Part shown: piece after piece, positions 1 to 64,000 of the stretch
Numbering within the stretch: position 1 is the stretch's first letter
How the letters are laid out: the number at the start of each line of letters is the position of its first letter
Sequence record: OR455461.1
DNA: 64,000 nt
Strand: one strand, 5' to 3'
Translations under genes and position numbers: made by a program
The notes under the pieces: model-generated
What the model was told of the DNA's origin: nothing
What the model saw: only the letters and a program-made list of their open reading frames with translations
Database searches by the model: none

Positions 1-64
1 ATCTCTCCTCAGAATTCAATTATTATAATATTTTATTCTTTGGAAAATATAAAAAATTAATATC

Positions 65-826
65 TTATTTTGCTTTAATACCATCATTTTCACGCAATTT
101 TCCTATGAGATTAATAAATTCATTATAATTTTTATCTACTACTTTTATATAATTGTATCCTGAATTTTTAGCAACTTCATCTTTTTTCTTTTCTTTAATT
201 TCATCACGTTTTTGATAATGATTATTTTTACCTTTAATTTCTACTAATAAATTAAAATCAGGCATGTAAAAATCAGGCATGTAAAAATGTTCTTTATTAG
301 CAAATTTATAAGGTAATGCTATATTTGATGGTGATAGTACGTTATTTGATCTAAGATCCATTTGCGTATCTAAGAAGTTAAGGAAATCTTTTTCATAAGA
401 TCCTACATATTGAGTAGGCAATCCTTTGCCAGAACTCCAATGATATTTACCTGAAATTCTTCTATTTTCTAACATTTTATTTTGCATATCTGGATCATTC
501 AGTAAAGTTGTTTTACCGTATTTTTTATTCATTCTATCTTTAAATTGTTGTCTATATTTATCTTTACATATTTTATCGTGTACACGCTCATACTTTTCAG
601 TCTGTTCATTAAATTTAGTTGGTTTTCCACATATAATACATGCACCATGAGTTTTTTTATTTCTATAATTAAAATATACATTTGCTGGAGATAAATCACC
701 CAATTCTAAAGGATGTGTTTTTTCCATATGGTTATATAAACCACTTTTGTTAATATACTTTTTATTACAGAAAGGACATTTATGATATTTTGTTGCCATT
801 ATTAAATTCACCGTTCTTTCTCTCAT
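65..826 (-). CDS. Zn-finger PD-(D/E)XK (TnsA-like) nuclease
   Basis: N-terminal C2H2 finger (CPFC..HMEKTH), second CIIC..H..C cluster, C-terminal YMPDF..LLVEIKG nuclease motif; late-promoter motif AACA-N6-TA upstream (844-833, minus). Confidence 0.65.
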   Translation of the reverse strand: MRERTVNLIMATKYHKCPFCNKKYINKSGLYNHMEKTHPLELGDLSPANVYFNYRNKKTHGACIICGKPTKFNEQTEKYERVHDKICKDKYRQQFKDRMNKKYGKTTLLNDPDMQNKMLENRRISGKYHWSSGKGLPTQYVGSYEKDFLNFLDTQMDLRSNNVLSPSNIALPYKFANKEHFYMPDFYMPDFNLLVEIKGKNNHYQKRDEIKEKKKDEVAKNSGYNYIKVVDKNYNEFINLIGKLRENDGIKAK

Positions 827-920
827 TATTTATAAGATGTTGTTTCTATCGTTTATACATAAAAAATTAAGGATATATTATTTTATATAATATAATATTA
901 TATAGTATAAATATTGAAAG

Positions 921-1373
921 TTGGTGAATTATATCGCTAAAGATACAAAACATTTTAGAAAAGAAATATTTATGGCCCAAAATGTATATAACCGTCAAAT
1001 GATGTTAGATGACATGGAAGCCATGGGACAGACGATACAGAATTTAATCATTATGAAACCTGGTACATATCCAAACACTCCTGGTTTAGGAGTTGGTATT
1101 GAAGATTATTTATTTGAAATTTTAGATAATGATACAATTATGGATATAAGTGCCAATATAAATAATCAAATAACAAGATATATAGTTTCTCAGTCAGTAA
1201 ATGTTGAAGTAAGAATAAGTAAATTGGAAAATAGTAATGCAAATATAAATAGTTTAAAAATAGATGTTAATTTATCTGATGTGTTAGATATAAATAACCA
1301 ACAACTATTTTCATTTGTATTCGCTTCAAATAATTTAACTAAGAAAATGATAACTAAATTAGTACTTGCTTAA
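921..1373 (+). CDS. Baseplate wedge subunit, T4 gp25-like
   Basis: PGTYPNTPGLGVGIEDYLFE resembles the gp25/GPW signature; size about 130-150 aa (alternative ATG start at 972). Confidence 0.6.
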   Translation: MVNYIAKDTKHFRKEIFMAQNVYNRQMMLDDMEAMGQTIQNLIIMKPGTYPNTPGLGVGIEDYLFEILDNDTIMDISANINNQITRYIVSQSVNVEVRISKLENSNANINSLKIDVNLSDVLDINNQQLFSFVFASNNLTKKMITKLVLA

Positions 1374-1410
1374 ATATAAAATTAAAAGAAAAGAATGGAG
1401 AATATTATAA

Positions 1411-2862
1411 ATGGTAAGAAAAGCAGACAATAATGAACTTGATAACTTCATGTCAGAAGAGGAATTAAAAGAATTAGGCGTAGAAGCTGATAAAAAACAA
1501 GAAGAAACAAATAATAATCAAAATAAATCACAAAATAATCGAAATAAAAATAATAATAGAAATAGTAATAAAAATAAACGTAAGAAAAATAATAATCAAA
1601 ATAAATCGGCTATTCCGACTCAAAGAAATAAGAATAATCAAAAACAAGATGAAGAAGCTAAAACTGATCATATTGATTTTTCTCAACCAGAACCAGCTCA
1701 AAATTATAAAGACTATGATCATTTAACTCAAAAAGACGAAGAACCTAAATTATCTTCTCCAGCAGAAGATACTGAGTCTATGACTTTAGATCAATTTGAA
1801 AGTCATCAACAAGATCTTAATAAACATCAACAAAAAGTTCAAAAAGAAATTGAAGAACTTTCTAAAATTGATTCTAATGAAAGAAATAATATTTTAAGTA
1901 ATATTAATGTAGATTTAAATAATATTGAAATTATTTCAGATATTGACTATGATGTTAATAAAGAAAATACTAATTTTGTATTAAATAGTAAAGCTACTCA
2001 TCAAGTAGTATTATCTCAATCAGCTTATATTGCTCATATGGAAAGTTTACGTAACCAAGAAATTCTTTCTATTGCAGAATCTATTGATGATGATTATAAT
2101 TCAGTTTTAAAAAGATATCAATTATACTTCCATAAAGTTAATACAAATTCATTAGGAATTAAAAACTTCTCAGATTTTGCTAAGTTAACTTCTGTATATG
2201 ATGTTAGTACTTTAGAATACGGATTATATAATATCTCTTTCCCTGGTGAGACTAAGTTTGATATTAAATGTGGTAGTTGTAAAGAAGAACTTAAAGACGT
2301 TAAAATCTCTAACGATCAATTAATGTCATTTAAAGATGAAGAAGCTTATGAACATGTAACTAAAAATGTTCATAACATTACAACTAAAGAACAAAATGAA
2401 AAGCATTCACTAATTTCTAAAACTGAAAGAATCATGTTAAACGACTCTAAGATTATATTTGATATTATTACACCTACTATTGATAAACATTTAACTGTAT
2501 TAGCAAGTATTCATACAGATGGATTGAGTCCAGAAGAAGCAGATAGATTTAAAAATAACTCAACTGCTTTAATGCATGTTAAAAATGTATACGTACCAGA
2601 TCTAAAATCTCTTAAAGAAGATGGAAAACCTAAATTCCAAAAAATTCCTGAAGAATCACTTCAAGAAATTATGACAATTATTGAGAACTTATCTGTACGT
2701 GATGGGCATCAATTAACTGATAAGATATATGATTCTGTAGGTAAAAATGCTATAGAATATGCAATTAATGGAGCTAAATGTCCTAATTGTGGAAATGATC
2801 TTGGAAAAATTGATATCGATATGACAGAAGTACTTTTCAAGGAAGCTCTTCATTTGGTTTAA
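1411..2862 (+). CDS. Putative tail/baseplate hub assembly chaperone (T4 gp26-like) with low-complexity N/K-rich N-terminus
   Basis: Two CxxC motifs (CGSC, CPNC) near the middle and C-terminus; follows the gp25-like gene; overlapped by an open -1 frame (see findings). Confidence 0.5.
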   Translation: MVRKADNNELDNFMSEEELKELGVEADKKQEETNNNQNKSQNNRNKNNNRNSNKNKRKKNNNQNKSAIPTQRNKNNQKQDEEAKTDHIDFSQPEPAQNYKDYDHLTQKDEEPKLSSPAEDTESMTLDQFESHQQDLNKHQQKVQKEIEELSKIDSNERNNILSNINVDLNNIEIISDIDYDVNKENTNFVLNSKATHQVVLSQSAYIAHMESLRNQEILSIAESIDDDYNSVLKRYQLYFHKVNTNSLGIKNFSDFAKLTSVYDVSTLEYGLYNISFPGETKFDIKCGSCKEELKDVKISNDQLMSFKDEEAYEHVTKNVHNITTKEQNEKHSLISKTERIMLNDSKIIFDIITPTIDKHLTVLASIHTDGLSPEEADRFKNNSTALMHVKNVYVPDLKSLKEDGKPKFQKIPEESLQEIMTIIENLSVRDGHQLTDKIYDSVGKNAIEYAINGAKCPNCGNDLGKIDIDMTEVLFKEALHLV

Positions 2863-3128
2863 TCAATACTGTCGATAGTAAGCAATATAAGAAAAAAGTA
2901 TATGAAGATGCCGCTTATCTTGCTTATCTATTGGACCTCTTTGAAGGGCGTTTAAGTTTTAATGAAATACTTACTATGGATTTGAATATACTTAATTCAA
3001 TGACAAAAGCTAAAGAAAAAGAAATGAAAAATAAACGATTACAGCAGAAAAAGGTTGAATCTGCTACTAGAAAAGATTTTGATAATGGTATGCCTAAGTT
3101 GGATTTACCTAGACATCTTAATAGTTAA
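2814..3128 (+). CDS. Small ORF, probably a -1 frameshift extension of 1411..2862 (tail assembly chaperone GT-like)
   Basis: Frame is open from 2814 (after TGA 2811-2813) to 3128. No ATG/GTG until late, and no SD before the TTG at 2931. Confidence 0.45.
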   Translation, partial: YRYDRSTFQGSSSFGLINTVDSKQYKKKVYEDAAYLAYLLDLFEGRLSFNEILTMDLNILNSMTKAKEKEMKNKRLQQKKVESATRKDFDNGMPKLDLPRHLNS

Positions 3129-3151
3129 TAAAGAAAGGATGGATTTTCCAG

Positions 3152-3445
3152 ATGGTTCTTAGTACAAAAGAAAGTCAGAAAATCCTTCATATTTATGATT
3201 CACTAGTTGATAATGATGAAAATCTTTTATCATCTTTATGTCATTCAAATAAAGGTTTACTTTTTGTAGACCTTTTATATGACATAGATTATAAAATTAA
3301 AGAAGGGTTTTCTAAAGATAATAATGAATTTAATTACATTATATTAGAAACTGAAGAAAAAGAAAAATTAAAAGAAAAAGCTCTTTATAAAAAAAATTTA
3401 AAAATTGAAGACAACAAGGATTCTATAAGAATTTCAGTAGTATAA
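3152..3445 (+). CDS. Hypothetical protein
   Basis: 97-aa ORF with upstream AAGGATGG SD-like sequence; no recognisable motif. Confidence 0.6.
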   Translation: MVLSTKESQKILHIYDSLVDNDENLLSSLCHSNKGLLFVDLLYDIDYKIKEGFSKDNNEFNYIILETEEKEKLKEKALYKKNLKIEDNKDSIRISVV

Positions 3446-3462
3446 AGGAGAGAATTGCTTAA

Positions 3463-5220
3463 ATGAGTGAACATAAGAAAAATAAAAAGTTGGTATCAAA
3501 TATAGTAGATGAAGATTCATACAAAGAAATAGCTGAATTAACAATTGATACTATTTCTGGAACATTAATGAAATCATTAGGTTATTATGGTTCTACTACA
3601 ATATTTGATGACGGTATTAGTAGATTTGTAACTAAAGACGGATATAATATTTTAAAGAATATTAGATTTCAAGACACTATTGCTGCAGCAATATTAAACT
3701 TCATTAAAGAAGTTTCATTATCACTAGTTAAAACTGTAGGTGATGGATCTACTTCTTCAGTAATTAATTCTCAAGCTATGTTTAAAGAAATTAATGCTAG
3801 ATTAAAAGAAAAAGATGATTTAGGTGGATTTTCTCGTAAAGAAATTTCAGATTCATTAAATAACATGAAAGATTTAATTACAGAAGGTTTAAAAGATAAA
3901 TCTATAGAAATTAATGAAGATAATTTCTATAAATTAAAAAATATTGCTACAGTATCAAATAATAATGATGAAAAATTAGGTGAAATGGTTTACGAAATTT
4001 TTTCTCAAATAGGTAAAAATGGTTTTATCACACCTGAAATTTCAGACAATGAAGAAGATTACTACTCATTAACTAAAGGTATTGAGAAAAATAATGCTCT
4101 ATTAGATAATAAATTAATTAATGATAAAGAAAATCATTCAGTTGATTTTAATAAACCTCATGTAGTAGTAGTTAATGATAAACTAAAAGAAGAAGACATT
4201 AAATGGTGTAGTGAGATTGTTACTTCATTACAACCTTTCTCTAGTAAAGGTTTAGTATTTGTTGCACCTAGCTTTTCTAAAGAGTTTATTAGTTGGGTAA
4301 AAGTATTATTAAATGCTAACCGTAATAATGGAGGTTTAAAAGCAGCTGAAGCTGAATTTGAATTATCTGTAGCATCTTACAGTAAAGACCCTGAAGAATT
4401 AGAAGATCTTGCAATATATGTAGGTTCAAATGTTATTGATATGACAATAGATCCAGAAGATTTTAAAAAGAATATTGTTGATAAATTAGAGGATTCTAGA
4501 AGTAATCCATTAAATTGGATGGAATTCCAACAACAATATGTAGGGCGTACTGAAAGATTTGTAATTGATTCTTTTAAAACTCAAATCATTGAAGGTCATG
4601 GTAATAAAACTGAAACTGGTTCTAGAAGATTGAAAGATCGTATTGCAGAAATAAATAACGAAATTAGTTATTTTGCAGATATGAATTCAGAACAAGCTAT
4701 TGGAGAGATTACTACATTACAACGTAGAGCTAATTCTTTAAATAGTGCAATTGCTAAATTATATGTGGGTGGTTCTTCTCAAGCAGAAAAAATCTCTCGT
4801 AAATACTTAGTGGAAGATTCAGTGCATGCTTCTAAATCAGCATTGAAATTTGGTTATGTATCTGGAGGAAATCTATCAGTAAATAAAGTTATCAAAGATA
4901 TTGATACAGAAAAATTATCTGATTTAGATAGATTAGTCCTAGACTTAATTGATATTTCTTCTCGTGAAGTATATCACAAAGTATTAGAAAACTTTAATAG
5001 ATTTAAAAAACCTGAAATAGAATCTATGACTCAGACTTGTATTAGTAAAGATGCAATTTATAATATTAAAACTGCCGAATATGAAGATGATGTAGAAACT
5101 GATATTATAAACTCTGTAGAAACAGATATTAAAATATTAGAAACTACAATTAGTATCATTGGTTTAATTTCATTAAGTAACCAATTCTTAACTAATTCTT
5201 TAATTATTCCACAAGATTAA
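3463..5220 (+). CDS. groEL: Phage chaperonin, GroEL-like (AR9 gp228 type)
   Basis: SLGYYG, VTKDGYNILKNI, VGDGSTSSV nucleotide-binding motifs and YVSGGNLS equatorial motif; 585 aa. Confidence 0.9.
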   Translation: MSEHKKNKKLVSNIVDEDSYKEIAELTIDTISGTLMKSLGYYGSTTIFDDGISRFVTKDGYNILKNIRFQDTIAAAILNFIKEVSLSLVKTVGDGSTSSVINSQAMFKEINARLKEKDDLGGFSRKEISDSLNNMKDLITEGLKDKSIEINEDNFYKLKNIATVSNNNDEKLGEMVYEIFSQIGKNGFITPEISDNEEDYYSLTKGIEKNNALLDNKLINDKENHSVDFNKPHVVVVNDKLKEEDIKWCSEIVTSLQPFSSKGLVFVAPSFSKEFISWVKVLLNANRNNGGLKAAEAEFELSVASYSKDPEELEDLAIYVGSNVIDMTIDPEDFKKNIVDKLEDSRSNPLNWMEFQQQYVGRTERFVIDSFKTQIIEGHGNKTETGSRRLKDRIAEINNEISYFADMNSEQAIGEITTLQRRANSLNSAIAKLYVGGSSQAEKISRKYLVEDSVHASKSALKFGYVSGGNLSVNKVIKDIDTEKLSDLDRLVLDLIDISSREVYHKVLENFNRFKKPEIESMTQTCISKDAIYNIKTAEYEDDVETDIINSVETDIKILETTISIIGLISLSNQFLTNSLIIPQD

Positions 5221-5232
5221 AATTTAAACTCT

Positions 5233-5268
5233 ACCGAAACCATTATGAATTTAATTAATGGTTTCGGT
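5233..5268 (+). terminator. Intrinsic terminator
   Basis: ACCGAAACCATTA/TAATGGTTTCGGT stem followed by a T-rich run, just after the chaperonin stop. Confidence 0.75.
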
Positions 5269-5395
5269 TTATTTTTGCAAATCAATTAAAATTATATACA
5301 TTTTTAAAATTTTGATTTTTATTAAACTTTTATTTGCTTTTTTATAAAATTTTTGTTATAATTAAAAATGTAGTAGAAAACAAGGAGGAATTTTA

Positions 5396-6163
5396 TTGGT
5401 TAATATGACAGCTTCACAATTCCTTAAAAACCCTACAGGAAAAGGTTCAGCTACAGTAGCTAGACGTGATCGTATTATTTTAGATATGAGAACACGATTT
5501 TCTTATCTATATAAGAAAAATAAAAGAAATTTTAAATTAAAGATATTTCTTCATCAAGAAAACTATTATTTCTATTTTCAAATACCTTCAGAAGATTACT
5601 TCAAAGATGAATTACATTATGACGTAATCATAGAATTCAGACCACCTAATGAAAAAGCAGCTAAAACTAAAGATCTTAATAATTATTTAATAAGATTTAT
5701 AAGTAACTCTCCAAACTTTATGTTTACATATGGTTACTTATATAATAAAGATGATTTACTTATTAGTTGGCTGAGTTATAAATTAGGTAAAAAAGCTTTA
5801 ACTCAAGCTCCAGTTGTTAGAAACCCTAGACATGAATACGGATTTGAGAAATCAGTTTATTTTGCACTATTGTATTTAGAAACAAATCCTAAAGCATTAA
5901 AAAATCCTTTACATTTAACATTACCAAATAGACAAAGAATTAAGAAAACTTTTATGCCTTCAGATTTAAAGTTAAAAGAATACAATAGAATTAAAAAACA
6001 AAATACTCAAAAAGAAAAGAATAAAAATATTGTAACTAAGCAAATAAGTAATCAATTAGATAAAAGACGACAAGAACAGCAGAGGAAAACAAAACCAATC
6101 AATCGTAAATCCAAACCTATTGGAAAAGTTAAAAAGGTAAAGACTACCAAAAAGAGAAAATAA
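5396..6163 (+). CDS. Hypothetical protein with very basic C-terminal tail
   Basis: 255-aa ORF, SD AAGGAGG; Lys/Arg-rich C-terminus suggests nucleic-acid binding. Confidence 0.7.
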   Translation: MVNMTASQFLKNPTGKGSATVARRDRIILDMRTRFSYLYKKNKRNFKLKIFLHQENYYFYFQIPSEDYFKDELHYDVIIEFRPPNEKAAKTKDLNNYLIRFISNSPNFMFTYGYLYNKDDLLISWLSYKLGKKALTQAPVVRNPRHEYGFEKSVYFALLYLETNPKALKNPLHLTLPNRQRIKKTFMPSDLKLKEYNRIKKQNTQKEKNKNIVTKQISNQLDKRRQEQQRKTKPINRKSKPIGKVKKVKTTKKRK

Positions 6164-6253
6164 AGTTAAATATATATTATAAAAATGTATTTAATATAGT
6201 AATTTTAAATACGCTTATCATTTTATTAATTATCTAAGGAGAGTGTGTCTTAA

Positions 6254-7999
6254 TTGGAAAACAATAAAGTCGTAGAGAGAGAAGCTTTAAGAGAAGAAGA
6301 TTTAAATTTGAATGAAATAGAAGAAAAGGTAGAAGAAAAGAAAGAAATACCTTTGTTATCTAGTAATGTTTTTAAATTAAAACCGGTTAAAGGTAATTTT
6401 GAGTTTACAAATAAGTATATTAATTCAATAGACTTAGAAACTTATGAGAAAGAAGTAACTCAGAAAAATGGTAATAAGAAGATTGAAACTAAAATCATTC
6501 AGCGAGATGATATTGAAGAATTAATAAAATTTGTTGATGATACTAATGATACATTATTCATTAATGTACATAAGATATTAAACAAACCTAATTTGAATAC
6601 TGATTATGTTAATGACATATTTACAATCCAAATCAAACAACGTTCTTATAAGAGTATATTAGAGTACATTGTCAATGACATGAATTTTATATTTAATGAA
6701 ATACCACATATCATATTAAAATGTGCTAATATTTGTCAAAAAATATTTAGTAAAAAAGATGAATATAGTGAAGAAGAATTCTTCCAAGATATTCAAGATT
6801 TAATTGAAGATGAAGATTTAAGAAATGTTGTTTGTACTATCGTTAATGATAATTATTCCATTGATTTAGATAAGACAAATGCTGAAGCAATGTTACAAAG
6901 TAAAAAAATCATTAAAAAAGATTTACAAGTTACAGACCAAGTCAATAAGTCATTTTTATCAACTGCATTATTGCAAAGATTTATTATACCTTTTATTAAT
7001 CAGTATTATGTACTTACTAATAAATATCATTGTAAGAATACAGATGAAGATAAAGAGAGAACTAAGAATGGATATTTTAAAGCATTTAATTATTGTATGT
7101 GTATTACATCTTTAGATTATAATGTAGCTAATAATAATAAACTTTATAAGATAGTAGAACCTAAAGTAATTAAAACAAAATATAATGACAGAGTTATGTG
7201 GAAGTTTTTAGATTTACGTTCTATAGATCCAGATACAGTAATCAATAAAATAATGGATAAGATTATAAGACAAATAGTATGTAAATTATTAGTTGATACT
7301 TCTGCAGTATCTTATTTCACTTCTGTTATCAAATTCTCAATAGATTATGAATTCCAATTCAAATATCCTATTAAGTTCAGATCAATTAAATTAACTACAG
7401 ATGATGACGATGATGAAGATGGTTTTGATAAATTCCAAATGAATAATTTCTTTAAGCAAAATGAAAGATTAGATATTGCTAATAAAATAACTATTGATCG
7501 TTATATCACTGAAAAATTAAAAGAATTAAATATCAGTGAAGAATATATTAAGCATTTATATGACAAATTTGATTATATAAATGATTTACAATCTCATTTA
7601 ATTAAAGTTTATTTTGCTGAGCATTTTGATGTTAATACAAATGATAGAAAGAGCATTGTATCATTATTAGCAATTATGTCTAAAGAATTAATTGAAAATA
7701 ATATGGATACTTTAGGTAAGATAGTTGCTTCAAAAGTAGTTTCTGGAACTAAAGCTAAGAATGTGGGTAAATTATCATTAGATGTTATTGCAGATAAATA
7801 CTATGTATCTGCTTGGGATAAATATAAATTTATTAATGATATTACTGAAAAAGATAATTTCATATTAAGAATTGCATTAGTTAATGGTTACAAGTTTAGT
7901 TATACTCCTGAAGATTTAAATTCTGAAGAAGAAGTAATTGCTGATATTGATAAAAAATATTTCATTTCTGAAGTATCACAATTTATATCAAATTATTAA
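6254..7999 (+). CDS. Hypothetical protein; candidate promoter-specificity (sigma-like) subunit of the non-virion RNAP
   Basis: 581-aa helical protein, SD AAGGAG, early-type ATATATTATAA motif upstream. It lies two genes from the chaperonin, as AR9 gp226 does from gp228 (synteny inference only). Confidence 0.45.
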   Translation: MENNKVVEREALREEDLNLNEIEEKVEEKKEIPLLSSNVFKLKPVKGNFEFTNKYINSIDLETYEKEVTQKNGNKKIETKIIQRDDIEELIKFVDDTNDTLFINVHKILNKPNLNTDYVNDIFTIQIKQRSYKSILEYIVNDMNFIFNEIPHIILKCANICQKIFSKKDEYSEEEFFQDIQDLIEDEDLRNVVCTIVNDNYSIDLDKTNAEAMLQSKKIIKKDLQVTDQVNKSFLSTALLQRFIIPFINQYYVLTNKYHCKNTDEDKERTKNGYFKAFNYCMCITSLDYNVANNNKLYKIVEPKVIKTKYNDRVMWKFLDLRSIDPDTVINKIMDKIIRQIVCKLLVDTSAVSYFTSVIKFSIDYEFQFKYPIKFRSIKLTTDDDDDEDGFDKFQMNNFFKQNERLDIANKITIDRYITEKLKELNISEEYIKHLYDKFDYINDLQSHLIKVYFAEHFDVNTNDRKSIVSLLAIMSKELIENNMDTLGKIVASKVVSGTKAKNVGKLSLDVIADKYYVSAWDKYKFINDITEKDNFILRIALVNGYKFSYTPEDLNSEEEVIADIDKKYFISEVSQFISNY

Positions 8000-8016
8000 A
8001 AAAAAAATAATTTTAA

Positions 8017-8049
8017 ATCCCATACACTCAATTATAGAGTGTATGGGAT
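8017..8049. terminator. Bidirectional terminator hairpin (dispersed family)
   Basis: ATCCCATACACTC/GAGTGTATGGGAT stem between convergent genes, flanked by A and T runs. Confidence 0.8.
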
Positions 8050-8064
8050 ATTTTTGTTTTTTTT

Positions 8065-9207
8065 TTAGTTTCTGTTAATTTCTCCTTCAAATAAATAATC
8101 TATATTTATAAATGAATTTATAAATAATTCATCATTAAGTCTTTTTATTTCTAAGGGATCATTAAAATCTATTATTTGAGAAGATAAAATATTTTGTATC
8201 TTACTCCCATCAATTTCATCAACAATGTGTTTTTGATCAAATAACTTAAAGCGTTTGATTAACTCTTCTAATTTTTCTTCTTTTAAATAATCTTTAAAAG
8301 TATCTCTTAAAAGTGTCTCATTATTATATTCTTTTAAAGGAGATAATTTTGTATCTTCTATCATTCTATCTAATAGTTTAATTGTAGTTACTGGACCATA
8401 TCCAGATATAGATTTGTATTCTTGATCTTTATGATCTGAAAATAAGTTAAAAATATCTATGATACCAGAATCAATATTCATAAAATCATTAATATCTTTC
8501 TTTGTACTGGAACTGAATATTTCCCCTTTTATATTTTCTTTAGATATAACCTTGCTCTTTTCAGACCCTCGTAATTCTAAAAGTAATAGTCTATCTTTAT
8601 AATCTAATAATTGTCTATATATTTTATCATTACTTACAATTAAAGAATAATCATTTTCATTATCTATAGTTGTTTTTTCCATAATATAATAAGGTAATAT
8701 AGTAGGTTCTATTTTATAAGTATCAATATAATATGCATTAGGTATATACTTTACGATTGTTTTAACTAATTCTAATGTTATTGATATAGTCTTATTTATA
8801 TCTCTATAAGTTATATTATCTTCATTCATTTTCTTGTAGTATTCTTTTTTATAATCAGGATCAAATGAAGTGTGATATATTGATTCTTTATCTGAATAGA
8901 ATAAAAAGAATCTAGAATGCATATTTAATCTACTTGCAAAGAAATGTCTATAATGTCCTATAATATTTACTAATTCAACAACTAAATTTAATCTATTTTT
9001 AGTTTTTAAATGAGTAAAATTCTCTGAAACTTGAGGAGAATATAATTGCTTAATAACATTATTAATGTCTATATAAATGGTTACATTGTTGTTATTAGTA
9101 TTTCCTCTAAATCTTCCTCCTTCTATATAAGGTCTAACCAATTCTGTCATTTTATTGTAATTTAATTTTTTAGAATTTATTATTCTTTCAATTATTTCTA
9201 CATCCAT
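8065..9207 (-). CDS. 5'-3' exonuclease / flap endonuclease-like protein (T4 RNase H / T5 D15 family)
   Basis: IYIDINNVIK N-terminal strand, IVSNDK motif, H3TH-like SISGYGPVTTIKLL. Confidence 0.65.
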   Translation of the reverse strand: MDVEIIERIINSKKLNYNKMTELVRPYIEGGRFRGNTNNNNVTIYIDINNVIKQLYSPQVSENFTHLKTKNRLNLVVELVNIIGHYRHFFASRLNMHSRFFLFYSDKESIYHTSFDPDYKKEYYKKMNEDNITYRDINKTISITLELVKTIVKYIPNAYYIDTYKIEPTILPYYIMEKTTIDNENDYSLIVSNDKIYRQLLDYKDRLLLLELRGSEKSKVISKENIKGEIFSSSTKKDINDFMNIDSGIIDIFNLFSDHKDQEYKSISGYGPVTTIKLLDRMIEDTKLSPLKEYNNETLLRDTFKDYLKEEKLEELIKRFKLFDQKHIVDEIDGSKIQNILSSQIIDFNDPLEIKRLNDELFINSFINIDYLFEGEINRN

Positions 9208-9307
9208 TGATTATCTACATCCTTTCAGTATTATAATATATAATTAATTATTCATTTGTAAATTTATAAAAATCCATGTATAGCAATAACATCATTTTAT
9301 TAATGAT

Positions 9308-10600
9308 ATGAAGAAGAAAGTCGGTGAAAAAGAGTTGATAGAAAGTTTAGTAAGTAAGAAATTGTTTAATATAAAACTTATAGCATTATATTCTGATGGA
9401 ACAACAGAAGATATTTCTCAGTATGTTAAACGTTCTAGAATTGAAATGAACTTCCAAGAGTACATTATGCCTTATTATAGATTTATATTAAGACCTCCTA
9501 AAGAGACTATTATAAAAATAAATACAGATAGAGAAAAAGTTGTATTTTCATTTAGTTCTAATATGACAACTAATGATACAGAAGATGTTAAATTAGATGT
9601 TCCTTTTCATGAAGAAATAATTTTAAAACCCTTAATGGATTTAAATAATATTATTGATTATGATGATAGAATTACTAAAGATGATAATGATCGTAAAAAT
9701 CTATTTGATAGATATGAAATGGTTGCAATATCAGAAGAAATATTAAAAACAAATAAACCTATAGTATCTGGTATATACAATAATTGTACTGTAAGTGAAG
9801 TAGTTACTGATTTATTATCTCAATTTAATAATAGGGATATATATTTTCATGAAGTTGATAATAATAGAATATATGAACAGATAATGTTATTACCTGCAAA
9901 TATATATGATAATCTTAAATTCATAGATGACGTTTATGGAATATATGACAGAGAGATAAAATTATTTAATCATCATACAGGTTTAAATATATTACCTATG
10001 TCAGGATTTGATCCTAATACAATTGGTAAAGTTAAAATACAAGTTAGGTTTCCATCAAATCAAACTGATGAAGAAATAATAGAAGGTAGTTACGAACAGA
10101 TAAATCAATTAGATGATACTATAAGAAATAAAAACATAATAACTAAAATTAATAATGTTAGTTTAGTGGATAATACAAGATTATTTAATGAACTAGTTGG
10201 ATCTGAAATAAATCTGTTTGGAATAGATAATGAAAATGAAGGAACAAAATTATCTACATACAGAAGAAAAATAGAAGATCGTAATGGAGAAGTTAATAAA
10301 GTTAAAGTATATGATGATATATTTGATAACGATTACAGTTTAAAGAAAGAATTCAATAATAGTAAAGATATAATATTAAGAATGCAATTAAATGATGTAG
10401 ACCTAACATTAGAAGATACATTTAAACAATTTGACATAGAATTCTTTAATGATTACTATAAACATTATAATGGAATATATGAACTTCTTGGAGTTAATCA
10501 AGAGTTTAAAAATGCTAGTAAAGCATTAGTTTTAAGTAGCTTTATAACTTTAAGAAAAGTATCAGATCATTCTTTTACAAAAAATAATCCCAATACCTAA
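9308..10600 (+). CDS. Putative virion structural protein (baseplate hub-like)
   Basis: 430 aa; late promoter AACA-TCATTT-TA at 9288-9299. Confidence 0.45.
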   Translation: MKKKVGEKELIESLVSKKLFNIKLIALYSDGTTEDISQYVKRSRIEMNFQEYIMPYYRFILRPPKETIIKINTDREKVVFSFSSNMTTNDTEDVKLDVPFHEEIILKPLMDLNNIIDYDDRITKDDNDRKNLFDRYEMVAISEEILKTNKPIVSGIYNNCTVSEVVTDLLSQFNNRDIYFHEVDNNRIYEQIMLLPANIYDNLKFIDDVYGIYDREIKLFNHHTGLNILPMSGFDPNTIGKVKIQVRFPSNQTDEEIIEGSYEQINQLDDTIRNKNIITKINNVSLVDNTRLFNELVGSEINLFGIDNENEGTKLSTYRRKIEDRNGEVNKVKVYDDIFDNDYSLKKEFNNSKDIILRMQLNDVDLTLEDTFKQFDIEFFNDYYKHYNGIYELLGVNQEFKNASKALVLSSFITLRKVSDHSFTKNNPNT

Positions 10601-10623
10601 TTTTAATTAAAGGTATTGGGATT
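10586..10623. terminator. Bidirectional terminator hairpin (dispersed family)
   Basis: AATCCCAATACCT/AGGTATTGGGATT stem between convergent genes. Confidence 0.8.
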
Positions 10624-10627
10624 TAAA

Positions 10628-11449
10628 TTATTGAAATGCTTTATTTCTTTGGGCATTTTCAGTTTCTACTAATTTTACACTTACACCAAAGTTAACAATA
10701 ATGTTACTTAGAATGTAGTCTTGTTTTAAGAATTGTGTTGAAGCTTGACGATTCATACTGAATAATTTATTTGCTCTAGTAACGTAAGTTTTTTGTTCGT
10801 TTATTTTTTCTTTTCGGTCAGTTTTTCCTTTTTCTAATTCTTTGATTTCACCAATAGCAATTTTACTATCTTTTTGGATATCATCTTTTAGTTGTTTACA
10901 TGTTTTAGCAGCACCTTTAGAGAATTTTACAAGTTGTTCACTTTGTTTCAGTAATGTTTCAACATTTTTTAAATTACCTAAAGCGATGTGATCATCTTCT
11001 TCATTCGCACTGTTATTTTTCAATTCATCGTATTCTTTATCAAAATCATCTGAATAGATCTTATTACTTAAATCAGTTAATTTCTTATAATTTTCTGATT
11101 TAGCTAATTTACCAATCGGTATTTCCATTTGTGATTTAGATGCAACAAAATCTGCAATTAATTTTTTGTCTTGTTTAAGTTTAGCTAGAACTGTTGCAGC
11201 TAATTCATGTAATTTAGTTACTTTACCAAAATGTGCTACAAAGAAAGTAGAGAATTTTTTCATAGCTTCTTGGATTGCCTTAACAATCTTAACAAAGAAT
11301 TCTTTTAATTTTTTAACCGTTTTTTTAATGTTAGAATCTTTTTTATCTTTAACAACTTCTTGAACTGCTTCATTCATAGAAATTGATTCTGTAACTATTT
11401 CTATTTCTTCATTTAAAAAACTTTCTTCAATACTGACATTTTTAATCAT
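10628..11449 (-). CDS. Putative internal head protein (paralog family 1)
   Basis: Acidic leader with repeated xNE/xTE motifs, then an amphipathic KEFFVKIVKAI..KKFSTFF helix shared with neighbours. Confidence 0.55.
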   Translation of the reverse strand: MIKNVSIEESFLNEEIEIVTESISMNEAVQEVVKDKKDSNIKKTVKKLKEFFVKIVKAIQEAMKKFSTFFVAHFGKVTKLHELAATVLAKLKQDKKLIADFVASKSQMEIPIGKLAKSENYKKLTDLSNKIYSDDFDKEYDELKNNSANEEDDHIALGNLKNVETLLKQSEQLVKFSKGAAKTCKQLKDDIQKDSKIAIGEIKELEKGKTDRKEKINEQKTYVTRANKLFSMNRQASTQFLKQDYILSNIIVNFGVSVKLVETENAQRNKAFQ

Positions 11450-11467
11450 CTTATATTTCCACCTTTT

Positions 11468-12205
11468 TTATTTTATATATTCTTCAACTTTACTTAATAA
11501 CTCATTATGACTTTTTAATGAATTATTAATGACTTTTCTATATAATATATTTAATTTGTTCAAGTCATTAACAAGTCTTTGATTTTCTTTTATTTTTTCA
11601 GCTTCAATTTCTTTAGTAGCAAATTTAATTGAAGTTTCGGAAGCACCTTTCATAGTGTCTGAAGATATTTTAAAAGATTTAGCAAAATTCTTTGAAGCAT
11701 TAAACTGTTCAAATGATTTTTCAACTACATATTTTAAATCTAATGACATTGTTAAAGGTATTTCTAAATAATGATTATTCTCATTTAGATCCATTTCAAA
11801 TTCTTTGTATTTTAAATCAAAACTACTCTTACCTGCATGTTTTAATACATCTTCATATTTCTTAAGATCTTTAGCTTTCCATATATAAAATATAGATGCT
11901 GAACCAGATAAATTACTCATTGCAACATTTATATTTTCTTTATTCTTTTCTATTTTCTTAAGTATACTTTTTGTTTTTAGTGTAGTTCTATTAAAATGCG
12001 TATTAAAGAATTTCATAAATTTAACTAATGCATTCTTAATAAGTGATAGTATATTTAGAAAGAATTCTTTAACCATTTCAAAGAAATCACCAACAGGGGA
12101 TTCGTTTAAAGAATTTATATTTTCATTAAATAATATTGATTCATTAACTATATTAATTTCTTCTTTAAGAATATCTTCCGTATAATTTTTATTAGATAAT
12201 AAAAT
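11468..12205 (-). CDS. Putative internal head protein (paralog family 1); probable ATT start upstream of the ORF-track start
   Basis: Frame stays open 43 codons upstream of 12076 to an ATT 7 nt after AAGGGG, adding an acidic NE-rich leader like its paralogs. Confidence 0.5.
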   Translation of the reverse strand: MLLSNKNYTEDILKEEINIVNESILFNENINSLNESPVGDFFEMVKEFFLNILSLIKNALVKFMKFFNTHFNRTTLKTKSILKKIEKNKENINVAMSNLSGSASIFYIWKAKDLKKYEDVLKHAGKSSFDLKYKEFEMDLNENNHYLEIPLTMSLDLKYVVEKSFEQFNASKNFAKSFKISSDTMKGASETSIKFATKEIEAEKIKENQRLVNDLNKLNILYRKVINNSLKSHNELLSKVEEYIK

Positions 12206-12233
12206 TTTAATACCCCTTTCTTATAAAAATAAA

Positions 12234-12268
12234 TTGACCTAATACCCAATTTAAAGGTATTAGGTCAA
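12234..12268 (-). terminator. Terminator hairpin (dispersed family variant)
   Basis: TTGACCTAATACC/GGTATTAGGTCAA stem. Confidence 0.7.
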
Positions 12269-12281
12269 TAAAAATTATTTA

Positions 12282-13088
12282 TTATGCAGTTGCTGGTTTA
12301 GTTTCTTTTTTATCACTTTTTTTCCCGGCAGCATTGATAGCTTTAGCAGCCGAGAATGCAGTAGCTAAAGTTTGGTTAGAAAGTTTAATTGATTTAGATA
12401 CAGCTGTACGAGATAATGAGTTAGCTTTACTAGCATTAGATGCTACACGTTTTTTCTCATTAATAGCTTCTTTATCTTCTTTGGCAGCAGCAGCTACACC
12501 ATCTTTAGCAGCTTGTTGAGCTGATTTATTAGTTTGAGAAACTAAGCTAGCTGCAGCCTTAACTTGTTTAACTGAACCGGCAGCAGCTTTAGCAGCCTTA
12601 TCAGCTTCAGAGATTGTTTTAATTGAACCTTTTACAACATTTGCCTCATCATTAAGACCAGATTTAGCATTTTCAAATCCACGATCAAAATGAGGACTAT
12701 CAGCTTTAGCTAATTCTTGTAAGTTTTTCAAAGCACTTGGAGCTAATAAAGAATATTCTCTAGCTTCACTTAATTTAGCACCAGATTTAACTCCACTAAT
12801 ATATTTTTGAACGTTAACTACACGAGATTCTAATTTTTTATACATTTCTACAAAGAAAGTAGTGAATTTTTTAAATGCTTCTGCAACAGCTTTAGCAATT
12901 TTAATAAAGAAATCTTTAGCTTTCTTAGCAAGTTCTCCTGCTTTTGAAGCTCCTTTTTCTTCTTCATCAGCTTCGTTTAAAGCATTAACGCTTTCTAAAA
13001 CAAAAAGTTCTGTTTGAGATGCAGAAAGTTCTTCTTGTAAGAAAGACATTTCAAATGATTGATTTTGCAACATTATATTTTCCTCCAT
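12282..13088 (-). CDS. Putative internal head protein (paralog family 1), Ala/Lys-rich
   Basis: Acidic leader ending ALNEA, then KAKDFFIKIAKAVAEAFKKFTTFF. Confidence 0.55.
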   Translation of the reverse strand: MEENIMLQNQSFEMSFLQEELSASQTELFVLESVNALNEADEEEKGASKAGELAKKAKDFFIKIAKAVAEAFKKFTTFFVEMYKKLESRVVNVQKYISGVKSGAKLSEAREYSLLAPSALKNLQELAKADSPHFDRGFENAKSGLNDEANVVKGSIKTISEADKAAKAAAGSVKQVKAAASLVSQTNKSAQQAAKDGVAAAAKEDKEAINEKKRVASNASKANSLSRTAVSKSIKLSNQTLATAFSAAKAINAAGKKSDKKETKPATA

Positions 13089-13122
13089 TTATTTTTAATT
13101 TATTTTTAATTTATTTTGATAT

Positions 13123-14235
13123 TTAGAATTTAATATCAAAATCATTTTCTAATTCTTTACTGATTTCAGAATCTATTTTTTCAGATTCAGATCTAGCTTG
13201 AACTTCAGCTACACCGTCCTCAATATCTATTTTATCAGCTAATTTACTTAATCTTTCAGCCATTTTTTCCTGTTTCTCACGTGTTGTTTTATCAATATTA
13301 TTATCTTTTTCACCTTCAATAATACTAACAGCGTCACGTAAGTATTCAGCAAAATCTGAACGGAATTTAATAAATTTAATATATGCTTGCTTTGTTGCCC
13401 ACATTACTAACATGGACACAGCTAATGCACCAATACTACCAAAGATAACTAAAGATGCTTTTTGAGATCTATTTAGTGCTGTTCCAGCTTCTTTTGCTTT
13501 ATTTATTGTATCTTTGCTAATATCTGCATCCATAACTTTACCAAAATTTTCTTTATATTTATCTTTATTTTTCATAAATGATTTATACATACTATCGAAG
13601 CTCTCATTAGTATTAACAATAGAGCCATCAATTTTAAAGATATCTCTAAATTTTTTATTTTTTTCTATCATTAATATATTATTTAAAGTCTTTAATTCAA
13701 TTGAATCTTTATTCTTCAATTTATTATTAGTAATTTCTAATATTCCTTTTTCATTTTTCTCAAAACCTAAAAAGAATATTTGAGTCACAACTAATAAAGC
13801 TGAAGCTGCAATTGATGCATATGTTATCTGACCAATTTCATTTCCATTAGTAAAACTTTTTTTGAAATCACTTTTATATTTTTCAAGCAATTTTACAGAA
13901 TTCTCAACTGTATCAAAAGCAGAAACAATGGTAGGATTAAAACCTTTAGATTTTTGAACTTTTATGTAATTAAAAGTTTTTTCAAAATCTTTATATGCTT
14001 TAATTTTCTTAAAATCACCTTTACTAGAAAGAATTGATTTTAAGTTTTTGTTTCCAGATTTTTTCAACATTTTTTCAGACATTTTAGATAAAGAATTAGC
14101 GAATGCTTCCGCTTGTTCTTCAGGTTCTAAACGTTTAAAAGGTCTGAAGGGTAAAGAGAATTCCTGTAAAACTTTTTGAGACATCGCATTTTCATTCAAG
14201 AGATGTTTACGTTCAAGTTCCACAGAGAATTCCAC
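13123..14235 (-). CDS. Putative virion protein
   Basis: 370 aa, GTG start with AAGGAAG SD; late promoter AACA-N6-TA at 14330-14319. Confidence 0.55.
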   Translation of the reverse strand: MEFSVELERKHLLNENAMSQKVLQEFSLPFRPFKRLEPEEQAEAFANSLSKMSEKMLKKSGNKNLKSILSSKGDFKKIKAYKDFEKTFNYIKVQKSKGFNPTIVSAFDTVENSVKLLEKYKSDFKKSFTNGNEIGQITYASIAASALLVVTQIFFLGFEKNEKGILEITNNKLKNKDSIELKTLNNILMIEKNKKFRDIFKIDGSIVNTNESFDSMYKSFMKNKDKYKENFGKVMDADISKDTINKAKEAGTALNRSQKASLVIFGSIGALAVSMLVMWATKQAYIKFIKFRSDFAEYLRDAVSIIEGEKDNNIDKTTREKQEKMAERLSKLADKIDIEDGVAEVQARSESEKIDSEISKELENDFDIKF

Positions 14236-14400
14236 TTCCTTTCTAGTGTTAATTTATAATAAAAATAAAAATATAGAATCACTACACGCTAATATAATTT
14301 TTCTAATTTTATATTTTATAAATAAATGTTTAAAGTAAATAAACCTTAATTTTCTTCGTTTTAAGATTTTGTATATATTTTTTAACTAAAACTTTCTAAT

Positions 14401-15930
14401 TTATCTTTTTAGTAATTTTTCTAATGCTTTTGAATCTAAATCACCTTTTTTACTATCACTACTAACTTTAAGTGCACCAAGTTTATTTTGCTTAATGACT
14501 TCAAATTTACGATGATCTGGAAGGTATTTATAAACTATTTCTCTAGCTTCATCAATTACAATAAATTCTAATAAGAAGAATTCTTTATAGATTTTATCTA
14601 CTGCACGTCTATCTGAAATTAAATCAATACCTGTCTTACGCTTAACTTCTTGAACTTCATCAATACTAATCATTAATGCTGTTGTAGGAATATAGTTACC
14701 TGATCTAGAACGAGTAATACCACTAGCTCTATCAACTGTATAAATAGAATTTAATTTATTCCAAATAGCTCCAGTACGTCCACGTTTAGAATCTCTAGCA
14801 ATTTTCTTAGTTCTTTCAGTATCTAATAATAGATCTTTGAATAATCTTAATTCACCTGTAGTAAATTTAACTAATTTAGTTACAAGATTAGATTTTCTAG
14901 ATTTATCAGATAGATAGAAAATTACATCTTCAGTTTTAACAGGATGAACTACTGTCTTAACACCAAATTTAACTTGTTTAGTTGGATGTTTTACACCTTG
15001 TATTGCTTCACCTTTAGAATCTGTTAATAAGAATGTAACTTCTGTAGTGACCATTGTAGGTAATGAAGAATTTAATTTATCTTTCTGAATAGTTGTAGTA
15101 GATCCAAATTTTTCAGAATACTCTTGTTGCATGTTATTAGTAACACCTTGCAGTTGTTCTAAACGTTCTTTGAATGCTTGAGCTAAAGGAAAACTGCCGT
15201 ATGCAAAAGTAGTCCCATTATCTGCTTTCACTTCACGTGATTCTTTTAATATATCAAATAATGAACGTGTACTATTGTCTCCTGTTTCTTTTAGATTTTT
15301 AAAGACAAATATCTCTTGTTCTCCTTTCTTCGTATCTACATAAATCGTAGCATCATAAGTATTATCATTTCTAGGATCTAAAGATTTCAAAAGTTCTTGT
15401 GTATCAAATTCAATAGATATTAAAGTTCCTTCTTCTTGAGGGTAGTCGTAATTAACAACCTCTTCATTTAATAAATCCATCTCTTCTTTAGTAATTGACA
15501 TATCATTAATAGATGATAAATTAAATTTTTCATCCGGAGTTTCTATTAAATAATCATTGACACGTTTTATATCATTTGTTGTACTTTCGTTAAAGTTTAC
15601 ATTATTATGCAAATTACCCATAAATGAAGTAGAATCTTTAGGATTATATTCTTGTACTGCAGTATTAGTCAGTACAAAATCGAATTCATATGCTCTTTCT
15701 AATTCTAATTGATTTCTCATTAATTCTACTGTATCATTATCAATAGAATCAGAAGTTACAAGTGGAAATTGTAATATGAAATCACCAGCTTTTCCTCTTA
15801 GTGATCTATCAAATGGTCTTTTTCGTTTATTGTTGTTTTTATAGTTACTGCTTACGTTACCAGGAGTTGTATCCTTAAGTAAACCAATAACATCTGAAAG
15901 TATATTTACTTTTTTAGCCAAAACTTTCAC
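14401..15930 (-). CDS. Putative virion structural protein
   Basis: 509 aa, GTG start with AAGGAAGG SD; late promoter at 15971-15960. Confidence 0.55.
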   Translation of the reverse strand: MKVLAKKVNILSDVIGLLKDTTPGNVSSNYKNNNKRKRPFDRSLRGKAGDFILQFPLVTSDSIDNDTVELMRNQLELERAYEFDFVLTNTAVQEYNPKDSTSFMGNLHNNVNFNESTTNDIKRVNDYLIETPDEKFNLSSINDMSITKEEMDLLNEEVVNYDYPQEEGTLISIEFDTQELLKSLDPRNDNTYDATIYVDTKKGEQEIFVFKNLKETGDNSTRSLFDILKESREVKADNGTTFAYGSFPLAQAFKERLEQLQGVTNNMQQEYSEKFGSTTTIQKDKLNSSLPTMVTTEVTFLLTDSKGEAIQGVKHPTKQVKFGVKTVVHPVKTEDVIFYLSDKSRKSNLVTKLVKFTTGELRLFKDLLLDTERTKKIARDSKRGRTGAIWNKLNSIYTVDRASGITRSRSGNYIPTTALMISIDEVQEVKRKTGIDLISDRRAVDKIYKEFFLLEFIVIDEAREIVYKYLPDHRKFEVIKQNKLGALKVSSDSKKGDLDSKALEKLLKR

Positions 15931-16005
15931 TGCCTTCCTTATTTTTATTAAGATTTTTATAAAATTATGTTTGATGATGATTTTTAGTAAAAAAAGTAAA
16001 AAAAA

Positions 16006-16051
16006 AATTAGCTATTAATGACTCCATTTAAGGAATCACTAATAGCTAATT
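16006..16051 (-). terminator. Intrinsic terminator closing the 16.05-16.65 kb transcript
   Basis: AATTAGCTATTA/TAATAGCTAATT stem followed on the minus strand by a long U run. Confidence 0.7.
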
Positions 16052-16650
16052 TAAGATGAGCTGTTTTTAAATACTGTTATATTTAAGAAGGTTATCGCTT
16101 TGGGCTTTCGCCTGCCATACACTAGAAGCGATAAAATACGTATATGACTACTTTCCTGTTTTCCGATACAGTTCCGTTCATTAAGTTTATCTATATTAAT
16201 TAATATATTAAATATCTCTAAATTTCTTAGGAATATATAATAATTCATCTAAAATAAAATTTTCTGTACTCATATTTTTATCTTTATTCTTTATCTCACT
16301 GTGAACACTTTCATTCTTCTTTCTTAATTCCTTAATTTCTTCTAATGTCATTTATTTTTATTCCCCTATACAAGCAACATATCTCTTACGCTATCTTATA
16401 AACATGTGTAGACTATATTAATTTTTCAATTAATATACCTAAATATAACAGTATAACTTTTTGATTATCGAGTATTTCATCGATTTGGAAATCTTTTATT
16501 TAACTCATTTGTCTACAATTGGCGTTTATTTCCTATTCGATAACTGGGAGGTCCCAGACCTTCTTCTCAATACTTTATAGGGTAAAGTAATAAGTCAGGC
16601 ATATTTATAGACTAGTTATAAGAGCGAAGAAAGATGACATTCTCTCTTCC
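16052..16650 (-). ncRNA. Candidate large structured RNA with an internal small ORF
   Basis: No long ORF, locally raised GC, many hairpins including GGC-GAAA-GCC; early-type promoter just upstream and terminator downstream. Confidence 0.5.
16208..16351 (-). CDS. 47-aa small ORF (MTLEEIKELRKKNES...PKKFRDI), missed by the ORF track
   Basis: ATG at 16351 with AGGGGA SD about 10 nt upstream; TAA at 16210-16208. Confidence 0.45.
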   Translation of the reverse strand: MTLEEIKELRKKNESVHSEIKNKDKNMSTENFILDELLYIPKKFRDI

Positions 16651-16728
16651 ATTATTATAATATAAATTTAAAAATTAAATTAAAATAATAAGTGTGCTTT
16701 AACATGTACTTATTAAAATTTTAAGAAA

Positions 16729-17718
16729 ATGAATGGTGGTGAAGAAAGATTGGCTGAAGATGATAAAAGCTTAGAAACTTCTTTTAAGGAAGAAATCAAA
16801 AAAGAAGGTAATGTAAAAGAAATAGAATCCTTTAACCCTTATAGAATGAAGGATAAAAATTCAGAAATATTTAATAAAGGTTTACCTTATATTTTCTTTA
16901 CTGCTCCTCGTTTAAATTTAGTAGATGGTAATATAAATAGAGATAGTTTCTTTTCATATCTTAAAAGTGTTAAACCAAAATTATTAGAAACTTTAAATTT
17001 TAGTAATTTAAATGCTATAAGTTCAGGTAAACCTTTTATTCCAATCCTTTCAAATAGATTTATGGGTATATCTATACCCGATACACAAACTACAATGAAA
17101 GAATTCCATGAAACATTCTACGGATATAAACAACACTTACCGGTAGGAACAGTTAATTCAGTTGCTGGTGGAGAAATTGCTGTTGACTTTGAAGAAAATA
17201 AAAATATAGACATTATACATTTAATAAAAGCTTGGAGTGAATATATTGAAGGAGTTACTAGAGGTTATATGTATCCTTCAGAAGATGCGAAAAGTAAAAG
17301 GTATATAGATTATACTAGCTCTATATATTATTTCTTATTAGATTTTGATGGAGAAACTGTTTTACATTATTCTAAATACACAGGTTGTTTCCCTATTAAT
17401 GTACCATATGATATATTCTCTCAAAATGTTGGTGAAGATGTAGATGTTCCACATGTATCAGTTAACTTTGCTTATTCGTATAAAGAAGATATGAATCCAG
17501 ATACCTTAGTTGATTTTAATACAGTATCAACAATGGGAAGTTCAGTTGCAAATGCTTCAGGTGCTTCTCCTATAAGAGCTAATATAAATGCAGTAACAAT
17601 GGGTGTTAAACTCAAATACGATGAAATGTATCCTATTAATACAGGTAGTCCTTATATTGCAATGGGATCAAGAAGTGAAGATGGATCACAAAATAAATAT
17701 AGATTAAGATTTTTATAA
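16729..17718 (+). CDS. Tail tube / tube-initiator-like protein
   Basis: YYFLLDFDGETVLHYSKYTGCFPINV..VNFAY pattern typical of the tail-tube fold; late promoter at 16701-16712. Confidence 0.55.
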   Translation: MNGGEERLAEDDKSLETSFKEEIKKEGNVKEIESFNPYRMKDKNSEIFNKGLPYIFFTAPRLNLVDGNINRDSFFSYLKSVKPKLLETLNFSNLNAISSGKPFIPILSNRFMGISIPDTQTTMKEFHETFYGYKQHLPVGTVNSVAGGEIAVDFEENKNIDIIHLIKAWSEYIEGVTRGYMYPSEDAKSKRYIDYTSSIYYFLLDFDGETVLHYSKYTGCFPINVPYDIFSQNVGEDVDVPHVSVNFAYSYKEDMNPDTLVDFNTVSTMGSSVANASGASPIRANINAVTMGVKLKYDEMYPINTGSPYIAMGSRSEDGSQNKYRLRFL

Positions 17719-17741
17719 GAAAGTGAGTTGAAATTAATAAA

Positions 17742-20732
17742 ATGGCTATAACACAGTATTTCTCTAACGAACAAGAGAAATTAGATTTTTTAAATAATGC
17801 TAAGATAGATACGGATAGTGTTATTAAAATAGGAAGTACTTCATACGATGTTAAAGAAAAATGGTTTAATATGGCTAGCAAATTCTTTGAAATTGATACT
17901 GAAAATACTCCTATTGATGATAATGAAAATGAAGAACTTATTAGTTTACTTAAAGCAGGTTTATTTGGTTATATTAATGAGATTAATTCTCATGAAGTTA
18001 AAAATGCTATATATCATAGAAACGTTTTGTATGATGAATTATTCTTAAATACAGCATCAATACCAATGTCAATTTATAACTTTGCTAAATTATATAATGT
18101 ACCTATTCAAATGGCCACACCTGCTAACTTTAAAGTAGATTTAGTAGTTAGAAAAGAAGATATATTAAAACTTCCAACTAAAGAGATTATATCTACTAAA
18201 ACTATTGATAAAGAAAAATCTCTAAAAACATACGAAGCAACTATATCTAAAAAACAAGATTTCACTATAGGTAACTTTAAATATAGCTTACCTTATGATG
18301 TTTCTATTATATTAAAACAATATCCAGTTACTAAAGATGGTAAAGAATTAATTGATTATAAAATATCAGCTAATTATAATATAGATAACAACTTATTTAA
18401 ATTCTCATCTATACTAGACAATAACGTTAAAGTAACTAAAAATATTTCTAATGGAATAGATTATTTATTCTTTAGTTTAGATCTATATCAAATTGATAGA
18501 GTTGAAAAAGAATTTAATATTACAAGTAATGATATTGCAGAAAATATTTATCTAGATAGTAGTTATGAAGGTCAATTAGCTGGATTTAATGTATTTTATG
18601 AATATATGGGTGAAAGAATTCCTATGGAAACTTATTTCAATAATACATTTACTCCAGATACGGATAATCCTTTCTGTTATTACAATTTTAAAGAGGAAAA
18701 TAAATTAGAAATATCTTTCTCTAATATTGCTAATTCATTTAGACCTAAAGCAAATAGTAGAGTTGTAATTGAAACTTTAACTACTAGAGGTGAACAGGGT
18801 AACTTTAATTATAATGATGCATTAAATGTATCATTAGAATCTGGAATTAGTACATTTGAAAAAATACCAGTTACAGTATTACCTAAAGGAAATTCTGTTA
18901 ACGGTAGAAATAAACCTACAGTAAATTCAGAAAAAAGACGTATTATTAATAAAGCTATAACTAGAGATAATATTATTACAGATTTTGATATTAAAAATTA
19001 TTTTAATGAAGTTAATGACAGTAATAATATTAATAATTCATTTATTAATTTTGTTAAGAAACGTAATGATCTATATACACGTATGTATAATGCATTCTTA
19101 TTATTAAGAGATAGTAATAATAAAGTTATGCCTACAAACACTGCACCTTATTTAGATTTCCCTAAGCAATACTTCATTGGAAATACTTCTTTAGGAAATG
19201 AAGAAAATGGTTATGTTATTCCAGAAAATAGTCTATTTAAATACGATCATGAAGAAAAAGAATATGTCCATATACCTGATGGTTTAGATGATAAAGATGA
19301 AAAAGAAAAATTTGAAAAAGATAAAGATTCTTTATATTATGTAAATCCTTTCTTAATCAAGATTAATAAGTATCCTTTCTTATCTTCCAACTATTATAAA
19401 CTTCATGTAAATGATTTATTCTCAACTGAGTATAAATACATTAATGATTTAATACCTAGTAATATAACTACAACTGATTTATATGTAGAAAAATTAAATG
19501 ATTTCAAAAATACATTAGAATCAGATACATTTAAATTTAGTGTAGAAATTGGTATGGATACATCATTACAAGAAATGAAAGATTTATTAAGTGTTAGAGT
19601 AGTTCTATTATCTCAAGAAACTGGAGAGAAGTATGGTTACTTTGAATTAAAACCAGAAGAAAATATTGAATCTGAAAATAATATTATTGATGACAGTGAT
19701 AGTAGTGTTGATAAATCTTCACTATATACAGGAATGATATCTACAAACAGATCTTTCCATGAAGGAAAACTAGCAATCACAGATTCATTATATGATTCAA
19801 AAGGTATTGTACAAGATAATGTATTTATAGATGAGAAATTTGTAGTTAAAATTGGAATTATGTATAAAGATGAAGATATGAGATATTTTAATGAATTAGA
19901 TTATTCTGATGAAATGAATTTCTTTAAAGATGCTTTTCCTAATCATGAAGATAATGTAATTAATGACTATACATTAGCTTGTTCTATGGAAACTTTTGAA
20001 GGAGTATCTATCTATAAAGATATGTCAAATGTAATGAATAGTACAATATCTATGGATGATTCTAAATGTAGAGTAGAATTAATACCAATGTTCTCATTAG
20101 GTTACTTCATGAATAATTATGAAGAAGTATATAACGTATTAGATAGTTATAAAGATATACTAGAAGATGCTATTCCTAGATTACAAAATAATACTAGTAT
20201 AGATATGAAACTGTATAATACAAAAGGTCCTTCTAATAATTATTATTTAGATACTAAATTAAATGATGATAATGTAGAAAATAAATATATCTCTAGAACT
20301 GATATATTACTAGATCTAAATATAACACTATACGCTCCAATTAATGATTTCTTAGATAAAGAAATTAAAAGATATATATCAGATTTTATTGAAGCATGTA
20401 ATGAAAATGGTATTATACCTATATCGAATTTAATAAGATTATTAGAACAAAATTTTGATATCATTAAATATATTGTATTTAATGGAATTTCAGGCAAATA
20501 TGCAGAGAAAGTTGATAATCACTATCAAAAACTTCTTAACACTAATTTAGGTTATAACGATCTAAATAAACAAGAAATTATCGAATATGTTCCAGAATAT
20601 ATAAACATTAAAAAGAATCTTAGAGATAATAAAGTAGAAATTGAAAATGAAGATAATTCAACAGGGACTACAGTTATAGATTTAGGATTAACTTATGATG
20701 ATGTTGTAAATATTACTTATTCAGTTTCTTAA
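17742..20732 (+). CDS. Baseplate wedge protein (T4 gp6-like)
   Basis: 996 aa; LNTASIPMSIYNFAKLYNV..ATPA N-terminal motif, TTRGEQGN and AITRDNIITDFD segments typical of baseplate wedge proteins. Confidence 0.65.
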   Translation: MAITQYFSNEQEKLDFLNNAKIDTDSVIKIGSTSYDVKEKWFNMASKFFEIDTENTPIDDNENEELISLLKAGLFGYINEINSHEVKNAIYHRNVLYDELFLNTASIPMSIYNFAKLYNVPIQMATPANFKVDLVVRKEDILKLPTKEIISTKTIDKEKSLKTYEATISKKQDFTIGNFKYSLPYDVSIILKQYPVTKDGKELIDYKISANYNIDNNLFKFSSILDNNVKVTKNISNGIDYLFFSLDLYQIDRVEKEFNITSNDIAENIYLDSSYEGQLAGFNVFYEYMGERIPMETYFNNTFTPDTDNPFCYYNFKEENKLEISFSNIANSFRPKANSRVVIETLTTRGEQGNFNYNDALNVSLESGISTFEKIPVTVLPKGNSVNGRNKPTVNSEKRRIINKAITRDNIITDFDIKNYFNEVNDSNNINNSFINFVKKRNDLYTRMYNAFLLLRDSNNKVMPTNTAPYLDFPKQYFIGNTSLGNEENGYVIPENSLFKYDHEEKEYVHIPDGLDDKDEKEKFEKDKDSLYYVNPFLIKINKYPFLSSNYYKLHVNDLFSTEYKYINDLIPSNITTTDLYVEKLNDFKNTLESDTFKFSVEIGMDTSLQEMKDLLSVRVVLLSQETGEKYGYFELKPEENIESENNIIDDSDSSVDKSSLYTGMISTNRSFHEGKLAITDSLYDSKGIVQDNVFIDEKFVVKIGIMYKDEDMRYFNELDYSDEMNFFKDAFPNHEDNVINDYTLACSMETFEGVSIYKDMSNVMNSTISMDDSKCRVELIPMFSLGYFMNNYEEVYNVLDSYKDILEDAIPRLQNNTSIDMKLYNTKGPSNNYYLDTKLNDDNVENKYISRTDILLDLNITLYAPINDFLDKEIKRYISDFIEACNENGIIPISNLIRLLEQNFDIIKYIVFNGISGKYAEKVDNHYQKLLNTNLGYNDLNKQEIIEYVPEYINIKKNLRDNKVEIENEDNSTGTTVIDLGLTYDDVVNITYSVS

Positions 20733-20760
20733 TATAAAATAAAAAGGAGAATTTAAACTT

Positions 20761-21741
20761 ATGTCTAAACCATTCATCTCAAAATATCGTCAAAGTCAAG
20801 CTGACTTAAATAAAAAAGCTAATACAGCTTTAGAACAGAAAAAATACAACGATATGGTCAATGAAGAATTACAAGTTTCAAAAGAGAAAGATTTAATTTC
20901 AGGAAGAAATAACCAAATCAAGGCTACAAATAAAAGAGCTATAGATAACGCTAAAAATAAAAATGATAGAGATTTATTATCATTAAACACTCAAACTATT
21001 ATGACTACTCTTTTTTCAGCATTAGTATTTAATACTTTCCCTAACAAAATTGCTGATAAAAGTAAATTACGTGACCATATTGTAAACAAGAGTCGTGTTT
21101 TCTTTAATGAAGCAATTGATGCTGAATTAGCTGATTATCAAGGTAGTGAAGTATTTAAAAATGCAAAATTCAATGCTGCAACTTATGCTAAAGACGCTCA
21201 TGGAGTTATTGATCCTAAAGACTCAATTAAAGGAGCTAAAGTAGTTTATAAAAAAGGTAGTACTGAATTTGACTACTTAGTAAATGTAGTTGCTAAGAAA
21301 ATTGAATCTGCTGTAATCAGAGAATCAGAACTAGTTGATGTACGTGAAAAATTAAACGAAGGTATTGCTGATACTCATAAAAAACAAAGTAAAACATTTT
21401 TCCGTACATTACATGAAATGGCAATTAATGATATTGTAAATAATGAAGAATATCTTAAAGAAGAAATTTCTGCTGAAGAAGTTAATATGAATGCGTTAAC
21501 TGAAGCTGTTTTAGACTATACTATTATGGAATTAGTTCATACAGCTAAATTAAGTACATTTAATATGTCAGAAGTTCAAAAATCTATTAAAAATGGATCA
21601 TTGAAAGTTAATACATCTCAATCTTCTAAAGTAAATCCTGAGAATGGTTCTACTAAACCATCTGGCGATGGTGTAAAACCTAGAGTCAGAGATAATGAAA
21701 ATAAACCGAAGTCAGGAAAAGTTCAATTAAACGAAGAATAA
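20761..21741 (+). CDS. Putative virion protein
   Basis: 326 aa, SD AAGGAGA, downstream of baseplate genes. Confidence 0.55.
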   Translation: MSKPFISKYRQSQADLNKKANTALEQKKYNDMVNEELQVSKEKDLISGRNNQIKATNKRAIDNAKNKNDRDLLSLNTQTIMTTLFSALVFNTFPNKIADKSKLRDHIVNKSRVFFNEAIDAELADYQGSEVFKNAKFNAATYAKDAHGVIDPKDSIKGAKVVYKKGSTEFDYLVNVVAKKIESAVIRESELVDVREKLNEGIADTHKKQSKTFFRTLHEMAINDIVNNEEYLKEEISAEEVNMNALTEAVLDYTIMELVHTAKLSTFNMSEVQKSIKNGSLKVNTSQSSKVNPENGSTKPSGDGVKPRVRDNENKPKSGKVQLNEE

Positions 21742-21760
21742 AAAAAAAAATAATAAAATT

Positions 21761-21792
21761 TCCCCAATACCTATTAATTTAGGTATTGGGGA
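21761..21792. terminator. Bidirectional terminator hairpin (dispersed family)
   Basis: TCCCCAATACCTA-TTAATT-TAGGTATTGGGGA between convergent genes. Confidence 0.85.
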
Positions 21793-21800
21793 TTATATTT

Positions 21801-22271
21801 TTAAATAGATTTTTGATACTCATTTCTTTCTTTTACATATAGTGTTAATTTGTAGTACATTATATCTAATATAATATTTGGTAATTCTTCATTATCATAA
21901 ACTTTATAGAGTTTTTTCTTAAAATCTTCAGATATATAACTCATGTATCTATTATAAACATCTTCCAATATTGTATTCTTTCTTTGTTCCGTAATACTTA
22001 CATTAGAAAATTTCATAGATGGATTTTCTAAATATACATCTAGATATATTTCTTCTATTGTTATATCAAAAGTAGGTTTTAAGAAGTTATCAATAGAATA
22101 ATCTAAATCATCAATAATACTTTTACCATCAAATTTATCTTCCATATCTTTTACTTTATATTGGAGTTGATTAACATTTTTTAAGCTTTGTTTATACTTA
22201 TAATAATAATGTCCTATGAATATACCTAGAAGTATACATATAAATATTAAAGCTGTAACTAAAAACCACAT
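21801..22271 (-). CDS. Membrane-anchored hypothetical protein
   Basis: One N-terminal hydrophobic helix (WFLVTALIFICILLGIFIG) followed by a coiled coil. Confidence 0.65.
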   Translation of the reverse strand: MWFLVTALIFICILLGIFIGHYYYKYKQSLKNVNQLQYKVKDMEDKFDGKSIIDDLDYSIDNFLKPTFDITIEEIYLDVYLENPSMKFSNVSITEQRKNTILEDVYNRYMSYISEDFKKKLYKVYDNEELPNIILDIMYYKLTLYVKERNEYQKSI

Positions 22272-22431
22272 TCATTTCACCTCCTTTTTATTCTTCTTAA
22301 TTTATTGAATCTTTTTCTTTTATTCTTAATTTTAATTTTTTCACTACGTTCTTTTTTAAGAATATCATTTGAAATATTTGACACTATAAGTAATACTAAA
22401 GATATTATGAAAACCATTACAATATAAATCA

Positions 22432-22986
22432 TTACAGTTCACCATCTTTAATTCTAATGAAGTTAACATTATTTTCTATTAATAAATCCATAACAGGTTC
22501 ATAATCATCATAGAGTTCATTAAAGTAAACTGTTTTTATTCCTGAAGCTATGATATTCTTAGCACAATTGTAACATGGTGAATGTGTGCAATATAAATCA
22601 AGTCCTTCTGTAGATATTCCTTTTTTACTCATTTTAGTCAACGCATTTATTTCTGCATGAACTTCATTAAGTAATGACCATTTATGATGAAGTTCTTGAT
22701 CTTCGCATTCTATTAGCTCATCTCCATTAATTTCATACCAAACATTATCTTTTTTCTTAAATATTTCATTACAATTAACTTTACCAGGAAATGATCCATT
22801 TACTCCTATAGAATATATTGAAGAATTATCTGCAATAATTGAACTAACTTTTTTAGCTGCACACTTACTCAATTCAGAAGCTTCTTTACAATATTTCATA
22901 CATAATATGTTCCATTTATTGATTTCATAAAAATCATTAAATTCATTATCATTAAAATCTATTTTTGTAGTCATAATTAAATTCAT
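22432..22986 (-). CDS. dCMP deaminase
   Basis: HAEINAL and THSPCYNCAK zinc-binding deaminase motifs. Confidence 0.9.
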   Translation of the reverse strand: MNLIMTTKIDFNDNEFNDFYEINKWNILCMKYCKEASELSKCAAKKVSSIIADNSSIYSIGVNGSFPGKVNCNEIFKKKDNVWYEINGDELIECEDQELHHKWSLLNEVHAEINALTKMSKKGISTEGLDLYCTHSPCYNCAKNIIASGIKTVYFNELYDDYEPVMDLLIENNVNFIRIKDGEL

Positions 22987-22995
22987 AAACTCCTT

Positions 22996-23607
22996 TTATT
23001 TTAAATTATTAACAAATTCAGTTATTTTCTCTATAATATAATCATATGAATAAGCTTCATCATTATTTTCATAAGCGAGTAATTTTCCTTTATTTGCATA
23101 TTCATCAGCTAATTCATTGTATTTTGAATCTTGGTCAATTGATTTATTATGTCCTTTTGTCCATGATAAATTTATATTAAACCTCATTCCTAAATTATAT
23201 TTTATATCATCTATTAATGACCATAGTTCTTTATTTTTTATAGGAGCTCCTGTATTTGTTAACCAACCATTTTCTGACCATTTTGAAAGATATTTATTAA
23301 AACCATCAACAACATATCTAGAATCTGTTTTAATATTTATATTTAATTTTCCCTCACCTTTATACGTTTCTATAGCAAATAGAACGGAAAATATAAATGA
23401 TAATATTTCTAAATTGTTATTAGTTAATTTTTCATCCATCACAGGTATTCCCATAGAATCAAAAGGTCTATCTTCTTCAGGCAAATATATACCTAACCCA
23501 CCATATTTAGTTCCTTTAGATTTAACACCTTTTATTGCACCATCACAATAAATTATTACTTTATCACTGTTTTTATCTAAATATTTTTTAAAGTCTATCA
23601 AATTCAT
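22996..23607 (-). CDS. rnhA: Ribonuclease HI
   Basis: YCDGA, TNNNLE, KTDSRYV, WTKGH and NELADEYA motifs. Confidence 0.9.
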   Translation of the reverse strand: MNLIDFKKYLDKNSDKVIIYCDGAIKGVKSKGTKYGGLGIYLPEEDRPFDSMGIPVMDEKLTNNNLEILSFIFSVLFAIETYKGEGKLNINIKTDSRYVVDGFNKYLSKWSENGWLTNTGAPIKNKELWSLIDDIKYNLGMRFNINLSWTKGHNKSIDQDSKYNELADEYANKGKLLAYENNDEAYSYDYIIEKITEFVNNLK

Positions 23608-23706
23608 ACACCGTCCTAGAATTTATAAAAAAAAATAAATGAAGAGAGATTAGATCTCTCTTCATCCTTTATATAATTAAAAAGTTTTTACCATTTATTA
23701 ATTTTA

Positions 23707-25779
23707 TTAAACCATAAATGAATCTAAGATCTCTTCATCTAAAGATTTAACATCAGTTTCTTCACCAGTAATTAATTTAACTAAATCTTCGTCACTATCT
23801 AAATCTTTATTAGTAACTTTAATTCTAATGTCTTCTAAAGTATCTGTTCCTTCAAGAACATCAATATAATCACTAACAAATTGAACTTCACCATCAATAT
23901 TAGTAACTTTAATAGTATGACTATCCGAGAACTCTACGCTATCTACGAAAGCAAATTTAGTATTATCATTAATTAATTTATTAATGAATAATTTACGTTT
24001 AGCGATTTCTAATTCAATATCGCCTTTACGAATTTTATCAATTCTATGTGTAGAACCTGCATATTTAAACGATACATCCTTAGTGAATTTGTTTTCTTTA
24101 ATAATTTGATATGTCATATTTAATTTCTCCTCTTTATTATCATTTTTAGTTTCTTTTACATTTTTTATAGTAGATTCTTTTGATTTAATTTCTTCCTGTA
24201 CCTCTTTTAATTCATCTTCATTATTAATTTCAATAATACTTTCTTTTTCAGGTTTAGTAAATGCATATTTTCCTTCAATTATATTTTGATATTGATTAGT
24301 AAATGCATCAACGTAATTTTTATCCTCATCAAATATGTTATCCAATGAAGATTTTAAACTTAGTTTTAGATTTGAATATCTATGTGAAGTTGTATCAATA
24401 CGTTTACTACTATTAAATATATCTTTTCTTGAAGTAAAGACATTTTTAATATCTTCATTAAAATCAGTGTTATTATTTTCAAAAGTAATGAATTTCATTA
24501 ATTTTATAACATTGAAATCATCAAGTTTTATAGTTTGGTTACTTGATTGTATATATTCAAATAAGAAGTTATTGAATAAAGTATAACCTACTATATGAGT
24601 ACTAGTGCTTAATGTTTCTGATATGTTCATTTTTAATGGATATTCATTTTTCTTCTTCTTAGTATAACCACGTTTATTTTCTGAATTCAATAAATATGAT
24701 TTGGAAGTGAATTCATTAACATTCCCTTTAGAGTATATTCCTGAATAAACACCTTGAAGAAGTTCAAATGTAAATCTTTTTAAAGTATACTCAATATTTT
24801 CTATGCCTAAGAAACTTAAGAATAAATCATATATCAATGTCTCTCTAATAGGATGGTCATAACTAACTGACAAGAAGCGTTGTCTAAATGGATTGAAATA
24901 TAAATTTTCTCTAGTTAAGATATTTGTATCTCTTATTTTTTGTTCTTTTCCATTTGTACATATAAATAAATCTAATCTAGTATCATCCCTTGCATCACTT
25001 ACTTTTGGAATATTGAATAATGGATTACTAGCGAAATAATAATCTGAACGTTGACTAAATGTAAACACTTCAGAATATGTTCTATTTGAAAATATATCAT
25101 TTCTTTCAATCTTTCCAGTCAATTTACCTTCTTTACTTCTAATATTTATATTAGCATCCATTAGTAAATCAAAATAATTAATTGCGTCATAAGATTTATT
25201 TAATAGCTCCTCATTGTTTAATGAAATTAAATAACTACCTAAATTATCTACACTTAATTCTTTATACGCTGCCATAATAGAATCTTTATTAATTTCAGCA
25301 ATTAAATCGTATAATGTATTTCTTTCATAATTACCAAAACTGCTTAGTTTTTTATGGAAACTAAAATCTGCAGTTTTATAAAATTTATAAACCATTAAAT
25401 TGTCAACGATACTTGATTTAATAAATTTTAATAATGCATCTACATTTACATCACTATTTTTATCTTTAACATTCATTTTTGGACCATATACTCTAGTAAC
25501 AAAAGGAATACTATCAATTGAATAAATGATAAAAATATTTCTAGATTCTTCATTATTATCATTAGAAATAAATCTAAACATTGTATCTGTTATTTTATTT
25601 TCTTTCATAATATTAATAACGCCATCAAAAAGATTATTTACATTATTTACATAATTTTCATCATTTACCATTTTAGATGGTTGATTAACATCTATTTCTT
25701 TCTTAAACCAACGTTTAACTTCCTTTAAACTGATATTACTTTCTGACAAATTGTTTTTCTTTAGTATTATTCTACTCAT
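23707..25779 (-). CDS. Hypothetical protein (early)
   Basis: 690-aa ORF, SD AGGAGAG, ATATATTATAA motif upstream; no recognisable motif. Confidence 0.7.
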   Translation of the reverse strand: MSRIILKKNNLSESNISLKEVKRWFKKEIDVNQPSKMVNDENYVNNVNNLFDGVINIMKENKITDTMFRFISNDNNEESRNIFIIYSIDSIPFVTRVYGPKMNVKDKNSDVNVDALLKFIKSSIVDNLMVYKFYKTADFSFHKKLSSFGNYERNTLYDLIAEINKDSIMAAYKELSVDNLGSYLISLNNEELLNKSYDAINYFDLLMDANINIRSKEGKLTGKIERNDIFSNRTYSEVFTFSQRSDYYFASNPLFNIPKVSDARDDTRLDLFICTNGKEQKIRDTNILTRENLYFNPFRQRFLSVSYDHPIRETLIYDLFLSFLGIENIEYTLKRFTFELLQGVYSGIYSKGNVNEFTSKSYLLNSENKRGYTKKKKNEYPLKMNISETLSTSTHIVGYTLFNNFLFEYIQSSNQTIKLDDFNVIKLMKFITFENNNTDFNEDIKNVFTSRKDIFNSSKRIDTTSHRYSNLKLSLKSSLDNIFDEDKNYVDAFTNQYQNIIEGKYAFTKPEKESIIEINNEDELKEVQEEIKSKESTIKNVKETKNDNKEEKLNMTYQIIKENKFTKDVSFKYAGSTHRIDKIRKGDIELEIAKRKLFINKLINDNTKFAFVDSVEFSDSHTIKVTNIDGEVQFVSDYIDVLEGTDTLEDIRIKVTNKDLDSDEDLVKLITGEETDVKSLDEEILDSFMV

Positions 25780-25957
25780 ATCCGATTCACTCTCCTAGTG
25801 TAATTTTTATGAAATACTATTAGCTAATTAGTACTTCACTTTTATAATATATATTTAAAAATTGATATAAAACGGTAATATGTAACTCATATAGTTTAAA
25901 ATATTATGATAACATATTATTATAATAATACAAACAAAATTATTCAGAAAGAAGGTC

Positions 25958-26650
25958 ATGAAATCTATGCAAATGCCAAAAGTAGATAAAAAAGACCTGC
26001 CAAAATTAATAGAAACAATAGAGTTAAATGTAGATGAAACTAAAAAATTTGATATGTACAATACTGAAGATGAAATCAAGTCTGAAGAGACTTTTAATAA
26101 ATATGTAGAAAAAATAATTAGAAGCTCATTTGAATATAAATCATTTATTAAAGCTTTGAAAACTGAAATGGATCTAACTAAATGTAAATTTATTCCAGAG
26201 GTAGATATAAATGATGATAAAAAGCTTACTATTGAGATGCATCACTATCCACTTTCATTGTACGACATCGTTTCTAGTTATCGTGAAAAATTAAAAACTA
26301 ATTATGAATATAAACAGTCATATGAAAGTTTTACTGTAGCAGAAGATGTTATTAAAATGCATTTTGAAGGTAATATAGGTATTGTACCATTATCATATAC
26401 TGCACATGAGTTAGCTCATAATGGTGATCTGTTTATACCATTAAATGAAGAATTTGTTTTTGGTAATTTTGAAGGTCTTTTTGATCAGATTGAGTTAGAA
26501 GCTCCTTTAGAAAATAAAATAGAAGCAGTTAAGAAAATGACTAAGAAATATGAAGAAGATCCGTCTCTATATGAGTCAGAGGTTCTTGATAAAGTTAAAA
26601 CTGAAATAAAAATGAAAAATGAAGTTAAACCAAATAAGATAATACAATAA
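25958..26650 (+). CDS. HNH-like hypothetical protein
   Basis: IEMHHYP...IVPLSYTAHELAH resembles a degenerate HNH fold; late promoter at 25911-25922. Confidence 0.45.
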   Translation: MKSMQMPKVDKKDLPKLIETIELNVDETKKFDMYNTEDEIKSEETFNKYVEKIIRSSFEYKSFIKALKTEMDLTKCKFIPEVDINDDKKLTIEMHHYPLSLYDIVSSYREKLKTNYEYKQSYESFTVAEDVIKMHFEGNIGIVPLSYTAHELAHNGDLFIPLNEEFVFGNFEGLFDQIELEAPLENKIEAVKKMTKKYEEDPSLYESEVLDKVKTEIKMKNEVKPNKIIQ

Positions 26651-26665
26651 AAAAAATAATAAAAT

Positions 26666-26695
26666 TCCCCTAACCTATTAATTTAGGTTAGGGGA
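26666..26695. terminator. Bidirectional terminator hairpin (dispersed family)
   Basis: TCCCCTAACCTA-TTAATT-TAGGTTAGGGGA. Confidence 0.85.
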
Positions 26696-26706
26696 TATAT
26701 TTTTAA

Positions 26707-28965
26707 TCATTCAAATATAAAATTAGTTGAACCTGTATCATATACTTTATTTATATAAGTTTTATTTTTATCAATCTTATGTCTTATATAACTATCATTA
26801 CTTGTACCTTTTAAGAAAGTCTTTTCAATAGGTAATTCATTACCTACTTTATACATTCCAAATTTCTCAAATTTATAACATGTATATGAATCAGATTTTA
26901 CATTAAAAGTTAGACTTGGAAATATCTTTTTAATTTTAATTAAATCTGCGTCTGTATTTAAAAGTGAAATAAAATTATGTGATACATTAGTCTTATTATT
27001 AAAAGAAAATGCACAAATAATATAACCTTTATAATAAAGAGCGAAGAAGTCAGAATCTTTCCCATAAAAGTCTTCTGTTGAATGATTTTCAAAGAAATCT
27101 TTAAATGTAAAGAATCCCATAGATTTAATTTTTATATCACCATAATCTAATACAGAATAATCATCTTTAAATAGTAACAATTGATGTAAGAATTTAGCAT
27201 AATTCTTACCATCAATTCTTTTAGTTTCATTACGGATATCATCATCAAATAAATTAAGAAGATGGTACCCTTTTTCTTTAAGTTCATTGTATTTCTTAAG
27301 TTGATGATATTTAGCATTTATATCAGATTTAGTTTCATTGGAATGATATTTAACTCCATTAACTTCAATAGCCAATTTATACTTTTCAGAGAGTATATCA
27401 ATTTCTTTACCATCTAACAAATCTCTATTCTGTCTTTCTATATCAAAACCTAAATATTTCATTTCATCAGATACTTTTGATTCAGCAATAGAAGATTTTC
27501 CATTACTACATGACGGACAATTAATACCTTTTTCTATTAAATCATTTGCATTTATTTTAAATTCACCATGGTCTTTACATATTACTATTGATCTTTCATA
27601 TTTATCGTTAGGTCTAAATTTACTCATATTATATTTATCTTTACCATGTTTAATATTTGCAAGTGTTTGATATACTTCAGTCTTTTCTTCTTCAGTATAA
27701 TCAAAGTTATTAAGATTTTTAATCTTAGTATTAAGTGACTTTATACGTTTATACTCTTTTAATTCCTGAACAGAATATTTTCTCTTATTCTTTATTTTTG
27801 GTATTGATACTGATACTGAAACTATTTCTTTTTGATCTTCATTTGAATCTTTAACTTTATCTTTAACTTTATCTTTAACTTTATCTTTAACTTTATCTTT
27901 AATATTATCCTTAACTTTATCAATATCAAAATTATTAGAGATTTCTCTTTCTATATTTTCTTTCTTCATATTCTTTTTAATTTTCGGTGTTTTCTTTATA
28001 CCTTTAAGTAATTTCTCAGTTTCTTCTTCACGTTTCTTTTTATTATTCTCTACGATTTTTTCCCAGTCTTTATCTATACTAAGTTTTTCTTCTTCACATT
28101 TAGGACAAGCTAATTTTTTATCAAATAACATTTCGTGTATAGATGTTTTAAATTCACCATGTTTTTCACATATAATTGGTTGAATATCTTTTTCGTTAAT
28201 AGGTCTAAATTTAGAAAAATCATAGTTTGTATTATTAGCTTTATTTAGAGCTAAATCATAAATATGGTTTTTCTCATCTTCTGTATAATCTTTAGTCAAT
28301 TCTAAAAATAAATCAGGATCTATGTCTTTTAAATTATTAAAGATATTTTCAGTAGTTGCAACTTCTCCATCTTTCTTACAACCTGGACAGCCATCAAGAT
28401 TATTTATAAGAAAATTTTTAACTGAACTTTTAAAGCTACCATGTTTTTCACAGACTATATTTTGTTTAGTATTTATACTGTTCGGTTTAAAATTAGATAC
28501 ATCATAAGGAGAATATAGTCCATATTTAGCTATTGTAATATTATAGAAGAATAAATATTTTTCTTCTTTACTTTTATTCTTTAAATATCTAACTTTATCT
28601 TTCATTTTAGTAGAGCTATTTAAGAAAAATGTATAAGGTTCTAAAAATTCATTAGGATCTTCTACCATAGGAGATTCAAGTCGCTTAGTTCTTTCTTTAT
28701 TTTTTAAAAATTTCTCAGCGTTAACTTTATTTTCATTTTCTCCTGATTCAATTATTCTTAAACAGCTTTCAAAATAATTATCGAACCATTCTTTACTTTT
28801 AGTATATTTAATCATTCTTATTTTAAAATCTTCAGATATTTTTCCTTTATATGTTACTTTTACTTTATCTTCATTTATTTGATAATCTTTATCATTATCT
28901 ATATTAAATGTATAGTCATTACCTAATTTTTCTTTAAAGCTTTCTCTTAATTTTTTACCTAACAT
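26707..28965 (-). CDS. Free-standing homing-type endonuclease with repeated CxKHGxF...CxxC zinc modules and a C-terminal PD-(D/E)XK/Vsr-like domain
   Basis: Three CEKHG/CKDHG...CPxC repeats; EIDILSEKYKLAIEVNGVKYHS nuclease motif. Confidence 0.7.
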   Translation of the reverse strand: MLGKKLRESFKEKLGNDYTFNIDNDKDYQINEDKVKVTYKGKISEDFKIRMIKYTKSKEWFDNYFESCLRIIESGENENKVNAEKFLKNKERTKRLESPMVEDPNEFLEPYTFFLNSSTKMKDKVRYLKNKSKEEKYLFFYNITIAKYGLYSPYDVSNFKPNSINTKQNIVCEKHGSFKSSVKNFLINNLDGCPGCKKDGEVATTENIFNNLKDIDPDLFLELTKDYTEDEKNHIYDLALNKANNTNYDFSKFRPINEKDIQPIICEKHGEFKTSIHEMLFDKKLACPKCEEEKLSIDKDWEKIVENNKKKREEETEKLLKGIKKTPKIKKNMKKENIEREISNNFDIDKVKDNIKDKVKDKVKDKVKDKVKDSNEDQKEIVSVSVSIPKIKNKRKYSVQELKEYKRIKSLNTKIKNLNNFDYTEEEKTEVYQTLANIKHGKDKYNMSKFRPNDKYERSIVICKDHGEFKINANDLIEKGINCPSCSNGKSSIAESKVSDEMKYLGFDIERQNRDLLDGKEIDILSEKYKLAIEVNGVKYHSNETKSDINAKYHQLKKYNELKEKGYHLLNLFDDDIRNETKRIDGKNYAKFLHQLLLFKDDYSVLDYGDIKIKSMGFFTFKDFFENHSTEDFYGKDSDFFALYYKGYIICAFSFNNKTNVSHNFISLLNTDADLIKIKKIFPSLTFNVKSDSYTCYKFEKFGMYKVGNELPIEKTFLKGTSNDSYIRHKIDKNKTYINKVYDTGSTNFIFE
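27847..27921. repeat. 12-bp in-frame tandem repeat (KDKV units), about 6 copies
   Basis: ATCTTTAACTTT x4 perfect plus 2 degenerate copies. Confidence 0.9.
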
Positions 28966-29053
28966 ATCATGTTCATCTCCATATTATAATATTAAGATTA
29001 TATTTTAATAATCTCAAATTTATAATATATATTTAAAACGTAAAATAAAATAA

Positions 29054-29083
29054 TCCCAATATCTAATTTAATAGATATTGGGA
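29054..29083 (-). terminator. Terminator hairpin (dispersed family) closing the tRNA-like/ncRNA transcript
   Basis: TCCCAATATCTA/TAGATATTGGGA stem with a U-rich tail on the minus strand. Confidence 0.75.
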
Positions 29084-29084
29084 A

Positions 29085-29519
29085 ATATGTATAAATTAAC
29101 CCTAACCTCTTCGACTAATTCAAAATCAATCTGTAGGTTAGGGTTAATGTTACTTTTACGAGAAAAGTATAAAGTTGCTTTAATAATTTTTTATATCCTA
29201 TAAAGCATAAGAAGGATTAAAGAAACCAATATATGCATGGAACATATTAGGAATCTTATAGTGATATTTTAATAGTCTAGTTTTTCTTATATTAGGAACT
29301 AAAACTAGAAAACCTAAAGTGTATTAAAGTCAGATACTTATCACAAATTAATGTAAAATAAGTCCTCTTTAATACTTCTTTTTTAATACTTTTTTACAAC
29401 TAAAGATATGCCTTAACTTTAGTTGAATCTAATAAATTAAGTTTGGCATATCACTTAATTTATATTTTATTTATAGCAGGTCTGCAGCCAAGCTATAAGG
29501 ATGATTAATCCTATAGGGT
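29085..29519 (-). ncRNA. Candidate structured RNA (about 430 nt) directly 3' of a tRNA-like gene
   Basis: Dense hairpins, a kissing-loop pair and a long-range closing helix; no ORF. Confidence 0.5.
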
Positions 29520-29604
29520 TGTTCCTAATGAGATTCGAACTCATAACCTACAGATAAATTTTAATTCATAAATCTGTACGCTCTGACCATTGAGCTATAG
29601 GAAC
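29520..29604 (-). tRNA. tRNA-like gene with an expanded anticodon loop (no assignable anticodon; Ile-UAU-like if 11 nt are ignored)
   Basis: Acceptor GUUCCUA/UAGGAAC, D arm GCUC-AAUGGUCA-GAGC, T arm AUGAG-UUCGAAU-CUCAU; anticodon stem UACAGAU/AUCUGUA closes a 16-nt loop; no encoded CCA. Confidence 0.7.
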
Positions 29605-29964
29605 ATAGAAATTTAAAAAAAAATTAAAAGAGTACATTTATCATCTATGCACTCTTTTAAGTAAATAAATATATAATAATATCTATTAATTTTTAATTAT
29701 ACGTAAGGAGGCGTATGGATTTCTATTTAAAACCATGACATATTAAAAATAGAAACAAGAGAAACCAAAGAAACATTTTTAAACCAACAACGAGTGACAA
29801 AGTAAGTTATAATAGAATTTAATCTATTATATTTTTTAGTTAAATCAAAAACTAAAAAAAATCTATAATAATTTGACGAGAATCATTATAGATTTATACT
29901 ATATAGTTAATTAATATTTTTAAATAAAATTTTTTTAATAAATAGGAATTTTAGACCAAAAAAA

Positions 29965-30034
29965 AGCTTATCCGAGGGATCGAACCCCGGACACATGATG
30001 AAAATCATTGCTCTACCAACTGAGCTAGATAAAC
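29965..30034 (-). tRNA. tRNA-like gene with a 4-nt anticodon loop
   Basis: Acceptor GUUUAUC/GAUAAGC, D arm GCUC-AGUUGGUA-GAGC, T arm CGGGG-UUCGAUC-CCUCG; anticodon arm AUGAU-UUUC-AUCAU; no encoded CCA. Confidence 0.7.
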
Positions 30035-30081
30035 TTTCTTCATTATTATAATATATGTTTATATTTCACTATATTACGCTT

Positions 30082-30131
30082 TTAATAAATATAATCTTCT
30101 ATATCAATTTCATTTTGTTTAATTGTCATAT
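30082..30131 (-). repeat. Displaced duplicate of the RNAP beta' gene 3' end (MTIKQNEIDIEDYIY*)
   Basis: Matches 31402-31451 except for three synonymous third-position changes. Confidence 0.85.
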
Positions 30132-31366
30132 ATTCCTGAATTATGATAATACAATTTTCTTTTATTATCAAAAATTTTCATGGGTTCTTTGATTTCTATT
30201 TTATCTTTCATTTTTAAATAATGACTATATTTCATATTATCTAAAGAATTTGTTTTTACTTCTTTTTTGATAATATTTTCTAATTTTTCTTTTAAATTAT
30301 AATTTTCATTCTCATATAAAAATACAGTAGAAAATTTATTTTCTAAAAGAAATAGAGCTTTTTCTTGATGATAATATTTATCTTTAAATATTTCTGAATG
30401 CCAGTAAGCTCCATTACATTCGATAGCTATTTTTTCTTTAATATCATCAATATATAAAATTATATCAATTTCTCTTTTACCAATAAATTTATTATTTTCA
30501 ATATGATAACTATAATTTTCGTTGTCTAAAATTTCTTTTAATTCATCCAATACATTAATTTCAAATAATGAACGTTGTTTAGAATTACATTTACAACCTC
30601 TAGGACGATATCTATCATAATTTATATAATCTTTAAAAATAGTATTACATTTATTACATCTAAATGAATATATAAATTCTGAATTTATACCTTTAAATTC
30701 ATCATAAGTGTTTAAAATGTCTATATCATATTTTTTTAATAAATTCTTTAAATTATAATAAGTTTTATTTTTTCTAATTTTATTTAATTTTTCTTTTATG
30801 GTGTCATTTTTCATAGGATTGTCTACACCATATCTATTGATAAAAGATTCTTTTATTATATTTGACATATTAGGTATTTCATAAATATTATTAGCATCAA
30901 ATTTATTTTTTATTTGATCTTTAATATTTATGAAATTCCCATTATTTTTTAAAGTATTATGTGATTTAGAAGATATTACTTTATTTTTCATAGGATTGTC
31001 TACACCATATTTATCAATAAAAGCTTTCTTTCTTTTAATATTAAAATCTTCTATTTTATTCATATTGCTTGTTCCATACTTATCTTTTAAAGTTTTTCTT
31101 CCTTTTTCATATTTTTCAGGATCTTTCATAGAACAACTTCTAGAACAATATACTCCTAATTTATGTTTATTTTTTACAAATTTAACTTTATTTTTTCTAC
31201 AATACTTACAGTAAATTACAGAATTTATATCATTTCTTATATAGTACATTCTTTCAGATAAATTTACATCTTTAAATTCATTTAAAAAATCAGTGTATTT
31301 AATAATATCATTTTTATATTTATTTAAAGCAGGTCCTTTTATTTTCTTAATTTGTTCTAATTGCAT
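30119..31366 (-). CDS. Free-standing homing endonuclease (YGVDNPMK repeats, CxxC, C-terminal PD-(D/E)XK-like domain)
   Basis: YGTSN/YGVDNPMKN repeats, CKYC..C..C and CNKC..CKC motifs, EIDIIL..IAIECNGAYWHS; own ATATATTAT promoter at about 31390. Confidence 0.75.
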   Translation of the reverse strand: MQLEQIKKIKGPALNKYKNDIIKYTDFLNEFKDVNLSERMYYIRNDINSVIYCKYCRKNKVKFVKNKHKLGVYCSRSCSMKDPEKYEKGRKTLKDKYGTSNMNKIEDFNIKRKKAFIDKYGVDNPMKNKVISSKSHNTLKNNGNFINIKDQIKNKFDANNIYEIPNMSNIIKESFINRYGVDNPMKNDTIKEKLNKIRKNKTYYNLKNLLKKYDIDILNTYDEFKGINSEFIYSFRCNKCNTIFKDYINYDRYRPRGCKCNSKQRSLFEINVLDELKEILDNENYSYHIENNKFIGKREIDIILYIDDIKEKIAIECNGAYWHSEIFKDKYYHQEKALFLLENKFSTVFLYENENYNLKEKLENIIKKEVKTNSLDNMKYSHYLKMKDKIEIKEPMKIFDNKRKLYYHNSGIYDN

Positions 31367-31401
31367 ATTATCACCCTTTCTAAAATGATAATATATATTT
31401 A

Positions 31402-32956
31402 TTAATAAATATAATCTTCGATGTCTATTTCATTTTGTTTAATTGTCATATCATGGAAAGACTTCATAGAGCTTGTTACAATTGCTTGAGCTACCTGATT
31501 GACTAATAAACCAATATTTTCTATACCTAATTTGTAAGGGAGTTCTCCTGCACATTTACTACAGATATCTTCACTTGCACAATACATAGGACTTCTGAAG
31601 TTCAATACTTTCCCAATATGCTCATCTACATTTGAAGTAGTTAACAGTGTTAATTGACCTTTTCTTCCTGAATTATCTTCAAAATATCTATAAAGTAAAA
31701 GATTCGCATTATCTTTAGTTAAAGTTAATTTTAATGTATGTTTTGTTCTACAATCAGAACCTTGTTTATCTAATACAGTTGTTTGGAAAGCAGACATAAG
31801 TTTTTTAGCTTGATCATTTTATTATCTATATTTTATTATAGATTAGACTATATCTTATGAATTTAATCATTTCTATATTTAGTCGTTGAACAACTTAATA
31901 AAGTTGATGCTAGTTAGTTTTTAACATTCTAGCAATTAATAGAATTTATTGTGAGCATCTAATTTACCCACCTTCTTGAGTCATTTATGTTAATCTATAT
32001 TAATTTAATATAGATCAGACTATATCAAAAACTCTTTATGAGTTTAATTATATTTAGTCGTTGAACAATCATTCTGATTGATGCTGATTAAGTTTATCTC
32101 TTCTCAGCAATTAATAATTTTTCTATTATTACATTACTATAATAAAGGGCATTCATATACCTAAAGCACGTCCAGCTGAACCAGCAGTCATAATGTCTCC
32201 AAACATATATAGTTCTTCTGGATCAATTCCATCAGCTAAAGAACTCTTAGCAATACGTATTTTACTAGGATCAGCGAAGTTTTTATTTGCTCCACGTATT
32301 AATGCAGTTAACTTGAAGTTATTTCCAAAACTACCTCTTGATCCACTATCATAAATATCAAGGTCTGCTAAACCTTCTAATTCTTCTTTACTTAACTTAA
32401 TTAATTCTTTTTCAATAGCACTAATAGCATTCAATTCTTCACCAGGAGTATTTAATGCTTTACCATATTTCTCTAGTAATTCTTCTTTCTTTTGTTTAAC
32501 TTTATCAGGAGCAACCATCATTGTAGTTGTCAAACTAGAATTAATAAATCCTGCTATAGAGAAACCAAGCCATTGAAGTTTATCAATATACATATTCATA
32601 TCTTTAGTTGTAATAACATCATTAAGTAATAAACTAGATAACTCAGATTGTAGATTTCCTACACCTGATCCTCCCATATCTTTATTCATATATCCTATAA
32701 TAGGTCCTATTTTATTGTCTAATATAAATTTATTAAATATATATCTTCCAACTGTTGTTCTTTCATCTTTACTATTATAAACTAAATCTTTTTTAAGTTT
32801 AAATCTATCGCTAGGATTAAACATTGGTTGTGTATTTTGTCTAAATGCAAATAATTCTTTAAGTTTATCAAGAGTAATATCTTCTTTTTTTATACTTAAT
32901 AAAGTTGATACTTCTTTCTCAGATAAATCTTTTTTATCATAAGTCATATTAACCAA
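31402..32956 (-). CDS. rpoC: Multisubunit RNAP beta' fragment (bridge-helix region), probably virion RNAP; spliced, 3 exons, about 408 aa
   Basis: Exons 32956-32159, 31981-31966 (16 nt), 31814-31402. Joining gives RALG-TQEGG-YQAKKLMSAFQ, equivalent to the beta' ALKTANSGYLTRRL motif; SGSRGS and CxxC also present; late promoter at 33001-32990. Confidence 0.85.
31815..31965 (-). mobile_element. Group I intron, ORF-less, 151 nt
   Basis: P1 exon GUGGGU / IGS GCUCAC with U.G; P4 UGCUAG/CUAGCA; R UUCAACGACUA; S GAUAUAGUC; ends AAAAUG. Confidence 0.9.
31982..32158 (-). mobile_element. Group I intron, ORF-less, 177 nt
   Basis: 5' exon ends GGU, IGS GCC; P2 with GUAA tetraloop; P4 UGCUGA/UCAGCA; R and S motifs; ends AUAAAUG. 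Confidence 0.9.
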
Positions 32957-32989
32957 TTTAATTTCACTTCTTTCATATATTATTTGTAA

Positions 32990-33001
32990 TATTTGAATGT
33001 T
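32990..33001 (-). promoter_or_regulatory. AR9-type late promoter AACA-N6-TA
   Basis: Same motif sits just upstream of many genes: plus strand 9288, 16701, 25911, 33226, 38143, 39504, 42806, 45911, 46976; minus strand 844, 14330, 15971, 33001. Confidence 0.75.
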
Positions 33002-33272
33002 ATCGTCAATTTTATATTTTTGTAATTTATAAAAATATCTCGTAAAAAATTTGAAAACGCCCGGAATATTATATTTATATAATAATATAATTATTATAAT
33101 ATATTAAAATATTTAAATATTTTAATATATAAAAAATATAATATTAGAGGGGGTATATTTAGATTTTGATTATATCAAAATCTAATAAATTATTTCTTCT
33201 TAAATTACATAAGAAAGATAAAGAAAACAAGTACATATATAAATTTATTAAATGAAAGGAATTGAATAATAA

Positions 33273-36200
33273 GTGAAGTATCTTAATAGATTAAAGAATT
33301 TAAAATTCTATTCAATTTCAGGATATAAGATTAAAGCTATAGATGAAAATATTAAGGATCAAAAGAAAAACCAATTAATAATTTATAAAGGTTTTAAAGA
33401 AAATTCATTTATAGAATTCTTAAATAGTGGTATATTATATTATCAAAATTTCAAGAATATTTATACTCCTAGAATATATAGAACAGCAAATAGAAAATCA
33501 AGATTAATTACTAATATTTCAGATTATCAACAAGAAATTAAAAGTAAATCAATTAAATCTTATAGAGTTGAAAGAAATGAGAAATTATTTAAAGGAAGAA
33601 ACTATATAGTTGATTCAAGTAAATTTATCAATCTTGAAGATAAATCTTTAATGACTAAGAATTTTAAAACTGTATCAGATTCAATTAAAAATACTTATAA
33701 TAATTTAAATAATCCAGAAGAATATGAAAATTTATTATATGTAATTAATGTAGATGGATACAATAAATCTTCTCAAGAAGCTATTAGACCAAATACAAAA
33801 GATTTTATGTCAAGTTTATTTATGATGATTAAGAATCAGGAAGAATTACCTCATAAAGAAAATCAAAATGTAGTAGCTTTATTTATTTCTATTGAGAACG
33901 GTATAATGTTTAAATTTGATTTTAAAGATTATAATAAATTCAATAATAGATTAAGACAAAGATTAAGAAGAGCTATTGATTTAAATACACAACAAATAGA
34001 TACAGATGAAATTTCTAATGTTGAAGATGATGATAATACAGAAGCTATAGATTCAACTATTAAAAAGAAATCATTTAGCAATGTTAAAGATATTGATCCA
34101 GTTGAATTACAAGATAAGAATGAAGATGAAGTTAATCAGGATATTGAAGATTCTAAGATGGAAAAAATATCTAAGAAAATAGATGATACATTAAGATATA
34201 TTAAATCTAATGATAATATTGATATGGATATTAATGATGAATATAATATTGCAATGATAATTGAAAAAGAATTAAACAATAATAATGATCTTATTGATAT
34301 TGATGAAGATACATTATACAATGATGTACTTGATAAGAATGATTCATTTAAATCAATTAAAAGAGATATTAAAAATAAATCATATATTGGAGACACTGCA
34401 TTAAAGAATTCTAAAAAGATATTATCACTAGCTAAAAATCAAGATGAATATCTTGAAAAATTAGAAGATTTTAGTTTCTCTGAAGATAGTATTATTGATA
34501 GAGAAATTAATGAAAATGTCAATAGTATTAATGATGAAGCAATAAACAATGTATCTTCAAATGATTTTGACTTATCTTATATGAAAAAGACATTTAATAA
34601 AGACTTTGTAAATATTATGAAGAGTTTTAATGATAAGGAAGAAATACCAGTATTCATTAACAAAATGAATGTAGAAGATAATTCAGATTCTCAATCATTA
34701 AAGAATACTGTAAAAGTTCAATTTAAGAGTCCTGATGGAATTAACCATAATGTAAAATTTGATGTACCTAAAATTATTGATGGTAAATATTTAAAATTAA
34801 ATGGTGGTAAAAAGGTTCTAACTAAACAATTAATGATGTATCCTATTGTTAAATATAGACCAGATACAGTTTGGATTACAACTAATTATAATAAATTTAT
34901 CATTGAAAAATTTGGTACTAAAGAGAATTCTGAAACTGAATGGCTTAAAAAAGTTATTGAAGATAAACAAGTACTAGAATACATTAAAGATAAAAATGAT
35001 ATTAATATTCAAAAAGGTAACTCATCTTTAATTAATAAAGAATATTTAACTTCTGTGTTGTATAATAATTTATCTAAAAATATATTAAGATTCTCTAAAG
35101 ATGATTTGATAATTGATTTTAATCAAAGAAATCTTAAAAAAGTTATTTCAGAAAGTAAAACTTTAAGTGAAATTGATTATGATAAAGATAAATACTATCC
35201 TATCGGTTATAGTTCAAACAAATCTAAATTAATATTGTCAAATACTACAGAATCTATTATTTTTAAAGCTACTAAAAGTAATATAGAATCTATGAATATT
35301 AATATTACAGATTATATTATTGAACAACTTGAAGATAATATTGATTTTAGTCTAATAGATAAAAAATTCAGTAAAAATATTCAAGCTAGTAAAACAATGG
35401 CATTTTCTCGTGTTAAAATTACTAATAAATTAATTCCTACAATAGTATTATTAGGTTTCTATAAAGGTTTAACTAGTATTCTTGATCTTTATGAAGTTGA
35501 TTATAAGTTTGTTGAAGAAAATGAAAGAATAACTATTAAAGATAAGAAGAATAAAATTAAATTCCAAAATGGTTATCTTATTTATTCAACAGATAAATTA
35601 AGATATGATTTATTATTATCAGGATTAAATACTATTCCTACTTCACAATATGACTTTGAAGAATTTAATAGTGAAACACCTTACTTAGAATACTTTAATG
35701 ATAAGTTCTATAGTCGTAATGTTGGTAAAGGAATTAAAAATGCATTAGATTTAGCAATGGATCCTATTACAGAAGATGTATTAAGAGATTTAAAATTACC
35801 TGAAACTATGGTTGAGTTATTACTCTTAGCTAATACCATGCTAGAAGATGTAACTGCTAGAGAACACAATGACATGGGAATATATCGTGTACGTGGTCCA
35901 GAACAAGTTAATGCTTTAATGTATAAAATGATTGCAAATGCATATAAAGAATATTCTGACTCTTACAATAATAAGAATCCTAAGAATATTTCAGTTAAAC
36001 AAGACCAATTAATTAAAACTATTATGGAACAACCTACTGTAGATGAAGTATCTGATCTTAATCCATCTTTAGAGATTGATAAGATGACTTCAGTAACTTT
36101 TAAAGGTCCAGCAGGACGTAATAATGAACAATCATATGAACCTGATATTCGTTCATATAGTGAAAGTATGCAAGGCGTATTAGGAATATCTAGTCCTGAT

Positions 36201-38095
36201 AGTAATAAAATTGGGGTAGTTAGACAGCTTTCATATAATTCATTAATTAAATCTACTAGAGGTTATACTGATGGCGGTAAAAAAGATGCTAATGATACAT
36301 CTCTATACACTCCATTAGAATTACTTAACCCTTATTCTAGTAGACATGCCGATAATCAAACATGGATAGTCGGCTTAAAAACTATTTAATTGCTGAAATT
36401 ACTTTAAAGTTAATCAGCATCAATCAAATTGTTCAACGACTAAATAATAGATACTAATTATATAATTAGTAATGATATAGTCTCAACTATGTATAAAGTA
36501 TATAGAAATAAGATAATGTCTCCACGTATTGGAATGACTGGTATATGAATGCCCTTTATTATAGTAATATAATAATAGAAAAATCTTTAATTGCTGAGAA
36601 AATAATAATTAAGTTAATCAGCATCAATCAAATTGTTCAACGACTAAATAAGATTATACCTAAACGGTATTTGATATAGTCTCAGCTTTAATTTATTTTA
36701 AAGAAGTTCATTAAGAACTAATACACAATAAACAAAGTGTATTAAGATAATCTGACTCAAGCCAAGCACGTAATTCCAACAAAAACTAATAGTAAACCAT
36801 TAGTTGGATCTGGTGTTGATAAATCTTTAGCTTATCAATTATCAGATACATTTGCTTTTAAAGCTAAACAAGATGGTAAAGTATTAAAAATTAACGAGAA
36901 AACTGGTTTAATGACAGTAGAATATATCAATGGTGAAAAAGATATTGTTGATATATCTGAAAAATTAGCCAAAAACTCTAACTCAGGTTTTTATCAATCT
37001 AATAAACTTGATCCACAATTTAATGTAGATGACACTTTTAATAAAGGTCAAATACTTGCTAAAAATAATAATTTCTTTGCTGGATCCGGTAAAGATAATG
37101 ATATTCAATTTACTTCAGGTAAATTATCTAAAGTATCTGTAGCTAGCTCATATGGTATTATAAATGCCTTTCATTATAGTAATGTAATGTCAAAAAATTA
37201 TTAATTGCTGAGAAATATTAAATTAATCAGCATCTCTACATTTATAGAGTTCAACGACTAAATATGATTATTCATTAATACTAATGAATTTGATATAGTC
37301 TAATCTATTATAAAAATATAATAGCTAATATAAATGACTTATGAAGATAGTTCTATTATTTCTAGTAGTATGTCTGAAGCAATGTCTACTAAAGTTACTA
37401 TGAAGAAAACAGTAAATATTCCATCAAACACAAATATTCAATATATAGTTAAAGAAGGTCAGAAAGTACGTACAGGTGATCCTTTAATGATATTTGAAAC
37501 TTCATTTGATGAAGAAGGTATTGGTTCTTTATTAGATAAAATCGGTAGTGAATTTGAACAAGATATTCAAGATATAGCTAATCGAGCTGTTAGAAGTAAA
37601 TATACAGGTAATATTAAAAAGATTAATATTTATTATAATGATGATATTGAAAATATGACTGATAGTTTAGCTAAATTAGTTAATAATTACATTAAAAAAT
37701 CAAATGATAAATATAAAGAATATAAATCTGGAGTTAAAAATAATAAAGAAACTTTACCTGGTATTGATGTAGATATTGCAGCTGTAGAGAAAATTAATAC
37801 AGAGAAAATTAAAGGAGAAAAAGTTGACGGAGTTCTTATTGAAATCTTCACTGAATATGAAGATGATATGAGTGTTGGAGATAAAATTAGTTTCTACGGA
37901 GCTTGTAAAACTGTAGTTGCTGATGTAACTCCTCCAAATGAATCACCTTATTCTGAATATAGATCTGATGAAGAAGTTGAAGCTGTATTCTCTCCATTAA
38001 GTATTGTCTCTCGTATGACAGTTGATATTTATATGATGTTATTCACAAATAAAGCTTTAATAGAATTAAAACGTAAAGTAAAAGATATGGTATAA
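33273..38095 (+). CDS. rpoB: Multisubunit RNAP beta subunit, probably virion RNAP; spliced, 4 exons, 1421 aa
   Basis: Exons 33273-36353, 36519-36542 (24 nt), 36755-37156, 37337-38095. Joining restores RHAD-SPRIGMTG-TQAKHVIP (cf. DANRALMGSNMQRQAVP) and SYG-TYEDS (cf. GYNFEDS); VGDK and FSPLSIVSRMT motifs follow. Confidence 0.9.
36354..36518 (+). mobile_element. Group I intron, ORF-less, 165 nt
   Basis: P1 exon GCCGAU / IGS GUCGGC with U.G; AAUUGCUGA, AAUCAGCA, GUUCAACGACUA, GAUAUAGUC; terminal G at 36518. Confidence 0.92.
36543..36754 (+). mobile_element. Group I intron, ORF-less, 212 nt
   Basis: 5' exon ends GGU, IGS GCC; P2 GUAA tetraloop; same core; three P9 hairpins; terminal G at 36754. 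Confidence 0.9.
37157..37336 (+). mobile_element. Group I intron, ORF-less, 180 nt
   Basis: 5' exon ends GGU, IGS GCC; P2 GUAA tetraloop; same core; ends AUAAAUG. The ATG starting the ORF-track 37334 call is the intron 3' end. Confidence 0.9.
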
Positions 38096-38185
38096 AATTT
38101 ATAAGATGATTAATATCTATTTAATCATCTTTTTTTTATTTTAACACTATAATATTAATAAACATATAGAAAAGAGGAAAATATA

Positions 38186-39448
38186 ATGAATTTGGAATCA
38201 TTGGAAGAATCATTAGATAAAGAATTTAATTTAACTAATGAAGAATTAGAACGTAAGGTAGATACTGATAAAGAAGAGCCTATTTGTGAGGATTGTGGTT
38301 CTAAAAATTTATCTCTTAACGAATCAAATCAATTAGTATGTGAAGATTGTGGTTCTGAGAACAGTAAAGTAGTCAAAGAAGAATTATTAACTGAAGGAAT
38401 TAGTGAATTCTTTGCTAAACATGATGTTAAGAAAATAACTAAAAAAGCAATTAAAAGAGGTGCTACTAAAGTTGTAGTTAAAGAAATTGCAGATTTAGAT
38501 ATGATTGAAAAACTTAAGAAAGATAGAAGAATCAAAAAGTTACTACCATTAATAGGTGTAGTTGGTATGGCAATAAATAAGAAAAGTCCAGCTCAGATCG
38601 TAGCAAATATCGCAATTATTGGGTTGGGTGCAGCACATAGTGAAATATCTTCTAAAACTGAAGCAGGTAAAGATAAAGGATTAACAATTACTTTCACTAA
38701 TGAGGAAAAAGAACTTGTTCAGTCAATTGTTTTTACAACCACTGGATTAGACTTTAATAAAGCTGATGTAAAGAAAACTATTAAATCTTATATTGATAAG
38801 AAAGATAAAGAATTAATTGTAGAAAATATGAATAAATTAAATGAGCTAGATGGTTTGATGGAAGATATTTATATTCAAGAAGGTAAAAAATTAGATAAAG
38901 CTAAAAAAGTGGCTAGAAAAATTTTTGTGGGATTAACTCCTGAAGAAATTAAAGAAAAATTTGCTATACGTGTAGCTAAAAAGAAATATAATATTGAAGT
39001 TAAAAAAGGCTATAAGATAAATTATTCTGACGCTAAATTGTTTACACATGCAACTACACGTAAGGATTCACATACTATAGATTACGAATTAAGTTTAGTA
39101 TTTTCTTTTACTAAACCTAATGGTAAGAAAAGTTTCTTGGATAGAAGCGTTTTCATTTATAATCGTTTCTCAACAATGCAAGAAGCTGTATCATTCCAAA
39201 ATAAACATGGAAAAGATTTATTAAAAATATTTAAAACAACTAAAGCAGATAAAAAACCTAAGAAATCTAAATCAGTTAATGAAGGCATGGAAGAATTAGG
39301 TATTAATGAAGATTTTGAAGACAAATTATTTGAATATTTAGAAGGCGTTACAGAGCAAATCTTATCTGAAGAAAATAAAGAAGAACAACAAACTAATGAA
39401 GATATTACATCTTTAGAAGAATCTTTAGATAAAGAATTCAGTTTATAA
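38186..39448 (+). CDS. Putative head-associated protein with zinc ribbon
   Basis: CEDCGS x2; begins and ends with SLEESLDKEF; late promoter at 38143. Confidence 0.55.
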   Translation: MNLESLEESLDKEFNLTNEELERKVDTDKEEPICEDCGSKNLSLNESNQLVCEDCGSENSKVVKEELLTEGISEFFAKHDVKKITKKAIKRGATKVVVKEIADLDMIEKLKKDRRIKKLLPLIGVVGMAINKKSPAQIVANIAIIGLGAAHSEISSKTEAGKDKGLTITFTNEEKELVQSIVFTTTGLDFNKADVKKTIKSYIDKKDKELIVENMNKLNELDGLMEDIYIQEGKKLDKAKKVARKIFVGLTPEEIKEKFAIRVAKKKYNIEVKKGYKINYSDAKLFTHATTRKDSHTIDYELSLVFSFTKPNGKKSFLDRSVFIYNRFSTMQEAVSFQNKHGKDLLKIFKTTKADKKPKKSKSVNEGMEELGINEDFEDKLFEYLEGVTEQILSEENKEEQQTNEDITSLEESLDKEFSL

Positions 39449-39453
39449 TATTT

Positions 39454-39485
39454 ATCCCAATACCTAAATTAATAGGTATTGGGAT
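39454..39485 (+). terminator. Terminator hairpin (dispersed family)
   Basis: ATCCCAATACCTA-AATTAA-TAGGTATTGGGAT. Confidence 0.8.
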
Positions 39486-39553
39486 TTTATTAAATTTCAA
39501 GTTAACATTAACATATCGTATAAATAATAATAATAAGAAAGTGAGGAAAATTA

Positions 39554-40822
39554 ATGGGTTATTTTATTAGTAATGATGATCTTCAACCGAAAGATATTGT
39601 AAATAGTTATGTATCTTCATATCTTTCAGGTACTGAAAAGTATAGTAAATTCCAAGCTGGAGCTCCTAGTTTTGTTACTTATTACAGTAAAGATCATGAG
39701 AACTCAACCTCAGATAGATCGTTAGATAATGTTGAAGAAATTATTGGTGATAATTCACCACTTAAATATAATAAATTAAAAGATTTTCCATTATATTCTG
39801 TTACTGAAATGACACCTGGTATGGAATGGGATGAAGAATGGGGAGTTGATAAAGATCTTGAAAGTGAAGCGGTTATATTACCAGGTACTATTGAACCTCT
39901 TCCAGATGATTTTATTGTATTTCAATATCAAACTAAAGAGAATTCAACTAGTAGAATATATCGTATAACTAATGTAGAAATTAGTTCTTTAGAAAATTCA
40001 TCATATTATAAAATAAGTTACCAGAATTTTAATGTAAATACAGATGATATAGAGAGACAAGTTACTAACACTTATAGAACTGTATTTTCTAATATTGGTA
40101 CAGATAATAAATCATTAATATTAGAAGAAGATTTCTATCAAGTTAATAATAGTATTAAATACTCCGATGAAATATCTGCATTAATTATTGATAATTTCTA
40201 TAATTCTTCACTAAATACATTCATTTATTATGAAGATGAAATTAGTGCAGTAGCAAATGTAAAATATATAGATTTAAATTTATCTAGATTTATATACGAT
40301 AATAATTTATTAGTAAAGTCTAGTACCTATTTATCAAACATAATGCCTTATAAAGATAAAAATCCTAAAAATGAAAGAATAAACCAAAAGAATTATAAAT
40401 ATTCTCTATATGAAAGATTGAAAGATAGAAAAGAATTACCTAATATAATAACTTTAAATGAAACTAAAGATAATTTTTTAAAGATGTTTAGAGAAAAATA
40501 TTTAGAGATTAACTTTATGAATAAAGCTCTTCATGATACAAAAATATTAAATGATATGAATGATTTCACTGAATTATCTAATATAAGTAAAATTAATAGA
40601 ATTAATGAAGATTATCAAGGTGTAAATAGTTTAACTGATCTTGATGAACGTTATAAATTAATTGTACTATATTTACAAAAAGATAATATTGATGAAAAAA
40701 TTCTTGATAAAATATTTAAGTATTACGATGATAAGTTTGAATTAGATATGGAAGATTATATATTATTACCATGTATATTATTTATTATAAAGAATAATAT
40801 TGAATCTAAATTTAAAAAATAA
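39554..40822 (+). CDS. Putative virion structural protein (neck/adaptor-like)
   Basis: 422 aa; PGTIEPLPDDFIVF..YRITNVE beta-rich segment; late promoter at 39504. Confidence 0.45.
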   Translation: MGYFISNDDLQPKDIVNSYVSSYLSGTEKYSKFQAGAPSFVTYYSKDHENSTSDRSLDNVEEIIGDNSPLKYNKLKDFPLYSVTEMTPGMEWDEEWGVDKDLESEAVILPGTIEPLPDDFIVFQYQTKENSTSRIYRITNVEISSLENSSYYKISYQNFNVNTDDIERQVTNTYRTVFSNIGTDNKSLILEEDFYQVNNSIKYSDEISALIIDNFYNSSLNTFIYYEDEISAVANVKYIDLNLSRFIYDNNLLVKSSTYLSNIMPYKDKNPKNERINQKNYKYSLYERLKDRKELPNIITLNETKDNFLKMFREKYLEINFMNKALHDTKILNDMNDFTELSNISKINRINEDYQGVNSLTDLDERYKLIVLYLQKDNIDEKILDKIFKYYDDKFELDMEDYILLPCILFIIKNNIESKFKK

Positions 40823-40880
40823 TATATTATAAATCAAAAGAATTAACTATAAAATACAGAAAATAAAGGAGAATTTTAAT

Positions 40881-42797
40881 ATGTCTAAAGAAATAAATAA
40901 AACAGATTTAAATGAAGAAGATATGTTTTTATATGAAGGAAATGATTTAGATAGTAATGATGAGGAATTAGAAAGAGATATTCCTGAAGATGAGGAAGAA
41001 ATTGAAGAAACTTTCAATAAATTAATCAATGAAGAAGAAATTGATGATAAAGAAACTGATGATCTTGATGAAATAGAAGATGCTGAAGAAGAAGATGATG
41101 TAAAAGTTATTGATTCTGATGATCCTGAATACGACAGTCCTATTATCTTAGATAAAGATGATGTAGTTGATGATGATACCGCAAATAATGATGTTCAAGA
41201 AAATCTTTTATTTAATGAAGATGATAAAGAAGATGAAGAAGAAACACAACCTGGTTATACTGAATTAAGAGCTAAATTCTTAGATTCTCAAATGGTAGTT
41301 CCTACTACTTTTGGTCCTCATTCAACTTATGGAGTTAATACATCTAGTGCAAGTACTTCAGCATCTTCTGTTAGTGATGGAGGAATGTCAACAGCTAACG
41401 GTACAGCTAGTGTTGGTGGAGCAGTTACTGAAACTTATTTATACAATAAAGATCCTAAACCTGAATTTACTTTTGTAGATTTAAAAAATGCTTTGTTAGA
41501 TACCGATGCCGAAGTAGGATATACAATAGGTACACCTGAATCTAGTGAAGTAAAAAATCAAAGTAAAAATATTGTTGCTAATGAAGCTTATGTAGATGAG
41601 GAAAATAAAGCATTTCCTTTTGTTAAAGTAAATGAAAATTACGATACTGCAATTGTAAAAGCTTTTAACGGTGAAGTTAAGAAAATTAATGAATCCATTT
41701 TAAATACTTTTAAATTAGAATCTAAAAGTAGAAAACAAATTTTTGTTACTAATGAATCAATTGAAACTATGCGTAGACTATTAAATGAAACTGGAAAAAT
41801 TAAAAATGGTCAACAAATTTGTGAAGATTGTGGCAGTAAACTTTCTCTTAATGAATCTAATGAATTAATCTGTGAAAGTTGTAGCAAAGATATAAATGAA
41901 GCAATTAAACAAGAAAAAGAAGTTGGAGAAGTTATCTGTAATGAGTGTGGTGTACAAGAAGAAGTTGACCCTAACGTTAATGAAGCTGAATTAGTTTGTG
42001 AAAATTGTGGTTCTGATGATGTTGAATTTAAAACTAAAGTTATTAATGAATTTGAAACTAATGAAGAATTTTCACCTAAAGATTTATTAAGATATGCAAC
42101 TACAATTTCCGAATCATTGGGTAAACGTGTAGATATAGTTGTGTCTAAAGAATCTTATTCACAAATTCCTTCTGTATATGATCCATCTTCTTTACTTGTA
42201 GATAAAGTTGACTTTGGTAAAGGATTTAAAAAAGTAATTGTTGTATCTCCTAAAGGAAATAAATTACTTAAAGAACTTTACACTAGTAATGAAATTAATT
42301 TTGATTCACTTAAAGAAGAATTCAATAATCAATTAATACAACGTGTTACTAATGAATCACTAAATGGAATTTTAGAAAACTTTTTAAATCCTTTAGATGA
42401 AGTTAATCATAGTGTAAAAGAAGAACTTAATAATAATGAAGTTGATCTAGAACAATTAGAAGAATCAATTAATAATGAAATGAAAAATAAAGATGAAGTA
42501 TTATATGAAGGTCATGAAGAGTCTTTAGAAGAATTTTATGAAGATATTGTTTTTGAAGCTTATGAAAATGTACCTAATATAGATGAAGAAAAATTCAAAA
42601 AAGCTTTAAGTGAAAATATCAATGATCTTAATGTTAATAAAGAAATTAAAGTTAGTGAATCATCATTAATTATCAATGGAAAAACTATTGATTTTGAAGA
42701 TAAAAATGAAAAAGAATTAAAAGAAATGCTAATGAATGAAGATAGATTAGAACAAAACCTATTAAACGAAAATATTTTTAAAATTATTAATGGTTAG
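40881..42797 (+). CDS. Acidic putative head protein/scaffold with two zinc ribbons
   Basis: Very acidic; CEDCGS..CESC and CNEC..CENC; many xNES motifs. Confidence 0.5.
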   Translation: MSKEINKTDLNEEDMFLYEGNDLDSNDEELERDIPEDEEEIEETFNKLINEEEIDDKETDDLDEIEDAEEEDDVKVIDSDDPEYDSPIILDKDDVVDDDTANNDVQENLLFNEDDKEDEEETQPGYTELRAKFLDSQMVVPTTFGPHSTYGVNTSSASTSASSVSDGGMSTANGTASVGGAVTETYLYNKDPKPEFTFVDLKNALLDTDAEVGYTIGTPESSEVKNQSKNIVANEAYVDEENKAFPFVKVNENYDTAIVKAFNGEVKKINESILNTFKLESKSRKQIFVTNESIETMRRLLNETGKIKNGQQICEDCGSKLSLNESNELICESCSKDINEAIKQEKEVGEVICNECGVQEEVDPNVNEAELVCENCGSDDVEFKTKVINEFETNEEFSPKDLLRYATTISESLGKRVDIVVSKESYSQIPSVYDPSSLLVDKVDFGKGFKKVIVVSPKGNKLLKELYTSNEINFDSLKEEFNNQLIQRVTNESLNGILENFLNPLDEVNHSVKEELNNNEVDLEQLEESINNEMKNKDEVLYEGHEESLEEFYEDIVFEAYENVPNIDEEKFKKALSENINDLNVNKEIKVSESSLIINGKTIDFEDKNEKELKEMLMNEDRLEQNLLNENIFKIING

Positions 42798-42966
42798 AAT
42801 TTTATAACATTATTATATAATATTAATTATTTTTCGCTGTTTTAAATAAAACCCTAATACATTACTAAACGATGAGCCAATTTAAAAATAAGAAACTCTC
42901 ATCAGTTTAAAAAATGTATTAGGGGGTTTTATTTGAAAAAATTAAACAGAAAGTAGGAGAAAACTT

Positions 42967-44121
42967 TTGAATAACGAAGATGGTAAAGTTTTAATAACGG
43001 TTCCCCATAGAACATATATACCTAATAAAGGGATGGGTCCAATAAATAAACCCTTTTATGTTAATAAAGATATTTTAAAATTGTATGACTTAATGAATAT
43101 ACAATATAAGAGAATAACTGAGTATGATTATGTAGATATAAATGAAGATGGAAAATATGAAGTTGAAGAAATTAAATCAGTAGAAGATTATATTGAAATG
43201 AAGTACTTACAGGTTAATGAAATACTTAAACAGATAAAAATTATATCTAATGACAGTGAAAAGATTAATAACGAAATGGAAGACAAATTTAAAAAAGTTA
43301 AAGAAAATTTAATCGATACTGACAATCTTAATGAATATTTAAGTGACCTTGATAAATTTAAATATAATATAGAAGATAAAAAATTAGATCTTCAATCTGA
43401 AAAAGAAGATGTTATTTCAACAATAGAAGATATGAATAATAAATTGAGTAATATGAAAGATACTTTATCAGATTTTGAAAAAGTAAGAGAACAGTTCAAT
43501 AGTAATTATAATAATACAATGAGTCTTAATGATGAAATGCAGAATCTAAGTGAAACTGCAAATTATATTAAGAATATGGAAAATGATGTAGTTAAGGTTG
43601 AAGAAAAATTAAATCTTATAAAAAATAAATCTGAAGAACTAAAATCTTCACAAGATTCATTTAATAATAAAATAGATGATTTTGAAAATAAATTATTAGA
43701 TTATAAAGAAAATCTTAAAAATTATATGATAGAAAATGCTGAAAAGTATAAAGGTGATCCAGGTATGCAAGGTCCAAGAGGTGAACCTTTCAAATATTCC
43801 GATTTTACTCAAGAGCAATTAGCTGAGTTAAAAGGAGATAAATTCACATACGAAGATTTTACTCAAGATCAATTAGACTTATTAAAAGGTGAAAAAGGTG
43901 ATAAATTAACTTTTAGTGATTTAACTACTGAAGATAAAAAAGAACTAAAAGGTGATAAAGGGGATAAATTAACTTTTAATGATCTGTCTAGTGAAGATAA
44001 AGAAGAATTAAAAGGTGAACAAGGAGATAAGGGTGATTCAGCTCCTCCTAAAGTATTCACTAGAGATGAGTATGATACTTTAGAAGAAAAAGATCCTAAT
44101 ACGCTTTACTTTATTATATAG
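42967..44121 (+). CDS. Tail fibre/whisker-like protein (coiled coil plus collagen-like G-X-Y repeats)
   Basis: Long coiled coil, GDPGMQGPRGEP and repeated KGDKGD units, C-terminal EYDTLEEKDPNTLYFI motif. Confidence 0.65.
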   Translation: MNNEDGKVLITVPHRTYIPNKGMGPINKPFYVNKDILKLYDLMNIQYKRITEYDYVDINEDGKYEVEEIKSVEDYIEMKYLQVNEILKQIKIISNDSEKINNEMEDKFKKVKENLIDTDNLNEYLSDLDKFKYNIEDKKLDLQSEKEDVISTIEDMNNKLSNMKDTLSDFEKVREQFNSNYNNTMSLNDEMQNLSETANYIKNMENDVVKVEEKLNLIKNKSEELKSSQDSFNNKIDDFENKLLDYKENLKNYMIENAEKYKGDPGMQGPRGEPFKYSDFTQEQLAELKGDKFTYEDFTQDQLDLLKGEKGDKLTFSDLTTEDKKELKGDKGDKLTFNDLSSEDKEELKGEQGDKGDSAPPKVFTRDEYDTLEEKDPNTLYFII

Positions 44122-44126
44122 AAAGG

Positions 44127-44957
44127 ATGATTGAAATGTTAAATATAGGAAGTCTTAAATCATCTTTTCTATATAAAGGTGATAATTTAATTTATCCCAA
44201 TCCTATTAAAGATGGTTTAATACTATGGTATGATTTTGCAGGAATGAAAAATGATAGTGTTAATAAAAATATTACAAAAGATTTAACAAAGAATACAAAT
44301 GAAAGTGCTAAACACTTTAATTTTTTATACAATTCTCAAAGTGGATATAATAAAGGAATAAAGTTTGATGGTATTGATGATAGAATTATTCCAATAGCGA
44401 AACATGTAGATGATGGTACAACAGGTCAATTGGATATGAAAAAAATAAATAATGGACAACTTTTCTCCGTTGAAATGACAATAAAGATGTCTGACACGCT
44501 TATAGAACAAGGCTCAGAAATATTTATGACTAGTAAGACATACGGTAGATTTTGGTTACAATTTTTGAAAGATAATAACCACACTGAATCCGATGAGTTT
44601 GTTATATCCACTTCAACATATTATGGAAATGAAGGCGGAAGAAGTACTTACGTATTTAGTAAAGAAGAATCATATAAATATGGAGATGAATTTCATTTAA
44701 CTGCTACATTAGATAAAAATGATAAAATCATATTATATGTAAATGGAATAAAAAAAGACGAAAAACCTTTAGACGATATCAAAATTACAACTCCTCAAGA
44801 ACAAGACTTCTTAGTCTATATGGGTCAAGGAGATTCAAGTGCGTATTATCGTAGATTTGACCATGAACTATACTCAATGAAAATATACGACAGAGTTCTT
44901 ACTGAAGAAGAAATCCAATATAATTATCAATTAGAAAAAGAAAGATGGGAGTTATAA
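44127..44957 (+). CDS. LamG/concanavalin A-like domain protein (receptor-binding candidate)
   Basis: YPNPIKDGLILWYDF N-terminus and IYDRVLTEEEI C-terminal LamG motif. Confidence 0.7.
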   Translation: MIEMLNIGSLKSSFLYKGDNLIYPNPIKDGLILWYDFAGMKNDSVNKNITKDLTKNTNESAKHFNFLYNSQSGYNKGIKFDGIDDRIIPIAKHVDDGTTGQLDMKKINNGQLFSVEMTIKMSDTLIEQGSEIFMTSKTYGRFWLQFLKDNNHTESDEFVISTSTYYGNEGGRSTYVFSKEESYKYGDEFHLTATLDKNDKIILYVNGIKKDEKPLDDIKITTPQEQDFLVYMGQGDSSAYYRRFDHELYSMKIYDRVLTEEEIQYNYQLEKERWEL

Positions 44958-45688
44958 TTATGAGTATAATTAAATTAGGCAATGATCCCATATCTTTTGT
45001 TTATCAAGGTAATGAGTTGTTATATCCTAATCCAGTTAAAGACGGTTTATTATTATGGTATGATTTTAAAGGTATAAAGAATGACATGAATAAAGATGTT
45101 GCTATAGATTTAAGTGGAAACGAGAACAATGGGACTTTACAAAATTTTGCTTATACAAGCGATAGTGGATATGATGACGGATTGAAATTTGACAATATCG
45201 ATGATAGATTGGTTACAAATACTAATATTGAGTCTAATTCATTTACTTTATCTATGACTATTGATATAAAAAATCAAAAAGATATAAATTTTTTATTTGG
45301 TGGCAATATTTCTGCGTTTTATATGAGAAAAAATTACAATGATTTACACGCTTCTATTTTTACTGACAAACAAGTAACTTCTTCATCCGGAAATAAATTC
45401 TTCTATAATCTATTTAATGAAGGTAAATCAAAATGTCAGGTTATATTAAAAGTCGATGACGATAATAAGACACTTTCAATATTAGGTAATGGAATATTGC
45501 TTGATGAAAGAATATTTGAAGGTATAATAAATAAATGGAGGGTAACTAGTTTGGGAGCATGGTCATCATCATCTAATAATGACAATCTCAATGGTAAACT
45601 TTTATCATCCCATCTTTACAATAGAGCATTATCTCTAGAAGAAATAAAACATAACTTTGAGTTAGAAAAAGAAAGGTGGAACTTGTAA
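44945..45688 (+). CDS. LamG/concanavalin A-like domain protein, paralog of the previous gene
   Basis: YPNPVKDGLLLWYDF...LYNRALSLEEI...LEKERW; likely ATG start at 44960. Confidence 0.7.
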   Translation: MGVIIMSIIKLGNDPISFVYQGNELLYPNPVKDGLLLWYDFKGIKNDMNKDVAIDLSGNENNGTLQNFAYTSDSGYDDGLKFDNIDDRLVTNTNIESNSFTLSMTIDIKNQKDINFLFGGNISAFYMRKNYNDLHASIFTDKQVTSSSGNKFFYNLFNEGKSKCQVILKVDDDNKTLSILGNGILLDERIFEGIINKWRVTSLGAWSSSSNNDNLNGKLLSSHLYNRALSLEEIKHNFELEKERWNL

Positions 45689-45909
45689 TGAAGTTTGTAA
45701 TTGCAGATGTGGAATTTTTTGAAAGATTGGGTTATAGCACTAAATATTGGAGAAAATCTGTAGACGGAAATAAAACTATATGTCATCTAGAATATGCAGA
45801 AATTTTAGATAACGGTATTCAAGAAGAAGAAGATGTTTTAGTCGTTGATGCAACTGAAGCTCAAGATATTATGAATACGGAAGAATGGTCTAGTAAAGAA
45901 GAAGAATAA
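45676..45909 (+). CDS. Small tail-fibre-module protein
   Basis: TAATG stop/start overlap at 45686-45690 suggests the true start is 45688. Confidence 0.6.
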   Translation: MELVMKFVIADVEFFERLGYSTKYWRKSVDGNKTICHLEYAEILDNGIQEEEDVLVVDATEAQDIMNTEEWSSKEEE

Positions 45910-45950
45910 GAACAAGTAAATATAATAAAAATAAATGGAGGAAATTTTTT

Positions 45951-46913
45951 ATGGCTAAAAAACATATCGGTACATGGAACGGTGTTCCTGTTTATACTGA
46001 TTTTTTACCAATAGGTACACGTAGAGCTGGAGATAAGCTTAACGGACCTAAATTTATTGTTGCTCATGACACAGGAAACCCTAACACTACTGCTCAAAAT
46101 AATGTCGATTACTATCGTAATTCATATAATATCGACTGGAACTATACTGCTTCAGCACATATTTTTGTTGATGATAAAGAATGTATTATCTGTGTTCCTT
46201 TAGATGAAAAAGCATGGCATGTTATGTATAATACACCAACTGACAATGCTTGGTATGGAGCAGATGCAAACGATGCAGCTATTGGTGTTGAAGGATGTTA
46301 CTTCTCTAATAGAAGTCGTTCATTAAAATCATTTGATAACTATTGTCGTATTCTTGCTTTCTTATGTAAAGAATATAAAATTAATGCAAGCACAAATATG
46401 CCTGGTCACCAAGATATTCAGGCAGATAAACAAGATCCAGGTAACTTATTAGCTGCATGCGGTATGTCTCGTAGTGTTTCTAATGTAGATAAAAAAGTTC
46501 TAGCTTATATGAAAACTGGTGCTACTTCTACAGCTAAAACTTCAACAGCAACTAAAGTTGCTACTAAAGAAGAAGTTGCTAAGAAAGCTCCAGCTAAACC
46601 AGCTAAAACTTCAACTGCAACTTCTAAAACTTGGAAACGTAATTCTGCAGGTATTCTATGGAAAACTGAAAAAGCTACATTTAAATGTGGTGTTGCAGTA
46701 GGTATTAAAACACGTAAAGGTGGTCCATGGACTGGATGGCCGCAAGGTCCATTTATGGCTAAAGGAGATACTATTAAATATGATGAAATTCAAGATTTTG
46801 ATGGATATATTTGGGTATCAGGTAACTTTAAAGGCCAATACGTTTATGTACCGGTTGGTAAATCAACAGGAAATGGTAAACGTGTAGGTCCAGCATGGGG
46901 TACATTTAGTTAA
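45951..46913 (+). CDS. N-acetylmuramoyl-L-alanine amidase (Amidase_2) with C-terminal SH3b
   Basis: VAHDTGN, ASAHIFVD, AWH, IGVE, GHQD zinc-amidase motifs; SH3b with IKYDEIQDFDGYIWV. Confidence 0.9.
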   Translation: MAKKHIGTWNGVPVYTDFLPIGTRRAGDKLNGPKFIVAHDTGNPNTTAQNNVDYYRNSYNIDWNYTASAHIFVDDKECIICVPLDEKAWHVMYNTPTDNAWYGADANDAAIGVEGCYFSNRSRSLKSFDNYCRILAFLCKEYKINASTNMPGHQDIQADKQDPGNLLAACGMSRSVSNVDKKVLAYMKTGATSTAKTSTATKVATKEEVAKKAPAKPAKTSTATSKTWKRNSAGILWKTEKATFKCGVAVGIKTRKGGPWTGWPQGPFMAKGDTIKYDEIQDFDGYIWVSGNFKGQYVYVPVGKSTGNGKRVGPAWGTFS

Positions 46914-46928
46914 TTCATTAATTTAATT

Positions 46929-46957
46929 GTCCTAACGTTCATATAGAGCGTTAGGAC
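46929..46957 (+). terminator. Intrinsic terminator
   Basis: GTCCTAACG/CGTTAGGAC stem plus T-rich tail. Confidence 0.75.
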
Positions 46958-47028
46958 TTATTTCTTTAATAGAAGAACAGGTTATTATAAATATATAAAA
47001 TGGAATAAAGAAAGGATTTGAATTCTAT

Positions 47029-47826
47029 ATGAAAACAAAAACTCAAGCTCTTGATTGGGTTAATAATCGTATTGGTCGCAGACTAGACTTTGATGGTTGG
47101 TATGGAGCTCAGTGTATGGATTTAACTATAGGTTACTGTGATTATATTTCAGGAGGTTCATTCCGTCCTTGGGGTAATGCAATTAATCTTAAAGACAATA
47201 CAATGCCAGCTGGATGGGAATTAATTAAAAATACTACATCATTCCTACCTCAACCTGGTGATATTGCTATTTGGGCTTATGCACCTTACGATGTTTATGG
47301 TCATACAGGTATTATTACTTCAGCTAACTTAAATAATTTCTATTCAATTGATCAGAACTGGTTTAACGCAGGAAGTAATGGTTCACCTGCTGCTAAAGTA
47401 TTTCATGATTATACAGGTTTCTGGGGAGTAATTCGTCCAGCTTTTGGTAGTACAACTACTAAGAAAGCAGTTACTAAGGAAGTCGCTACTAAGAAAGCAG
47501 TTGTTAAGAAAGCAACTCCTAAGAAAGCAACTACAACAGCTACTTGGAAACGTAACTCTGCAGGCATTCTATGGAAAACTGAAAAAGCTACATTTAAATG
47601 TAATGTATCTTCAGGAATCATTACACGTAAAAATGGTCCATGGACTGGATGGGCTCAAGGTCCATTTATGAAGAAAGGCGATAGTATTAAATATGACGAA
47701 ATTCAAGATTTTGATGGTCATGTTTGGGTATCAGGTAAATTTAAAGGACAATATGTATACGTGCCAATTGGTAAATCAAATGGTAAAGGACAACGTATTG
47801 GTGCCGCATGGGGTACATTTAGTTAA
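47029..47826 (+). CDS. CHAP-domain endolysin with C-terminal SH3b
   Basis: DFDGWYGAQCMDL, WGNA, PQPGDI, YGHTGI, IDQNW CHAP motifs; SH3b nearly identical to that of the amidase. Confidence 0.92.
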   Translation: MKTKTQALDWVNNRIGRRLDFDGWYGAQCMDLTIGYCDYISGGSFRPWGNAINLKDNTMPAGWELIKNTTSFLPQPGDIAIWAYAPYDVYGHTGIITSANLNNFYSIDQNWFNAGSNGSPAAKVFHDYTGFWGVIRPAFGSTTTKKAVTKEVATKKAVVKKATPKKATTTATWKRNSAGILWKTEKATFKCNVSSGIITRKNGPWTGWAQGPFMKKGDSIKYDEIQDFDGHVWVSGKFKGQYVYVPIGKSNGKGQRIGAAWGTFS

Positions 47827-47911
47827 TTAAGTTTTTAAAGGGATTTTTATAAAATCCCTTTCTAACTTTTTTATATAATAAAATAATAAAGATGAAAGGA
47901 AAGAAAATTAT

Positions 47912-48475
47912 ATGTTAAAATTTAATGAAGATAATAATTTCATTATTATTAATGAAAAAGCATTTGTACCTGGTAAAGGTAAAGGTCCTTTTGTTAAACC
48001 ATTTATAGCTACAGGATCTCAAATTCGTTTATATAGACGTTTAGGTTTACAAGTAACAGTAGTAGATGAAGATTATGAATATCCTAGTGATAAAGATAAT
48101 AAAAAAGAAGAAAAAGCTGAAAAGAATGAAAAAGTCAGTGTTGAAAAAAGTAATGATACAACAACTGAAACAAAGAAAGATGAGAAAAGTGACTCTTCAG
48201 AAAGCAAAGAAGAGAGCGAAGTTTCTGAAGAAAGTAATGAAGAACAGTCAGTTGATGACAAAGTAGATGAACCTCAAGAAGATTCTAATGAAGAAAAAGA
48301 ATCTGATAAAGTTGAAGAAGATAGTTCTGAAGAAGAATCAGAAATTAGTGAAGAAGATTTAAATGAATTCACTGTAGCTGAACTTAAAGAAGAATTAGAT
48401 TCAAAAGGCGTTGAATATCCAAATAATGCACGTAAAAAAGATTTAATTGAATTATTAAAAGAAAACTCAAAATAA
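47912..48475 (+). CDS. Acidic protein with C-terminal HeH/LEM-like domain
   Basis: FTVAELKEELDSKGVEYPNNARKKDLIELL. Confidence 0.6.
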   Translation: MLKFNEDNNFIIINEKAFVPGKGKGPFVKPFIATGSQIRLYRRLGLQVTVVDEDYEYPSDKDNKKEEKAEKNEKVSVEKSNDTTTETKKDEKSDSSESKEESEVSEESNEEQSVDDKVDEPQEDSNEEKESDKVEEDSSEEESEISEEDLNEFTVAELKEELDSKGVEYPNNARKKDLIELLKENSK

Positions 48476-48495
48476 GAAAGGAAGTTTAACTGATA

Positions 48496-50163
48496 ATGGC
48501 AACTACTAACTTTTATAAAGTGAAAGTATTAGATGAAAAAATAATTCCATTTTTAGGTTATAAAGAATACGGTCCTAGAGAAAATGTTATTCTTTCTGGT
48601 AGTGATTTAGCTAGTTTAAAACAAGCTGGTTGGACTATTACTGATGTTACACCTTTACCGGAAACTGGAAAAATTAAATATGATAGACGTACTATTTATT
48701 TCAAAACTGAAGGAGAACAAGGTAAATTTATTAATGTTCCTTTCTATGTAAATCCTGTTGATGCTCGTGATGTATTTGGTTTACTTAAACTTGATTTAAT
48801 CAAATTATCTGATGAAACAGTTGTAAGTACACATAATGTTAAAGATATTAAAAATGAAATATTAAGTATACCTACTTCTGATCTTGAAATTGGTGAAGAA
48901 TATAAATTAAGATTATACTTCCCTAAAGATGCAGATGAAGATTATGATATAGCTATTTCTGAAGGTCATAAAGATCTTTTTGAAAGAGTTCATGATGAAG
49001 TAACTATTAAAGTAAAAGAATATGGTAAAATTACAGGTCGTCTTGTTCAATTACAACAAGATATTAATGTATATAAAGAATCTGTATTACCTTTAGAGAA
49101 AATTGTAGGATATAAAGACTTTGATTCTAAAGAGGTAACTCCTATAAGTAAAGAGAATTTATTACAATTATTATCAGTTGAAGTTAGTGATACTAGCTTT
49201 GCTAAATTTGAACGTAATAAAAATCGCTTATTCTTCTATAGTAAAGAAGGAAAAATAGTTGTTAAAGTTATTGAAAAGAATATTCAAGACAATATCATTA
49301 ACTTTAACGTACGTATTTTAAGTGAAGAAACAGCACAAAAAGAAATTGATAAAAAACTTGAATATTCTGTTTATAATCCTGAAGATGGAAAATTTGAAAG
49401 CATTAATCAAACTAAAAGTATAACTGTTACTCCAGAGACAGTTAATATTGAAGCTGAAGGAACTCAAAAATTAGAAGTTACTACTGAACCAGAAGGAAGA
49501 AAAGTGAGCTTTGAGTTAAAAGACGGTTCTGAATTTGCTTCATTAGATAATAAAGGAAATATTACTGGTATTTCTGAAGGAACTGCAACTGTTACAGTTA
49601 AATCAGATAATGTTTCTAAAGATGTAAAGGTTAATGTAAGCCGTTTAAAGACTAAGAGTCTAACTGTTACTCCAGAAGAAATTAACATAGATGCAGAATC
49701 AACTCAACAGTTAGACGTTAAAATTCAACCAACTACAAACTCTGTAAGTTATTCTATTACTGAAGGATCTGAATTTGCTTCAGTTAATAACAGTGGTCTT
49801 GTAACTGCTAAAGCTGTAGGAACTGCTAAAGTTAAAGTAAGTTCTGATTCCATTAGTAAGACAGTTAATGTTAATGTAACTAGAGTAAAAACTAAAACTC
49901 TAAATGTTACTCCTAATAGTGTTGATATTAAAGATAATGAAACACAACAATTAACGGTAACTACGGATCCTAAAGGAAACCCTGTAAGCTATTCTATCTC
50001 TGAAGGATCTGAATTTGCTTCAGTTAATAATAGTGGTCTTGTAACCGCTATATCTGAAGGAACTGCTAAAGTTAAGGTTGTTTCTGATAGTGTAAGTAAA
50101 GATGTTAGTATTAACATATCTACTTCACAAGTAGAAGAATCTCCTGAAGAACCTTTAGAATAA
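48496..50163 (+). CDS. Virion decoration protein with three Ig-like (Big_2) domains
   Basis: Three repeats of LTVTPE....QQL.V......VSYSI.EGSEFASV...GLVTA...GTAKVKV. Confidence 0.8.
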   Translation: MATTNFYKVKVLDEKIIPFLGYKEYGPRENVILSGSDLASLKQAGWTITDVTPLPETGKIKYDRRTIYFKTEGEQGKFINVPFYVNPVDARDVFGLLKLDLIKLSDETVVSTHNVKDIKNEILSIPTSDLEIGEEYKLRLYFPKDADEDYDIAISEGHKDLFERVHDEVTIKVKEYGKITGRLVQLQQDINVYKESVLPLEKIVGYKDFDSKEVTPISKENLLQLLSVEVSDTSFAKFERNKNRLFFYSKEGKIVVKVIEKNIQDNIINFNVRILSEETAQKEIDKKLEYSVYNPEDGKFESINQTKSITVTPETVNIEAEGTQKLEVTTEPEGRKVSFELKDGSEFASLDNKGNITGISEGTATVTVKSDNVSKDVKVNVSRLKTKSLTVTPEEINIDAESTQQLDVKIQPTTNSVSYSITEGSEFASVNNSGLVTAKAVGTAKVKVSSDSISKTVNVNVTRVKTKTLNVTPNSVDIKDNETQQLTVTTDPKGNPVSYSISEGSEFASVNNSGLVTAISEGTAKVKVVSDSVSKDVSINISTSQVEESPEEPLE

Positions 50164-50180
50164 AAAAAAAATAATAAAAT

Positions 50181-50212
50181 TCCCCAATACCTAAATTAAT
50201 AGGTATTGGGGA
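50181..50212. terminator. Bidirectional terminator hairpin (dispersed family)
   Basis: TCCCCAATACCTA-AATTAA-TAGGTATTGGGGA between convergent genes. Confidence 0.85.
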
Positions 50213-50220
50213 TTATATTT

Positions 50221-51069
50221 TTAACCTCTAATAATATCATCATCAGAAAGTTCTATTTTAGAACTTGCATCCATTTTATTTATTTCATCTGTATCTATTG
50301 TTTCTTTAATGAATTCTATTTTTAAATTCATTCCTAAAGAATTGATAACTGTTTCCATAGTCTTCCAAGTTAATTTTCCTTGTTTGATCATTTTATCTAA
50401 AGATGATTTTAGTTTACTTACTACATTAACTTCATCTGAATTCTTTTCTATCTCACCAAATAACATTTCAAATGTATAACCTTCATTACCTAATATTTCT
50501 AAGAAATCCACAAATTCTAGTATATATTCTTCATATAAAACATCTGGCATTAATTTAAATCCTAGTTTACCTGAAAATTTAGATGTCTTAGTTTTTCTTT
50601 TAGGATTATATAAAGTTAATTCATCTTTATCTTTAAATTCCTCTGAAACTAATGAAGCTTTATATCCAATTACTTCACAAATACTAATTAATGAATGTAT
50701 AGTAAATACTTTACTACTCTTCAATCTATACATAGTGTTTTTAAATGAATCGATTTCACCTTCACCATATACTTTAGCATATCTTTCAAAATATTCTTCG
50801 AAAGTCATTCCTTCTTTATCGCCTACAATATTTTCCATAAATTGAATTACCTTTTTACCTAAATAAGGTAATTTATCATATTCTTCTTTAGTAACAATTC
50901 CTTGTATACTACCATGATATTTTGAAGAATTTGATTGTTCTTCTTGATCTTCCATTTCATCATTTAATTCAGTATATCTGACATCTTTAAATACCGATTT
51001 AACATCAACTTCGTCTACATTAGATATAATTCTTTCTAATTCGTCTGAAACATCTCTATTGTTTTTCAT
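50221..51069 (-). CDS. Hypothetical protein with two HTH-like repeats
   Basis: Internal duplication ending in TIHSLISICEVIGYK and TWKTMETVINSLGMN, reminiscent of XRE-type HTH tails. Confidence 0.45.
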   Translation of the reverse strand: MKNNRDVSDELERIISNVDEVDVKSVFKDVRYTELNDEMEDQEEQSNSSKYHGSIQGIVTKEEYDKLPYLGKKVIQFMENIVGDKEGMTFEEYFERYAKVYGEGEIDSFKNTMYRLKSSKVFTIHSLISICEVIGYKASLVSEEFKDKDELTLYNPKRKTKTSKFSGKLGFKLMPDVLYEEYILEFVDFLEILGNEGYTFEMLFGEIEKNSDEVNVVSKLKSSLDKMIKQGKLTWKTMETVINSLGMNLKIEFIKETIDTDEINKMDASSKIELSDDDIIRG

Positions 51070-51149
51070 TTACATAATCTCCTTACAGTATATAAAAAAT
51101 AAATATAATATTGGTATAATGTGAAATTAATCACATTATACCGTATTTA

Positions 51150-52355
51150 TTAAATTCCTAAATCATCATCTTTATCTAATTCTTTACTTTTACTTGTAAA
51201 TTTATCTAATAACGATTTTGATCTACCTTGGTCTTCTTCATTTTCTTCATTTACATTATTCGATAAGTCTTCCATAGATCCAGATTCTTTATTAACCTCT
51301 GCATCTTTAAACATTGTAGATTTATCAATTTGTCTATCTTCTTGTTGATTTTTAACTTCTGTTTTATCAGCAAAAGGTAAATCGTCATCAGTAATGTTAT
51401 TCGCTGCACCAAAAGGATTTTCTGGAGTACTTTGTTGTTGATTTTGAGGTGTATTATTTACATTGCCGAAAGGATTTGGATTTGATTGTTGCTGTTGTTG
51501 AGGTTGATTAAAATTACCAAATTGATTATTTGATTGTTGAGGAGCATTATTCTGTTGTTGATTAAATCCTCCATTATTATTACCAAAATTTCCAAAACCA
51601 TTATTTTGTTGATTAAATCCACCTGAGTTATTTTGTTGTCTTGGAGCGTTATTATATGAAGCTTTCTCATCCATATGGTGATTAGACATATCAGTTGGTA
51701 AACCTTGAGCTCTTAGTAATCCTTTAAGTAATTGATTATTCTCAATTTCTTTAGCTTGCATTTCAGCTTGTACACATTGATTTCTAAATGTTAAAGGATC
51801 ATTAGTAATTCTAACTAATAAATTAACTAAATTAATAAAAGCATTTGCTGAAATGAAATCATATTTATTATTATCATTTACAATAATAGCAAAACCGATT
51901 TCAGTTGAATTAGTACGTTTATTAACAATTGTAGTTGGAGCGAAAGCAATACCTTTACCTGAAACTAAGCTAGGTGATTGCCAAATATGATTTTGATACT
52001 CAGCAGTTACTTGATTATTTTGGAAAATACTATTAAAGTTTTCACCAATACTCTTGTAAGTAGCTTTTAAGAAATTATTAAATTCTTGTAAGTGTGGATA
52101 ACTAATTAATACATCCTCTGAAATAGGTGCTTGACCTTGTTGGAATTTACTGTAAGAGAATGAAATATAATGGTTGCCGTTATTTTCAATTTCACTTAAA
52201 AATGGAATATTGTTATACTGACTTGATTTATAAGTATTGATATATTCACCATTAATAGCATTACCAGTGTTTTTATTCTTTCTAGCAAATAGTGTGTAAA
52301 TTGAAACTGAAACATTTTGTCCTCGGTATAGATGGTCTTTGAAATTTGTTAACAT
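51150..52355 (-). CDS. Single-stranded DNA-binding protein-like
   Basis: Folded N-terminal half, long N/Q/G-rich linker, NPFG..ITDDDLPF motif, acidic C-terminus; early promoter upstream. Confidence 0.6.
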   Translation of the reverse strand: MLTNFKDHLYRGQNVSVSIYTLFARKNKNTGNAINGEYINTYKSSQYNNIPFLSEIENNGNHYISFSYSKFQQGQAPISEDVLISYPHLQEFNNFLKATYKSIGENFNSIFQNNQVTAEYQNHIWQSPSLVSGKGIAFAPTTIVNKRTNSTEIGFAIIVNDNNKYDFISANAFINLVNLLVRITNDPLTFRNQCVQAEMQAKEIENNQLLKGLLRAQGLPTDMSNHHMDEKASYNNAPRQQNNSGGFNQQNNGFGNFGNNNGGFNQQQNNAPQQSNNQFGNFNQPQQQQQSNPNPFGNVNNTPQNQQQSTPENPFGAANNITDDDLPFADKTEVKNQQEDRQIDKSTMFKDAEVNKESGSMEDLSNNVNEENEEDQGRSKSLLDKFTSKSKELDKDDDLGI

Positions 52356-52420
52356 AATAAAATCTCTCCTAATAAAATAATTTTTGTATTACTACTTTTA
52401 TATAATATATATTTAAAATT

Positions 52421-53029
52421 TTAGTCTAAAATTTTTGCTTTCTTAATGAATGACAATAATAATGATGCAATTGATAATGATGAATCAGTCATAGATTCAT
52501 TTGTTCCCATTAATTCTTCTGCATAAGAATAATCGCCATCTTTAATACTAGACATTCTTACTACTGATTTCACATCAATAGGTTGGAAATCAATGTATGA
52601 AGGAAATTCATAAGTGTTATCTGAAGATCCACCGTATACCAATTCAATTAATTGACTCCATAAAGTTATTTCATCTATCCAGAAAACTAATTTATCTGCA
52701 TATTCAGAAAGTCCTTCAAAATAATCTCTAATACGTTGAACTTGAATAACCGTATCATCTTTAACTAATCTCAAGTTATAATCATCTAATGTTTTATCAA
52801 TCTTAGTATAGCTAGACAATTGACCTTTTTCATATGCATCTTTAAGCATTTCATTCTTAAATACTTCATTTAGATCTATATCTGAGAACTCTAAATACAA
52901 GTCTTTAAATTTAGGACTATCTACCATGAATGTCATATTGATAAATTCAGTATTAGTTTTAGGTGAAGTAGTTACCGCTGAAACTATTACATTTAACGCT
53001 GGCAATTTTTCTTCAATATATTCTATCAA
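52421..53029 (-). CDS. Hypothetical protein (possibly a degenerate DEDD 3'-5' exonuclease fold)
   Basis: Overall pattern only; catalytic acidic residues not evident. Confidence 0.4.
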   Translation of the reverse strand: MIEYIEEKLPALNVIVSAVTTSPKTNTEFINMTFMVDSPKFKDLYLEFSDIDLNEVFKNEMLKDAYEKGQLSSYTKIDKTLDDYNLRLVKDDTVIQVQRIRDYFEGLSEYADKLVFWIDEITLWSQLIELVYGGSSDNTYEFPSYIDFQPIDVKSVVRMSSIKDGDYSYAEELMGTNESMTDSSLSIASLLLSFIKKAKILD

Positions 53030-53031
53030 TC

Positions 53032-53745
53032 TTATAACCTACCTTCATATTTAATGTAAAATTCAAAACCATATTCATTTTTAAAATACTGTAAGAAATC
53101 ATTTATCTTATTCATAATGAAATCTTTATTAGCAAATCTGAAGTCATATTTACTAATTGTATCTTTTTCTTTTTGAAGAGAGTTTAATTCTTTATTATTC
53201 TTATCCAATAACTCTTCATTACTAGATATTCTCTCTTTTAATTCATTTACTTCTTTTTTAAGTTTAAATGAATTATTCATACCTACTAGATTTAATAATG
53301 CATTAGATAAAGAACCTAGTTTAATTTTTTCATCTAGTTCATTATTTTTATCTTCTAATTCTCTATTATATTTTTTATTATTTCTATTCATAGTTGCAAT
53401 AGCATTTTTTCTGGTATCTATTTTATTTTCTAATATATTTATTTGATTATTAATTGATTCTTTTAAAAAATCAATATTCTCTTCTAAGCTATATAAGAAT
53501 ATAATACCTTCATAAATATCAAATTCAATAAATTTGTTCAAGATTAAAAGAGATATATTATTTTTATTCTCAACTATATCAAAATTAGATTTAATATTTT
53601 TAATAATAGATGATTTAAAACTAGTGTGGTTAATTTTAAATATCTCATCTGACAAAAAGTTATTAATATCTTTTCTTACATTTATAAATAATTCGTTGAG
53701 GTATTGATAATTATCAATTGCCTCTTTACGAGATATATGTGACAC
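53032..53745 (-). CDS. Coiled-coil hypothetical protein
   Basis: 237 aa with heptad-rich middle. Confidence 0.6.
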   Translation of the reverse strand: MSHISRKEAIDNYQYLNELFINVRKDINNFLSDEIFKINHTSFKSSIIKNIKSNFDIVENKNNISLLILNKFIEFDIYEGIIFLYSLEENIDFLKESINNQINILENKIDTRKNAIATMNRNNKKYNRELEDKNNELDEKIKLGSLSNALLNLVGMNNSFKLKKEVNELKERISSNEELLDKNNKELNSLQKEKDTISKYDFRFANKDFIMNKINDFLQYFKNEYGFEFYIKYEGRL

Positions 53746-53765
53746 AATACCTCAACTACCTTTCC

Positions 53766-55322
53766 TTATTTTAACTTAAAATCAGTAACGTTTAAAGCCT
53801 TTTTCTTAAATACATTTTTTAATCTATTATTAGCTTGTGTTACTAGTTTTTTAAATCCATGATCGACAAAATCAAAATACATCAATTTTTCATTTTCAAT
53901 ATAGCGTAATCTTCCCATTATCTGTATAACTTTACTTTCAGATGATAATGGAACTGTATTAATGACAGCTTTGAGACCAGGTATATCTATACCTGTTCCT
54001 AAAGATAAATCTGTAGTAATTATTAGATTAGATTCTAATACTTTAGATTTTTCTTCTTTATCAATTCCATCATAGTAGCGAATACAGTTTAGAAATTCTA
54101 ATCCTTCTTTACCTAATTTTTCTTCTAAATAGTAATAAAACTCATCTATCATATTTTTCAATTTAAACATAACGACAGTTTTTCTTATTTCTTTTTTCAT
54201 AATAACTTCATTAATGATATTAAATATCATATCAAAATATTCATCTTTTCTCTTATCTTTATCTATAAGATATTTACTGTAATGATTTATATTAAGACCA
54301 TTTCTTCTTGATGCTGAAACAAAATCAGCTAGTTCTGTTTCACTAGGTTCACTATTGTAGCGTATAATGAACACATCATGATATTTAGATGGTATCTTTC
54401 TATTAGAAGCTATTTGTCTATCATAATTATCTGATCTAAACATTGGTACGTTAAGGAATATATTACTGAATACCATATTCTCTGATTTATCAGATCTTTC
54501 AGGAGTTGCAGAAAGATATATAGATGGTAAATCTGTTTGTATATCTATATTTGTTAAACTTCTAAAGTCTAAATGTGCTTCATCAAATATTTTAATAGAT
54601 ACTTTAGTTTTAAATATTAGTTCTTGTAATTTTTCAATGTCGTCTTCTATAAATGAATTTAATGTCTTATACATAACTATATAGAAATCTATTTTACTAC
54701 GTTCATCAGACTTCATTTTAAATAATTTATTAATACTTGATTTACCTTGAATAATATATATTCTTTCGTCATCAATATTGGTATATTCTTTAATTTTATC
54801 AAACCATTGTTCTTTAAGTTTGTTATTATTAACAAATATCATAGGAACTAGCTGACGATCAATAACACTTTTTAAAGCACAAAAAGTTTTACCTTCACCA
54901 GTTTTAAGTGATAAAAATTTCTGGGTTGAAGCTTCATATATACTAAAAGCGTTTAAGAATTCAATAGATTTCTTTTGTAATAAATCTCTTGGTTTAAAAT
55001 TCATTTCCACATCATAATTCTTTTTAGGTTTAAAATATAAATTGTCTACTTTTCTAAAATCTTGAAAATCTACTTCTCCATGATTTTGTAATGACTGAAT
55101 TAATATCTTCATATTTATTCCAGCAGGAAATGATATAGTTTTCTCTTCCTCATTATATATGAAAGCTTTATAAGTATATTTAAAGTATATTTTATCCCAT
55201 ACAGATAGATACTTCTCTATTGCTGAGCAATATCCTAGTTCATAATTTTCAACAAGAATTCGTGTCGGATAAACCGACACTTTTATTTTTCTTGTCTTAT
55301 TTAAAACTACCATAAATTTCAA
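53766..55322 (-). CDS. Superfamily 2 helicase (UvsW-like)
   Basis: KTGEGKT, IFDEAH, LSATP, GTGIDIPGL, QIMGRLR motifs. Confidence 0.9.
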   Translation of the reverse strand: MKFMVVLNKTRKIKVSVYPTRILVENYELGYCSAIEKYLSVWDKIYFKYTYKAFIYNEEEKTISFPAGINMKILIQSLQNHGEVDFQDFRKVDNLYFKPKKNYDVEMNFKPRDLLQKKSIEFLNAFSIYEASTQKFLSLKTGEGKTFCALKSVIDRQLVPMIFVNNNKLKEQWFDKIKEYTNIDDERIYIIQGKSSINKLFKMKSDERSKIDFYIVMYKTLNSFIEDDIEKLQELIFKTKVSIKIFDEAHLDFRSLTNIDIQTDLPSIYLSATPERSDKSENMVFSNIFLNVPMFRSDNYDRQIASNRKIPSKYHDVFIIRYNSEPSETELADFVSASRRNGLNINHYSKYLIDKDKRKDEYFDMIFNIINEVIMKKEIRKTVVMFKLKNMIDEFYYYLEEKLGKEGLEFLNCIRYYDGIDKEEKSKVLESNLIITTDLSLGTGIDIPGLKAVINTVPLSSESKVIQIMGRLRYIENEKLMYFDFVDHGFKKLVTQANNRLKNVFKKKALNVTDFKLK

Positions 55323-55330
55323 CTACTTTC

Positions 55331-55789
55331 TTATTTATTAATTTCAATTGTAGAAGAAAATACATTATTAATTGTTTCAAAGATATCAGGTCCATCAGCT
55401 TTAAACATCCCTGAAAGATCAAATGTGGCATTTTCATCTTCTAAATTAACATATACAGGCATAGGACCAAATAAAATATCAGAAACCATATAGAATAAAC
55501 CTTCTTTGAATTGATTATTTTCTTCAGCTTTAATTAAAGTAATCTGTTGATCTTCTTCTTTATCTACAATAATATTTAATTTATAAATATCTTTAGAAGT
55601 AATACCATCTTTTGAATATTTTAAATAATCTTCAACATTTTCATTAATTAATTTAGTAATAGCAAAAGTACCTTTTTCTGAATTGAAAAAAGCATCTTTA
55701 ATCTCTTTTAAATATTTATCCTCTGTATTTAATTCAATTGTAACTTCTTTAGGGTATTCTAATTCTTTTAATTTAGTAACTTTCATCAT
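55331..55789 (-). CDS. Hypothetical protein
   Basis: 152-aa ORF in an operon. Confidence 0.65.
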   Translation of the reverse strand: MMKVTKLKELEYPKEVTIELNTEDKYLKEIKDAFFNSEKGTFAITKLINENVEDYLKYSKDGITSKDIYKLNIIVDKEEDQQITLIKAEENNQFKEGLFYMVSDILFGPMPVYVNLEDENATFDLSGMFKADGPDIFETINNVFSSTIEINK

Positions 55790-55858
55790 ATTGAAAATTC
55801 TCCATTCTATATAATTTTAAAATTTTATATCTATCAGTTATTATGAATTTTTAATTTT

Positions 55859-56134
55859 TTACGAATTAATTTCTTTAATTATCTTTTTATTTAAATCTTC
55901 AAAATCATAAATAGCTTCAATAGAAAAACTATGTGAAGACACAGGTATATCATCTTTAGTTAATAAGAATGAAAGTACATATTTATCATCAATATCAGCA
56001 TCAGAAATTAAATATATATTTCGCTCACCATCGTCATTAATATTATCAAATACCACATTACAATTTTTAAATATCGCCTTCAATAATTTATCTTTATCAT
56101 AATGAAATTTCTCTAATAAGTTATCATTAGTCAT
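55859..56134 (-). CDS. Hypothetical protein
   Basis: 91-aa ORF, SD AAGGAGG, early-type motif upstream. Confidence 0.65.
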   Translation of the reverse strand: MTNDNLLEKFHYDKDKLLKAIFKNCNVVFDNINDDGERNIYLISDADIDDKYVLSFLLTKDDIPVSSHSFSIEAIYDFEDLNKKIIKEINS

Positions 56135-56210
56135 ATTTAAATTCCTCCTTAGTAATTTTTATATAATATACCAAACTCTAAAGTTAATTAGAGTTTGGTT
56201 AAATCAATTG

Positions 56211-58127
56211 TTAAATATCAAAATCAAATAATGGATCGAACATAGATTCATTATCTTTACTGAAAAATCCATTAGTTTCATCTGTAGTAAGCTGAGCACG
56301 AACATTTTCAAATATCAGTGAATGTACTGGTGAAGGTGAATTTAATATAGAGTTACCTACATTACGTAAAGTAATTTTAGGATTAAATTCAGGATCTTTA
56401 TATTTCACTCTATCTTCATATATCGTATCATTCAAGAATACCATATTACGAATAATAGTCTCTACATGTACTGACATAACATCTGTACCTGACTTTAATA
56501 ATAGATCCATTACATCATTAAACATTCTTTGATAATCTTTTTCTTCATAATCATTCTTAATAAAATTACTTCTTTCTAATATAGAACGAATTTTTAGAAG
56601 TGGATCGGCTACACCTTCATTTTTAATTTTAATATTAAATAAGAAATTCTCTCCTAAATCTTTCATATTAAATACATAAGCATTTTCATCTTCATTGTAG
56701 AATTTTTCAATTGAATCAAATTTCTGATCTGGTATTCTAAGAATAACAGGTGATTTAACTTCATGTACCTTAGTACCTATTTTAAATTTAAATGATTTAG
56801 CTTTATATTTTCCATAATCAATATCTTCATTAATAATCATATCATCTATAATAACTTTAGTTTTCTCATCACGAGGAATAATATTATCTCCAGAGAATTC
56901 AAAGTGTTCATTAAATATATCTGGCCATGAAAATTCAGAAAGTTGAACAGCTTGAAGATGTTTTGTTGAAAGTAATTTCTGTGTCATAGGTTCTGTTAAC
57001 TGTAATGTAGCTATGATACCTACTGCTAAATTTCTATTAATATCATATAGTCTTCTTCCATAACACACTTGACATATTTTACCATTCGGTTCAGCACATG
57101 TTATAGGAGATCTTAATGGTACAATTTGACCTATTAAATGAACATCATTTCTACTATCAATTAATTTAAATTCTTGATCATTATCATCATAATAGTATCT
57201 ATCATTAATACGATCTAATTTTTCCTTACTATCTACATTGAAGTAAAGTAAATGCTTACTACCACAATCATGATTATCTGATAATTTTAAATCTGAAGTT
57301 AATAATGTAATCTTACGATTTAAATAACCTGATTCTCTAACTTTATTCTTAGAGTTCATTAAAGCATTTAAAGAAGATTCTGCATCAATAGCAAATTGAG
57401 TTGTATTCTTTAATCCACGCATAAATGAAGTATCAATAATATCAGTAACAACATCTCCACGAATATCAGGTTTAAATCCTACAAAACTTAATACCTCATT
57501 CAATTGTATTTTATTTATACCTGTTCCAGATTCTAAGAAAGTTTTATAATCATTTTCTTTATCCATCTTAATATGTTTAATAAGATTATCCATATTAGGT
57601 TTTTGAACTTCATTAATAATTTGTTGATACGTTAAATTAGGATCAATATCTTCATTATCAAAGTTAATTAATCTTTCAATTTCTTTATCTTCATTAGCTA
57701 ATCTCATAATATCATATAAAGATATAGAAGGTCCATCTACAGGAAGTATATATTCATTTGAGAATATAGTAAGTTCATCAATGATATAAGCTATTGATTG
57801 ACTGATTTTAATAGGGTCATGTCCTTCTTTAATAAAGTTCACTACAATTTTATCAAAATAATCATAGTAATCATTAATATTAGTTGGATTAACTAAATAC
57901 TCTTCTGTAAATTCCTTATTCATTTCTCTAAAAGGTTTTCCTAAAATTAATAATGTTAAATAATTACTTTTAGAAATATTATCTTCAAAGTAGTCACTCA
58001 TTCTGTCTTTAGGGTTATTAATAATATCCTGCTTTAATTCTTCTATTATTTTATAATAATTATCCGAATGTAAATAGTTATTATATTTACCCAATTTTAA
58101 ATCTAAAACTAACTTTTCTTCACTCAT
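56211..58127 (-). CDS. rpoC: Multisubunit RNAP beta' C-terminal subunit, probably non-virion RNAP
   Basis: Bridge helix KVRESGYLNRKI, RSPITC..ICQVCYG zinc site, trigger loop LTEPMTQKLLSTKH; intronless; early promoter upstream. Confidence 0.88.
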   Translation of the reverse strand: MSEEKLVLDLKLGKYNNYLHSDNYYKIIEELKQDIINNPKDRMSDYFEDNISKSNYLTLLILGKPFREMNKEFTEEYLVNPTNINDYYDYFDKIVVNFIKEGHDPIKISQSIAYIIDELTIFSNEYILPVDGPSISLYDIMRLANEDKEIERLINFDNEDIDPNLTYQQIINEVQKPNMDNLIKHIKMDKENDYKTFLESGTGINKIQLNEVLSFVGFKPDIRGDVVTDIIDTSFMRGLKNTTQFAIDAESSLNALMNSKNKVRESGYLNRKITLLTSDLKLSDNHDCGSKHLLYFNVDSKEKLDRINDRYYYDDNDQEFKLIDSRNDVHLIGQIVPLRSPITCAEPNGKICQVCYGRRLYDINRNLAVGIIATLQLTEPMTQKLLSTKHLQAVQLSEFSWPDIFNEHFEFSGDNIIPRDEKTKVIIDDMIINEDIDYGKYKAKSFKFKIGTKVHEVKSPVILRIPDQKFDSIEKFYNEDENAYVFNMKDLGENFLFNIKIKNEGVADPLLKIRSILERSNFIKNDYEEKDYQRMFNDVMDLLLKSGTDVMSVHVETIIRNMVFLNDTIYEDRVKYKDPEFNPKITLRNVGNSILNSPSPVHSLIFENVRAQLTTDETNGFFSKDNESMFDPLFDFDI

Positions 58128-58174
58128 ATCCTAATCTCTCCTTAATTATAAATAAATCAAATATTGTTACATAT

Positions 58175-58185
58175 TTATAATATAT
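58175..58185 (-). promoter_or_regulatory. Early-type promoter motif ATATATTATAA
   Basis: The same or a near-identical motif precedes 6254 (+), 9207, 25779, 28965, 30034, 31366, 52355, 56134 and 58127 (-); resembles the phiKZ early consensus TATATTAC. Confidence 0.65.
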
Positions 58186-58224
58186 AATTGAATAATGGTT
58201 TGTAATAAACCATTATTCAATTAT
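58184..58224 (-). terminator. Long perfect hairpin after the portal gene
   Basis: ATAATTGAATAATGGTTT/AAACCATTATTCAATTAT, 18-bp stem. Confidence 0.7.
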
Positions 58225-58233
58225 TTTTATATC

Positions 58234-60708
58234 TTAAAAACTACTATCATCATCTGCATTATCATCGGAACCAAATGAATTATCATCATCAGAACCAAAT
58301 GAATCATCTTCGGATTTTTTTGATAGATCCTCTTCTCTGTTATCTTTTTCTATATCTTTTTTAACATTCTCAATAATATTTTCAAATCTATCATAAGATA
58401 AATTAGACATAAACTCTTGAGTTACTAATTCTTTTCTAAATAATCTCTTAAGTTTATCATTTTCAGTCTCGTCTTCAGTTTCTGGAGTATATAAAGGAAC
58501 TAAGAAATCTAACATTTGTGTTACTGCACCAACTTCTTCATTTAAATTACCTAAATTTAAAAATACTGGTGGTGGGAAATATGCTTCTATTTCCGATATA
58601 GTTCCTAATAGTTCTTCATAATCTTTTTCATCACTAGTTTCCTTATTCTCTAAATAATATAAACGTCTTAATACTTTAGTAAAGAAATCTCCAAATGAAT
58701 TTTGATAGTTAACTACTTTTCTTACAAAACCATTATTTTGCATTGCTAATGATCTTGCATAATCAGTTTCAGCTTCTGAATCAATATAATTCAAAGGTAC
58801 TCCTGTACCTGAAATAACAGATTTCTTAAGCCATTCTAAGAACTCATCATTAATATCAATTTGAATACCTGAAATGGTATCTATTTCTAAAGGTGTATTA
58901 CCGTCTTTATTCTCAGGAATGTACATGTTCTCTAAATTACCTACTTGATTAAACATTGTTTGAACTGATGTTCCATCTCCAAACATACCAGAAGACATTT
59001 CACTAGATCTTACATTACGAATAACTTCCTCTACAGTTCCTTCATAATCATCATCTAATCCAGATTTAACTCTAAATACACGTCTATCTCTTGACTGATT
59101 TATTTTAACCATCATGGTAGTAATTAATGTACTTAAATATAATTTAGCAAAGAATAATGATTTATATAATCTTGAAACTCCATATGTCTTTTGACTATCA
59201 AGTTTATGATGTACAACTTCTTCAGGTTCTAAGTAAGTTAATTTAACACCATTTTCAATAATATAATTTTTACGTATTAAACGATATATAACATCTTTAA
59301 ATGAATCGTTCTTATTAACAAAATCCATATCAATTTTCTGAGCTATACCTTTAACCATTACATCTACAAGACCTTGATAAGCCATCAATGTATTACCATT
59401 TTCAAAGTAAGAACCTGATGTAGCATTCATTCCAGCATTTGGATTTTTAGAATTCGTGGTTGTTCCTCCCATAGCTGAATTACCTGTAACAGGATCTAAA
59501 TTAGTTATTCCCATTCCATTTGACATAGAACCCATTTGGGATTGTTTTTGATATCCATCTCCCATAATACCGTTCATAGCACTTAATAAAGGATTTGCTC
59601 CTCCTCTAATATCAGTACCAGAATCAGGTTCAATATAAAGATAACCAATACATAAACCATCTACTTCTAATTTAATCATATCTTCTGGATTAACATTTCG
59701 GAAATATGTAGTTCCACCTTTAATCTTTTTATCTTTGTTACTTCCTTGAGCTTTATCTAAGAAAGATTGAAGGTCATTTGAACCTTTATATTTACCAACA
59801 TCAGAAAGTAATTCAGAAGAATTTTTAAAGAATTCTACATTTTCATTAATACTCTTAAGAATCTCATTTTTAAAATTTTCTTTTTGTAATTTAACATTCT
59901 TTTCATCTTTATATATTGATCCTTCATCAATATGATTATTTAATTCCTTAAGTAAGATATCTAAATCTTCATTATTAATTTCTTCATCTAAAAATGATTC
60001 ATTAATAACTTTAGCATCATCAACAGAAGAACTTTCTCTACCTAAAACATCATCGTTCTCAGTAAGTATTTCTTCAAAATCTTTTCTAGTATCTTTAATA
60101 ATATAGAAAAGGTCACCTAACATTAATCCTTCTCTTACTGAAGGATATATTAATTTATTTAAATCATATTTTTCCACAATACGATCTAATTCTCTTTTAA
60201 CTTTTCTATTCTCTTCATTATTTTCATTAATGTCAGATTTATATCTATACATTAATGATAATTTACTAGTATCATCAGGAGCTATAATTGAAGTTGAGAA
60301 TACATCTATACTAGAAGAAATTTCTGGTATAAATTTATCTATAATACGATAATCGTCATATCTAGATATTCTAGCTACTTCAGTACTAAAATCTTGATCA
60401 TCAATATTCTCTTTAATAAAATCATTAACAAAGTTTTGTCTATCATCTTTAGATACAGTTTTATTCTTTCTACTGTTACTCATTTCTTTAGCAGTAACCT
60501 TAGCACCTAAAGATAATAAATCTCCACCATTGTCATCTCTATGACTAGTTTTTCTTCTTATATTAGGTAATCTTTTATTAAAATCGTTAATACTATTTCC
60601 TAGTATTTTAGGATTTTCTTCAGGATCTAAACTTTTAATAATGTCTTTATTTAAATTATTAAAAGAATTATTTATTTTATTATTTTCATCAGCCAAATTC
60701 CATTTCAT
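58234..60708 (-). CDS. Portal protein (T4 gp20-like)
   Basis: IDVFSTSIIAPD, LMLGDLFY, YGVSRLYKS, ENMYIP....TPLEIDTISG, VISGTGVP motifs. Confidence 0.8.
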   Translation of the reverse strand: MKWNLADENNKINNSFNNLNKDIIKSLDPEENPKILGNSINDFNKRLPNIRRKTSHRDDNGGDLLSLGAKVTAKEMSNSRKNKTVSKDDRQNFVNDFIKENIDDQDFSTEVARISRYDDYRIIDKFIPEISSSIDVFSTSIIAPDDTSKLSLMYRYKSDINENNEENRKVKRELDRIVEKYDLNKLIYPSVREGLMLGDLFYIIKDTRKDFEEILTENDDVLGRESSSVDDAKVINESFLDEEINNEDLDILLKELNNHIDEGSIYKDEKNVKLQKENFKNEILKSINENVEFFKNSSELLSDVGKYKGSNDLQSFLDKAQGSNKDKKIKGGTTYFRNVNPEDMIKLEVDGLCIGYLYIEPDSGTDIRGGANPLLSAMNGIMGDGYQKQSQMGSMSNGMGITNLDPVTGNSAMGGTTTNSKNPNAGMNATSGSYFENGNTLMAYQGLVDVMVKGIAQKIDMDFVNKNDSFKDVIYRLIRKNYIIENGVKLTYLEPEEVVHHKLDSQKTYGVSRLYKSLFFAKLYLSTLITTMMVKINQSRDRRVFRVKSGLDDDYEGTVEEVIRNVRSSEMSSGMFGDGTSVQTMFNQVGNLENMYIPENKDGNTPLEIDTISGIQIDINDEFLEWLKKSVISGTGVPLNYIDSEAETDYARSLAMQNNGFVRKVVNYQNSFGDFFTKVLRRLYYLENKETSDEKDYEELLGTISEIEAYFPPPVFLNLGNLNEEVGAVTQMLDFLVPLYTPETEDETENDKLKRLFRKELVTQEFMSNLSYDRFENIIENVKKDIEKDNREEDLSKKSEDDSFGSDDDNSFGSDDNADDDSSF

Positions 60709-60733
60709 CTCCTTTTTAGAATTTTTCCTTATA

Positions 60734-61519
60734 TTATATATTATAAATCAAAAAATCTAAATTTGCTATAAATTTATCTTGAGAAATTGAAAATTTTAGT
60801 AAGATAAATTCACTATATACATCTGTTTCCGGAGCAAAGATATCTACATGAACTTCAGGACAAACAATATTTCCTTTTGTAGTTTTATATTTTAATCCTA
60901 ATAAATATTTCTTTGAAGTTCTGAAATCAATTAAATAATCATCTTCATCATAAATATAATACGGTTCTCTTACAAACATTTCATTTTCAGTAAATACACA
61001 TTTAAAGAATTCAGAAGGTTTACATTCTTTAATATATAATAAAGATTTTTCATCTAAATTAAAAGAATAGAAAGGATCTAATTCTTTAAGAAATTTAATA
61101 GCATCTTCTGTATAATTATATTCTTCATTGATATTCTCTTCATTATGATAATCTTTATCATCAATAATTGTTTCTAAATCCGATTCTCTAGTAAACTTAA
61201 TACCTTTATTATCTTCATCATTAAAGAATTCTACTTTAATAATTTTATCAGCTTTATTAGTTCTAACTTGTATAAAATCTTCTACATTAAAACTACAATA
61301 CTCAATTGGAAGAAGATAATCATAAATTGGATTATCTTCTTTAATTTGTACATTAACATTATTAGGTATAGTTTCTAAATTAGAACCATTAGTAAATACA
61401 TTATTTTTGAAATCTATCAATTTACTTCCATTTTCAATATTATTAAATAATTTAGAAATTTCTTCAAAGGTCATGACTAATTTATTTACTATTTTACTTT
61501 CTTCAATTAAAATACTCAA
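60734..61519 (-). CDS. Hypothetical protein
   Basis: 261 aa, TTG start with AAGGAG SD, coupled to the DNA polymerase gene. Confidence 0.65.
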   Translation of the reverse strand: MSILIEESKIVNKLVMTFEEISKLFNNIENGSKLIDFKNNVFTNGSNLETIPNNVNVQIKEDNPIYDYLLPIEYCSFNVEDFIQVRTNKADKIIKVEFFNDEDNKGIKFTRESDLETIIDDKDYHNEENINEEYNYTEDAIKFLKELDPFYSFNLDEKSLLYIKECKPSEFFKCVFTENEMFVREPYYIYDEDDYLIDFRTSKKYLLGLKYKTTKGNIVCPEVHVDIFAPETDVYSEFILLKFSISQDKFIANLDFLIYNI

Positions 61520-61522
61520 AGG

Positions 61523-63392
61523 TTAAGCTCCTTTACTTTTTATTTTATCAGATACTTTCTTAGCTGCAACATTCAATGGAGGTAAACCATGAAATTCTTG
61601 AGCAAAGGATACACTATCTTGACTGTTAAATTTACTAATAAATTCAGTATTAAAGTCATAATTTAATTTGTCTTCTTCATACTTAGGAACTGTCATTGTA
61701 GATTTATCTCGTATTTGAATTTTACCTATGTGTCCTTCAGGAGTTATATTAAATCCTCTAATAATTGAAGGATATAGTGAACTCAAGTCAAAGTCACATA
61801 CATTACTAAATATTCTATTAGATCTAATATCTTTACCTTTAACTAAAATATCTCCCATACGTTCTATTAAAGTCATATTAGCTACAAATCCACCACGTAT
61901 TTTATCTGCATTTGGATCAGATAGTATTTTAGAGTGATTATTACTTAATACAAATCCTTGATTTTCAAAGAAGACAGAACTACGATTTCTTAAACAAATA
62001 GTTTTCTTAAGTGCTTTACTTGGTCTAGTTCTAGTCATATCTACAATAGAGAATAGTAAATCAAACATATTAGTGTTCTTCTCTATTAAAGCAGTTAATA
62101 TGGTATCTTTAATATTATAAAGAATGAATGTGTAATAATCTCTAAAATGTAAATCAGAGATAGAGCCTTCATATACATCCTTTTTAATTCCAGTTTCTTT
62201 TTCACCAACATCATTTAACTTAACTGATTCCATTACACCGTTCGGTTTATTCACATTTGCATATAAAGCTAATTGGTCAATCCAGTTAGTGTATGAGTTA
62301 GTTTCGAATGTAGATGATCTATTAGCTGCATCTGTAGCATTCTTATCTAATCTATAATAAGCTTTTTTATCTTGTAAATCTTTAGAACAGAAATAATCTG
62401 CTGGATCTTCTCCATTAACTTTAATTCTTTCAAATATAGTTGCAAAGTCAAAATCTAGATTCCATGCGGTACATATATCAGGCTTACTAATTTCATTAAT
62501 ATAGTATAAGAATGATTTAATAATTTCCATTTCAGTATCTAATTCATATATTTCAAATTCTAAACCTAAATCTTCTCCAATCTCACTATCTTTATTATTA
62601 TAAATATTATTTAGATCTTCCATTAATTTAGTTTTATCTGTCATAACTTCATTATAATTATCCGTATCATATTTTAATGCAAATGTTAAACATTTACGTT
62701 TACTCCAATCAACTACAGTTATAATATTAATTTCAGCCATTCCTGGTTCAGGGACATTTATATTAACTTCATACAATTGTATAAAGATTAGACTATATCT
62801 TATCAATATCAGTGATAATTATATTTAGTCGTTGAACACAATTAAATGTGATGCTGATTGTCTTTAAACTTTTCAGCAATTAATAATTTTTTAATTGAGC
62901 TACCTAAAACCCAATTACATTTGATCCATCTACCTCTATATCAAATAGACATATATCAATTCCAACTTTACTATCTAAGTTTTGTTTGATATATTCATTG
63001 ATATTATAATCTTCAATATTAATATCAGATCCATGAACATTATTCATTAAATGAAAATCTTTTAATTTTCTAAACTCTTCATAATTACCTGAAGATAATA
63101 TTCTATCGTATTCTGATTTATCTTGAGCATTACCTGCTTCTCTAACTATAGATTTAATAACATCTTTATGTTTACAATGTACAGTTCTAACTTTCTCTTT
63201 TGCCATAGAACCTACAACTTGACCAGGTGGTAACCAATATTCATCTTTAGTAACATAATAGTGCATCATTGGATCCACTATTTCCATATGTTTTTTAGTT
63301 CCATCTTCTTCTTTAACAACCATTACTACTTTTTCTTTTTTATTAGATGTTTCTTTTTTATTCAAATATGTTGATTTTATAAAACGACCCAT
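61523..63392 (-). CDS. polB: Family B DNA polymerase, N-terminal part (3'-5' exonuclease plus motif A); spliced, 2 exons, 571 aa
   Basis: Exons 63392-62909 and 62754-61523 join as DIEVDGSNVIG-F-PEPGMAE (ExoI). AWNLDFD (ExoII), YNIKDT (ExoIII) and DFDLSSLYPSII (motif A) are present; motifs B/C are absent, so the polymerase is split. Confidence 0.88.
62755..62908 (-). mobile_element. Group I intron, ORF-less, 154 nt
   Basis: P1 exon AAUUGGGU / IGS GCUCAAUU (8 bp, U.G); same P4/R/S core; ends AUAAAUG. Confidence 0.92.
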
Positions 63393-63557
63393 AACTAAAA
63401 ATTCCTCCTAATTCAAGTTATTTCATAATTGCTAGTTATTATAATTTTGTAAAAAATTAAAAATATAATGCCAAACAACTTTATTAAAGTTGTTTGGCGT
63501 GTTTTATATTTATTTAGTCCAAATAAAACCTGTTTCTTTAGTAGTTTTTGATTCTTT

Positions 63558-63758
63558 TTAAATTTTCCCTTTTGATTTTAATTCTAAGTAATAATCATTT
63601 AACTTTTCACAAATATTTAAAGATAATCCACCTATTTCTCTTTTACCATTCTTAAGTTTAGATATTTGTGATTGATCTACTTTTGTTTCTTTTGCAATTC
63701 TACTTCCATTTATATTACTTTTAAGTAATTTTTCTATATTATTTCTCATCTCACTCAT
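63558..63758 (-). CDS. XRE/Cro-type HTH protein (66 aa; true start probably ATG 63758)
   Basis: GSRIAKETKVDQSQISKLKNGKR HTH; GGAG SD before 63758. Confidence 0.75.
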   Translation of the reverse strand: MSEMRNNIEKLLKSNINGSRIAKETKVDQSQISKLKNGKREIGGLSLNICEKLNDYYLELKSKGKI

Positions 63759-63780
63759 ATATAAACTCCCATTCCATATT

Positions 63781-63942
63781 TTATAATAATTTATCTTCTT
63801 CATTATATACATATTTTTCTGTATCAACTGTGTCGATATCATCTTGCTGATATCTAGTTCTTAAATGTTCAAAGAATAAGTTAAGTGGTAAAGCAATTGC
63901 AATAGTCATTAAAGTAGATATTAGTAGTCTTTTTTTATTCAT
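63781..63942 (-). CDS. 53-aa small membrane protein, missed by the ORF track
   Basis: AAGGATG SD, MNKKRLLISTLMTIAIALPLNLFF hydrophobic segment, TAA at 63783-63781. Confidence 0.6.
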   Translation of the reverse strand: MNKKRLLISTLMTIAIALPLNLFFEHLRTRYQQDDIDTVDTEKYVYNEEDKLL

Positions 63943-64000
63943 TTTTAAAACATCCTTTTCAAATTTAATTTAATTTAAATAATACATTTTTACCTTGCAT

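Follow-up and report, generated by a model that had tools for sequence, protein, structure and literature searches.

ROOL and GOLLD are large structured RNAs of phages and prophages that are very abundant and are encoded beside tRNA genes (Weinberg 2009, 2017); GOLLD env-38 is located downstream of a tRNA-Met gene, and some members carry an internal tRNA. According to a cryo-EM preprint (10.1101/2024.12.08.627333), the conserved kissing loops of both RNAs, especially the palindromic ones, form contacts between molecules, and one of these contacts had first been read as intramolecular. Another phage RNA, lnc001 of phage K (PMC9241854), is an abundant ncRNA of ~600 nt that directly follows a tRNA gene on the same strand and ends at a terminator, and it was likened to ROOL and GOLLD by its authors. 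For the phi29 pRNA, PMC4201828 describes two complementary loops of one molecule that pair between molecules, building rings.

Modules resembling tRNA are combined with other structured domains in tmRNA and YrlA, as is also the case in the RNA described here. A tRNA or tRNA mimic may also be co-transcribed with another RNA, the ends of which are then set by tRNA-processing enzymes, e.g. MALAT1 mascRNA, the tRNA-miRNA RNAs of MHV68, and the stable RNAs 'species 1 and 2' encoded in the tRNA cluster of phage T4.

The locus analysed here is from the Staphylococcus jumbo phage AH12 (OR455461.1), a member of the AR9-like group with a genome of 264.7 kb and a G+C content of ~24%. The window is a stretch of 64,000 nucleotides that is 100% identical to this record, and all coordinates are those of the window; the RNA is encoded on the minus strand, so that its 5′-to-3′ direction runs from high to low numbers. 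A sequence-only reading had described positions 29085–29519 as a highly structured RNA appended to a tRNA-like element. This segment lies on the minus strand directly downstream of the tRNA-like element (29604–29520), and together they belong to a unit of ~550 nt that extends from ~29606 to ~29055. The description as highly structured was borne out, since the fold of 29075–29610 (536 nt) is far better than those of shuffled sequences (z = -5.9). We consider it very probable that the unit represents a real and expressed family of RNAs, not described before, in Staphylococcus jumbo phages; no description of this phage RNA was found in the literature searched.

The AH12 RNA shares with ROOL and GOLLD a phage location beside tRNA genes, a high abundance, and the presence of conserved complementary and palindromic loops. 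Unlike these RNAs (580–800 nt), however, it is smaller, is built as a row of hairpins in which no multistem junctions were seen, carries a fused tRNA mimic that does not decode, and is known only from Staphylococcus jumbo phages. ROOL and GOLLD are RNA-only homo-oligomers, a trait of which the AH12 RNA offers the sequence signature only, i.e. an invariant palindromic loop and an invariant pair of complementary loops. As in the phi29 pRNA, two complementary loops are present in a phage-encoded RNA, but the pairing in the pRNA involves 4 nt of a molecule of ~120–174 nt, which is located on the portal of small podoviruses. No link of the AH12 RNA to packaging was found, and it is not assigned to the pRNA family, having no Rfam match to the pRNA in spite of its complementary loops. 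The AH12 mimic forms the 5′ part of the RNA and apparently stays attached in many molecules, in contrast to the 3′ mimic of MALAT1 and to other such examples, which are eukaryotic Pol III units. Its cloverleaf is closed on itself and not by two RNA ends, which distinguishes it from that of tmRNA.

Distribution of the unit and its relation to known RNA classes

The only RNA genes identified in the window by ARAGORN and Rfam are two tRNA-like elements on the minus strand (29520–29604 and 29965–30034), and ARAGORN could name an anticodon for neither of them. The unit containing the former element is also present in nine relatives of AH12, namely Machias, PB50, MarsHill, Madawaska, SA1, LY01, PALS_2, S6, and DC4. 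The tRNA-like element and the six hairpins that follow it (H1–H6; 29511–29268) are found as one copy at the same place in all 10 sequenced Staphylococcus jumbo phages, a sample that comprises about five distinct lineages and to that extent limits the best reading presented below. The unit is intergenic, being flanked by the gene for the virion RNA polymerase beta′ subunit on one side and by a gene for a homing-endonuclease-like protein of 650–750 aa on the other. The latter gene is conserved, adjoins the unit in every case, and is preceded by a terminator and an early-type promoter of its own. The adjoining protein shares only 33–38% identity between clades, and the tRNA-like element and the ~250 nt after it contain long invariant blocks in the alignment of the relatives. 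The blastn match of the AH12 unit to the distant clade begins at 29268. A tRNA-Asn gene, which is present in only some of the phages, adjoins the unit in five relatives.

A covariance model built from H1–H4 (R1) identified exactly one copy per record (130–150 bits) in the seven jumbo-phage records scanned whole, and gave no match below E = 0.2 in the Bacillus phages AR9 and vB_BpuM-BpSp or in Staphylococcus phage K. Although similar in setting, lnc001 of phage K is not homologous to the AH12 RNA, R1 having given no match to it; it also differs in belonging to a phage of the Herelleviridae and in following a normal tRNA-Met gene. A second copy was found neither by a DNA search of the whole AH12 record nor by the R1 scans of AH12 and its relatives. 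Two patterns derived from the invariant motifs yielded no matches in IMG/VR, and one looser pattern yielded at least 120 matches each in metagenome and genome collections; none of the matches listed was accompanied by the other motifs, and they were therefore read as chance matches.

Rfam 15 models, applied at gathering thresholds to the whole window and at permissive settings to AH12, SA1, and MarsHill, matched tRNA only. The ROOL model, which is characterized by six multistem junctions along with three pseudoknots, gave no match at E values up to 10 in AH12 and up to 5 in SA1 and MarsHill, and no covariance-model match to GOLLD was obtained; the AH12 RNA is thus a member of neither family. 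Identity with tmRNA was rejected because none was detected by ARAGORN or Rfam and because G3:U70 and a tag reading frame are missing. A bacterial Y RNA (YrlA) was rejected on the basis of the missing Rfam match and of the missing Ro60/TROVE gene in AH12, MarsHill, and SA1, the control genomes being positive. A group I intron or phage mini-intron (~28 other copies) was rejected because the unit is intergenic, matches only itself in AH12, and gave no intron match in Rfam. A template or primer for the retron-like reverse transcriptase was also rejected, the gene for this enzyme being 51–53 kb away in AH12 and MarsHill. The sole ORF of at least 40 aa in 29085–29519 is a 41-aa frame with a TTG start on the plus strand (29078–29203), and a coding region was rejected based on this single plus-strand frame and on the lengths of insertions, which are not multiples of three.

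Architecture and conservation of the RNA

The unit consists of three parts: a 5′ tRNA-like domain, a core of six hairpins, and a clade-specific 3′ extension with two end hairpins. The conserved portion amounts to ~330 nt, i.e. the core (~245 nt) and the tRNA-like domain (85 nt). The features are as follows, in 5′-to-3′ order.

29520–29604, minus strand: tRNA-like domain; acceptor, D, and T arms intact, anticodon arm with a stem of 5–6 bp and a loop of 18–20 nt
29513–29519, minus strand: linker after the discriminator base; variable, 6–7 nt in the alignment
29499–29511, minus strand: H1; 4–5 bp, loop UAAUC, invariant in 10 phages
29471–29498, minus strand: H2; stem of 8–10 bp with six compensatory pairs
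29432–29463, minus strand: H3; stem of 10–11 bp with five compensatory pairs, 12-nt loop with an invariant core
29397–29425, minus strand: H4; stem of 9 bp with four compensatory pairs, invariant 11-nt loop
29321–29375, minus strand: H5; conserved asymmetric internal loop (RNAalifold)
29268–29309, minus strand: H6 including its tail (hairpin 29309–29276); invariant 9-bp stem UCUAGUUUU/AAAACUAGA, variable loop
29149–29267, minus strand: 3′ extension; only in AH12, Machias, and PB50, holds the partner of a 13-nt pairing (29220–29193)
29095–29148, minus strand: T1; hairpin of 12–14 bp with a 28-nt loop, foot pair U-A replaced by A-U in Machias
29054–29083, minus strand: T2, intrinsic terminator; 12-bp hairpin followed by a U-rich run (terminator scan)

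In the alignment of the 10 phages, 97.2% of the cells in the H1–H4 stems are paired, with 15 compensatory pairs, and none of 500 shuffles was as good; when the partner was moved by 1–3 columns, pairing fell to 27–40%. Together with 8 compensatory pairs in the cloverleaf, the total is 23. Two of the checks proposed in the sequence-only reading, a homologue search with covariation analysis and an Rfam scan, thus yielded a family of 10 phages with 23 compensatory pairs and no Rfam 15 match other than tRNA. H1, all four loops of H1–H4, and the linkers are invariant in the 10 phages, apart from one G·U in the loop pairing of SA1, and there are no insertions or deletions from H3 through the end of H4. 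Downstream of H4 is an insertion-tolerant site, which holds 0 to ~110 nt (40–110 nt in the large insertions). The loops are therefore more strongly constrained than the stems.

The G·U pairs in H2 and H3 would become A·C mismatches on the opposite strand, and R1 scored 139 bits on the minus strand of AH12 vs. at most 20 bits on the plus strand, indicating that the RNA is encoded by the minus strand and that selection acts on its fold as an RNA of this strand.

H1 includes an 8-nt palindrome, GAUUAAUC, and the invariant 8-nt loop of H2, GCUGCAGA (29488–29481), contains the 6-nt palindrome CUGCAG. H5 is missing in Madawaska and degenerate in LY01, and its inner stem ACUUAU/AUAAGU is changed to ACUCAU/AUGAGU in SA1; its dispensability in one phage was counted against the best reading of the RNA. 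The core common to all phages ends at 29268 with the conserved tail CUAUUAAA after H6. The segment 29267–29085 is common only to AH12, Machias, and PB50, in which it is ~94% identical; its place is taken in the remaining seven by another 3′ domain with a single small terminator hairpin.

The tRNA-like domain of AH12 scored 60 bits against the Rfam tRNA model (RF00005). Among nine phages, 98.3% of the positions in the cloverleaf stems are paired, and the compensatory pairs fall in the stems of the acceptor, anticodon, and T arms. With UUCRA retained in the T loop and GG in the D loop, both the cloverleaf and the D/T-loop elbow are present. The anticodon loop, in contrast, differs in length among the phages (AH12, 18–20 nt; Machias and PB50, 37 nt; MarsHill group, 5 nt; SA1, 6 or 8 nt) and never has the 7 nt of a decoding tRNA with U33 and a 3-nt anticodon; the domain therefore cannot decode. 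Since the cloverleaf covaries despite these odd loops, it is the tRNA shape and not decoding that is kept by selection. An encoded CCA at positions 74–76 and G3:U70 are found in none of the phages, the acceptor stem having U3-A70 instead, and a search for a phage-encoded CCA-adding enzyme found none. The features recognized by RNase P and RNase Z, i.e. the acceptor stem, T arm, and D/T elbow, are kept. A terminator-like hairpin is located directly upstream of the tRNA-like domain and was also counted against the best reading.

RNA-library contigs and candidate loop–loop contacts

Contigs assembled from four public runs match the unit. Such contigs provide no strand, ends, or time course, coverage gaps in them prove nothing, and DNA may occur in RNA libraries.

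29057–29606: 568-nt contig, depth 10.8, run X5 (library type guessed as RNA)
29249–29533: 366-nt contig, depth 328, run X7 (rRNA-depleted tick metatranscriptome)
29262–29555: 335-nt contig, depth 9.6, run X6 (oligo-dT tick metatranscriptome)
29362–29594: 233-nt contig, depth 54.7, run X8 (library type guessed as RNA)

The contigs are confined to the unit, which is over-represented in RNA libraries. In X7, the depth of the unit contig (328×) is ~25-fold that of the only other contig in the 1.8-kb stretch examined (12.9), a difference within one library that is hard to explain by the presence of DNA alone. The most abundant portion of the RNA coincides with the conserved core. The X5 contig ends at 29057, the foot of T2, and starts 2 nt before the 5′ end of the tRNA-like domain, which fits RNase P cleavage. 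All four contigs, including the 328× contig, span the 29520/29519 junction, indicating that the tRNA-like domain is retained in at least a fraction of the RNA. We read these data as reflecting an abundant stable RNA in which the domain stays attached in many molecules. X6 also contains a MarsHill-like variant. In the variants found in the RNA runs, the two strands of the H2 stem change together and the loop cores are untouched, e.g. a divergent variant in a tick RNA run has both H2 strands altered and the palindrome unaltered. The earlier proposal of a functional ncRNA is thus upheld by the single-copy synteny in 10 phages, the covarying stems, the invariant loops, and the confined RNA-library contigs.

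A kissing interaction of 7–8 bp between H3 and H4 had also been proposed. Both hairpins are supported by compensatory changes in their stems, and the loop sequences AUAUGCC of H3 (29451–29445) and GGCAUAU of H4 (29412–29406) are complementary over 7 bp and invariant in the 10 phages except for the G·U in SA1. The eighth pair did not hold up, since its G is A in PB50 and U or C elsewhere and the C opposite it is used to close the H4 stem. In random loops of the sizes of H3 and H4, a match of 7 nt is expected in 0.4–0.8% of cases, and a 6-nt palindrome in about 9% of 8-nt loops. Because the loop–loop helix and H1 never vary, they give no covariation evidence of pairing, and the conservation of the invariant loops could equally reflect protein binding.

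On balance, we favour the reading of the unit as a stable, tRNA-linked phage RNA in a ROOL/GOLLD-like setting, with loops for RNA–RNA contacts that are possibly intermolecular. The tRNA-like 5′ domain most likely serves maturation and stability. As such a handle, it would be cut at its 5′ end by RNase P, with protection against exonucleases then provided by the base-paired 5′ end and by the terminator hairpins. RNA–RNA contacts are the most likely role of the invariant loops: the 7-bp H3–H4 pairing and the palindromic H2 loop may hold the fold together or else link separate copies of the RNA. The H2 palindrome is incapable of pairing inside its own 8-nt loop. H3 and H4 form unbroken helices of 9–11 bp that are separated by a joint of only 6 nt, and by our own geometric estimate, rather than a computation, an intramolecular H3–H4 kiss would need a bend much sharper than those in known kissing complexes; such a bend would not be required if the loops of two separate molecules paired. 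Given these two perfect neighbouring hairpins and the short joint, dimers or larger assemblies, of the kind formed by ROOL, GOLLD, and the phi29 pRNA, appear somewhat more likely than a locked fold.

An extension of the favoured reading that we put forward only tentatively is a self-assembling, RNA-only particle, in which molecules would be joined head-to-tail via H3–H4 and symmetrically via the H2 palindrome, perhaps also via the H1 palindrome. If so, the product would be a closed dimer, a ring, or a cage displaying tRNA-like domains. ROOL and GOLLD would thereby be joined by a third class of phage 'ornate' RNA assembly, unrelated to them and much smaller, whose source is a lytic jumbo phage infecting a pathogen amenable to culture and genetic manipulation.

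The RNA may instead act as a monomeric scaffold, an explanation that we hold to be possible but doubtful, in which the H3–H4 contact is intramolecular and the other invariant loops bind a phage or host protein in order to sequester, guide, or regulate it. Loops that stay invariant while their stems covary are the usual signature of recognition sites, and riboswitches and viral RNAs often contain kissing loops that pair within one molecule. The constant position of the unit beside the conserved homing-endonuclease-like gene is also consistent with such a role, but this gene has a promoter of its own behind a terminator, and stems of 9–11 bp with a 6-nt joint would probably have to be bent sharply.

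Whichever contacts are made, the family offers practical advantages. ROOL/GOLLD-type RNAs have mostly come from metagenomes and prophages and are hard to handle, whereas the present family is a compact example in cultivable lytic phages. Its contact loops are clearly marked, and the loss of H5, the tolerated insertions, and the swapped 3′ domain constitute natural experiments, so that deletion, loop-swap, and structural tests are straightforward.

Processing, long-range pairings, and non-RNA explanations

A functional ncRNA released by RNase P and RNase Z from the flanking tRNA-like module was one of two possibilities raised in the sequence-only reading. Under this model, the module would be cut out by both enzymes, freeing an ncRNA of ~250–430 nt with its 5′ end at 29519. 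The retention of the acceptor stem, T arm, and D/T elbow with covariation is in line with it, as is the start of the X5 contig 2 nt upstream of the module. In Bacillus, cleavage by RNase Z is blocked by CCA; no CCA is present at positions 74–76, so that RNase Z would be unblocked here. The 5′ cut is accordingly a plausible part of the proposal, but a release downstream of the module conflicts with the crossing of the junction by four of four contigs, which implies joined molecules in quantity, and we regard the complete model as rather unlikely.

The other possibility was a switch controlling the module through mutually exclusive folds. All three pairings put forward, i.e. the H3–H4 loop pairing and two long-range pairings, were found at their proposed positions when read on the minus strand; the loop pairing is conserved in the 10 phages, but the long-range pairings are confined to the clade of AH12, Machias, and PB50. 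One of them, which had been described as closing a domain, is a split 13-bp pairing of 29517–29505 with 29220–29214 and 29202–29197. It is present, but a pairing with the fixed 13-mer was reached in 3 of 2000 shuffles, a frequency for which chance can account when about 400 segments are possible; the MarsHill/SA1 phages lack it, and it is in competition with H1, which is invariant. The other connects the anticodon arm with T1. Its 12-nt complement (29140–29129 with 29555–29544) proved to be real and to extend to ~22 of 24 nt (29140–29117 with 29566–29544). The duplex energy in AH12 is -24.1 kcal/mol vs. -11.5 ± 2.7 kcal/mol in shuffles, none of 500 being as good. In Machias and PB50, 5 of 500 shuffles were as good, and the duplex involves partly different letters; the complementarity in Machias was read manually as 12+3+5 bp. 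MarsHill and SA1 show no such complementarity (412 and 103 of 500 shuffles as good, respectively).

These pairings may form a clade-specific 5′–3′ clamp or an alternative fold. In the switch model, the 3′ extension would pair with the anticodon arm and with the linker and H1, in competition with the cloverleaf, H1, and T1, and would thereby set processing or read-through. The 13-nt pairing is nested inside the arm/T1 pairing and collinear with it, enlarged anticodon and T1 loops occur in the AH12/Machias/PB50 clade alone, and the arm/T1 duplex in these phages is far beyond shuffles, with complementarity kept in Machias by different letters. However, the other seven phages have an anticodon loop of 5–8 nt, a small T1 loop, and no complementarity, the three phages bearing the pairings are ~94% identical, and the minimum-free-energy fold omits the pairings, of which the 13-nt one is at chance level after multiple testing. 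An inverted duplication at the DNA level could account for the pattern as well. Being limited to one clade, the long-range pairings are unable to explain the whole family; a switch could apply to that clade at most and is improbable.

That the unit is a DNA-level element (a replication origin, a packaging site, or an endonuclease target), as its invariant blocks, inverted repeats, and location between two homing-endonuclease-like genes might suggest, is highly unlikely in view of the one-strand G·U pairs, the strand asymmetry of the R1 scores, the inclusion of a tRNA-like domain and a terminator, and the over-representation in RNA libraries. We give equally little credence to a unit without function, i.e. 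a decaying tRNA cluster with an AT-rich spacer, which would agree with the restriction of tRNA-Asn to some of the phages and with the preprint on MarsHill, Madawaska, and Machias, in which degenerating pseudo-tRNAs were described and none was reported in MarsHill. This view is contradicted by the compensatory pairs in H1–H4 and the cloverleaf; the invariant loops, the strict single-copy synteny next to a protein of 33–38% identity, and the 25-fold RNA-library depth relative to the neighbouring contig also stand against it. The tRNA-like element is in fact present in MarsHill, where it scores 36.7 bits with the tRNA model, and the published view of mere decaying pseudo-tRNAs is thus corrected to that of a conserved structural domain, MarsHill included.

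tRNA-Asn genes and the leader of the tRNA-like domain

In five of the ten phages, a normal-looking tRNA-Asn (GUU) gene lies 7–10 nt upstream of the tRNA-like domain, at the following positions in the respective records:
L002 (Machias) 3811-3882, tRNA-Asn (GUU)
L003 (PB50) 2314-2385, tRNA-Asn (GUU)
L005 (Madawaska) 2707-2779, tRNA-Asn (GUU)
L008 (PALS_2) 2852-2924, tRNA-Asn (GUU)
L010 (S6) 1352-1424, tRNA-Asn (GUU)

AH12, MarsHill, LY01, and SA1 lack this gene upstream of the domain. The genuine tRNA-Asn is dispensable, the tRNA mimic indispensable. In MarsHill, the strand antisense to the tRNA-like domain has an annotated 36-aa 'hypothetical protein', CPT_MarsHill_163 (2780-2890, plus strand, of record L004), which is unlikely to be a real gene.

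The leader of the domain contains three features:
29612-29725, minus strand, leader with a CCUCC-loop hairpin, a sigma-70-like site, and a terminator-like hairpin

The hairpin sequence is kept in nine of the ten phages, and its CCUCC loop looks like an anti-Shine-Dalgarno sequence. The sigma-70-like site is TAGAAA-18-TATAAT, and the terminator-like hairpin (29658-29627) is followed by a U-run whose end lies a few bases 5' of the start of the tRNA-like domain. No RNA-library contig (assembled from public runs) was found for 29607-29715.

Insertion in the conserved core and a second tRNA-like element

Machias (L002, about 3480-3572) and PB50 carry a 90-nt insertion between H4 and H5, two hairpins of the conserved core, at the equivalent of window position 29378/29390. 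The insertion is also present in the 328x tick-metatranscriptome contig, and Madawaska, in which H5 is absent, retains a 15-nt remnant of it. A second tRNA-like element is restricted to AH12, Machias, and PB50:
29965-30034, minus strand, tRNA-like element with a 5-bp anticodon stem and a loop of just 4 nt

Its body resembles a mycobacteriophage tRNA-Lys (87% over 57 nt). The AR9-type early promoter motif TATATTAT is located immediately upstream (30048-30055), and a U-run follows the element.

Homing-endonuclease-like genes flanking the RNA

Two such genes were identified:
30119-31366, minus strand, 415-aa ORF, unannotated in the AH12 record
26707-28965, minus strand, 752-aa gene downstream of the RNA

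The 415-aa ORF, which relatives lack at the same place, matches homing-endonuclease families (phrog_3339, 4e-26; DUF7487) and looks like a free-standing endonuclease gene that was inserted recently. The 752-aa gene is also homing-endonuclease-like (phrog_3339, phrog_559), and its product weakly matches PDB 3r3p ('Mobile intron protein'); it differs from typical mobile endonuclease genes in its constant position, which the ten phages share, and a promoter of its own (TATATTAT, 29022-29029) precedes it.

In phage K (record L252), lnc001 is an abundant ncRNA located downstream of tRNA-Met, and its 3' end (633-769, minus strand) resembles the Rfam DUF3800-I RNA motif, scoring 43.4 bits against a threshold of 44.2.

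Follow-up and report, generated by a model that had tools for sequence, protein, structure and literature searches.

The 205-nt tRNA-Ile intron of Azoarcus is the usual benchmark for a minimal self-splicing group I ribozyme; it is rich in G+C, lies within the anticodon loop of a tRNA and combines P2 and extended P5/P6 helices with two tetraloop-receptor clamps. Classical phage group I introns span about 250-1100 nt, belong mostly to subgroup IA with P7.1/P7.2, and in many cases contain endonuclease ORFs. The sunY "miniribozymes" of Doudna and Szostak (1989) were reportedly made by deletion in the laboratory and assayed in trans at elevated Mg2+, and in the related lineage of phage AR9 the RNA polymerase (RNAP), gyrase and other essential genes are said, following Lavysh in 2016, to be interrupted by self-splicing introns. 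The classical phage set comprises introns in td, nrdB and sunY of T4, in SPO1's DNA polymerase gene and in orf142 and nrdE of Twort (PMC3984707), and such introns are mobile through homing endonucleases. The gut "Jug" jumbo phages contain small ORF-less group I introns, 18.5 per genome on average with a mean of about 206 nt, which split terL, nrdD, DNA polymerase and other essential genes; metatranscriptome reads support the splicing of 37 of 76, and the paper gives neither structures nor individual intron sizes (PMC12880540, Sci Adv 2026). For the Machias, MarsHill and Madawaska relatives of the phage studied here, introns have been predicted by protein alignment to AR9, with no discussion of class, structure or size, and a later paper on phage DC4 found no introns by Rfam.

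In this work we analyze six elements, A to F, located in the last 64 kb of the genome of the Staphylococcus jumbo phage AH12 (henceforth the window). On sequence and comparative evidence they are very probably true group I introns, members of a single paralogous family that numbers 31 copies in AH12. A previous sequence-only reading had proposed six ORF-less group I introns of 151-212 nt at these places; its outer coordinates match the boundaries set here (Table 1), and its class assignment is borne out by the U.G pair in P1, the terminal G, the P, Q, R and S elements, the P3-P9 core, covariation and a full-length alignment to the Rfam model RF00028.

Table 1. Interrupted genes, micro-exons and introns, with positions as numbered in the window
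Feature	Position	Strand	Length (nt)	Remarks
Virion RNAP beta' mid-domain gene	5' exon 32159-32956; micro-exon 31966-31981; 3' exon 31402-31814	-		Introns A and B
Micro-exon between A and B	31966..31981	-	16	ACTCAAGAAGGTGGGT
Intron A	31982..32158	-	177	RNAP beta' gene; P1, P2 (GUAA loop), P3-P9
Intron B	31815..31965	-	151	RNAP beta' gene; smallest in the window; without P2
Virion RNAP beta (C-terminal) gene	33273..38095; exons 33273-36353, 36519-36542, 36755-37156, 37337-38095	+		Introns C, D and E
Micro-exon between C and D	36519..36542	+	24	Encodes SPRIGMTG; from alignment with the uninterrupted S6 gene
Intron C	36354..36518	+	165	RNAP beta gene; without P2
Intron D	36543..36754	+	212	RNAP beta gene; P1, P2, P3-P9 and two extra 3' hairpins
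Intron E	37157..37336	+	180	RNAP beta gene; P1, P2 (GUAA loop), P3-P9
DNA polymerase (exonuclease domain) gene	61523..63392; exons 62909-63392, 61523-62754	-		Intron F
Intron F	62755..62908	-	154	DNA polymerase gene; without P2

The string TTCAACGACTAAAT occurs exactly six times in the window, at 31877(-), 32052(-), 36432(+), 36636(+), 37250(+) and 62823(-); allowing up to two mismatches, eight matches are found against 1.2 expected, a number reached in none of 100 shuffles. An R..S-like match at 28447(+), which lies in a minus-strand coding region and is accompanied by no other core element, was attributed to chance. The boundaries of A-F were read by hand from the intron-less alleles of phage S6 and from P1 pairing; a finder that combined P1 pairing with a final G and an uninterrupted frame, applied to all 30 AH12 copies, left splice sites ambiguous in this A+T-rich DNA. 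All six introns have base-exact empty sites in uninterrupted S6 genes, at ...SAGRALG|TQEGG... for A, SRHAD|SPRIGMTG for C, GMTG|TQAKH for D, SSYG|TYEDS for E and FDIEVDGSxVxGF|P for F, with that of B lying likewise in the S6 beta' mid-domain gene. Every intron directly follows a T and ends in G, its 3' end being fixed by the S6 empty site, and excision at the DNA level restores the frames and protein motifs of the intron-less relatives, as had been anticipated. No homing-endonuclease-sized ORF is present within A-F; the largest (44 aa, in D) was judged to be fortuitous. Two other classes of intervening element were ruled out: group II introns because 151-212 nt compares with at least about 400 nt, no Rfam group II match was obtained and the core is that of group I, and inteins because stop codons occur just past the junction (e.g. 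GGT|ATATGA) and lengths of 151, 212 and 154 nt are not divisible by three.

The exons thus delimited assemble into conserved genes. Spliced beta' exons amount to 798+16+413 = 1227 nt, the length of the uninterrupted S6 gene, in which the counterpart of the 16-nt micro-exon (ACTCAAGAAGGAGGGT) shows one difference and is contiguous with both flanks. RNAP beta exons total 4266 nt in frame, compared to 4254 nt in S6, and those of the DNA polymerase gene give 484+1232 = 1716 nt, also in frame. Positions 39-294 of phrog_2962 ("RNA polymerase beta subunit") match the 5' piece of beta' and positions 303-432 its 3' piece; since these ranges are contiguous, the pieces are parts of one family. Similarly, phrog_3011 ("DNA polymerase") is matched at positions 21-154 by the first exon and at 163-562 by the second. 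Both phrog_14872 and Pfam PF00562 match RNAP beta exon pieces, and RNA_pol_Rpb2_6 matches the exon downstream of E; among the exon pieces Pfam recognized only the last beta exon, the others requiring PHROGs. The Machias homologues are annotated as "viral RNA polymerase beta-prime subunit, mid-domain" and, with joined exons, "DNA polymerase exonuclease domain protein".

All six introns share AAUUGCU(GA/AG), (UC/CU)AGCAUC, UUCAACGACUAAAU and GAUAUAGUCU, the strings on which the earlier proposal had been built, and all contain a group I core from P3 to P9 with the P3/P7 pseudoknot. The overall architecture consists of P1, an optional GNRA-capped P2, P3, P4, a P5 of 3-4 bp (about 3 bp in the initial description), P6, P7, a short P8 and P9, and P5abc and P7.1/7.2 are missing from all six. 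P2 forms a hairpin with a GUAA cap in A, D and E; it is missing in B, C and F, which are therefore devoid of a GNRA-capped P2 hairpin, and by eye no tertiary clamp of the GNRA-receptor type was recognized in the minimum free energy (MFE) folds of these three. The P, Q, R and S elements (AAUUGCUG.., AAUCAGCAUC, UUCAACGACUAAAU and (A/U)GAUAUAGUC) fall in the matching consensus columns of RF00028. In part on the Rfam consensus, we take the AH12 R and S elements to resemble the classical fungal-mitochondrial and Tetrahymena-type consensus, and not that of IC3.

In all six cases the 5' splice site pairs with an internal guide to form a P1 that contains a U.G wobble at the splice site: GGU(AU)/(AU)GCC in A and D and GGU(AUU)/(AAU)GCC in E, with just three exon bases paired, GUGGGU/GCUCAC in B, GCCGAU/GUCGGC in C and AUUGGGU/GCUCAAU in F. 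The P1 of C is compensated to GCGGAU/GUUCGC in its Madawaska and LY01 orthologues. MFE folds recover P1 for all six introns and, run without constraints, yield P1, P2, P4-5, P6, P7, P8 and P9; B and F each have a fold z-score of -3.3.

Covariation lends further support to the fold. The compensatory changes listed by the sequence-only reading, UGCUGA/UCAGCA versus UGCUAG/CUAGCA in P4 and AAUCUU/AAGAUU, AAUUAU/AUAAUU and UUCUAU/AUAGAA in P3, are confirmed. In an alignment of 36 distinct family members, which was made with the covariance model and is hence fitted to the structure, 94.2% of cells are paired versus 31-50% with partners slid, both sides have changed in 24 of 36 pairs, and covariation scores 0.435 where shuffles give 0.130, none of 500 shuffles scoring as high. 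P3, P5, P6, P8 and P9 covary (P6, P8 and P9 having been described as varying in sequence yet paired), P4 does so partly, and P7 is invariant: all 35 of 35 sequences have A[C]GACUA/UAGUCU, in which the C is bulged. Two comparisons are independent of that alignment. Among 21 distinct versions of P3, a helix whose pairs are nearly all A-U or G.U, the true partner forms 5.76 of 6 pairs, versus 3.53 of 6 with the partners of other copies; and AH12 introns differ from their LY01 and Madawaska orthologues by compensated changes in P1, P3, P4, P6 and P8, the LY01 orthologue of D being compensated in P3 and P4 and devoid of the 3' extension.

On short stretches, searches with RF00028 returned 26.8 bits for A, 26.9 for B, 26.7 for D and 25 for F (E-values of 4e-5 to 9e-5, with 3.7e-5 for D), and the alignments span the whole model, from position 1 to 253, and keep P1-P9 in register. 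At 25-27 bits these scores reach about half of the gathering threshold of 50 bits, and routine pipelines therefore miss these introns; Rfam reported no match at gathering level or, on 5.8 kb, at E<=10. The gathering cut-off is a detection threshold and not a biological criterion. The family covariance model (R1) scores A at 121.7 bits, B at 98.2, C at 90, D at 97.8, E at 95.9 and F at 108.2. The search of phage genomes with such a model, suggested alongside the original description, yielded compact cores in giant-phage contigs of IMG/VR: cores of 130-156 nt in tandem arrays on contigs of 200-400 kb. With a family-specific sequence pattern one IMG/VR contig was matched, and a scan of 185,579 bacterial and archaeal genomes gave no match.

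By the known route of group I splicing, each 5' exon would pair its final 3-7 bases with the internal guide as P1, ending in the U.G wobble; free guanosine would dock at the G-C pair within the invariant P7 and attack just past that U, after which the terminal G of the intron would occupy the same pocket and the exons would be ligated. Ligation would restore the RNAP beta', RNAP beta and DNA polymerase frames, the 16- and 24-nt exons included. These micro-exons cannot be expressed alone, which points to a need for splicing, and we infer that it takes place in vivo because AH12 is a propagating isolate. The naked RNA may nonetheless be unstable at 37 C, given a G+C content of 19-23%, a P3 of A-U and G.U pairs and no recognized clamp in B, C and F.

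It is quite possible, though somewhat less than an even chance, that splicing of these group I introns under physiological conditions relies on a phage or host RNA chaperone or maturase, as mitochondrial introns do on CYT-18 and Cbp2. This alternative agrees on the identity of the elements and differs solely on their autonomy. The extreme A+U content (77-81%) and minimal helices speak for such a helper, as do the lack of a P2 hairpin or other recognized peripheral clamp in B, C and F, the absence of P8 from some family members, the cold-shock-type protein encoded by AH12 and the report that MarsHill-like relatives form plaques near 30 C but none at 37 C. Removal of P5abc from the Tetrahymena intron likewise creates a requirement for high Mg2+ or protein. 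Autonomy, in turn, is favored by a complete core with invariant elements around the G-binding site and by the absence of any maturase-like ORF within or adjoining the six introns; in vitro activity is known from engineered sunY miniribozymes of about 160-180 nt, and the Azoarcus intron is very stable, although G+C-rich.

Readings in which the elements no longer splice, or never did, fare far worse. In jumbo phages an RNAP subunit naturally comes as several polypeptides (PMC7598289), and each piece has its own CDS in the AH12 record, with the RNAP beta gene present as fragments only; the introns could on these grounds be decayed relics, with polymerases assembled from separately translated fragments. 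We consider this very improbable: the 16- and 24-nt exons have neither start codon nor ribosome-binding site and lie inside conserved motifs, downstream pieces start in mid-codon (e.g. T|AT in beta', T|TC in DNA polymerase), covariation indicates ongoing selection on the fold, and all six retain the U.G pair at the splice site and the G at the 3' end. Many near-identical copies within one genome would also suit a dispersed repeat of another kind (MITE- or REP-like, or a regulatory RNA) lying by chance between gene fragments. The probability of that is close to nil, since all copies examined interrupt conserved coding sequence and relatives show empty sites exact to the base, the elements have group I core structure aligning full-length to RF00028, and the 185,579 bacterial and archaeal genomes scanned gave no match.

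Like the Azoarcus intron, the AH12 introns are ORF-less and without P5abc and P7.1/7.2, and A, D and E share with it a P1 of three exon base pairs and a GNRA loop on P2; unlike it, they are A+U-rich, lie in protein-coding genes and in three cases dispense with P2. As with classical phage introns, they occupy conserved motifs of DNA- and RNA-metabolism genes, several per gene being possible (as in Twort), but they do without P7.1/P7.2 and endonuclease ORFs and are far more numerous per genome. They resemble sunY miniribozymes as group I cores stripped of peripheral elements, with catalysis retained in the latter, and differ in being natural, cis-acting and located in essential genes. Kinship with the validated AR9 introns was rejected, the two gyrA introns inspected (about 350-370 nt, matched by neither R1 nor Rfam) representing a different, larger family. 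A published counterpart is the Jug set, which also has many small introns per genome and resides in phages of Bacteroides/Phocaeicola, as opposed to Staphylococcus for AH12 (PMC12880540).

Novelty is accordingly lower than first thought, because AH12 holds 31 copies, the IMG/VR cores are compact, small introns have been published for gut jumbo phages, and the Machias, MarsHill and Madawaska records already present the same genes as joined exons, with no class or structure, which answers a question raised at the outset. That A-F are among the smallest group I introns remains plausible; uniqueness does not hold, equally compact cores being frequent in uncultivated giant phages, and the literature searched offered no usable statement of the smallest natural group I intron. 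We regard as rather unlikely the more ambitious proposal that A-F and their P8-less siblings of 144-153 nt elsewhere in AH12 and in LY01 are smaller than any other natural group I ribozymes able to self-splice, that they exemplify a "mini group I" architecture so far undescribed, escaping Rfam and widespread in giant phages, and that reverse splicing accounts in part for the expansion to some 30 copies per genome. Reverse splicing into sites matching the short guide would fit with P1 targets common to several paralogues: GGU for A, D and E, and UUGGGU for F and two further paralogues, in gyrB and an unnamed gene. If self-splicing, natural introns of 150 nt would set a new lower bound for group I ribozymes and provide compact scaffolds for structural work and permuted-intron RNA circularization, and natural variants without P2 or P8 would reveal which core helices are dispensable. 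Rfam-based pipelines overlook a common class of phage introns, and these introns account for the break-up of polymerase, gyrase and reductase genes into successive "hypothetical protein" fragments in AH12-like records.

The placement of the introns in polymerases, put forward from the window, holds for A-F and not for the family, which in AH12 also interrupts nrdE, gyrB, other RNAP genes and further genes. BLAST finds about 16-28 places per genome in PB50, AH12, Machias and LY01, about 7-12 in MarsHill and Madawaska, and no extra ones in S6, DC4, PALS_2 and SA1. R1 matches identify orthologues of A, B, D and E in Machias, Madawaska has an orthologue of C, and at every site some related phages have an intron where others have none. 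In Machias the orthologue of F bears an insertion of about 605 nt just 3' of P3' that encodes an HNH endonuclease, and one AH12 member (L008 35878-37383) contains an HNH endonuclease gene (phrog_559, E 1e-69). Because sites are variably occupied and these two members encode HNH endonucleases, the six introns are most likely endonuclease-less versions of mobile introns. With some 30 copies in some phages and none in close relatives, the family offers a natural system for the spread and loss of endonuclease-less introns. Elsewhere in the AH12 genome, the catalytic loop of an RNAP beta' is interrupted at ADFDG|D by another member, a further argument that splicing is needed.

The six elements lie in Staphylococcus jumbo phage AH12 (OR455461.1), which has a genome of 264,661 bp; window positions equal record positions minus 200,661, so the window spans the last 64 kb at the right end of the record. 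AH12 belongs to a group of AR9-like jumbo phages of S. aureus, together with S6, MarsHill, Madawaska, Machias, PB50, LY01, DC4, PALS_2 and SA1. The 14-mer TTCAACGACTAAAT occurs exactly six times in the window and, when up to two mismatches are allowed, yields 8 matches against 1.2 expected, a number reached by 0/100 shuffles. At all six places the conserved blocks were read in identical order. The ends of the six elements (introns A-F) were set by alignment to phage S6, in which the homologous genes are uninterrupted. The S6 virion RNA polymerase (RNAP) beta product reads ...SRHAD SPRIGMTG TQAKH... and ...SSYG TYEDS..., with AH12 insertions after GAT, GGT and GGT; its beta' mid-domain gene reads GCACTAGGT-ACTCAAGAAGGAGGGT-ATCAGGCT, with AH12 insertions after GGT and after GGGT; and the AH12 break in the DNA polymerase exonuclease-domain gene (S6 reads FDIEVDGSQVTGF-PDP) falls after GGGT. 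These empty-site alignments therefore provide the coordinates of A-F in the table. The sizes and outer coordinates put forward in the sequence-only reading agree with these boundaries, and the U that it placed before each intron and the G that it placed at each end are present in 6/6. Its claim that removal of the introns restores protein motifs is borne out by the empty sites in S6, by beta' exons that sum to the S6 gene length (798 + 16 + 413 = 1227 nt) and by PHROG profiles that continue across the exon pieces of beta' (phrog_2962, positions 39-294 and then 303-432) and of the DNA polymerase (phrog_3011, positions 21-154 and then 163-562).

Coordinates of introns A-F and their micro-exons (window positions) and of family members lacking P8 (positions in sequence segments, of which L006-L009 cover AH12 record 1-199100 and L133 is from LY01)
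Feature	Sequence	Coordinates	Strand	Length	Basis
Intron A	window	32158-31982	(-)	177 nt	S6 alignment
Intron B	window	31965-31815	(-)	151 nt	S6 alignment
Intron C	window	36354-36518	(+)	165 nt	S6 alignment
Intron D	window	36543-36754	(+)	212 nt	S6 alignment
Intron E	window	37157-37336	(+)	180 nt	S6 alignment
Intron F	window	62908-62755	(-)	154 nt	S6 alignment
Micro-exon between A and B	window	31981-31966	(-)	16 nt	
Micro-exon between C and D	window	36519-36542	(+)	24 nt	
P8-less AH12 member	L009	16983-17108			
P8-less AH12 member	L009	5109-5231			
P8-less AH12 member	L007	20923-21053			
P8-less AH12 member	L006	11378-11507			
P8-less LY01 orthologue of B	L133	1152-1284			

Profile matches (Pfam, PHROG) support the family membership of the exon pieces. 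Introns A and B fall within the SAGRALG-TQEGG segment of beta', and C and D flank SPRIGMTG, which we take to be a PSRM-type motif. As judged from the E. coli sequence, intron E presumably interrupts the GYxED motif of the second-largest RNAP subunit directly 5' of YED, and F, on our assumption from family-B sequences, eight codons 3' of the FDIE exonuclease motif. The proposal that all copies sit in catalytic motifs of polymerases stands as regards the polymerase-gene membership of A-F, but the theme is not exclusive in AH12, where nrdE, gyrB/parE, further RNAP genes and a number of unnamed genes are also interrupted by copies. One AH12 member (L006 11381-11529(-)) splits ADFDG|D in the catalytic loop of an RNAP beta'. 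Restoration of this motif needs a last exon base C opposite a guide A, with C.A replacing U.G, and a second intron is found 15 nt upstream.

Introns A-F are group I introns. In each, P1 forms between a guide and the end of the upstream exon, whose last base, a U, faces the 5' G of the guide. P3 has AAUUAU-type strands, its partner being the 6 nt after the conserved R block, and is followed by J3/4 (UAA), P4 (UGCUGA/UCAGCA), a 3-4 bp P5 between A-rich joints and the P6 hairpin. The R block holds the P7 5' strand (A[C]GACUA) and is succeeded by P3', the P8 hairpin and the S block, which comprises J8/7 and the P7 3' strand (UAGUCU); a P9 hairpin, a short tail and a final G close each intron. When each intron is folded together with 8 exon bases by unconstrained minimum free energy (MFE) prediction, P1, P7, P8 and P9 appear, as do P4/P5 (P4 only in D), P6 (A, B, E, F) and P2 in A and E; the MFE fold of D adopts an alternative pairing, and its GUAA-capped P2 was read by eye. 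P3 forms a pseudoknot with P7 and so cannot show up in the MFE folds. For B and for F, only 1/200 dinucleotide shuffles folds as well or better (z = -3.3).

The reduced architecture outlined from the sequence alone is upheld by measurement, including its P5 of about 3 bp. The P4 strands are 14-21 nt apart (20 in D), leaving no room for P5abc, and P3' directly adjoins R, leaving none for P7.1/P7.2. The three introns described as lacking P2 are B, C and F, which run from P1 through an A-rich joint into P3, and A, D and E carry a P2 hairpin with a GUAA cap. Family-wide, every P2 ends in a GNRA loop (GUAA, GUGA, GAGA, GAAA or GCGA, partly by eye), the usual module for tertiary docking. A-F encode no homing endonuclease, in keeping with their description as ORF-less. 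The sole internal ORF, of 44 aa (window 36545-36679(+)), begins at the third base of D, and a similar ORF of 20 aa begins inside A; both are probably due to chance and are too short for an endonuclease.

Rfam reported no group I match, either at the gathering score or, on 5.8 kb of sequence, at E<=10, which accords with a statement in the literature that no introns were detected by Rfam in the related phage DC4. The cut-off of the Rfam group I model RF00028 is 50 bits, and searches of 186-381 nt only entail laxer filters. On A, B, D and F, RF00028 aligned over model positions 1-253 with 25-27 bits (E 4e-5 to 9e-5); its placement of P1, P2, P3, P4, P5, P6, P8 and P9 agrees with placement by hand, and the P, Q, R and S blocks fall on the consensus. 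Routine detection thus misses A-F as group I introns, since they leave the model's variable regions nearly unfilled and their helices are A-U rich.

A BLAST search with one element returned 113 places across six Staphylococcus jumbo phages. The whole AH12 genome was scanned and searched with R1, a covariance model based on 30 AH12 cores, giving 30 compact copies and one ORF-carrying copy, a density of roughly one per 8.5 kb. Introns are not annotated in the AH12 record: none of the 31 copies is marked, and the split genes are listed in pieces, as 'hypothetical protein' or 'rpoB_2'. In 36 distinct sequences, including Machias and Madawaska orthologues, standard pairs occupy 94.2% of cells, against 75% with shuffled 3' partners and 31-50% after sliding by 1-3 columns. 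Changes on both sides occur in 24/36 pairs, and covariation scores 0.435, compared with 0.130 when shuffled, with 0/500 shuffles as high. P3, P5, P6, P8 and P9 covary, as do two pairs of P4; P7 is invariant. Since this alignment was fitted to the model, P3 was also assessed in an alignment-free manner, anchored on invariant flanks: the 21 distinct versions form 5.76/6 pairs with their own partner and 3.53/6 with partners from other copies, and only 1.5% of mismatched combinations are fully paired. Orthologues in LY01 or Madawaska provide further compensated changes in P1 of C (GCCGAU/GUCGGC in AH12, GCGGAU/GUUCGC in LY01/Madawaska, with exons about 80% identical), P3 of B (UUCUAU/AUAGAA to UAAUAU/AUAUUA), P3 and P4 of D, and P6 of A, C and E. 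Paralogue covariation, the alignment-free test and orthologue comparison hence all substantiate the compensatory changes that had been invoked in favor of the fold.

AH12 is a propagating isolate, and this strongly suggests that A-F splice in vivo. A chaperone may assist splicing, as the A+U richness of all six and the missing peripheral clamps of B, C and F suggest, whereas the intact and strongly conserved core favors chemistry carried out by the RNA itself.

Occupancy of the sites varies among relatives. Machias carries A, B, D and E with C empty; Madawaska carries C alone; LY01 carries all of A-E and extra introns; none of the sites is occupied in S6; and R1 has no match in the MarsHill beta'/beta region. 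BLAST places number about 7-12 per genome in MarsHill and Madawaska and about 16-28 in PB50, AH12, Machias and LY01, with no family copy in S6, DC4, PALS_2 or SA1. The Machias F orthologue (L131 938-1544) contains an insertion of about 605 nt directly after P3', annotated as an HNH homing endonuclease, and one AH12 member (L008 35878-37383(-)) bears a 447-aa ORF, in P6 or between P6 and the R block, that matches HNH/homing endonuclease PHROGs (phrog_559, E 1e-69) and has a zinc ribbon. Given this variable occupancy and the HNH-carrying orthologue and paralogue, A-F are best regarded as mobile introns in an endonuclease-free form. Several paralogues share guide and target, with GGU common to A, D and E, and UUGGGU to F and two further copies in gyrB and an unnamed gene; spread of the family by reverse splicing into guide-matching sites would fit this pattern. 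The Machias DNA polymerase gene has a second endonuclease-containing intron downstream of the F orthologue. A larger endonuclease-containing, group I-like intron lies in the Machias beta gene (L002 ~6150-7700), about 290 nt upstream of site C; its P1-P2 module resembles A, D and E, and AH12 has no intron at that site.

Our search of the literature returned no statement of the smallest natural group I intron; the Azoarcus benchmark is 205 nt. In four AH12 members of 144-153 nt (record positions 166082-166225, 154208-154354, 70601-70753 and 11381-11529, boundaries by our own reading) P8 is absent, as it is in the LY01 orthologue of B, and only 5-6 nt separate P3' from the 10-nt S block. Removal of the P8-less gyrB intron restores KGLG|EVNADELFET. 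Group I introns that lack P8 are otherwise not known to us.

Beyond the Staphylococcus phages, at least 119 loci in IMG/VR match a compact R...S segment; in 81 of these R1 identified 142 cores, mostly of 130-156 nt (P3 to just past P9). Many of these cores come from 200-400 kb contigs and are frequently arrayed in tandem with very short exons; one array inspected by eye has a P2-less intron of about 170 nt beside a 12-nt exon. Arrays such as L049 3396-3740(-), L063, L053, L040 and L085 hold up to about 8 cores within 3.4 kb, with exons down to 12 nt. None of 185,579 bacterial and archaeal genomes contains the strict family pattern. Two AR9 gyrA introns that we inspected (L132 35490-36300) are about 350-370 nt long, some 80% alike by eye and unrelated to the AH12 family, with no match to Rfam at E<=0.1 or to the family model. 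A 2026 study of 136 'Jug' jumbo phages from the gut counted 2,513 group I introns (18.5 per genome, mean ~206 nt), with metatranscriptomic splicing support for 37/76 (PMC12880540).

The original observation is real and was correctly interpreted. The new elements are that the introns of AH12, and by extension those of its relatives, are recognized and described structurally, and that they are so compact; earlier work had already recorded both introns at these sites and the general occurrence of small group I introns in jumbo phages.

The window also contains two tRNA-like genes, at 29517-29605(-) and 29964-30035(-), with Rfam tRNA scores of 60 and 45.8 bits, to which ARAGORN assigned no anticodon. 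The former has an anticodon loop of 18 nt, i.e. a 14-nt insert, and homologues of both are pseudo tRNA-Asn in the Machias record.

Follow-up and report, generated by a model that had tools for sequence, protein, structure and literature searches.

In Staphylococcus jumbo phage AH12, three insertions interrupt the gene for the beta subunit of the virion RNA polymerase (RNAP). The window analysed corresponds to the last 64 kb of the AH12 genome (OR455461.1, 264,661 bp; record positions 200662–264661), and the coordinates given below are those of the window. AH12 (24% GC) is an AR9/PBS1-like jumbo phage, belonging to the same group as S6, PALS_2, UFV_DC4 (DC4), SA1, MarsHill, Madawaska, Machias, PB50 and LY01. 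The gene lies at 33273–38095 on the + strand, a region 100% identical to positions 233934–238756 of the AH12 record, and is composed of four exons of 3081, 24, 402 and 759 nt, each divisible by three and all in phase 0, adding up to 1421 codons and separated by insertions of 165, 212 and 180 nt. In the AH12, PB50 and LY01 records, the same gene appears as fragments labelled, for instance, 'hypothetical protein' or 'rpoB_2'. The original prediction, made from the nucleotide sequence and its open reading frames, had proposed three introns, with a 24-nt micro-exon between the first two; its coordinates and sequence strings all proved correct, phase 0 included. From the evidence presented here, we infer that three mini group I introns are very probably excised from the virion RNAP beta pre-mRNA, leading to one 1421-aa subunit.

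Exons and Junctions of the Virion RNAP Beta Gene

The exons were searched separately, and the naturally intact homologue of phage S6 (CDS S6_1000, 4254 nt, 1417 aa) was used as a proxy for the joined protein. Exon 1 (33273–36353, + strand; 1027 codons), as found in the ORF list, begins with a GTG start codon, ends with CAT GCC GAT and is collinear with nt 2–3069 of the S6 CDS; it matched the PHROG profiles phrog_38251, phrog_3148 and phrog_14872, annotated as 'RNA polymerase beta subunit', with E-values down to 4e-147. Exon 3 (36755–37156, + strand; 134 codons without a stop) corresponds to S6 nt 3094–3495, and exon 4 (37337–38095, + strand; 252 codons plus stop, starting with TYEDS) to S6 nt 3496–4254, the latter being also matched by Pfam RNA_pol_Rpb2_6 (PF00562) above the cut-off (E 5.7e-09). 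PHROG RNAP beta families matched all the exons searched; with Pfam, neither exon 1 nor exon 3 nor the S6 protein at full length gave a match. LC-MS has shown the DC4 orthologue to be present in virions, and the AH12 gene is accordingly considered to be that of the virion RNAP.

BLAST against S6 placed exons 1, 3 and 4 at nt 2–3073, 3094–3473 and 3496–4254, respectively, with the exon 1 alignment running 4 nt past the junction at S6 nt 3069. Exactly 24 nt are left in S6 for the micro-exon TCTCCACGTATTGGAATGACTGGT (36519–36542, + strand; 24 nt, coding for SPRIGMTG, phase 0 on both sides), and no gap or overlap was observed at the inferred junctions. Indeed, S6 nt 3070–3093 (AGTCCGAGAATAGGAATGACAGGT) also code for SPRIGMTG, thus confirming the 24-nt piece as a real in-frame exon. 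Across the three AH12 insertion sites, S6 reads SRHAD SPRIGMTG TQAKH and SSYG TYEDSS. Similarly, the three large exons align collinearly along profile phrog_14872 (positions 269–1002, 1011–1142 with E 1e-32, and 1146–1390), leaving an 8-position gap at the place of the micro-exon. The fit of the intron-less S6 allele at each junction and the collinear PHROG coverage bear out the proposal that the interruptions are true introns and that the fragments belong to one RNAP beta-like protein. Precise excision restores the reading frame, intron-less S6 alleles fitting every junction gaplessly in beta as well as in the beta' and non-virion beta' genes described below. The observation is far beyond chance, as related phages carry these insertions at identical positions.

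It might be argued that the gene is genuinely split, with the fragments 33273–36389, 36911–37204 and 37334–38095 being translated separately and assembling as sub-subunits, given that three CDSs are annotated in the AH12 and PB50 GenBank records, that jumbo-phage beta and beta' have been published as naturally encoded in pieces and that intron 3 ends with ATG, in frame with exon 4. We consider this highly improbable. The 8 invariant residues SPRIGMTG would be lost, together with the 52 codons of exon 3 that lie ahead of its first ATG, no start codon being present at the 5' end of that exon; S6, SA1 and DC4, on the contrary, encode one uninterrupted 1417-aa protein, and the spacers fold as group I ribozymes whose guides fit the exact junctions (see below).

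As regards the position of the introns in the protein, phmmer aligned S6 RHADSPRIGMTGTQAKH with plastid RpoB EHNDANRALMSSNMQRQ at the HxDxxRxxM motif, with a weak E-value but collinearly, in agreement with the original placement of the micro-exon in the DANRALMG-like motif. RpoB matches in a PDB sequence search were only marginal (E about 1e-3) and useful just for motif alignment. The third junction, YG|TYEDS, presumably occupies the position of GYNxED in bacterial beta. The insertions thus assigned fall among the codons that are most conserved and of catalytic importance, namely those of the DANRALMG-like and GYNxED-like motifs.

Intron Class and Predicted Ribozyme Fold

Intron 1 (site C; 36354–36518, + strand; 165 nt), intron 2 (site D; 36543–36754, + strand; 212 nt) and intron 3 (site E; 37157–37336, + strand; 180 nt) are identified by motif content and predicted fold as miniature ORF-less group I introns. 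The intron class had not been named in the original prediction, where the word 'isoforms' suggests a spliceosome-like view. When the 1.2-kb region was searched alone, three full-length matches with Rfam RF00028 (model positions 1–253) were obtained, scoring 36.1 bits (E 2.8e-07) for intron 1, 31.5 bits (E 6.4e-06) for intron 2 and 15.9 bits (E 0.32) for intron 3; the matched consensus strands AAUUGC.G, CAACGACUAAA and GAUAUAGUCU are those of classical group I introns. All three scores fall below the RF00028 gathering threshold of 50 bits, because peripheral parts of the 253-position model are deleted in these introns, this threshold being a curated detection cut-off and not a biological criterion. 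Rfam at the gathering threshold and a whole-window scan at E ≤ 1 returned two tRNAs only, the introns not being listed.

Helix-by-helix folding showed the presence of P1, P2, P3, P4, P5, P6, P7, P8 and P9, including the P3/P7 pseudoknot. P2 is absent in intron 1 and GUAA-capped in introns 2 and 3, and two extra P9 hairpins (P9.1 and P9.2) were found in intron 2. The helices are very AU-rich, with P5 and P6 being weak (3–4 AU pairs). In the minimum free energy folds, computed with short flanks, P1, P4/P5, P8 and P9 were retrieved for intron 1 (z = −3.4) and P1, P2, P4/P5, P6, P7, P8 and P9 for intron 3 (z = −3.0), the latter intron also scoring 99–116 bits with the nhmmer family profile. Moreover, in all 15 mapped introns the 5' exon ends in T and the intron in ...TG (omega-G). 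No meaningful ORF was found inside the three introns, where only ORFs of 31 and 44 codons occur, in introns 1 and 2, and none of the three carries a homing endonuclease ORF of its own in a peripheral loop.

Inteins were rejected in view of the stops in all frames and of the RNA structure; group II introns and an assembly error were also considered and rejected. A blastn search with intron 3 beyond Staphylococcus jumbo phages retrieved only short Flavobacterium-phage matches, regarded as spurious.

Internal Guides and Splice Sites

The internal guide of intron 1 is formed by TGGATA (36363–36368), for P10, and GTCGGC (36369–36374), for P1. GUCGGC pairs with exon GCCGAU over 6 bp, including the U.G at the splice site, and UGGAUA with the first six bases of the micro-exon (P10, 6/8). 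In intron 2, guide GCC (36551–36553) pairs with exon GGU and P10 is 5/8; likewise, guide GCC of intron 3 (37166–37168) pairs with exon GGU, the P10 strand being located at 37158–37165 (7/8). P1 and P10 of intron 3 were read from the LY01 site E intron (LY01_E), identical in the first 12 intron and the first 8 exon 4 bases, and the GGU/GCC pairing was used instead of the 4-bp alternative (GTCA) chosen by the automatic P1 finder. In introns 2 and 3, P1 is short, with 3 exon base pairs only (GGU/GCC). A P1 with U.G and a P10 were present in all 15 mapped introns.

Comparison of site C among phages provided further evidence on the splice sites. The exon/guide pairs are GCCGAT/GTCGGC and TCTCCA/TGGATA in AH12, and GCGGAT/GTTCGC and TCACCTC/GAGGTAA in Madawaska and LY01. 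The exon differences are synonymous (GCG vs. GCC; TCA CCT vs. TCT CCA) and the introns carry the matching changes, a co-variation of exon and intron that would be hard to explain unless exactly these splice sites are used.

Within the micro-exon, nt 1–6 are the P10 target of intron 1 and nt 22–24 the P1 target of intron 2; since these targets do not overlap, introns 1 and 2 should be excisable independently and in either order. Joining of exon 1 directly to exon 3 would generate an in-frame 1413-aa variant without SPRIGMTG, as a by-product or a regulator. Such exon skipping, raised in the original prediction, is compatible with the arithmetic of a 24-nt exon and with the near-identical P4, P7, J6/7 and J8/7 strands shared by introns 1 and 2, which make a hybrid core extending over both conceivable, and has a precedent in the similar tandem group I introns of phage Twort orf182 (PMC3073962). 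We nevertheless judge it unlikely, because the intron 1 P10 guide TGGATA pairs poorly, by eye, with the exon 3 start ACTCAA, and because a product devoid of the invariant active-centre segment is more likely waste than function. The Twort ORF with exon skipping was reportedly named orf142 by Landthaler and Shub in 1999.

Distribution among Related Phages

The number of introns in the virion RNAP beta gene varies among near-identical phages of the group. None is present in S6, SA1 and DC4 (inferred for DC4 from its 4254-nt CDS), one in Madawaska (site C) and in MarsHill, two in PB50 (C and E), three in AH12 (C, D and E) and in Machias (B, with an endonuclease, D and E), and five in LY01 (A, B, C, D and E). 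The MarsHill intron, 1302 nt long and endonuclease-bearing, is inserted 7 nt upstream of site D, within the sequence of the AH12 micro-exon; the locus has the same length in PALS_2 as in MarsHill, where the intron position was mapped. At Machias site B, as in MarsHill, the insertion contains an endonuclease ORF of HNH/CapR type.

Intron 1 is absent in S6, SA1 and Machias and present in PB50, with a 75%-identical intron at site C of Madawaska and LY01. Intron 2 shares 99% identity with its site D counterpart in Machias and is absent in S6 and PB50, and intron 3 is 100% identical to that of Machias and 98% to that of PB50. The sequence coding for HAD|SPRIGM|TG|TQ contains three distinct insertion sites within 24 nt, a clustering in keeping with the tendency, already known, of mobile introns to occupy invariant active-site codons. 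The serine codon at site C is TCN in intron-containing alleles and AGT in intron-less ones, a difference that suggests co-conversion of the flanking exon sequence.

With regard to the existing annotation, the Machias GenBank CDS is a 4-piece join, and exons are already joined at sites D and E in the Machias record and at site C in that of Madawaska. The C+D combination, which creates the 24-nt micro-exon, was found in AH12 and LY01 alone, and neither record annotates this combination.

Other Split Genes and Covariation in the Intron Family

Additional members of the intron family were found by nhmmer in other AH12 genes. The virion RNAP beta' (mid) gene (31402–32956, − strand), adjoining the beta gene, contains two of them, intron a (32158–31982, − strand; 177 nt) and intron b (31965–31815, − strand; 151 nt), separated by a 16-nt micro-exon (31981–31966, − strand); the resulting junctions, TAGSAGRALG|TQEGG(Y)|QAKK, equal the intact S6_1010 exactly. 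The 5' guide regions of beta intron D and beta' intron a are near-identical, and both introns have GGT^ACTCAAG as their target. A 154-nt intron (62755–62908, − strand; nhmmer E 1.5e-25) with a P1 of 9 bp is located in the DNA polymerase exonuclease-domain gene after FDIEVDGSNVIG, in phase 1, and the alleles of S6, SA1, DC4 and MarsHill are about 150 nt shorter at this site. Outside the window, the non-virion beta' gene, checked against S6, has two introns around a 6-nt micro-exon coding for Ala-Asp of the ADYDGD catalytic loop; this pair is unannotated even in Machias, whose record truncates the gene there. Just downstream of the virion beta' gene, a free-standing homing-endonuclease-like gene (30119–31366, − strand) was recognised by phrog_3339 'homing endonuclease' (E 4e-26), Pfam DUF7487 and, weakly, REase_MTES_1575, and represents a candidate trans-acting mobility factor.

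Overall, scanning of all but about 1.2 kb of the AH12 genome with the nhmmer profile led to the identification of at least 31 copies of the family, six of which in the window, the mapped ones being 151–212 nt in length. Introns of the AH12 type are an ordinary feature of this phage group, with about 30 per genome. In some copies P2 is missing, and apparently nearly the whole of P8 as well.

Covariation was evaluated on 30 AH12 copies. RNAalifold recovered P4, P6, P7 and P8; double compensatory changes were seen in as many as 15 sequences for a given pair. This program is blind to the P3/P7 pseudoknot, and P3 pairing was counted by a script: P3 pairs are standard in 97% of the cells, with 3–6 pair types per column, compared with 65% when partners were shuffled among sequences (the observed value being reached in 0 of 1000 shuffles) and 29–63% when the strand was slid. 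P7 (GACTA/TAGTC) is invariant and therefore uninformative for covariation. A pattern scan of IMG/VR retrieved the J6/7-P7...J8/7-P7' sequence pair in more than 120 loci of large viral contigs, indicating that this pair is widespread and not specific to the AH12 family; where a J3/4-P4 anchor lay within 120 nt (28 cases), just 3 had equally compact cores.

These data bear on a further explanation, namely that the introns are decayed, non-splicing relics and the beta gene is a pseudogene or an assembly artefact. The sub-threshold Rfam scores, the extreme size reduction (151–212 nt) and the weak AU-rich helices could be read in this sense. On the contrary, the same introns are found in AH12, Machias, PB50 and LY01, phages that were isolated independently and propagate, P1, P3, P6, P8, P9 and P10 are kept intact by compensatory changes, and the exons contain no stop or frameshift, so that relics appear extremely unlikely here.

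Predicted Splicing Mechanism

In the most likely course of splicing of the beta pre-mRNA, each intron would fold alone, its own guide pairing with the end of the 5' exon (P1) and the start of the 3' exon (P10). Guanosine would attack after the U of the U.G pair in P1, and the freed 5' exon would then attack after the terminal G of the intron. Given the predicted AU-rich helices, the weak P5 and P6 and the short P1 found in introns 2 and 3, self-splicing in vitro cannot be taken for granted in the absence of assistance.

It is possible, though in our opinion somewhat unlikely, that splicing is real but not autocatalytic in practice, with a phage or host protein, such as a maturase-like endonuclease or an RNA chaperone, being needed for folding. 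The introns have neither P5abc nor other large peripheral stabilisers, P2 is missing in intron 1, and P5 and P6 consist of the few AU pairs mentioned above. Furthermore, many homing-endonuclease genes are present in these genomes, one of them adjoining beta', and a maturase activity of intron endonucleases is known in organelles (PMC3073962). On the other hand, the GNRA-capped P2 and the regular P9 hairpins could give tertiary contacts. Other small bacterial and phage group I introns do self-splice.

Comparison with Known Systems

Intron-split RNAP genes have been published for AR9, MarsHill, Madawaska and Machias, and the AH12 case is a correctly read instance of this known phenomenon, missed by the annotation of AH12, PB50 and LY01. 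AR9-like jumbo phages share with AH12 the same gene, the same clade and partly the same introns, introns D and E of Machias being 99–100% identical to those of AH12. In the accessible part of the MarsHill-group publication, exons are predicted by protein alignment, and ribozyme class and family size are not described. Staphylococcus phage Twort has one ORF with three similar ORF-less group I introns and observed exon skipping (PMC3073962); it differs from AH12 in phage family and in the gene concerned. The genomes of Jug jumbo phages contain on average 18.5 group I introns of small size (about 206 nt), which split essential genes (terL, nrdD, DNA polymerase) and whose splicing was confirmed by metatranscriptomes for about half (PMC12880540). 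However, these phages are unrelated and have Bacteroides hosts, and the AH12 family exceeds theirs in number (at least 31) and has smaller introns (151–212 nt in the mapped copies). As for the micro-exons, organellar exons of less than about 4 codons between self-splicing introns 'occur regularly' and are missed by annotators (PMC10352661); the organellar mini-exons described in the MFannot paper (PMC10352661) and in placozoan cox1 are mitochondrial, not phage-borne, and the introns around them are usually large and often contain ORFs.

For annotation purposes, the fragments in AH12, PB50 and LY01 are to be read as one essential 1421-aa virion RNAP subunit, and members of this intron family also disrupt about a dozen further core genes. 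What is most interesting about the AH12 family is its copy number together with its small sizes; it offers a natural and compact series of richly covarying minimal group I ribozymes. Because close relatives hold from 0 to 5 introns in the beta gene, the system would be convenient in the laboratory for work on the minimal ribozyme core, on how introns without ORFs spread and on splicing over exons of very short length.

Possible Routes of Intron Spread

The ORF-less copies could have spread by means of trans-acting free-standing homing endonucleases, recombination during co-infection or guide-directed reverse splicing. The endonuclease gene beside beta' and the endonuclease-bearing versions in relatives point to trans-acting or collaborative homing as a plausible route. 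AH12 indeed resembles the described collaborative homing (PMC3984707) in having ORF-less introns at conserved sites with a free-standing endonuclease gene nearby (30119–31366), and in the occurrence of endonuclease-containing versions at the same or neighbouring sites, i.e., Machias site B and the MarsHill site in the micro-exon sequence.

The near-identical guides and the common target GGT^ACTCAAG of beta intron D and beta' intron a would also fit guide-directed ectopic insertion. A more far-reaching proposal, which we regard as rather doubtful, is that the AH12 family includes the smallest natural self-splicing group I ribozymes and has multiplied in a MITE-like manner by guide-directed ectopic insertion; no citable statement of the smallest known group I intron was found in the literature. 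If true, ordered splicing or exon skipping would be a real constraint on the expression of both phage RNAPs, because the tandem copies leave micro-exons of 24, 16 and 6 nt inside polymerase catalytic motifs. Phages of the AH12 group also encode a reverse transcriptase, and, given this enzyme, reverse splicing followed by cDNA recombination is conceivable.

Copy number and spread of the intron family

At least 31 members of the family were found in the AH12 genome (the window together with loci L010–L013 of the same record), and all four core anchors were present in 30 of these. Copies are concentrated in nrdE, gyrB and the RNAP subunit genes, as well as in several unannotated genes, with only about 27–70 nt separating several neighbouring pairs. 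Among the related Staphylococcus jumbo phages, blastn retrieved 28 family places each in Machias and LY01, 18 in PB50 and 9 each in MarsHill and Madawaska, and none in S6, PALS_2, DC4 and SA1.

In four AH12 copies (L010:11379–11506, L011:20824–20951, L013:3408–3530 and L013:15282–15407) P8 appears to be near-deleted, since only 7–8 nt separate the P3 3′ strand from J8/7; a near-absent P8 would be unusual if the predicted group I core is functional.

Family introns in other RNAP genes and in the DNA polymerase gene

The virion RNAP beta′ (mid) gene, neighbour of the beta gene, carries two family introns of 177 and 151 nt (window 31815–32158, minus strand), separated by the 16-nt micro-exon ACTCAAGAAGGTGGGT (window 31981–31966, minus strand). 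The second intron is in phase 1, and comparison with the intact beta′ CDS of the relative S6 (S6_1010) agrees with the junctions TAGSAGRALG|TQEGG(Y)|QAKK. A similar arrangement was found in the non-virion RNAP beta′ N-terminal gene (L012:19055–19422, minus strand, about 118655–119022 of the AH12 record), where two family introns of 182 and 180 nt flank a 6-nt micro-exon, GCCGAT, which supplies Ala-Asp in the catalytic loop ADYDGD; here too sequence comparison with S6 confirms the junctions (ISNNILAGMG|AD|YDGDTLN). In the Machias record the non-virion beta′ CDS stops within the first intron, and the annotated protein thus lacks the catalytic motif.

A 154-nt family copy, in phase 1, was also found in the DNA polymerase exonuclease-domain gene (window 62755–62908, minus strand), directly after the FDIE motif. 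This intron is absent from S6, SA1, DC4 and MarsHill, and at the same locus an HNH endonuclease gene is annotated in Machias and PB50.

Family introns end in ...AATG, the omega-G (terminal G of the intron) doubling as the G of an ATG, as seen at window 37334–37336 and 36516–36518. With phase 0 introns the ATG shares the reading frame of the next exon, as before exon 4 of the virion RNAP beta gene, and gene callers therefore begin the annotated fragment 'rpoB_2' at 37334–37336.

Composite insertion in LY01, endonuclease-like gene and tRNA genes

In LY01, site A of the virion RNAP beta gene holds a 1650-nt insertion (L006:2081–3730) that opens with the family group I core (nhmmer match 2094–2240) and contains a TnpB/IS605 OrfB gene (Pfam OrfB_IS605, Cas12f1-like TNB). 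This insertion is an IStron-like composite within a phage RNAP gene.

Directly 3′ of the intron-rich AH12 beta′ gene lies a free-standing homing-endonuclease-like gene of 415 aa (window 30119–31366, minus strand; phrog_3339), matching DUF7487 and, weakly, REase_MTES_1575.

Two tRNA genes on the minus strand, at window 29517–29605 and 29964–30035, pass Rfam with 60 and 46 bits, respectively. Both are labelled tRNA-??? by ARAGORN, with a non-standard anticodon loop, and the former has a 14-nt insertion within the anticodon arm.

Follow-up and report, generated by a model that had tools for sequence, protein, structure and literature searches.

A predicted 154-nt group I intron without an open reading frame in the split DNA polymerase of Staphylococcus jumbo phage AH12

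The stretch of DNA analyzed here (the window) comprises 64,000 nucleotides (nt) and matches, at 100% identity, the final 64 kb of OR455461.1, the 264,661-bp record of Staphylococcus jumbo phage AH12; window positions are obtained by subtracting 200,661 from record positions. AH12 infects S. aureus and is a jumbo phage of the AR9/PBS1 type. One minus-strand frame of the window starts with an ATG at 63392, reads ...FDIEVDGSNVIG and then GGG T to 62909, and a second minus-strand frame is open from within the gap that follows to a TAA at 61523-61525. Deletion of 62908-62755 joins the two frames as ATTGGGT/TCCCTGAA (the slash marks the junction), which encodes I-G-F-P-E-P with the Phe codon split T/TC. 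The spliced frame consists of 161 codons, the Phe codon, 408 codons and a stop, 571 codons in all, and the predicted junction-spanning peptide of the spliced product reads ...NVIGFPEPGMAEINIITVVDWSK. In the GenBank record of AH12 this polymerase exonuclease subunit is represented by two separate 'hypothetical protein' CDSs that end and start in intron sequence: the upstream open reading frame (ORF) terminates at a TAG at 62906-62904, and the downstream ORF begins at a TTG at 62806, with the GenBank CDS starting at window position 62776. The original prediction, made from the letters of the window, had regarded these ORF starts and stops as artefacts of intron sequence, and their positions within the intron bear this out. 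Protein searches and alignments were carried out with each exon separately. The features of the locus and of its partner gene are listed in Table 1. We consider it very probable (about 0.93) that the gap represents a minimal group I intron, lacking an ORF, in the N-terminal subunit gene of the two-gene family-B DNA polymerase of AH12.

Table 1. Features of the interrupted polymerase gene and its partner gene in AH12 (window positions unless the record is named)
Feature	Position	Strand	Description
Upstream region	63505-63393	minus	Terminator-like hairpin (GCCAAACAAC...GTTGTTTGGC, then a T run), AT-rich putative promoter region, RBS AGGAGG
Exon 1, DNA polymerase N-terminal subunit gene (exonuclease and partial palm)	63392-62909	minus	161 codons and first base (T) of Phe162; holds ExoI (FDIEVD)
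P1 hairpin	62916-62885	minus	Exon AAUUGGGU (62916-62909), loop UUUAGGUA, internal guide GCUCAAUU (62900-62893)
Probable group I intron without ORF	62908-62755	minus	154 nt; starts TTTAGGTAGCTCAATT, ends ATATAAATG
Exon 2	62754-61523	minus	TC of Phe162, 408 further codons and stop; ExoII/ExoIII and motif A (DFDLSSLYPSII)
Catalytic-subunit partner gene	record 16337-18626	minus	Motifs B and C; two introns of the R1 family

The exact boundaries follow from comparison with phages whose gene is uninterrupted. Exon 1 of AH12 aligns with residues 1-161 of the continuous SA1 protein and exon 2 with residues 163-566, and the sole residue left between the aligned exons, residue 162 of SA1, is the Phe that is split by the AH12 intron. 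The splice junction given in the original prediction is therefore upheld to the nucleotide. Exon 1 also matches residues 1-161 of the uninterrupted MarsHill protein, and neither the MarsHill ortholog (573 aa) nor that of SA1 (572 aa) is interrupted exactly at the AH12 intron point; a DNA comparison of AH12 with MarsHill shows a difference of 148 nt and a two-codon indel here. Both AH12 exons are intact, with an undamaged frame and 82-85% protein identity to their orthologs. Precise excision yields a continuous frame, as seen in the SA1 alignment and in an RNA-library contig with the predicted junction (see below). The intron had been placed in the ExoI motif, which is a loose description: the DIE triad lies in exon 1, from DIEVD it is 8 codons downstream to the split Phe, and the intron interrupts a conserved segment, GFP, beyond the triad.

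The insert contains P1, P3, P4, a 3-bp P5, P6, P7, P8, P9 and a terminal G, with no P2 and no peripheral domains. P1, formed by the end of exon 1 and the internal guide, has 8 bp with a U•G at the 5' splice site, and RNAfold lengthens the helix to 10 bp. The minimum free energy (MFE) fold of the single sequence includes this 10-bp P1 together with P4, the 3-bp P5, P6, P7, P8 and P9, and its z-score is -2.8; the GC content of the intron is 22%. The last letters of the intron, up to 62755, are ...AUAUAAAUG, and a G is found at the aligned position in most paralogs, as expected for omega-G. When a 701-nt stretch was searched with RF00028, the whole intron was aligned (25.1 bits, E = 3e-4), with blocks for P1, P3, the P4 strands AAUUGCUG and UCAGC, P6, the P7 strand UUCAACGACUAAAU, J8/7-P7' AGAUAUAGUCUAAUC and P9. 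This score is far below the Rfam gathering threshold of 50 bits, and Rfam scans of the whole window, by gathering threshold or by E-value, miss the polymerase intron, which is matched only when the short stretch is searched. The low score reflects the missing peripheral helices, not the lack of a core.

Five paralogs of the intron interrupt RNA polymerase (RNAP) genes in the window, and invariant core strands are present in all six window introns. A covariance model (R1) was built from these six sequences, with P3, which forms a pseudoknot with P7, outside the model. A search of the AH12 genome with R1 identified 29 full copies (E < 1e-11), among which the polymerase intron is the top match at 131 bits; family members in AH12 measure ~140-180 nt. 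In the alignment of the 29 copies, 96.4% of cells are in standard pairs, compared with 26-48% when the partners are slid by 1-3 columns, and double-sided changes occur in 20 of the 31 pairs. P3 is paired in 95% of cells and has double changes in five of its six pairs, though it is absent from the search model; P7 and most of P4 are invariant. By blastn, the family is limited to six Staphylococcus jumbo-phage records, with 10-34 places per record. P1 is also supported by covariation, since exon position -6, which forms a U-A pair in AH12, forms a C-G pair in the orthologous introns of LY01 and PALS_2, and pairing is kept.

The core motifs, the P3-P4-P6-P7-P8 core with its P3/P7 pseudoknot and covariation, the terminal G and the compensatory P1 change in orthologs support the assignment of the element to the group I introns, in agreement with the original prediction. 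Its proposal that the polymerase intron belongs to the same family as the RNAP introns holds as well, given that all six window introns are in the R1 model and share core strands. Two of its comparisons stand only in part. P1 had been called the best of the set; among the six, it has the longest uninterrupted helix, but the predicted 5' hairpin of another window intron (intron E) is more stable (-11.1 versus -6.9 kcal/mol). The gene had also been placed about 25 kb from the RNAP cluster, a distance that applies to the intron-bearing cluster at 31.8-37.3 kb only, whereas an RNAP beta' gene lies 3.4 kb downstream.

The same site is occupied in several related phages. In Machias (MW349128.1), where it holds intron 1 of CPT_Machias_137 ('DNA polymerase exonuclease domain protein'), and in PB50 and PALS_2, the gene and the insertion point (after ...TTGGGT, in the Phe codon of G-F-P) are those of AH12, and the intron carries an HNH ORF; ~790 nt separate the exons in Machias and PB50 and ~1060 nt in PALS_2. 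These introns have the guide GCUCAAUU like AH12, and their 5' ~95 nt and 3' ~60 nt are ~94-100% identical, but their P8 region holds a ~585-nt HNH homing-endonuclease ORF, whereas in AH12 this region consists of a P8 hairpin of 4-5 bp. The Machias intron can be aligned with that of AH12 from end to end save for the ~605-nt insertion with the HNH ORF, which falls in P8, immediately 3' of the P3' strand. LY01 has an ORF-less mini-intron at the site, of similar size to the AH12 intron and with a like core (78.7 bits with R1; ~165 nt between the exons), and the site is empty in MarsHill and SA1. The intron of AH12, one of ~29 copies in its genome, is likely to be the endonuclease-free form of the HNH-bearing intron of Machias, PB50 and PALS_2. 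The Machias gene is annotated as a joined CDS of three exons, its second, downstream intron also carrying an endonuclease; AH12 lacks this second intron. An additional mini-intron is found farther down the N-terminal subunit gene in PB50 and LY01, and the GenBank record of LY01, as that of AH12, is unannotated for introns.

RNA-derived sequence offers a view of the joined form. About half of the sequence words of the stretch occur in an RNA-seq metatranscriptome (X5). Both flanking exons are matched by X5 contigs, with 98.5-100% identity, whereas the intron is represented by none. A 322-nt X5 contig runs from window position 62754 through 14 letters to 62923 onward. On the coding strand these 14 letters are GCAAACAGTTGGGT, the exact exon-1 end of Machias and PB50, so that the contig junction reads ...GTTGGGT/TCCCTGAA..., which equals the predicted ligation in a Machias-like strain. 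The contig favors a spliced mRNA because an intron occupies this position in each of the three members of that sub-clade with known sequences. The X5 strain is distinct and unsequenced, ~98.5% identical to AH12, and in a comparison with Machias, PB50, MarsHill and LY01 its SNPs are a mix. Intron-free DNA alleles exist in MarsHill and SA1 and in a DNA run (X1) in which a MarsHill-like joined form is present, so the contig could instead represent an intron-free allele or carried-over DNA. As an assembled metatranscriptome sequence from a strain other than AH12, it is supportive of splicing, not conclusive. In a further run, X6, which may be RNA, the matches were confined to small pieces at a distance from the junction; nothing in run X9 matched.

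The interrupted gene encodes the first part of a family-B DNA polymerase. Exon 1 corresponds to positions 21-154 of the PHROG 3011 profile ('DNA polymerase') and exon 2 to positions 163-562 (E = 1e-47), in colinear order. Relative to RB69/T4 gp43, exon 2 includes ExoII-ExoIII (residues 190-339) and motif A (residues 404-436, FDLSSLYPSII), and with the DIEVD of exon 1 the motifs ExoI, ExoII, ExoIII and A (DxxSLYPS) occur in order. The Pfam family PF00136 aligns with exon 2 at positions 59-88, with 14.9 bits, below its 23-bit cut-off. The stop codon lies ~70 residues past motif A, and the MarsHill and SA1 proteins end at the same place. A product of 571 residues that stops after motif A, as originally proposed, is supported by the codon count and by the position of the stop. 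Motifs B (KxxxNSxYG) and C (DTD) are not part of this polypeptide and are encoded by a separate gene.

That gene was located by a search of the genome with PF00136, which matched one other place only (record 18096-18410, minus strand, 39.9 bits). Motif B is present in the partner ORF as KILANSYYGA, and motif C straddles the first intron of the gene, which separates its aspartates (...LTID/TDSNF...). On the PHROG 262 profile, the first protein spans positions 139-438 and the second takes over at 438, so the two abut. Relatives annotate the partner as 'DNA polymerase catalytic subunit', with three exons in Machias, two in MarsHill and an uninterrupted gene in SA1, and its orthologs are found in all ten matched Staphylococcus jumbo-phage records and in AR9, PBS1, BpSp and phiR1-37. 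With the permuted genome read as a circle, ~17 kb across the record ends separate the two AH12 genes. The original prediction had described the enzyme as split across genes and had suggested locating the partner with motifs B and C; its discovery substantiates the split. The ORFs flanking the N-terminal subunit gene, which encode proteins of 261 and 824 aa, were considered as partners and rejected: Pfam finds no family in either, and the 824-aa protein is a portal vertex protein according to the annotation of relatives.

A polymerase broken after motif A, with a distant catalytic gene, is the arrangement of AR9, where gp132 and gp152 are the published split pair (PMC5312081). In AR9, PBS1, BpSp and phiR1-37, as in AH12, one gene encodes a DnaQ-like exonuclease with a partial catalytic domain and a distant gene encodes the catalytic subunit; AR9 and AH12 share 37% protein identity in the first subunit and 36.5% in the catalytic subunit. 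The N-terminal subunit gene of AH12 probably has its own transcription start, as judged from the terminator-like hairpin, the AT-rich promoter region and the RBS 5' of it; a terminator and an RBS are annotated at the matching place in MarsHill and Machias. Its designation as an early gene is not supported by reports on its counterparts. SA1 ORF175 and ORF198 were reported as middle genes (PMC9414953); these are the two polymerase genes of SA1, ORF198 being the ortholog of the N-terminal subunit gene, and their distance of 23 CDSs is consistent with the numbering. AR9 gp132 and gp152 were described as 'continuously expressed' (PMC5312081).

In the proposed mechanism, the pre-mRNA would fold so as to bring the internal guide into pairing with the final 8 bases of the exon, forming P1, with the U•G at the cleavage site, and the P3-P9 core would provide the guanosine-binding catalytic center. 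An external guanosine would then cut after ...AUUGGGU, and the released exon end would attack 3' of the terminal G of the intron. Ligation would produce AUUGGGU/UCCCUGAA, restoring Phe162 and the 571-residue frame. The resulting N-terminal subunit, with its 3'-5' exonuclease and motif A, would have to join the separate catalytic subunit to constitute the replicative polymerase.

Whether such an RNA acts alone is a question on which its small size bears directly. To our knowledge, the group I introns proven to be self-splicing are all larger than 154 nt, and with a 3-bp P5 and no P2, autonomous catalysis by the AH12 intron is not assured. We tentatively propose, at somewhat less than even odds, that this intron and its ~29 paralogs are fully autonomous ribozymes consisting of P1 and P3-P9 only, that they would be the smallest natural self-splicing group I introns, and that they spread without an endonuclease of their own, aided by HNH genes entering and leaving P8. 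A rather unlikely possibility is that the element derives from a group I intron, no longer splices by itself and needs a protein cofactor of the phage or host (maturase-like or chaperone) in vivo. Its very small size with the short P5, the lack of P2 and of peripheral stabilizing domains, the low GC content, the modest z-score and the sub-threshold Rfam score would all be in keeping with such dependence. However, the catalytic-core strands are invariant in the 29 copies and the helices are kept by compensatory change, which is expected if the RNA is selected for its own fold, and no candidate cofactor was identified. In addition, ORF-less group I introns of the Jug phages, with a mean of ~206 nt, are supported by metatranscriptome reads (PMC12880540).

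Readings in which splicing plays no part fare much worse. The two CDSs in GenBank, and the tolerance of this phage group for polymerases divided between genes, could suggest that the ORFs are translated separately into a 162-residue ExoI fragment and a protein of ~417-427 residues, as an extra split. This is highly improbable: translation of the downstream ORF would have to begin at the TTG or another internal codon, amid a ribozyme core that is conserved; the insert shows the complete architecture of a group I intron, backed by covariation; the reading frame of intron-free orthologs passes through the site unbroken; and the joined form is present in the RNA-library contig. We give even less credence to a decayed intron remnant in a pseudogene, with replication by another polymerase, which the loss of the HNH gene carried by the Machias, PB50 and PALS_2 counterparts might evoke, because AH12 is a propagated isolate, its exons are intact and highly similar to their orthologs, the intron has the best score of its family model, and the PF00136 search found no family-B polymerase gene besides the partner. 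An intein was rejected, as the insert is out of the exon frame (with a TAG within 3 codons of the exon) and an RNA core is present; translational bypass or frameshift was rejected because the group I core and its covariation account for the gap.

The reading of the gap as a group I intron has consequences mainly for annotation. In the corrected model of AH12, two exons encode the N-terminal subunit, a protein of 571 residues, and three exons encode the catalytic subunit; the correction extends to the records of LY01 and PALS_2, where the gene is shown as separate pieces. Since the site is annotated in Machias and the split polymerase is published for AR9, the AH12 case is a missed annotation and not a new phenomenon. 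It is a further example of introns placed beside catalytic residues of essential replication genes, and it offers, at one site, a natural pair of endonuclease-free and endonuclease-bearing introns. Should the intron splice alone, its group I core of 154 nt would be of use as a minimal ribozyme. Polymerase-gene introns, the split polymerase and swarms of small introns in jumbo phages have all been described, and the overall picture is unchanged.

Classical phage group I introns, including those of T4 td, nrdB and sunY, the SPO1 DNA polymerase and the Staphylococcus phages Twort and K, are self-splicing and lie in conserved catalytic regions of genes for nucleotide metabolism and replication, often together with HNH or GIY-YIG homing endonucleases. 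Their J8/7-P7 sequence resembles that of AH12 (AGAUAUAGUC). They typically measure 250-1000 nt, have P2, P7.1/7.2 or P9 extensions and number 1-5 copies per genome, whereas the AH12 introns are bare cores of ~150 nt with ~29 copies per genome. The usual 'minimal' self-splicing model is the ~205-nt Azoarcus pre-tRNA-Ile intron, a GC-rich, compact core with P2 and tetraloop-receptor contacts. Both it and the AH12 intron are compact cores without large peripheral domains, but the latter is ~50 nt shorter, has 22% GC and lacks P2. A literature search for the smallest group I intron yielded no usable size record.

Closer parallels are found among other jumbo phages. The gut 'Jug' phages contain on average 18.5 small ORF-less group I introns per genome, of ~206 nt, which interrupt essential genes including polymerase genes, and splicing of about half of them is backed by metatranscriptome reads (PMC12880540). 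AH12 shares with them the many small ORF-less group I introns in one jumbo-phage genome; the Jug phages belong to another phage lineage with hosts of another phylum, and the AH12 family is shorter and scores below the Rfam threshold. Among Staphylococcus phages, introns in 'DNA polymerase subunits', RNAP subunits and other genes were predicted via protein alignments in MarsHill, Madawaska and Machias (Korn et al., bioRxiv 10.1101/2020.12.14.422802). The same study contrasts the intact DNA polymerase of AR9 with the intron-disrupted one of MarsHill-like phages; AH12 has one intron in the first polymerase gene and two in the second. The AH12 intron adds a new member, one free of an endonuclease, to a known intron lineage, and it is located in a known split polymerase.

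The exon-exon junction of the exonuclease-subunit gene, which encodes one part of the split family-B DNA polymerase, is present among the contigs of a tick-metagenome RNA-seq library (X5). These contigs belong to a close relative of AH12 (approximately 98.5% identity) and match window positions 62614-63089. A tick metagenome is a surprising place to find a Staphylococcus jumbo phage, and the library might supply evidence of splicing across the whole intron family. An indoor-metagenome DNA run (X1) contains several strains together, with matches at window 62685-63600 and 62738-62926. It holds both an AH12-like intron-bearing contig and a MarsHill-like intron-free allele (...SQVTGFPDPEKAE...). 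Thus, filled and empty sites coexist in one environment, a setting where homing can act.

The gene for the partner catalytic subunit, which lies outside the window (L007:16337-18626 in AH12 record coordinates, minus strand), is interrupted twice by mini-introns from the polymerase intron's family. The first falls within motif C, between its two catalytic aspartates (...LTID|TDSNF...); here the end of the intron-model match falls 4 nt downstream of the real 3' splice site. In the AH12 record, the exons of this gene are entered as three separate hypothetical proteins.

Introns B, C and F of the RNAP genes have in common a 5' module of two hairpins (GGUAU...AUGCC, then UUAUUAUAGUAAUGUAAUAAU; window 32123-32170, 37145-37191 and 36530-36577), which is missing from the polymerase intron and intron D; a P2-like hairpin is thus present in some members of the family and absent from others. 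Weaker or partial intron-model matches in L013 and L014 could represent family members that have decayed or been rearranged.

Coordinates of introns, partial intron-model matches and neighboring genes
Feature	Location	Strand	Remark
Catalytic subunit, first mini-intron	17442-17585 (AH12 record)	minus	intron-model match
Catalytic subunit, second mini-intron	17038-17175 (AH12 record)	minus	intron-model match
Partial or weaker match	L013:18275-18380		lacks P4-P6
Partial or weaker match	L013:19684-19784		5' half alone
Partial or weaker match	L014:17496-17649		long P6 insert
261-aa ORF	window 60734-61519	minus	downstream of exonuclease subunit
tRNA-like gene	window 29517-29605	minus	abnormal anticodon loop
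tRNA-like gene	window 29964-30035	minus	abnormal anticodon loop
LY01 second mini-intron	L019:1953-2088	minus	exonuclease-subunit gene
PB50 second mini-intron	L018:1966-2085	minus	exonuclease-subunit gene

The 261-aa ORF starts 4 nt past the stop codon of the exonuclease-subunit gene and has its ribosome binding site within the end of that gene, a neighboring position that is kept in all relatives. It has no Pfam or PHROG match; its product could be a polymerase accessory protein. Elsewhere in the window, one of the two tRNA-like genes carries a 14-nt insertion in its anticodon loop and the other has a shortened loop; ARAGORN assigned no anticodon to either.

Relatives of AH12 contain further introns in the exonuclease-subunit gene. 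LY01 and PB50 have a second mini-intron farther downstream, which AH12 lacks, and Machias has an endonuclease-bearing intron at approximately position 930 of the AH12 gene.
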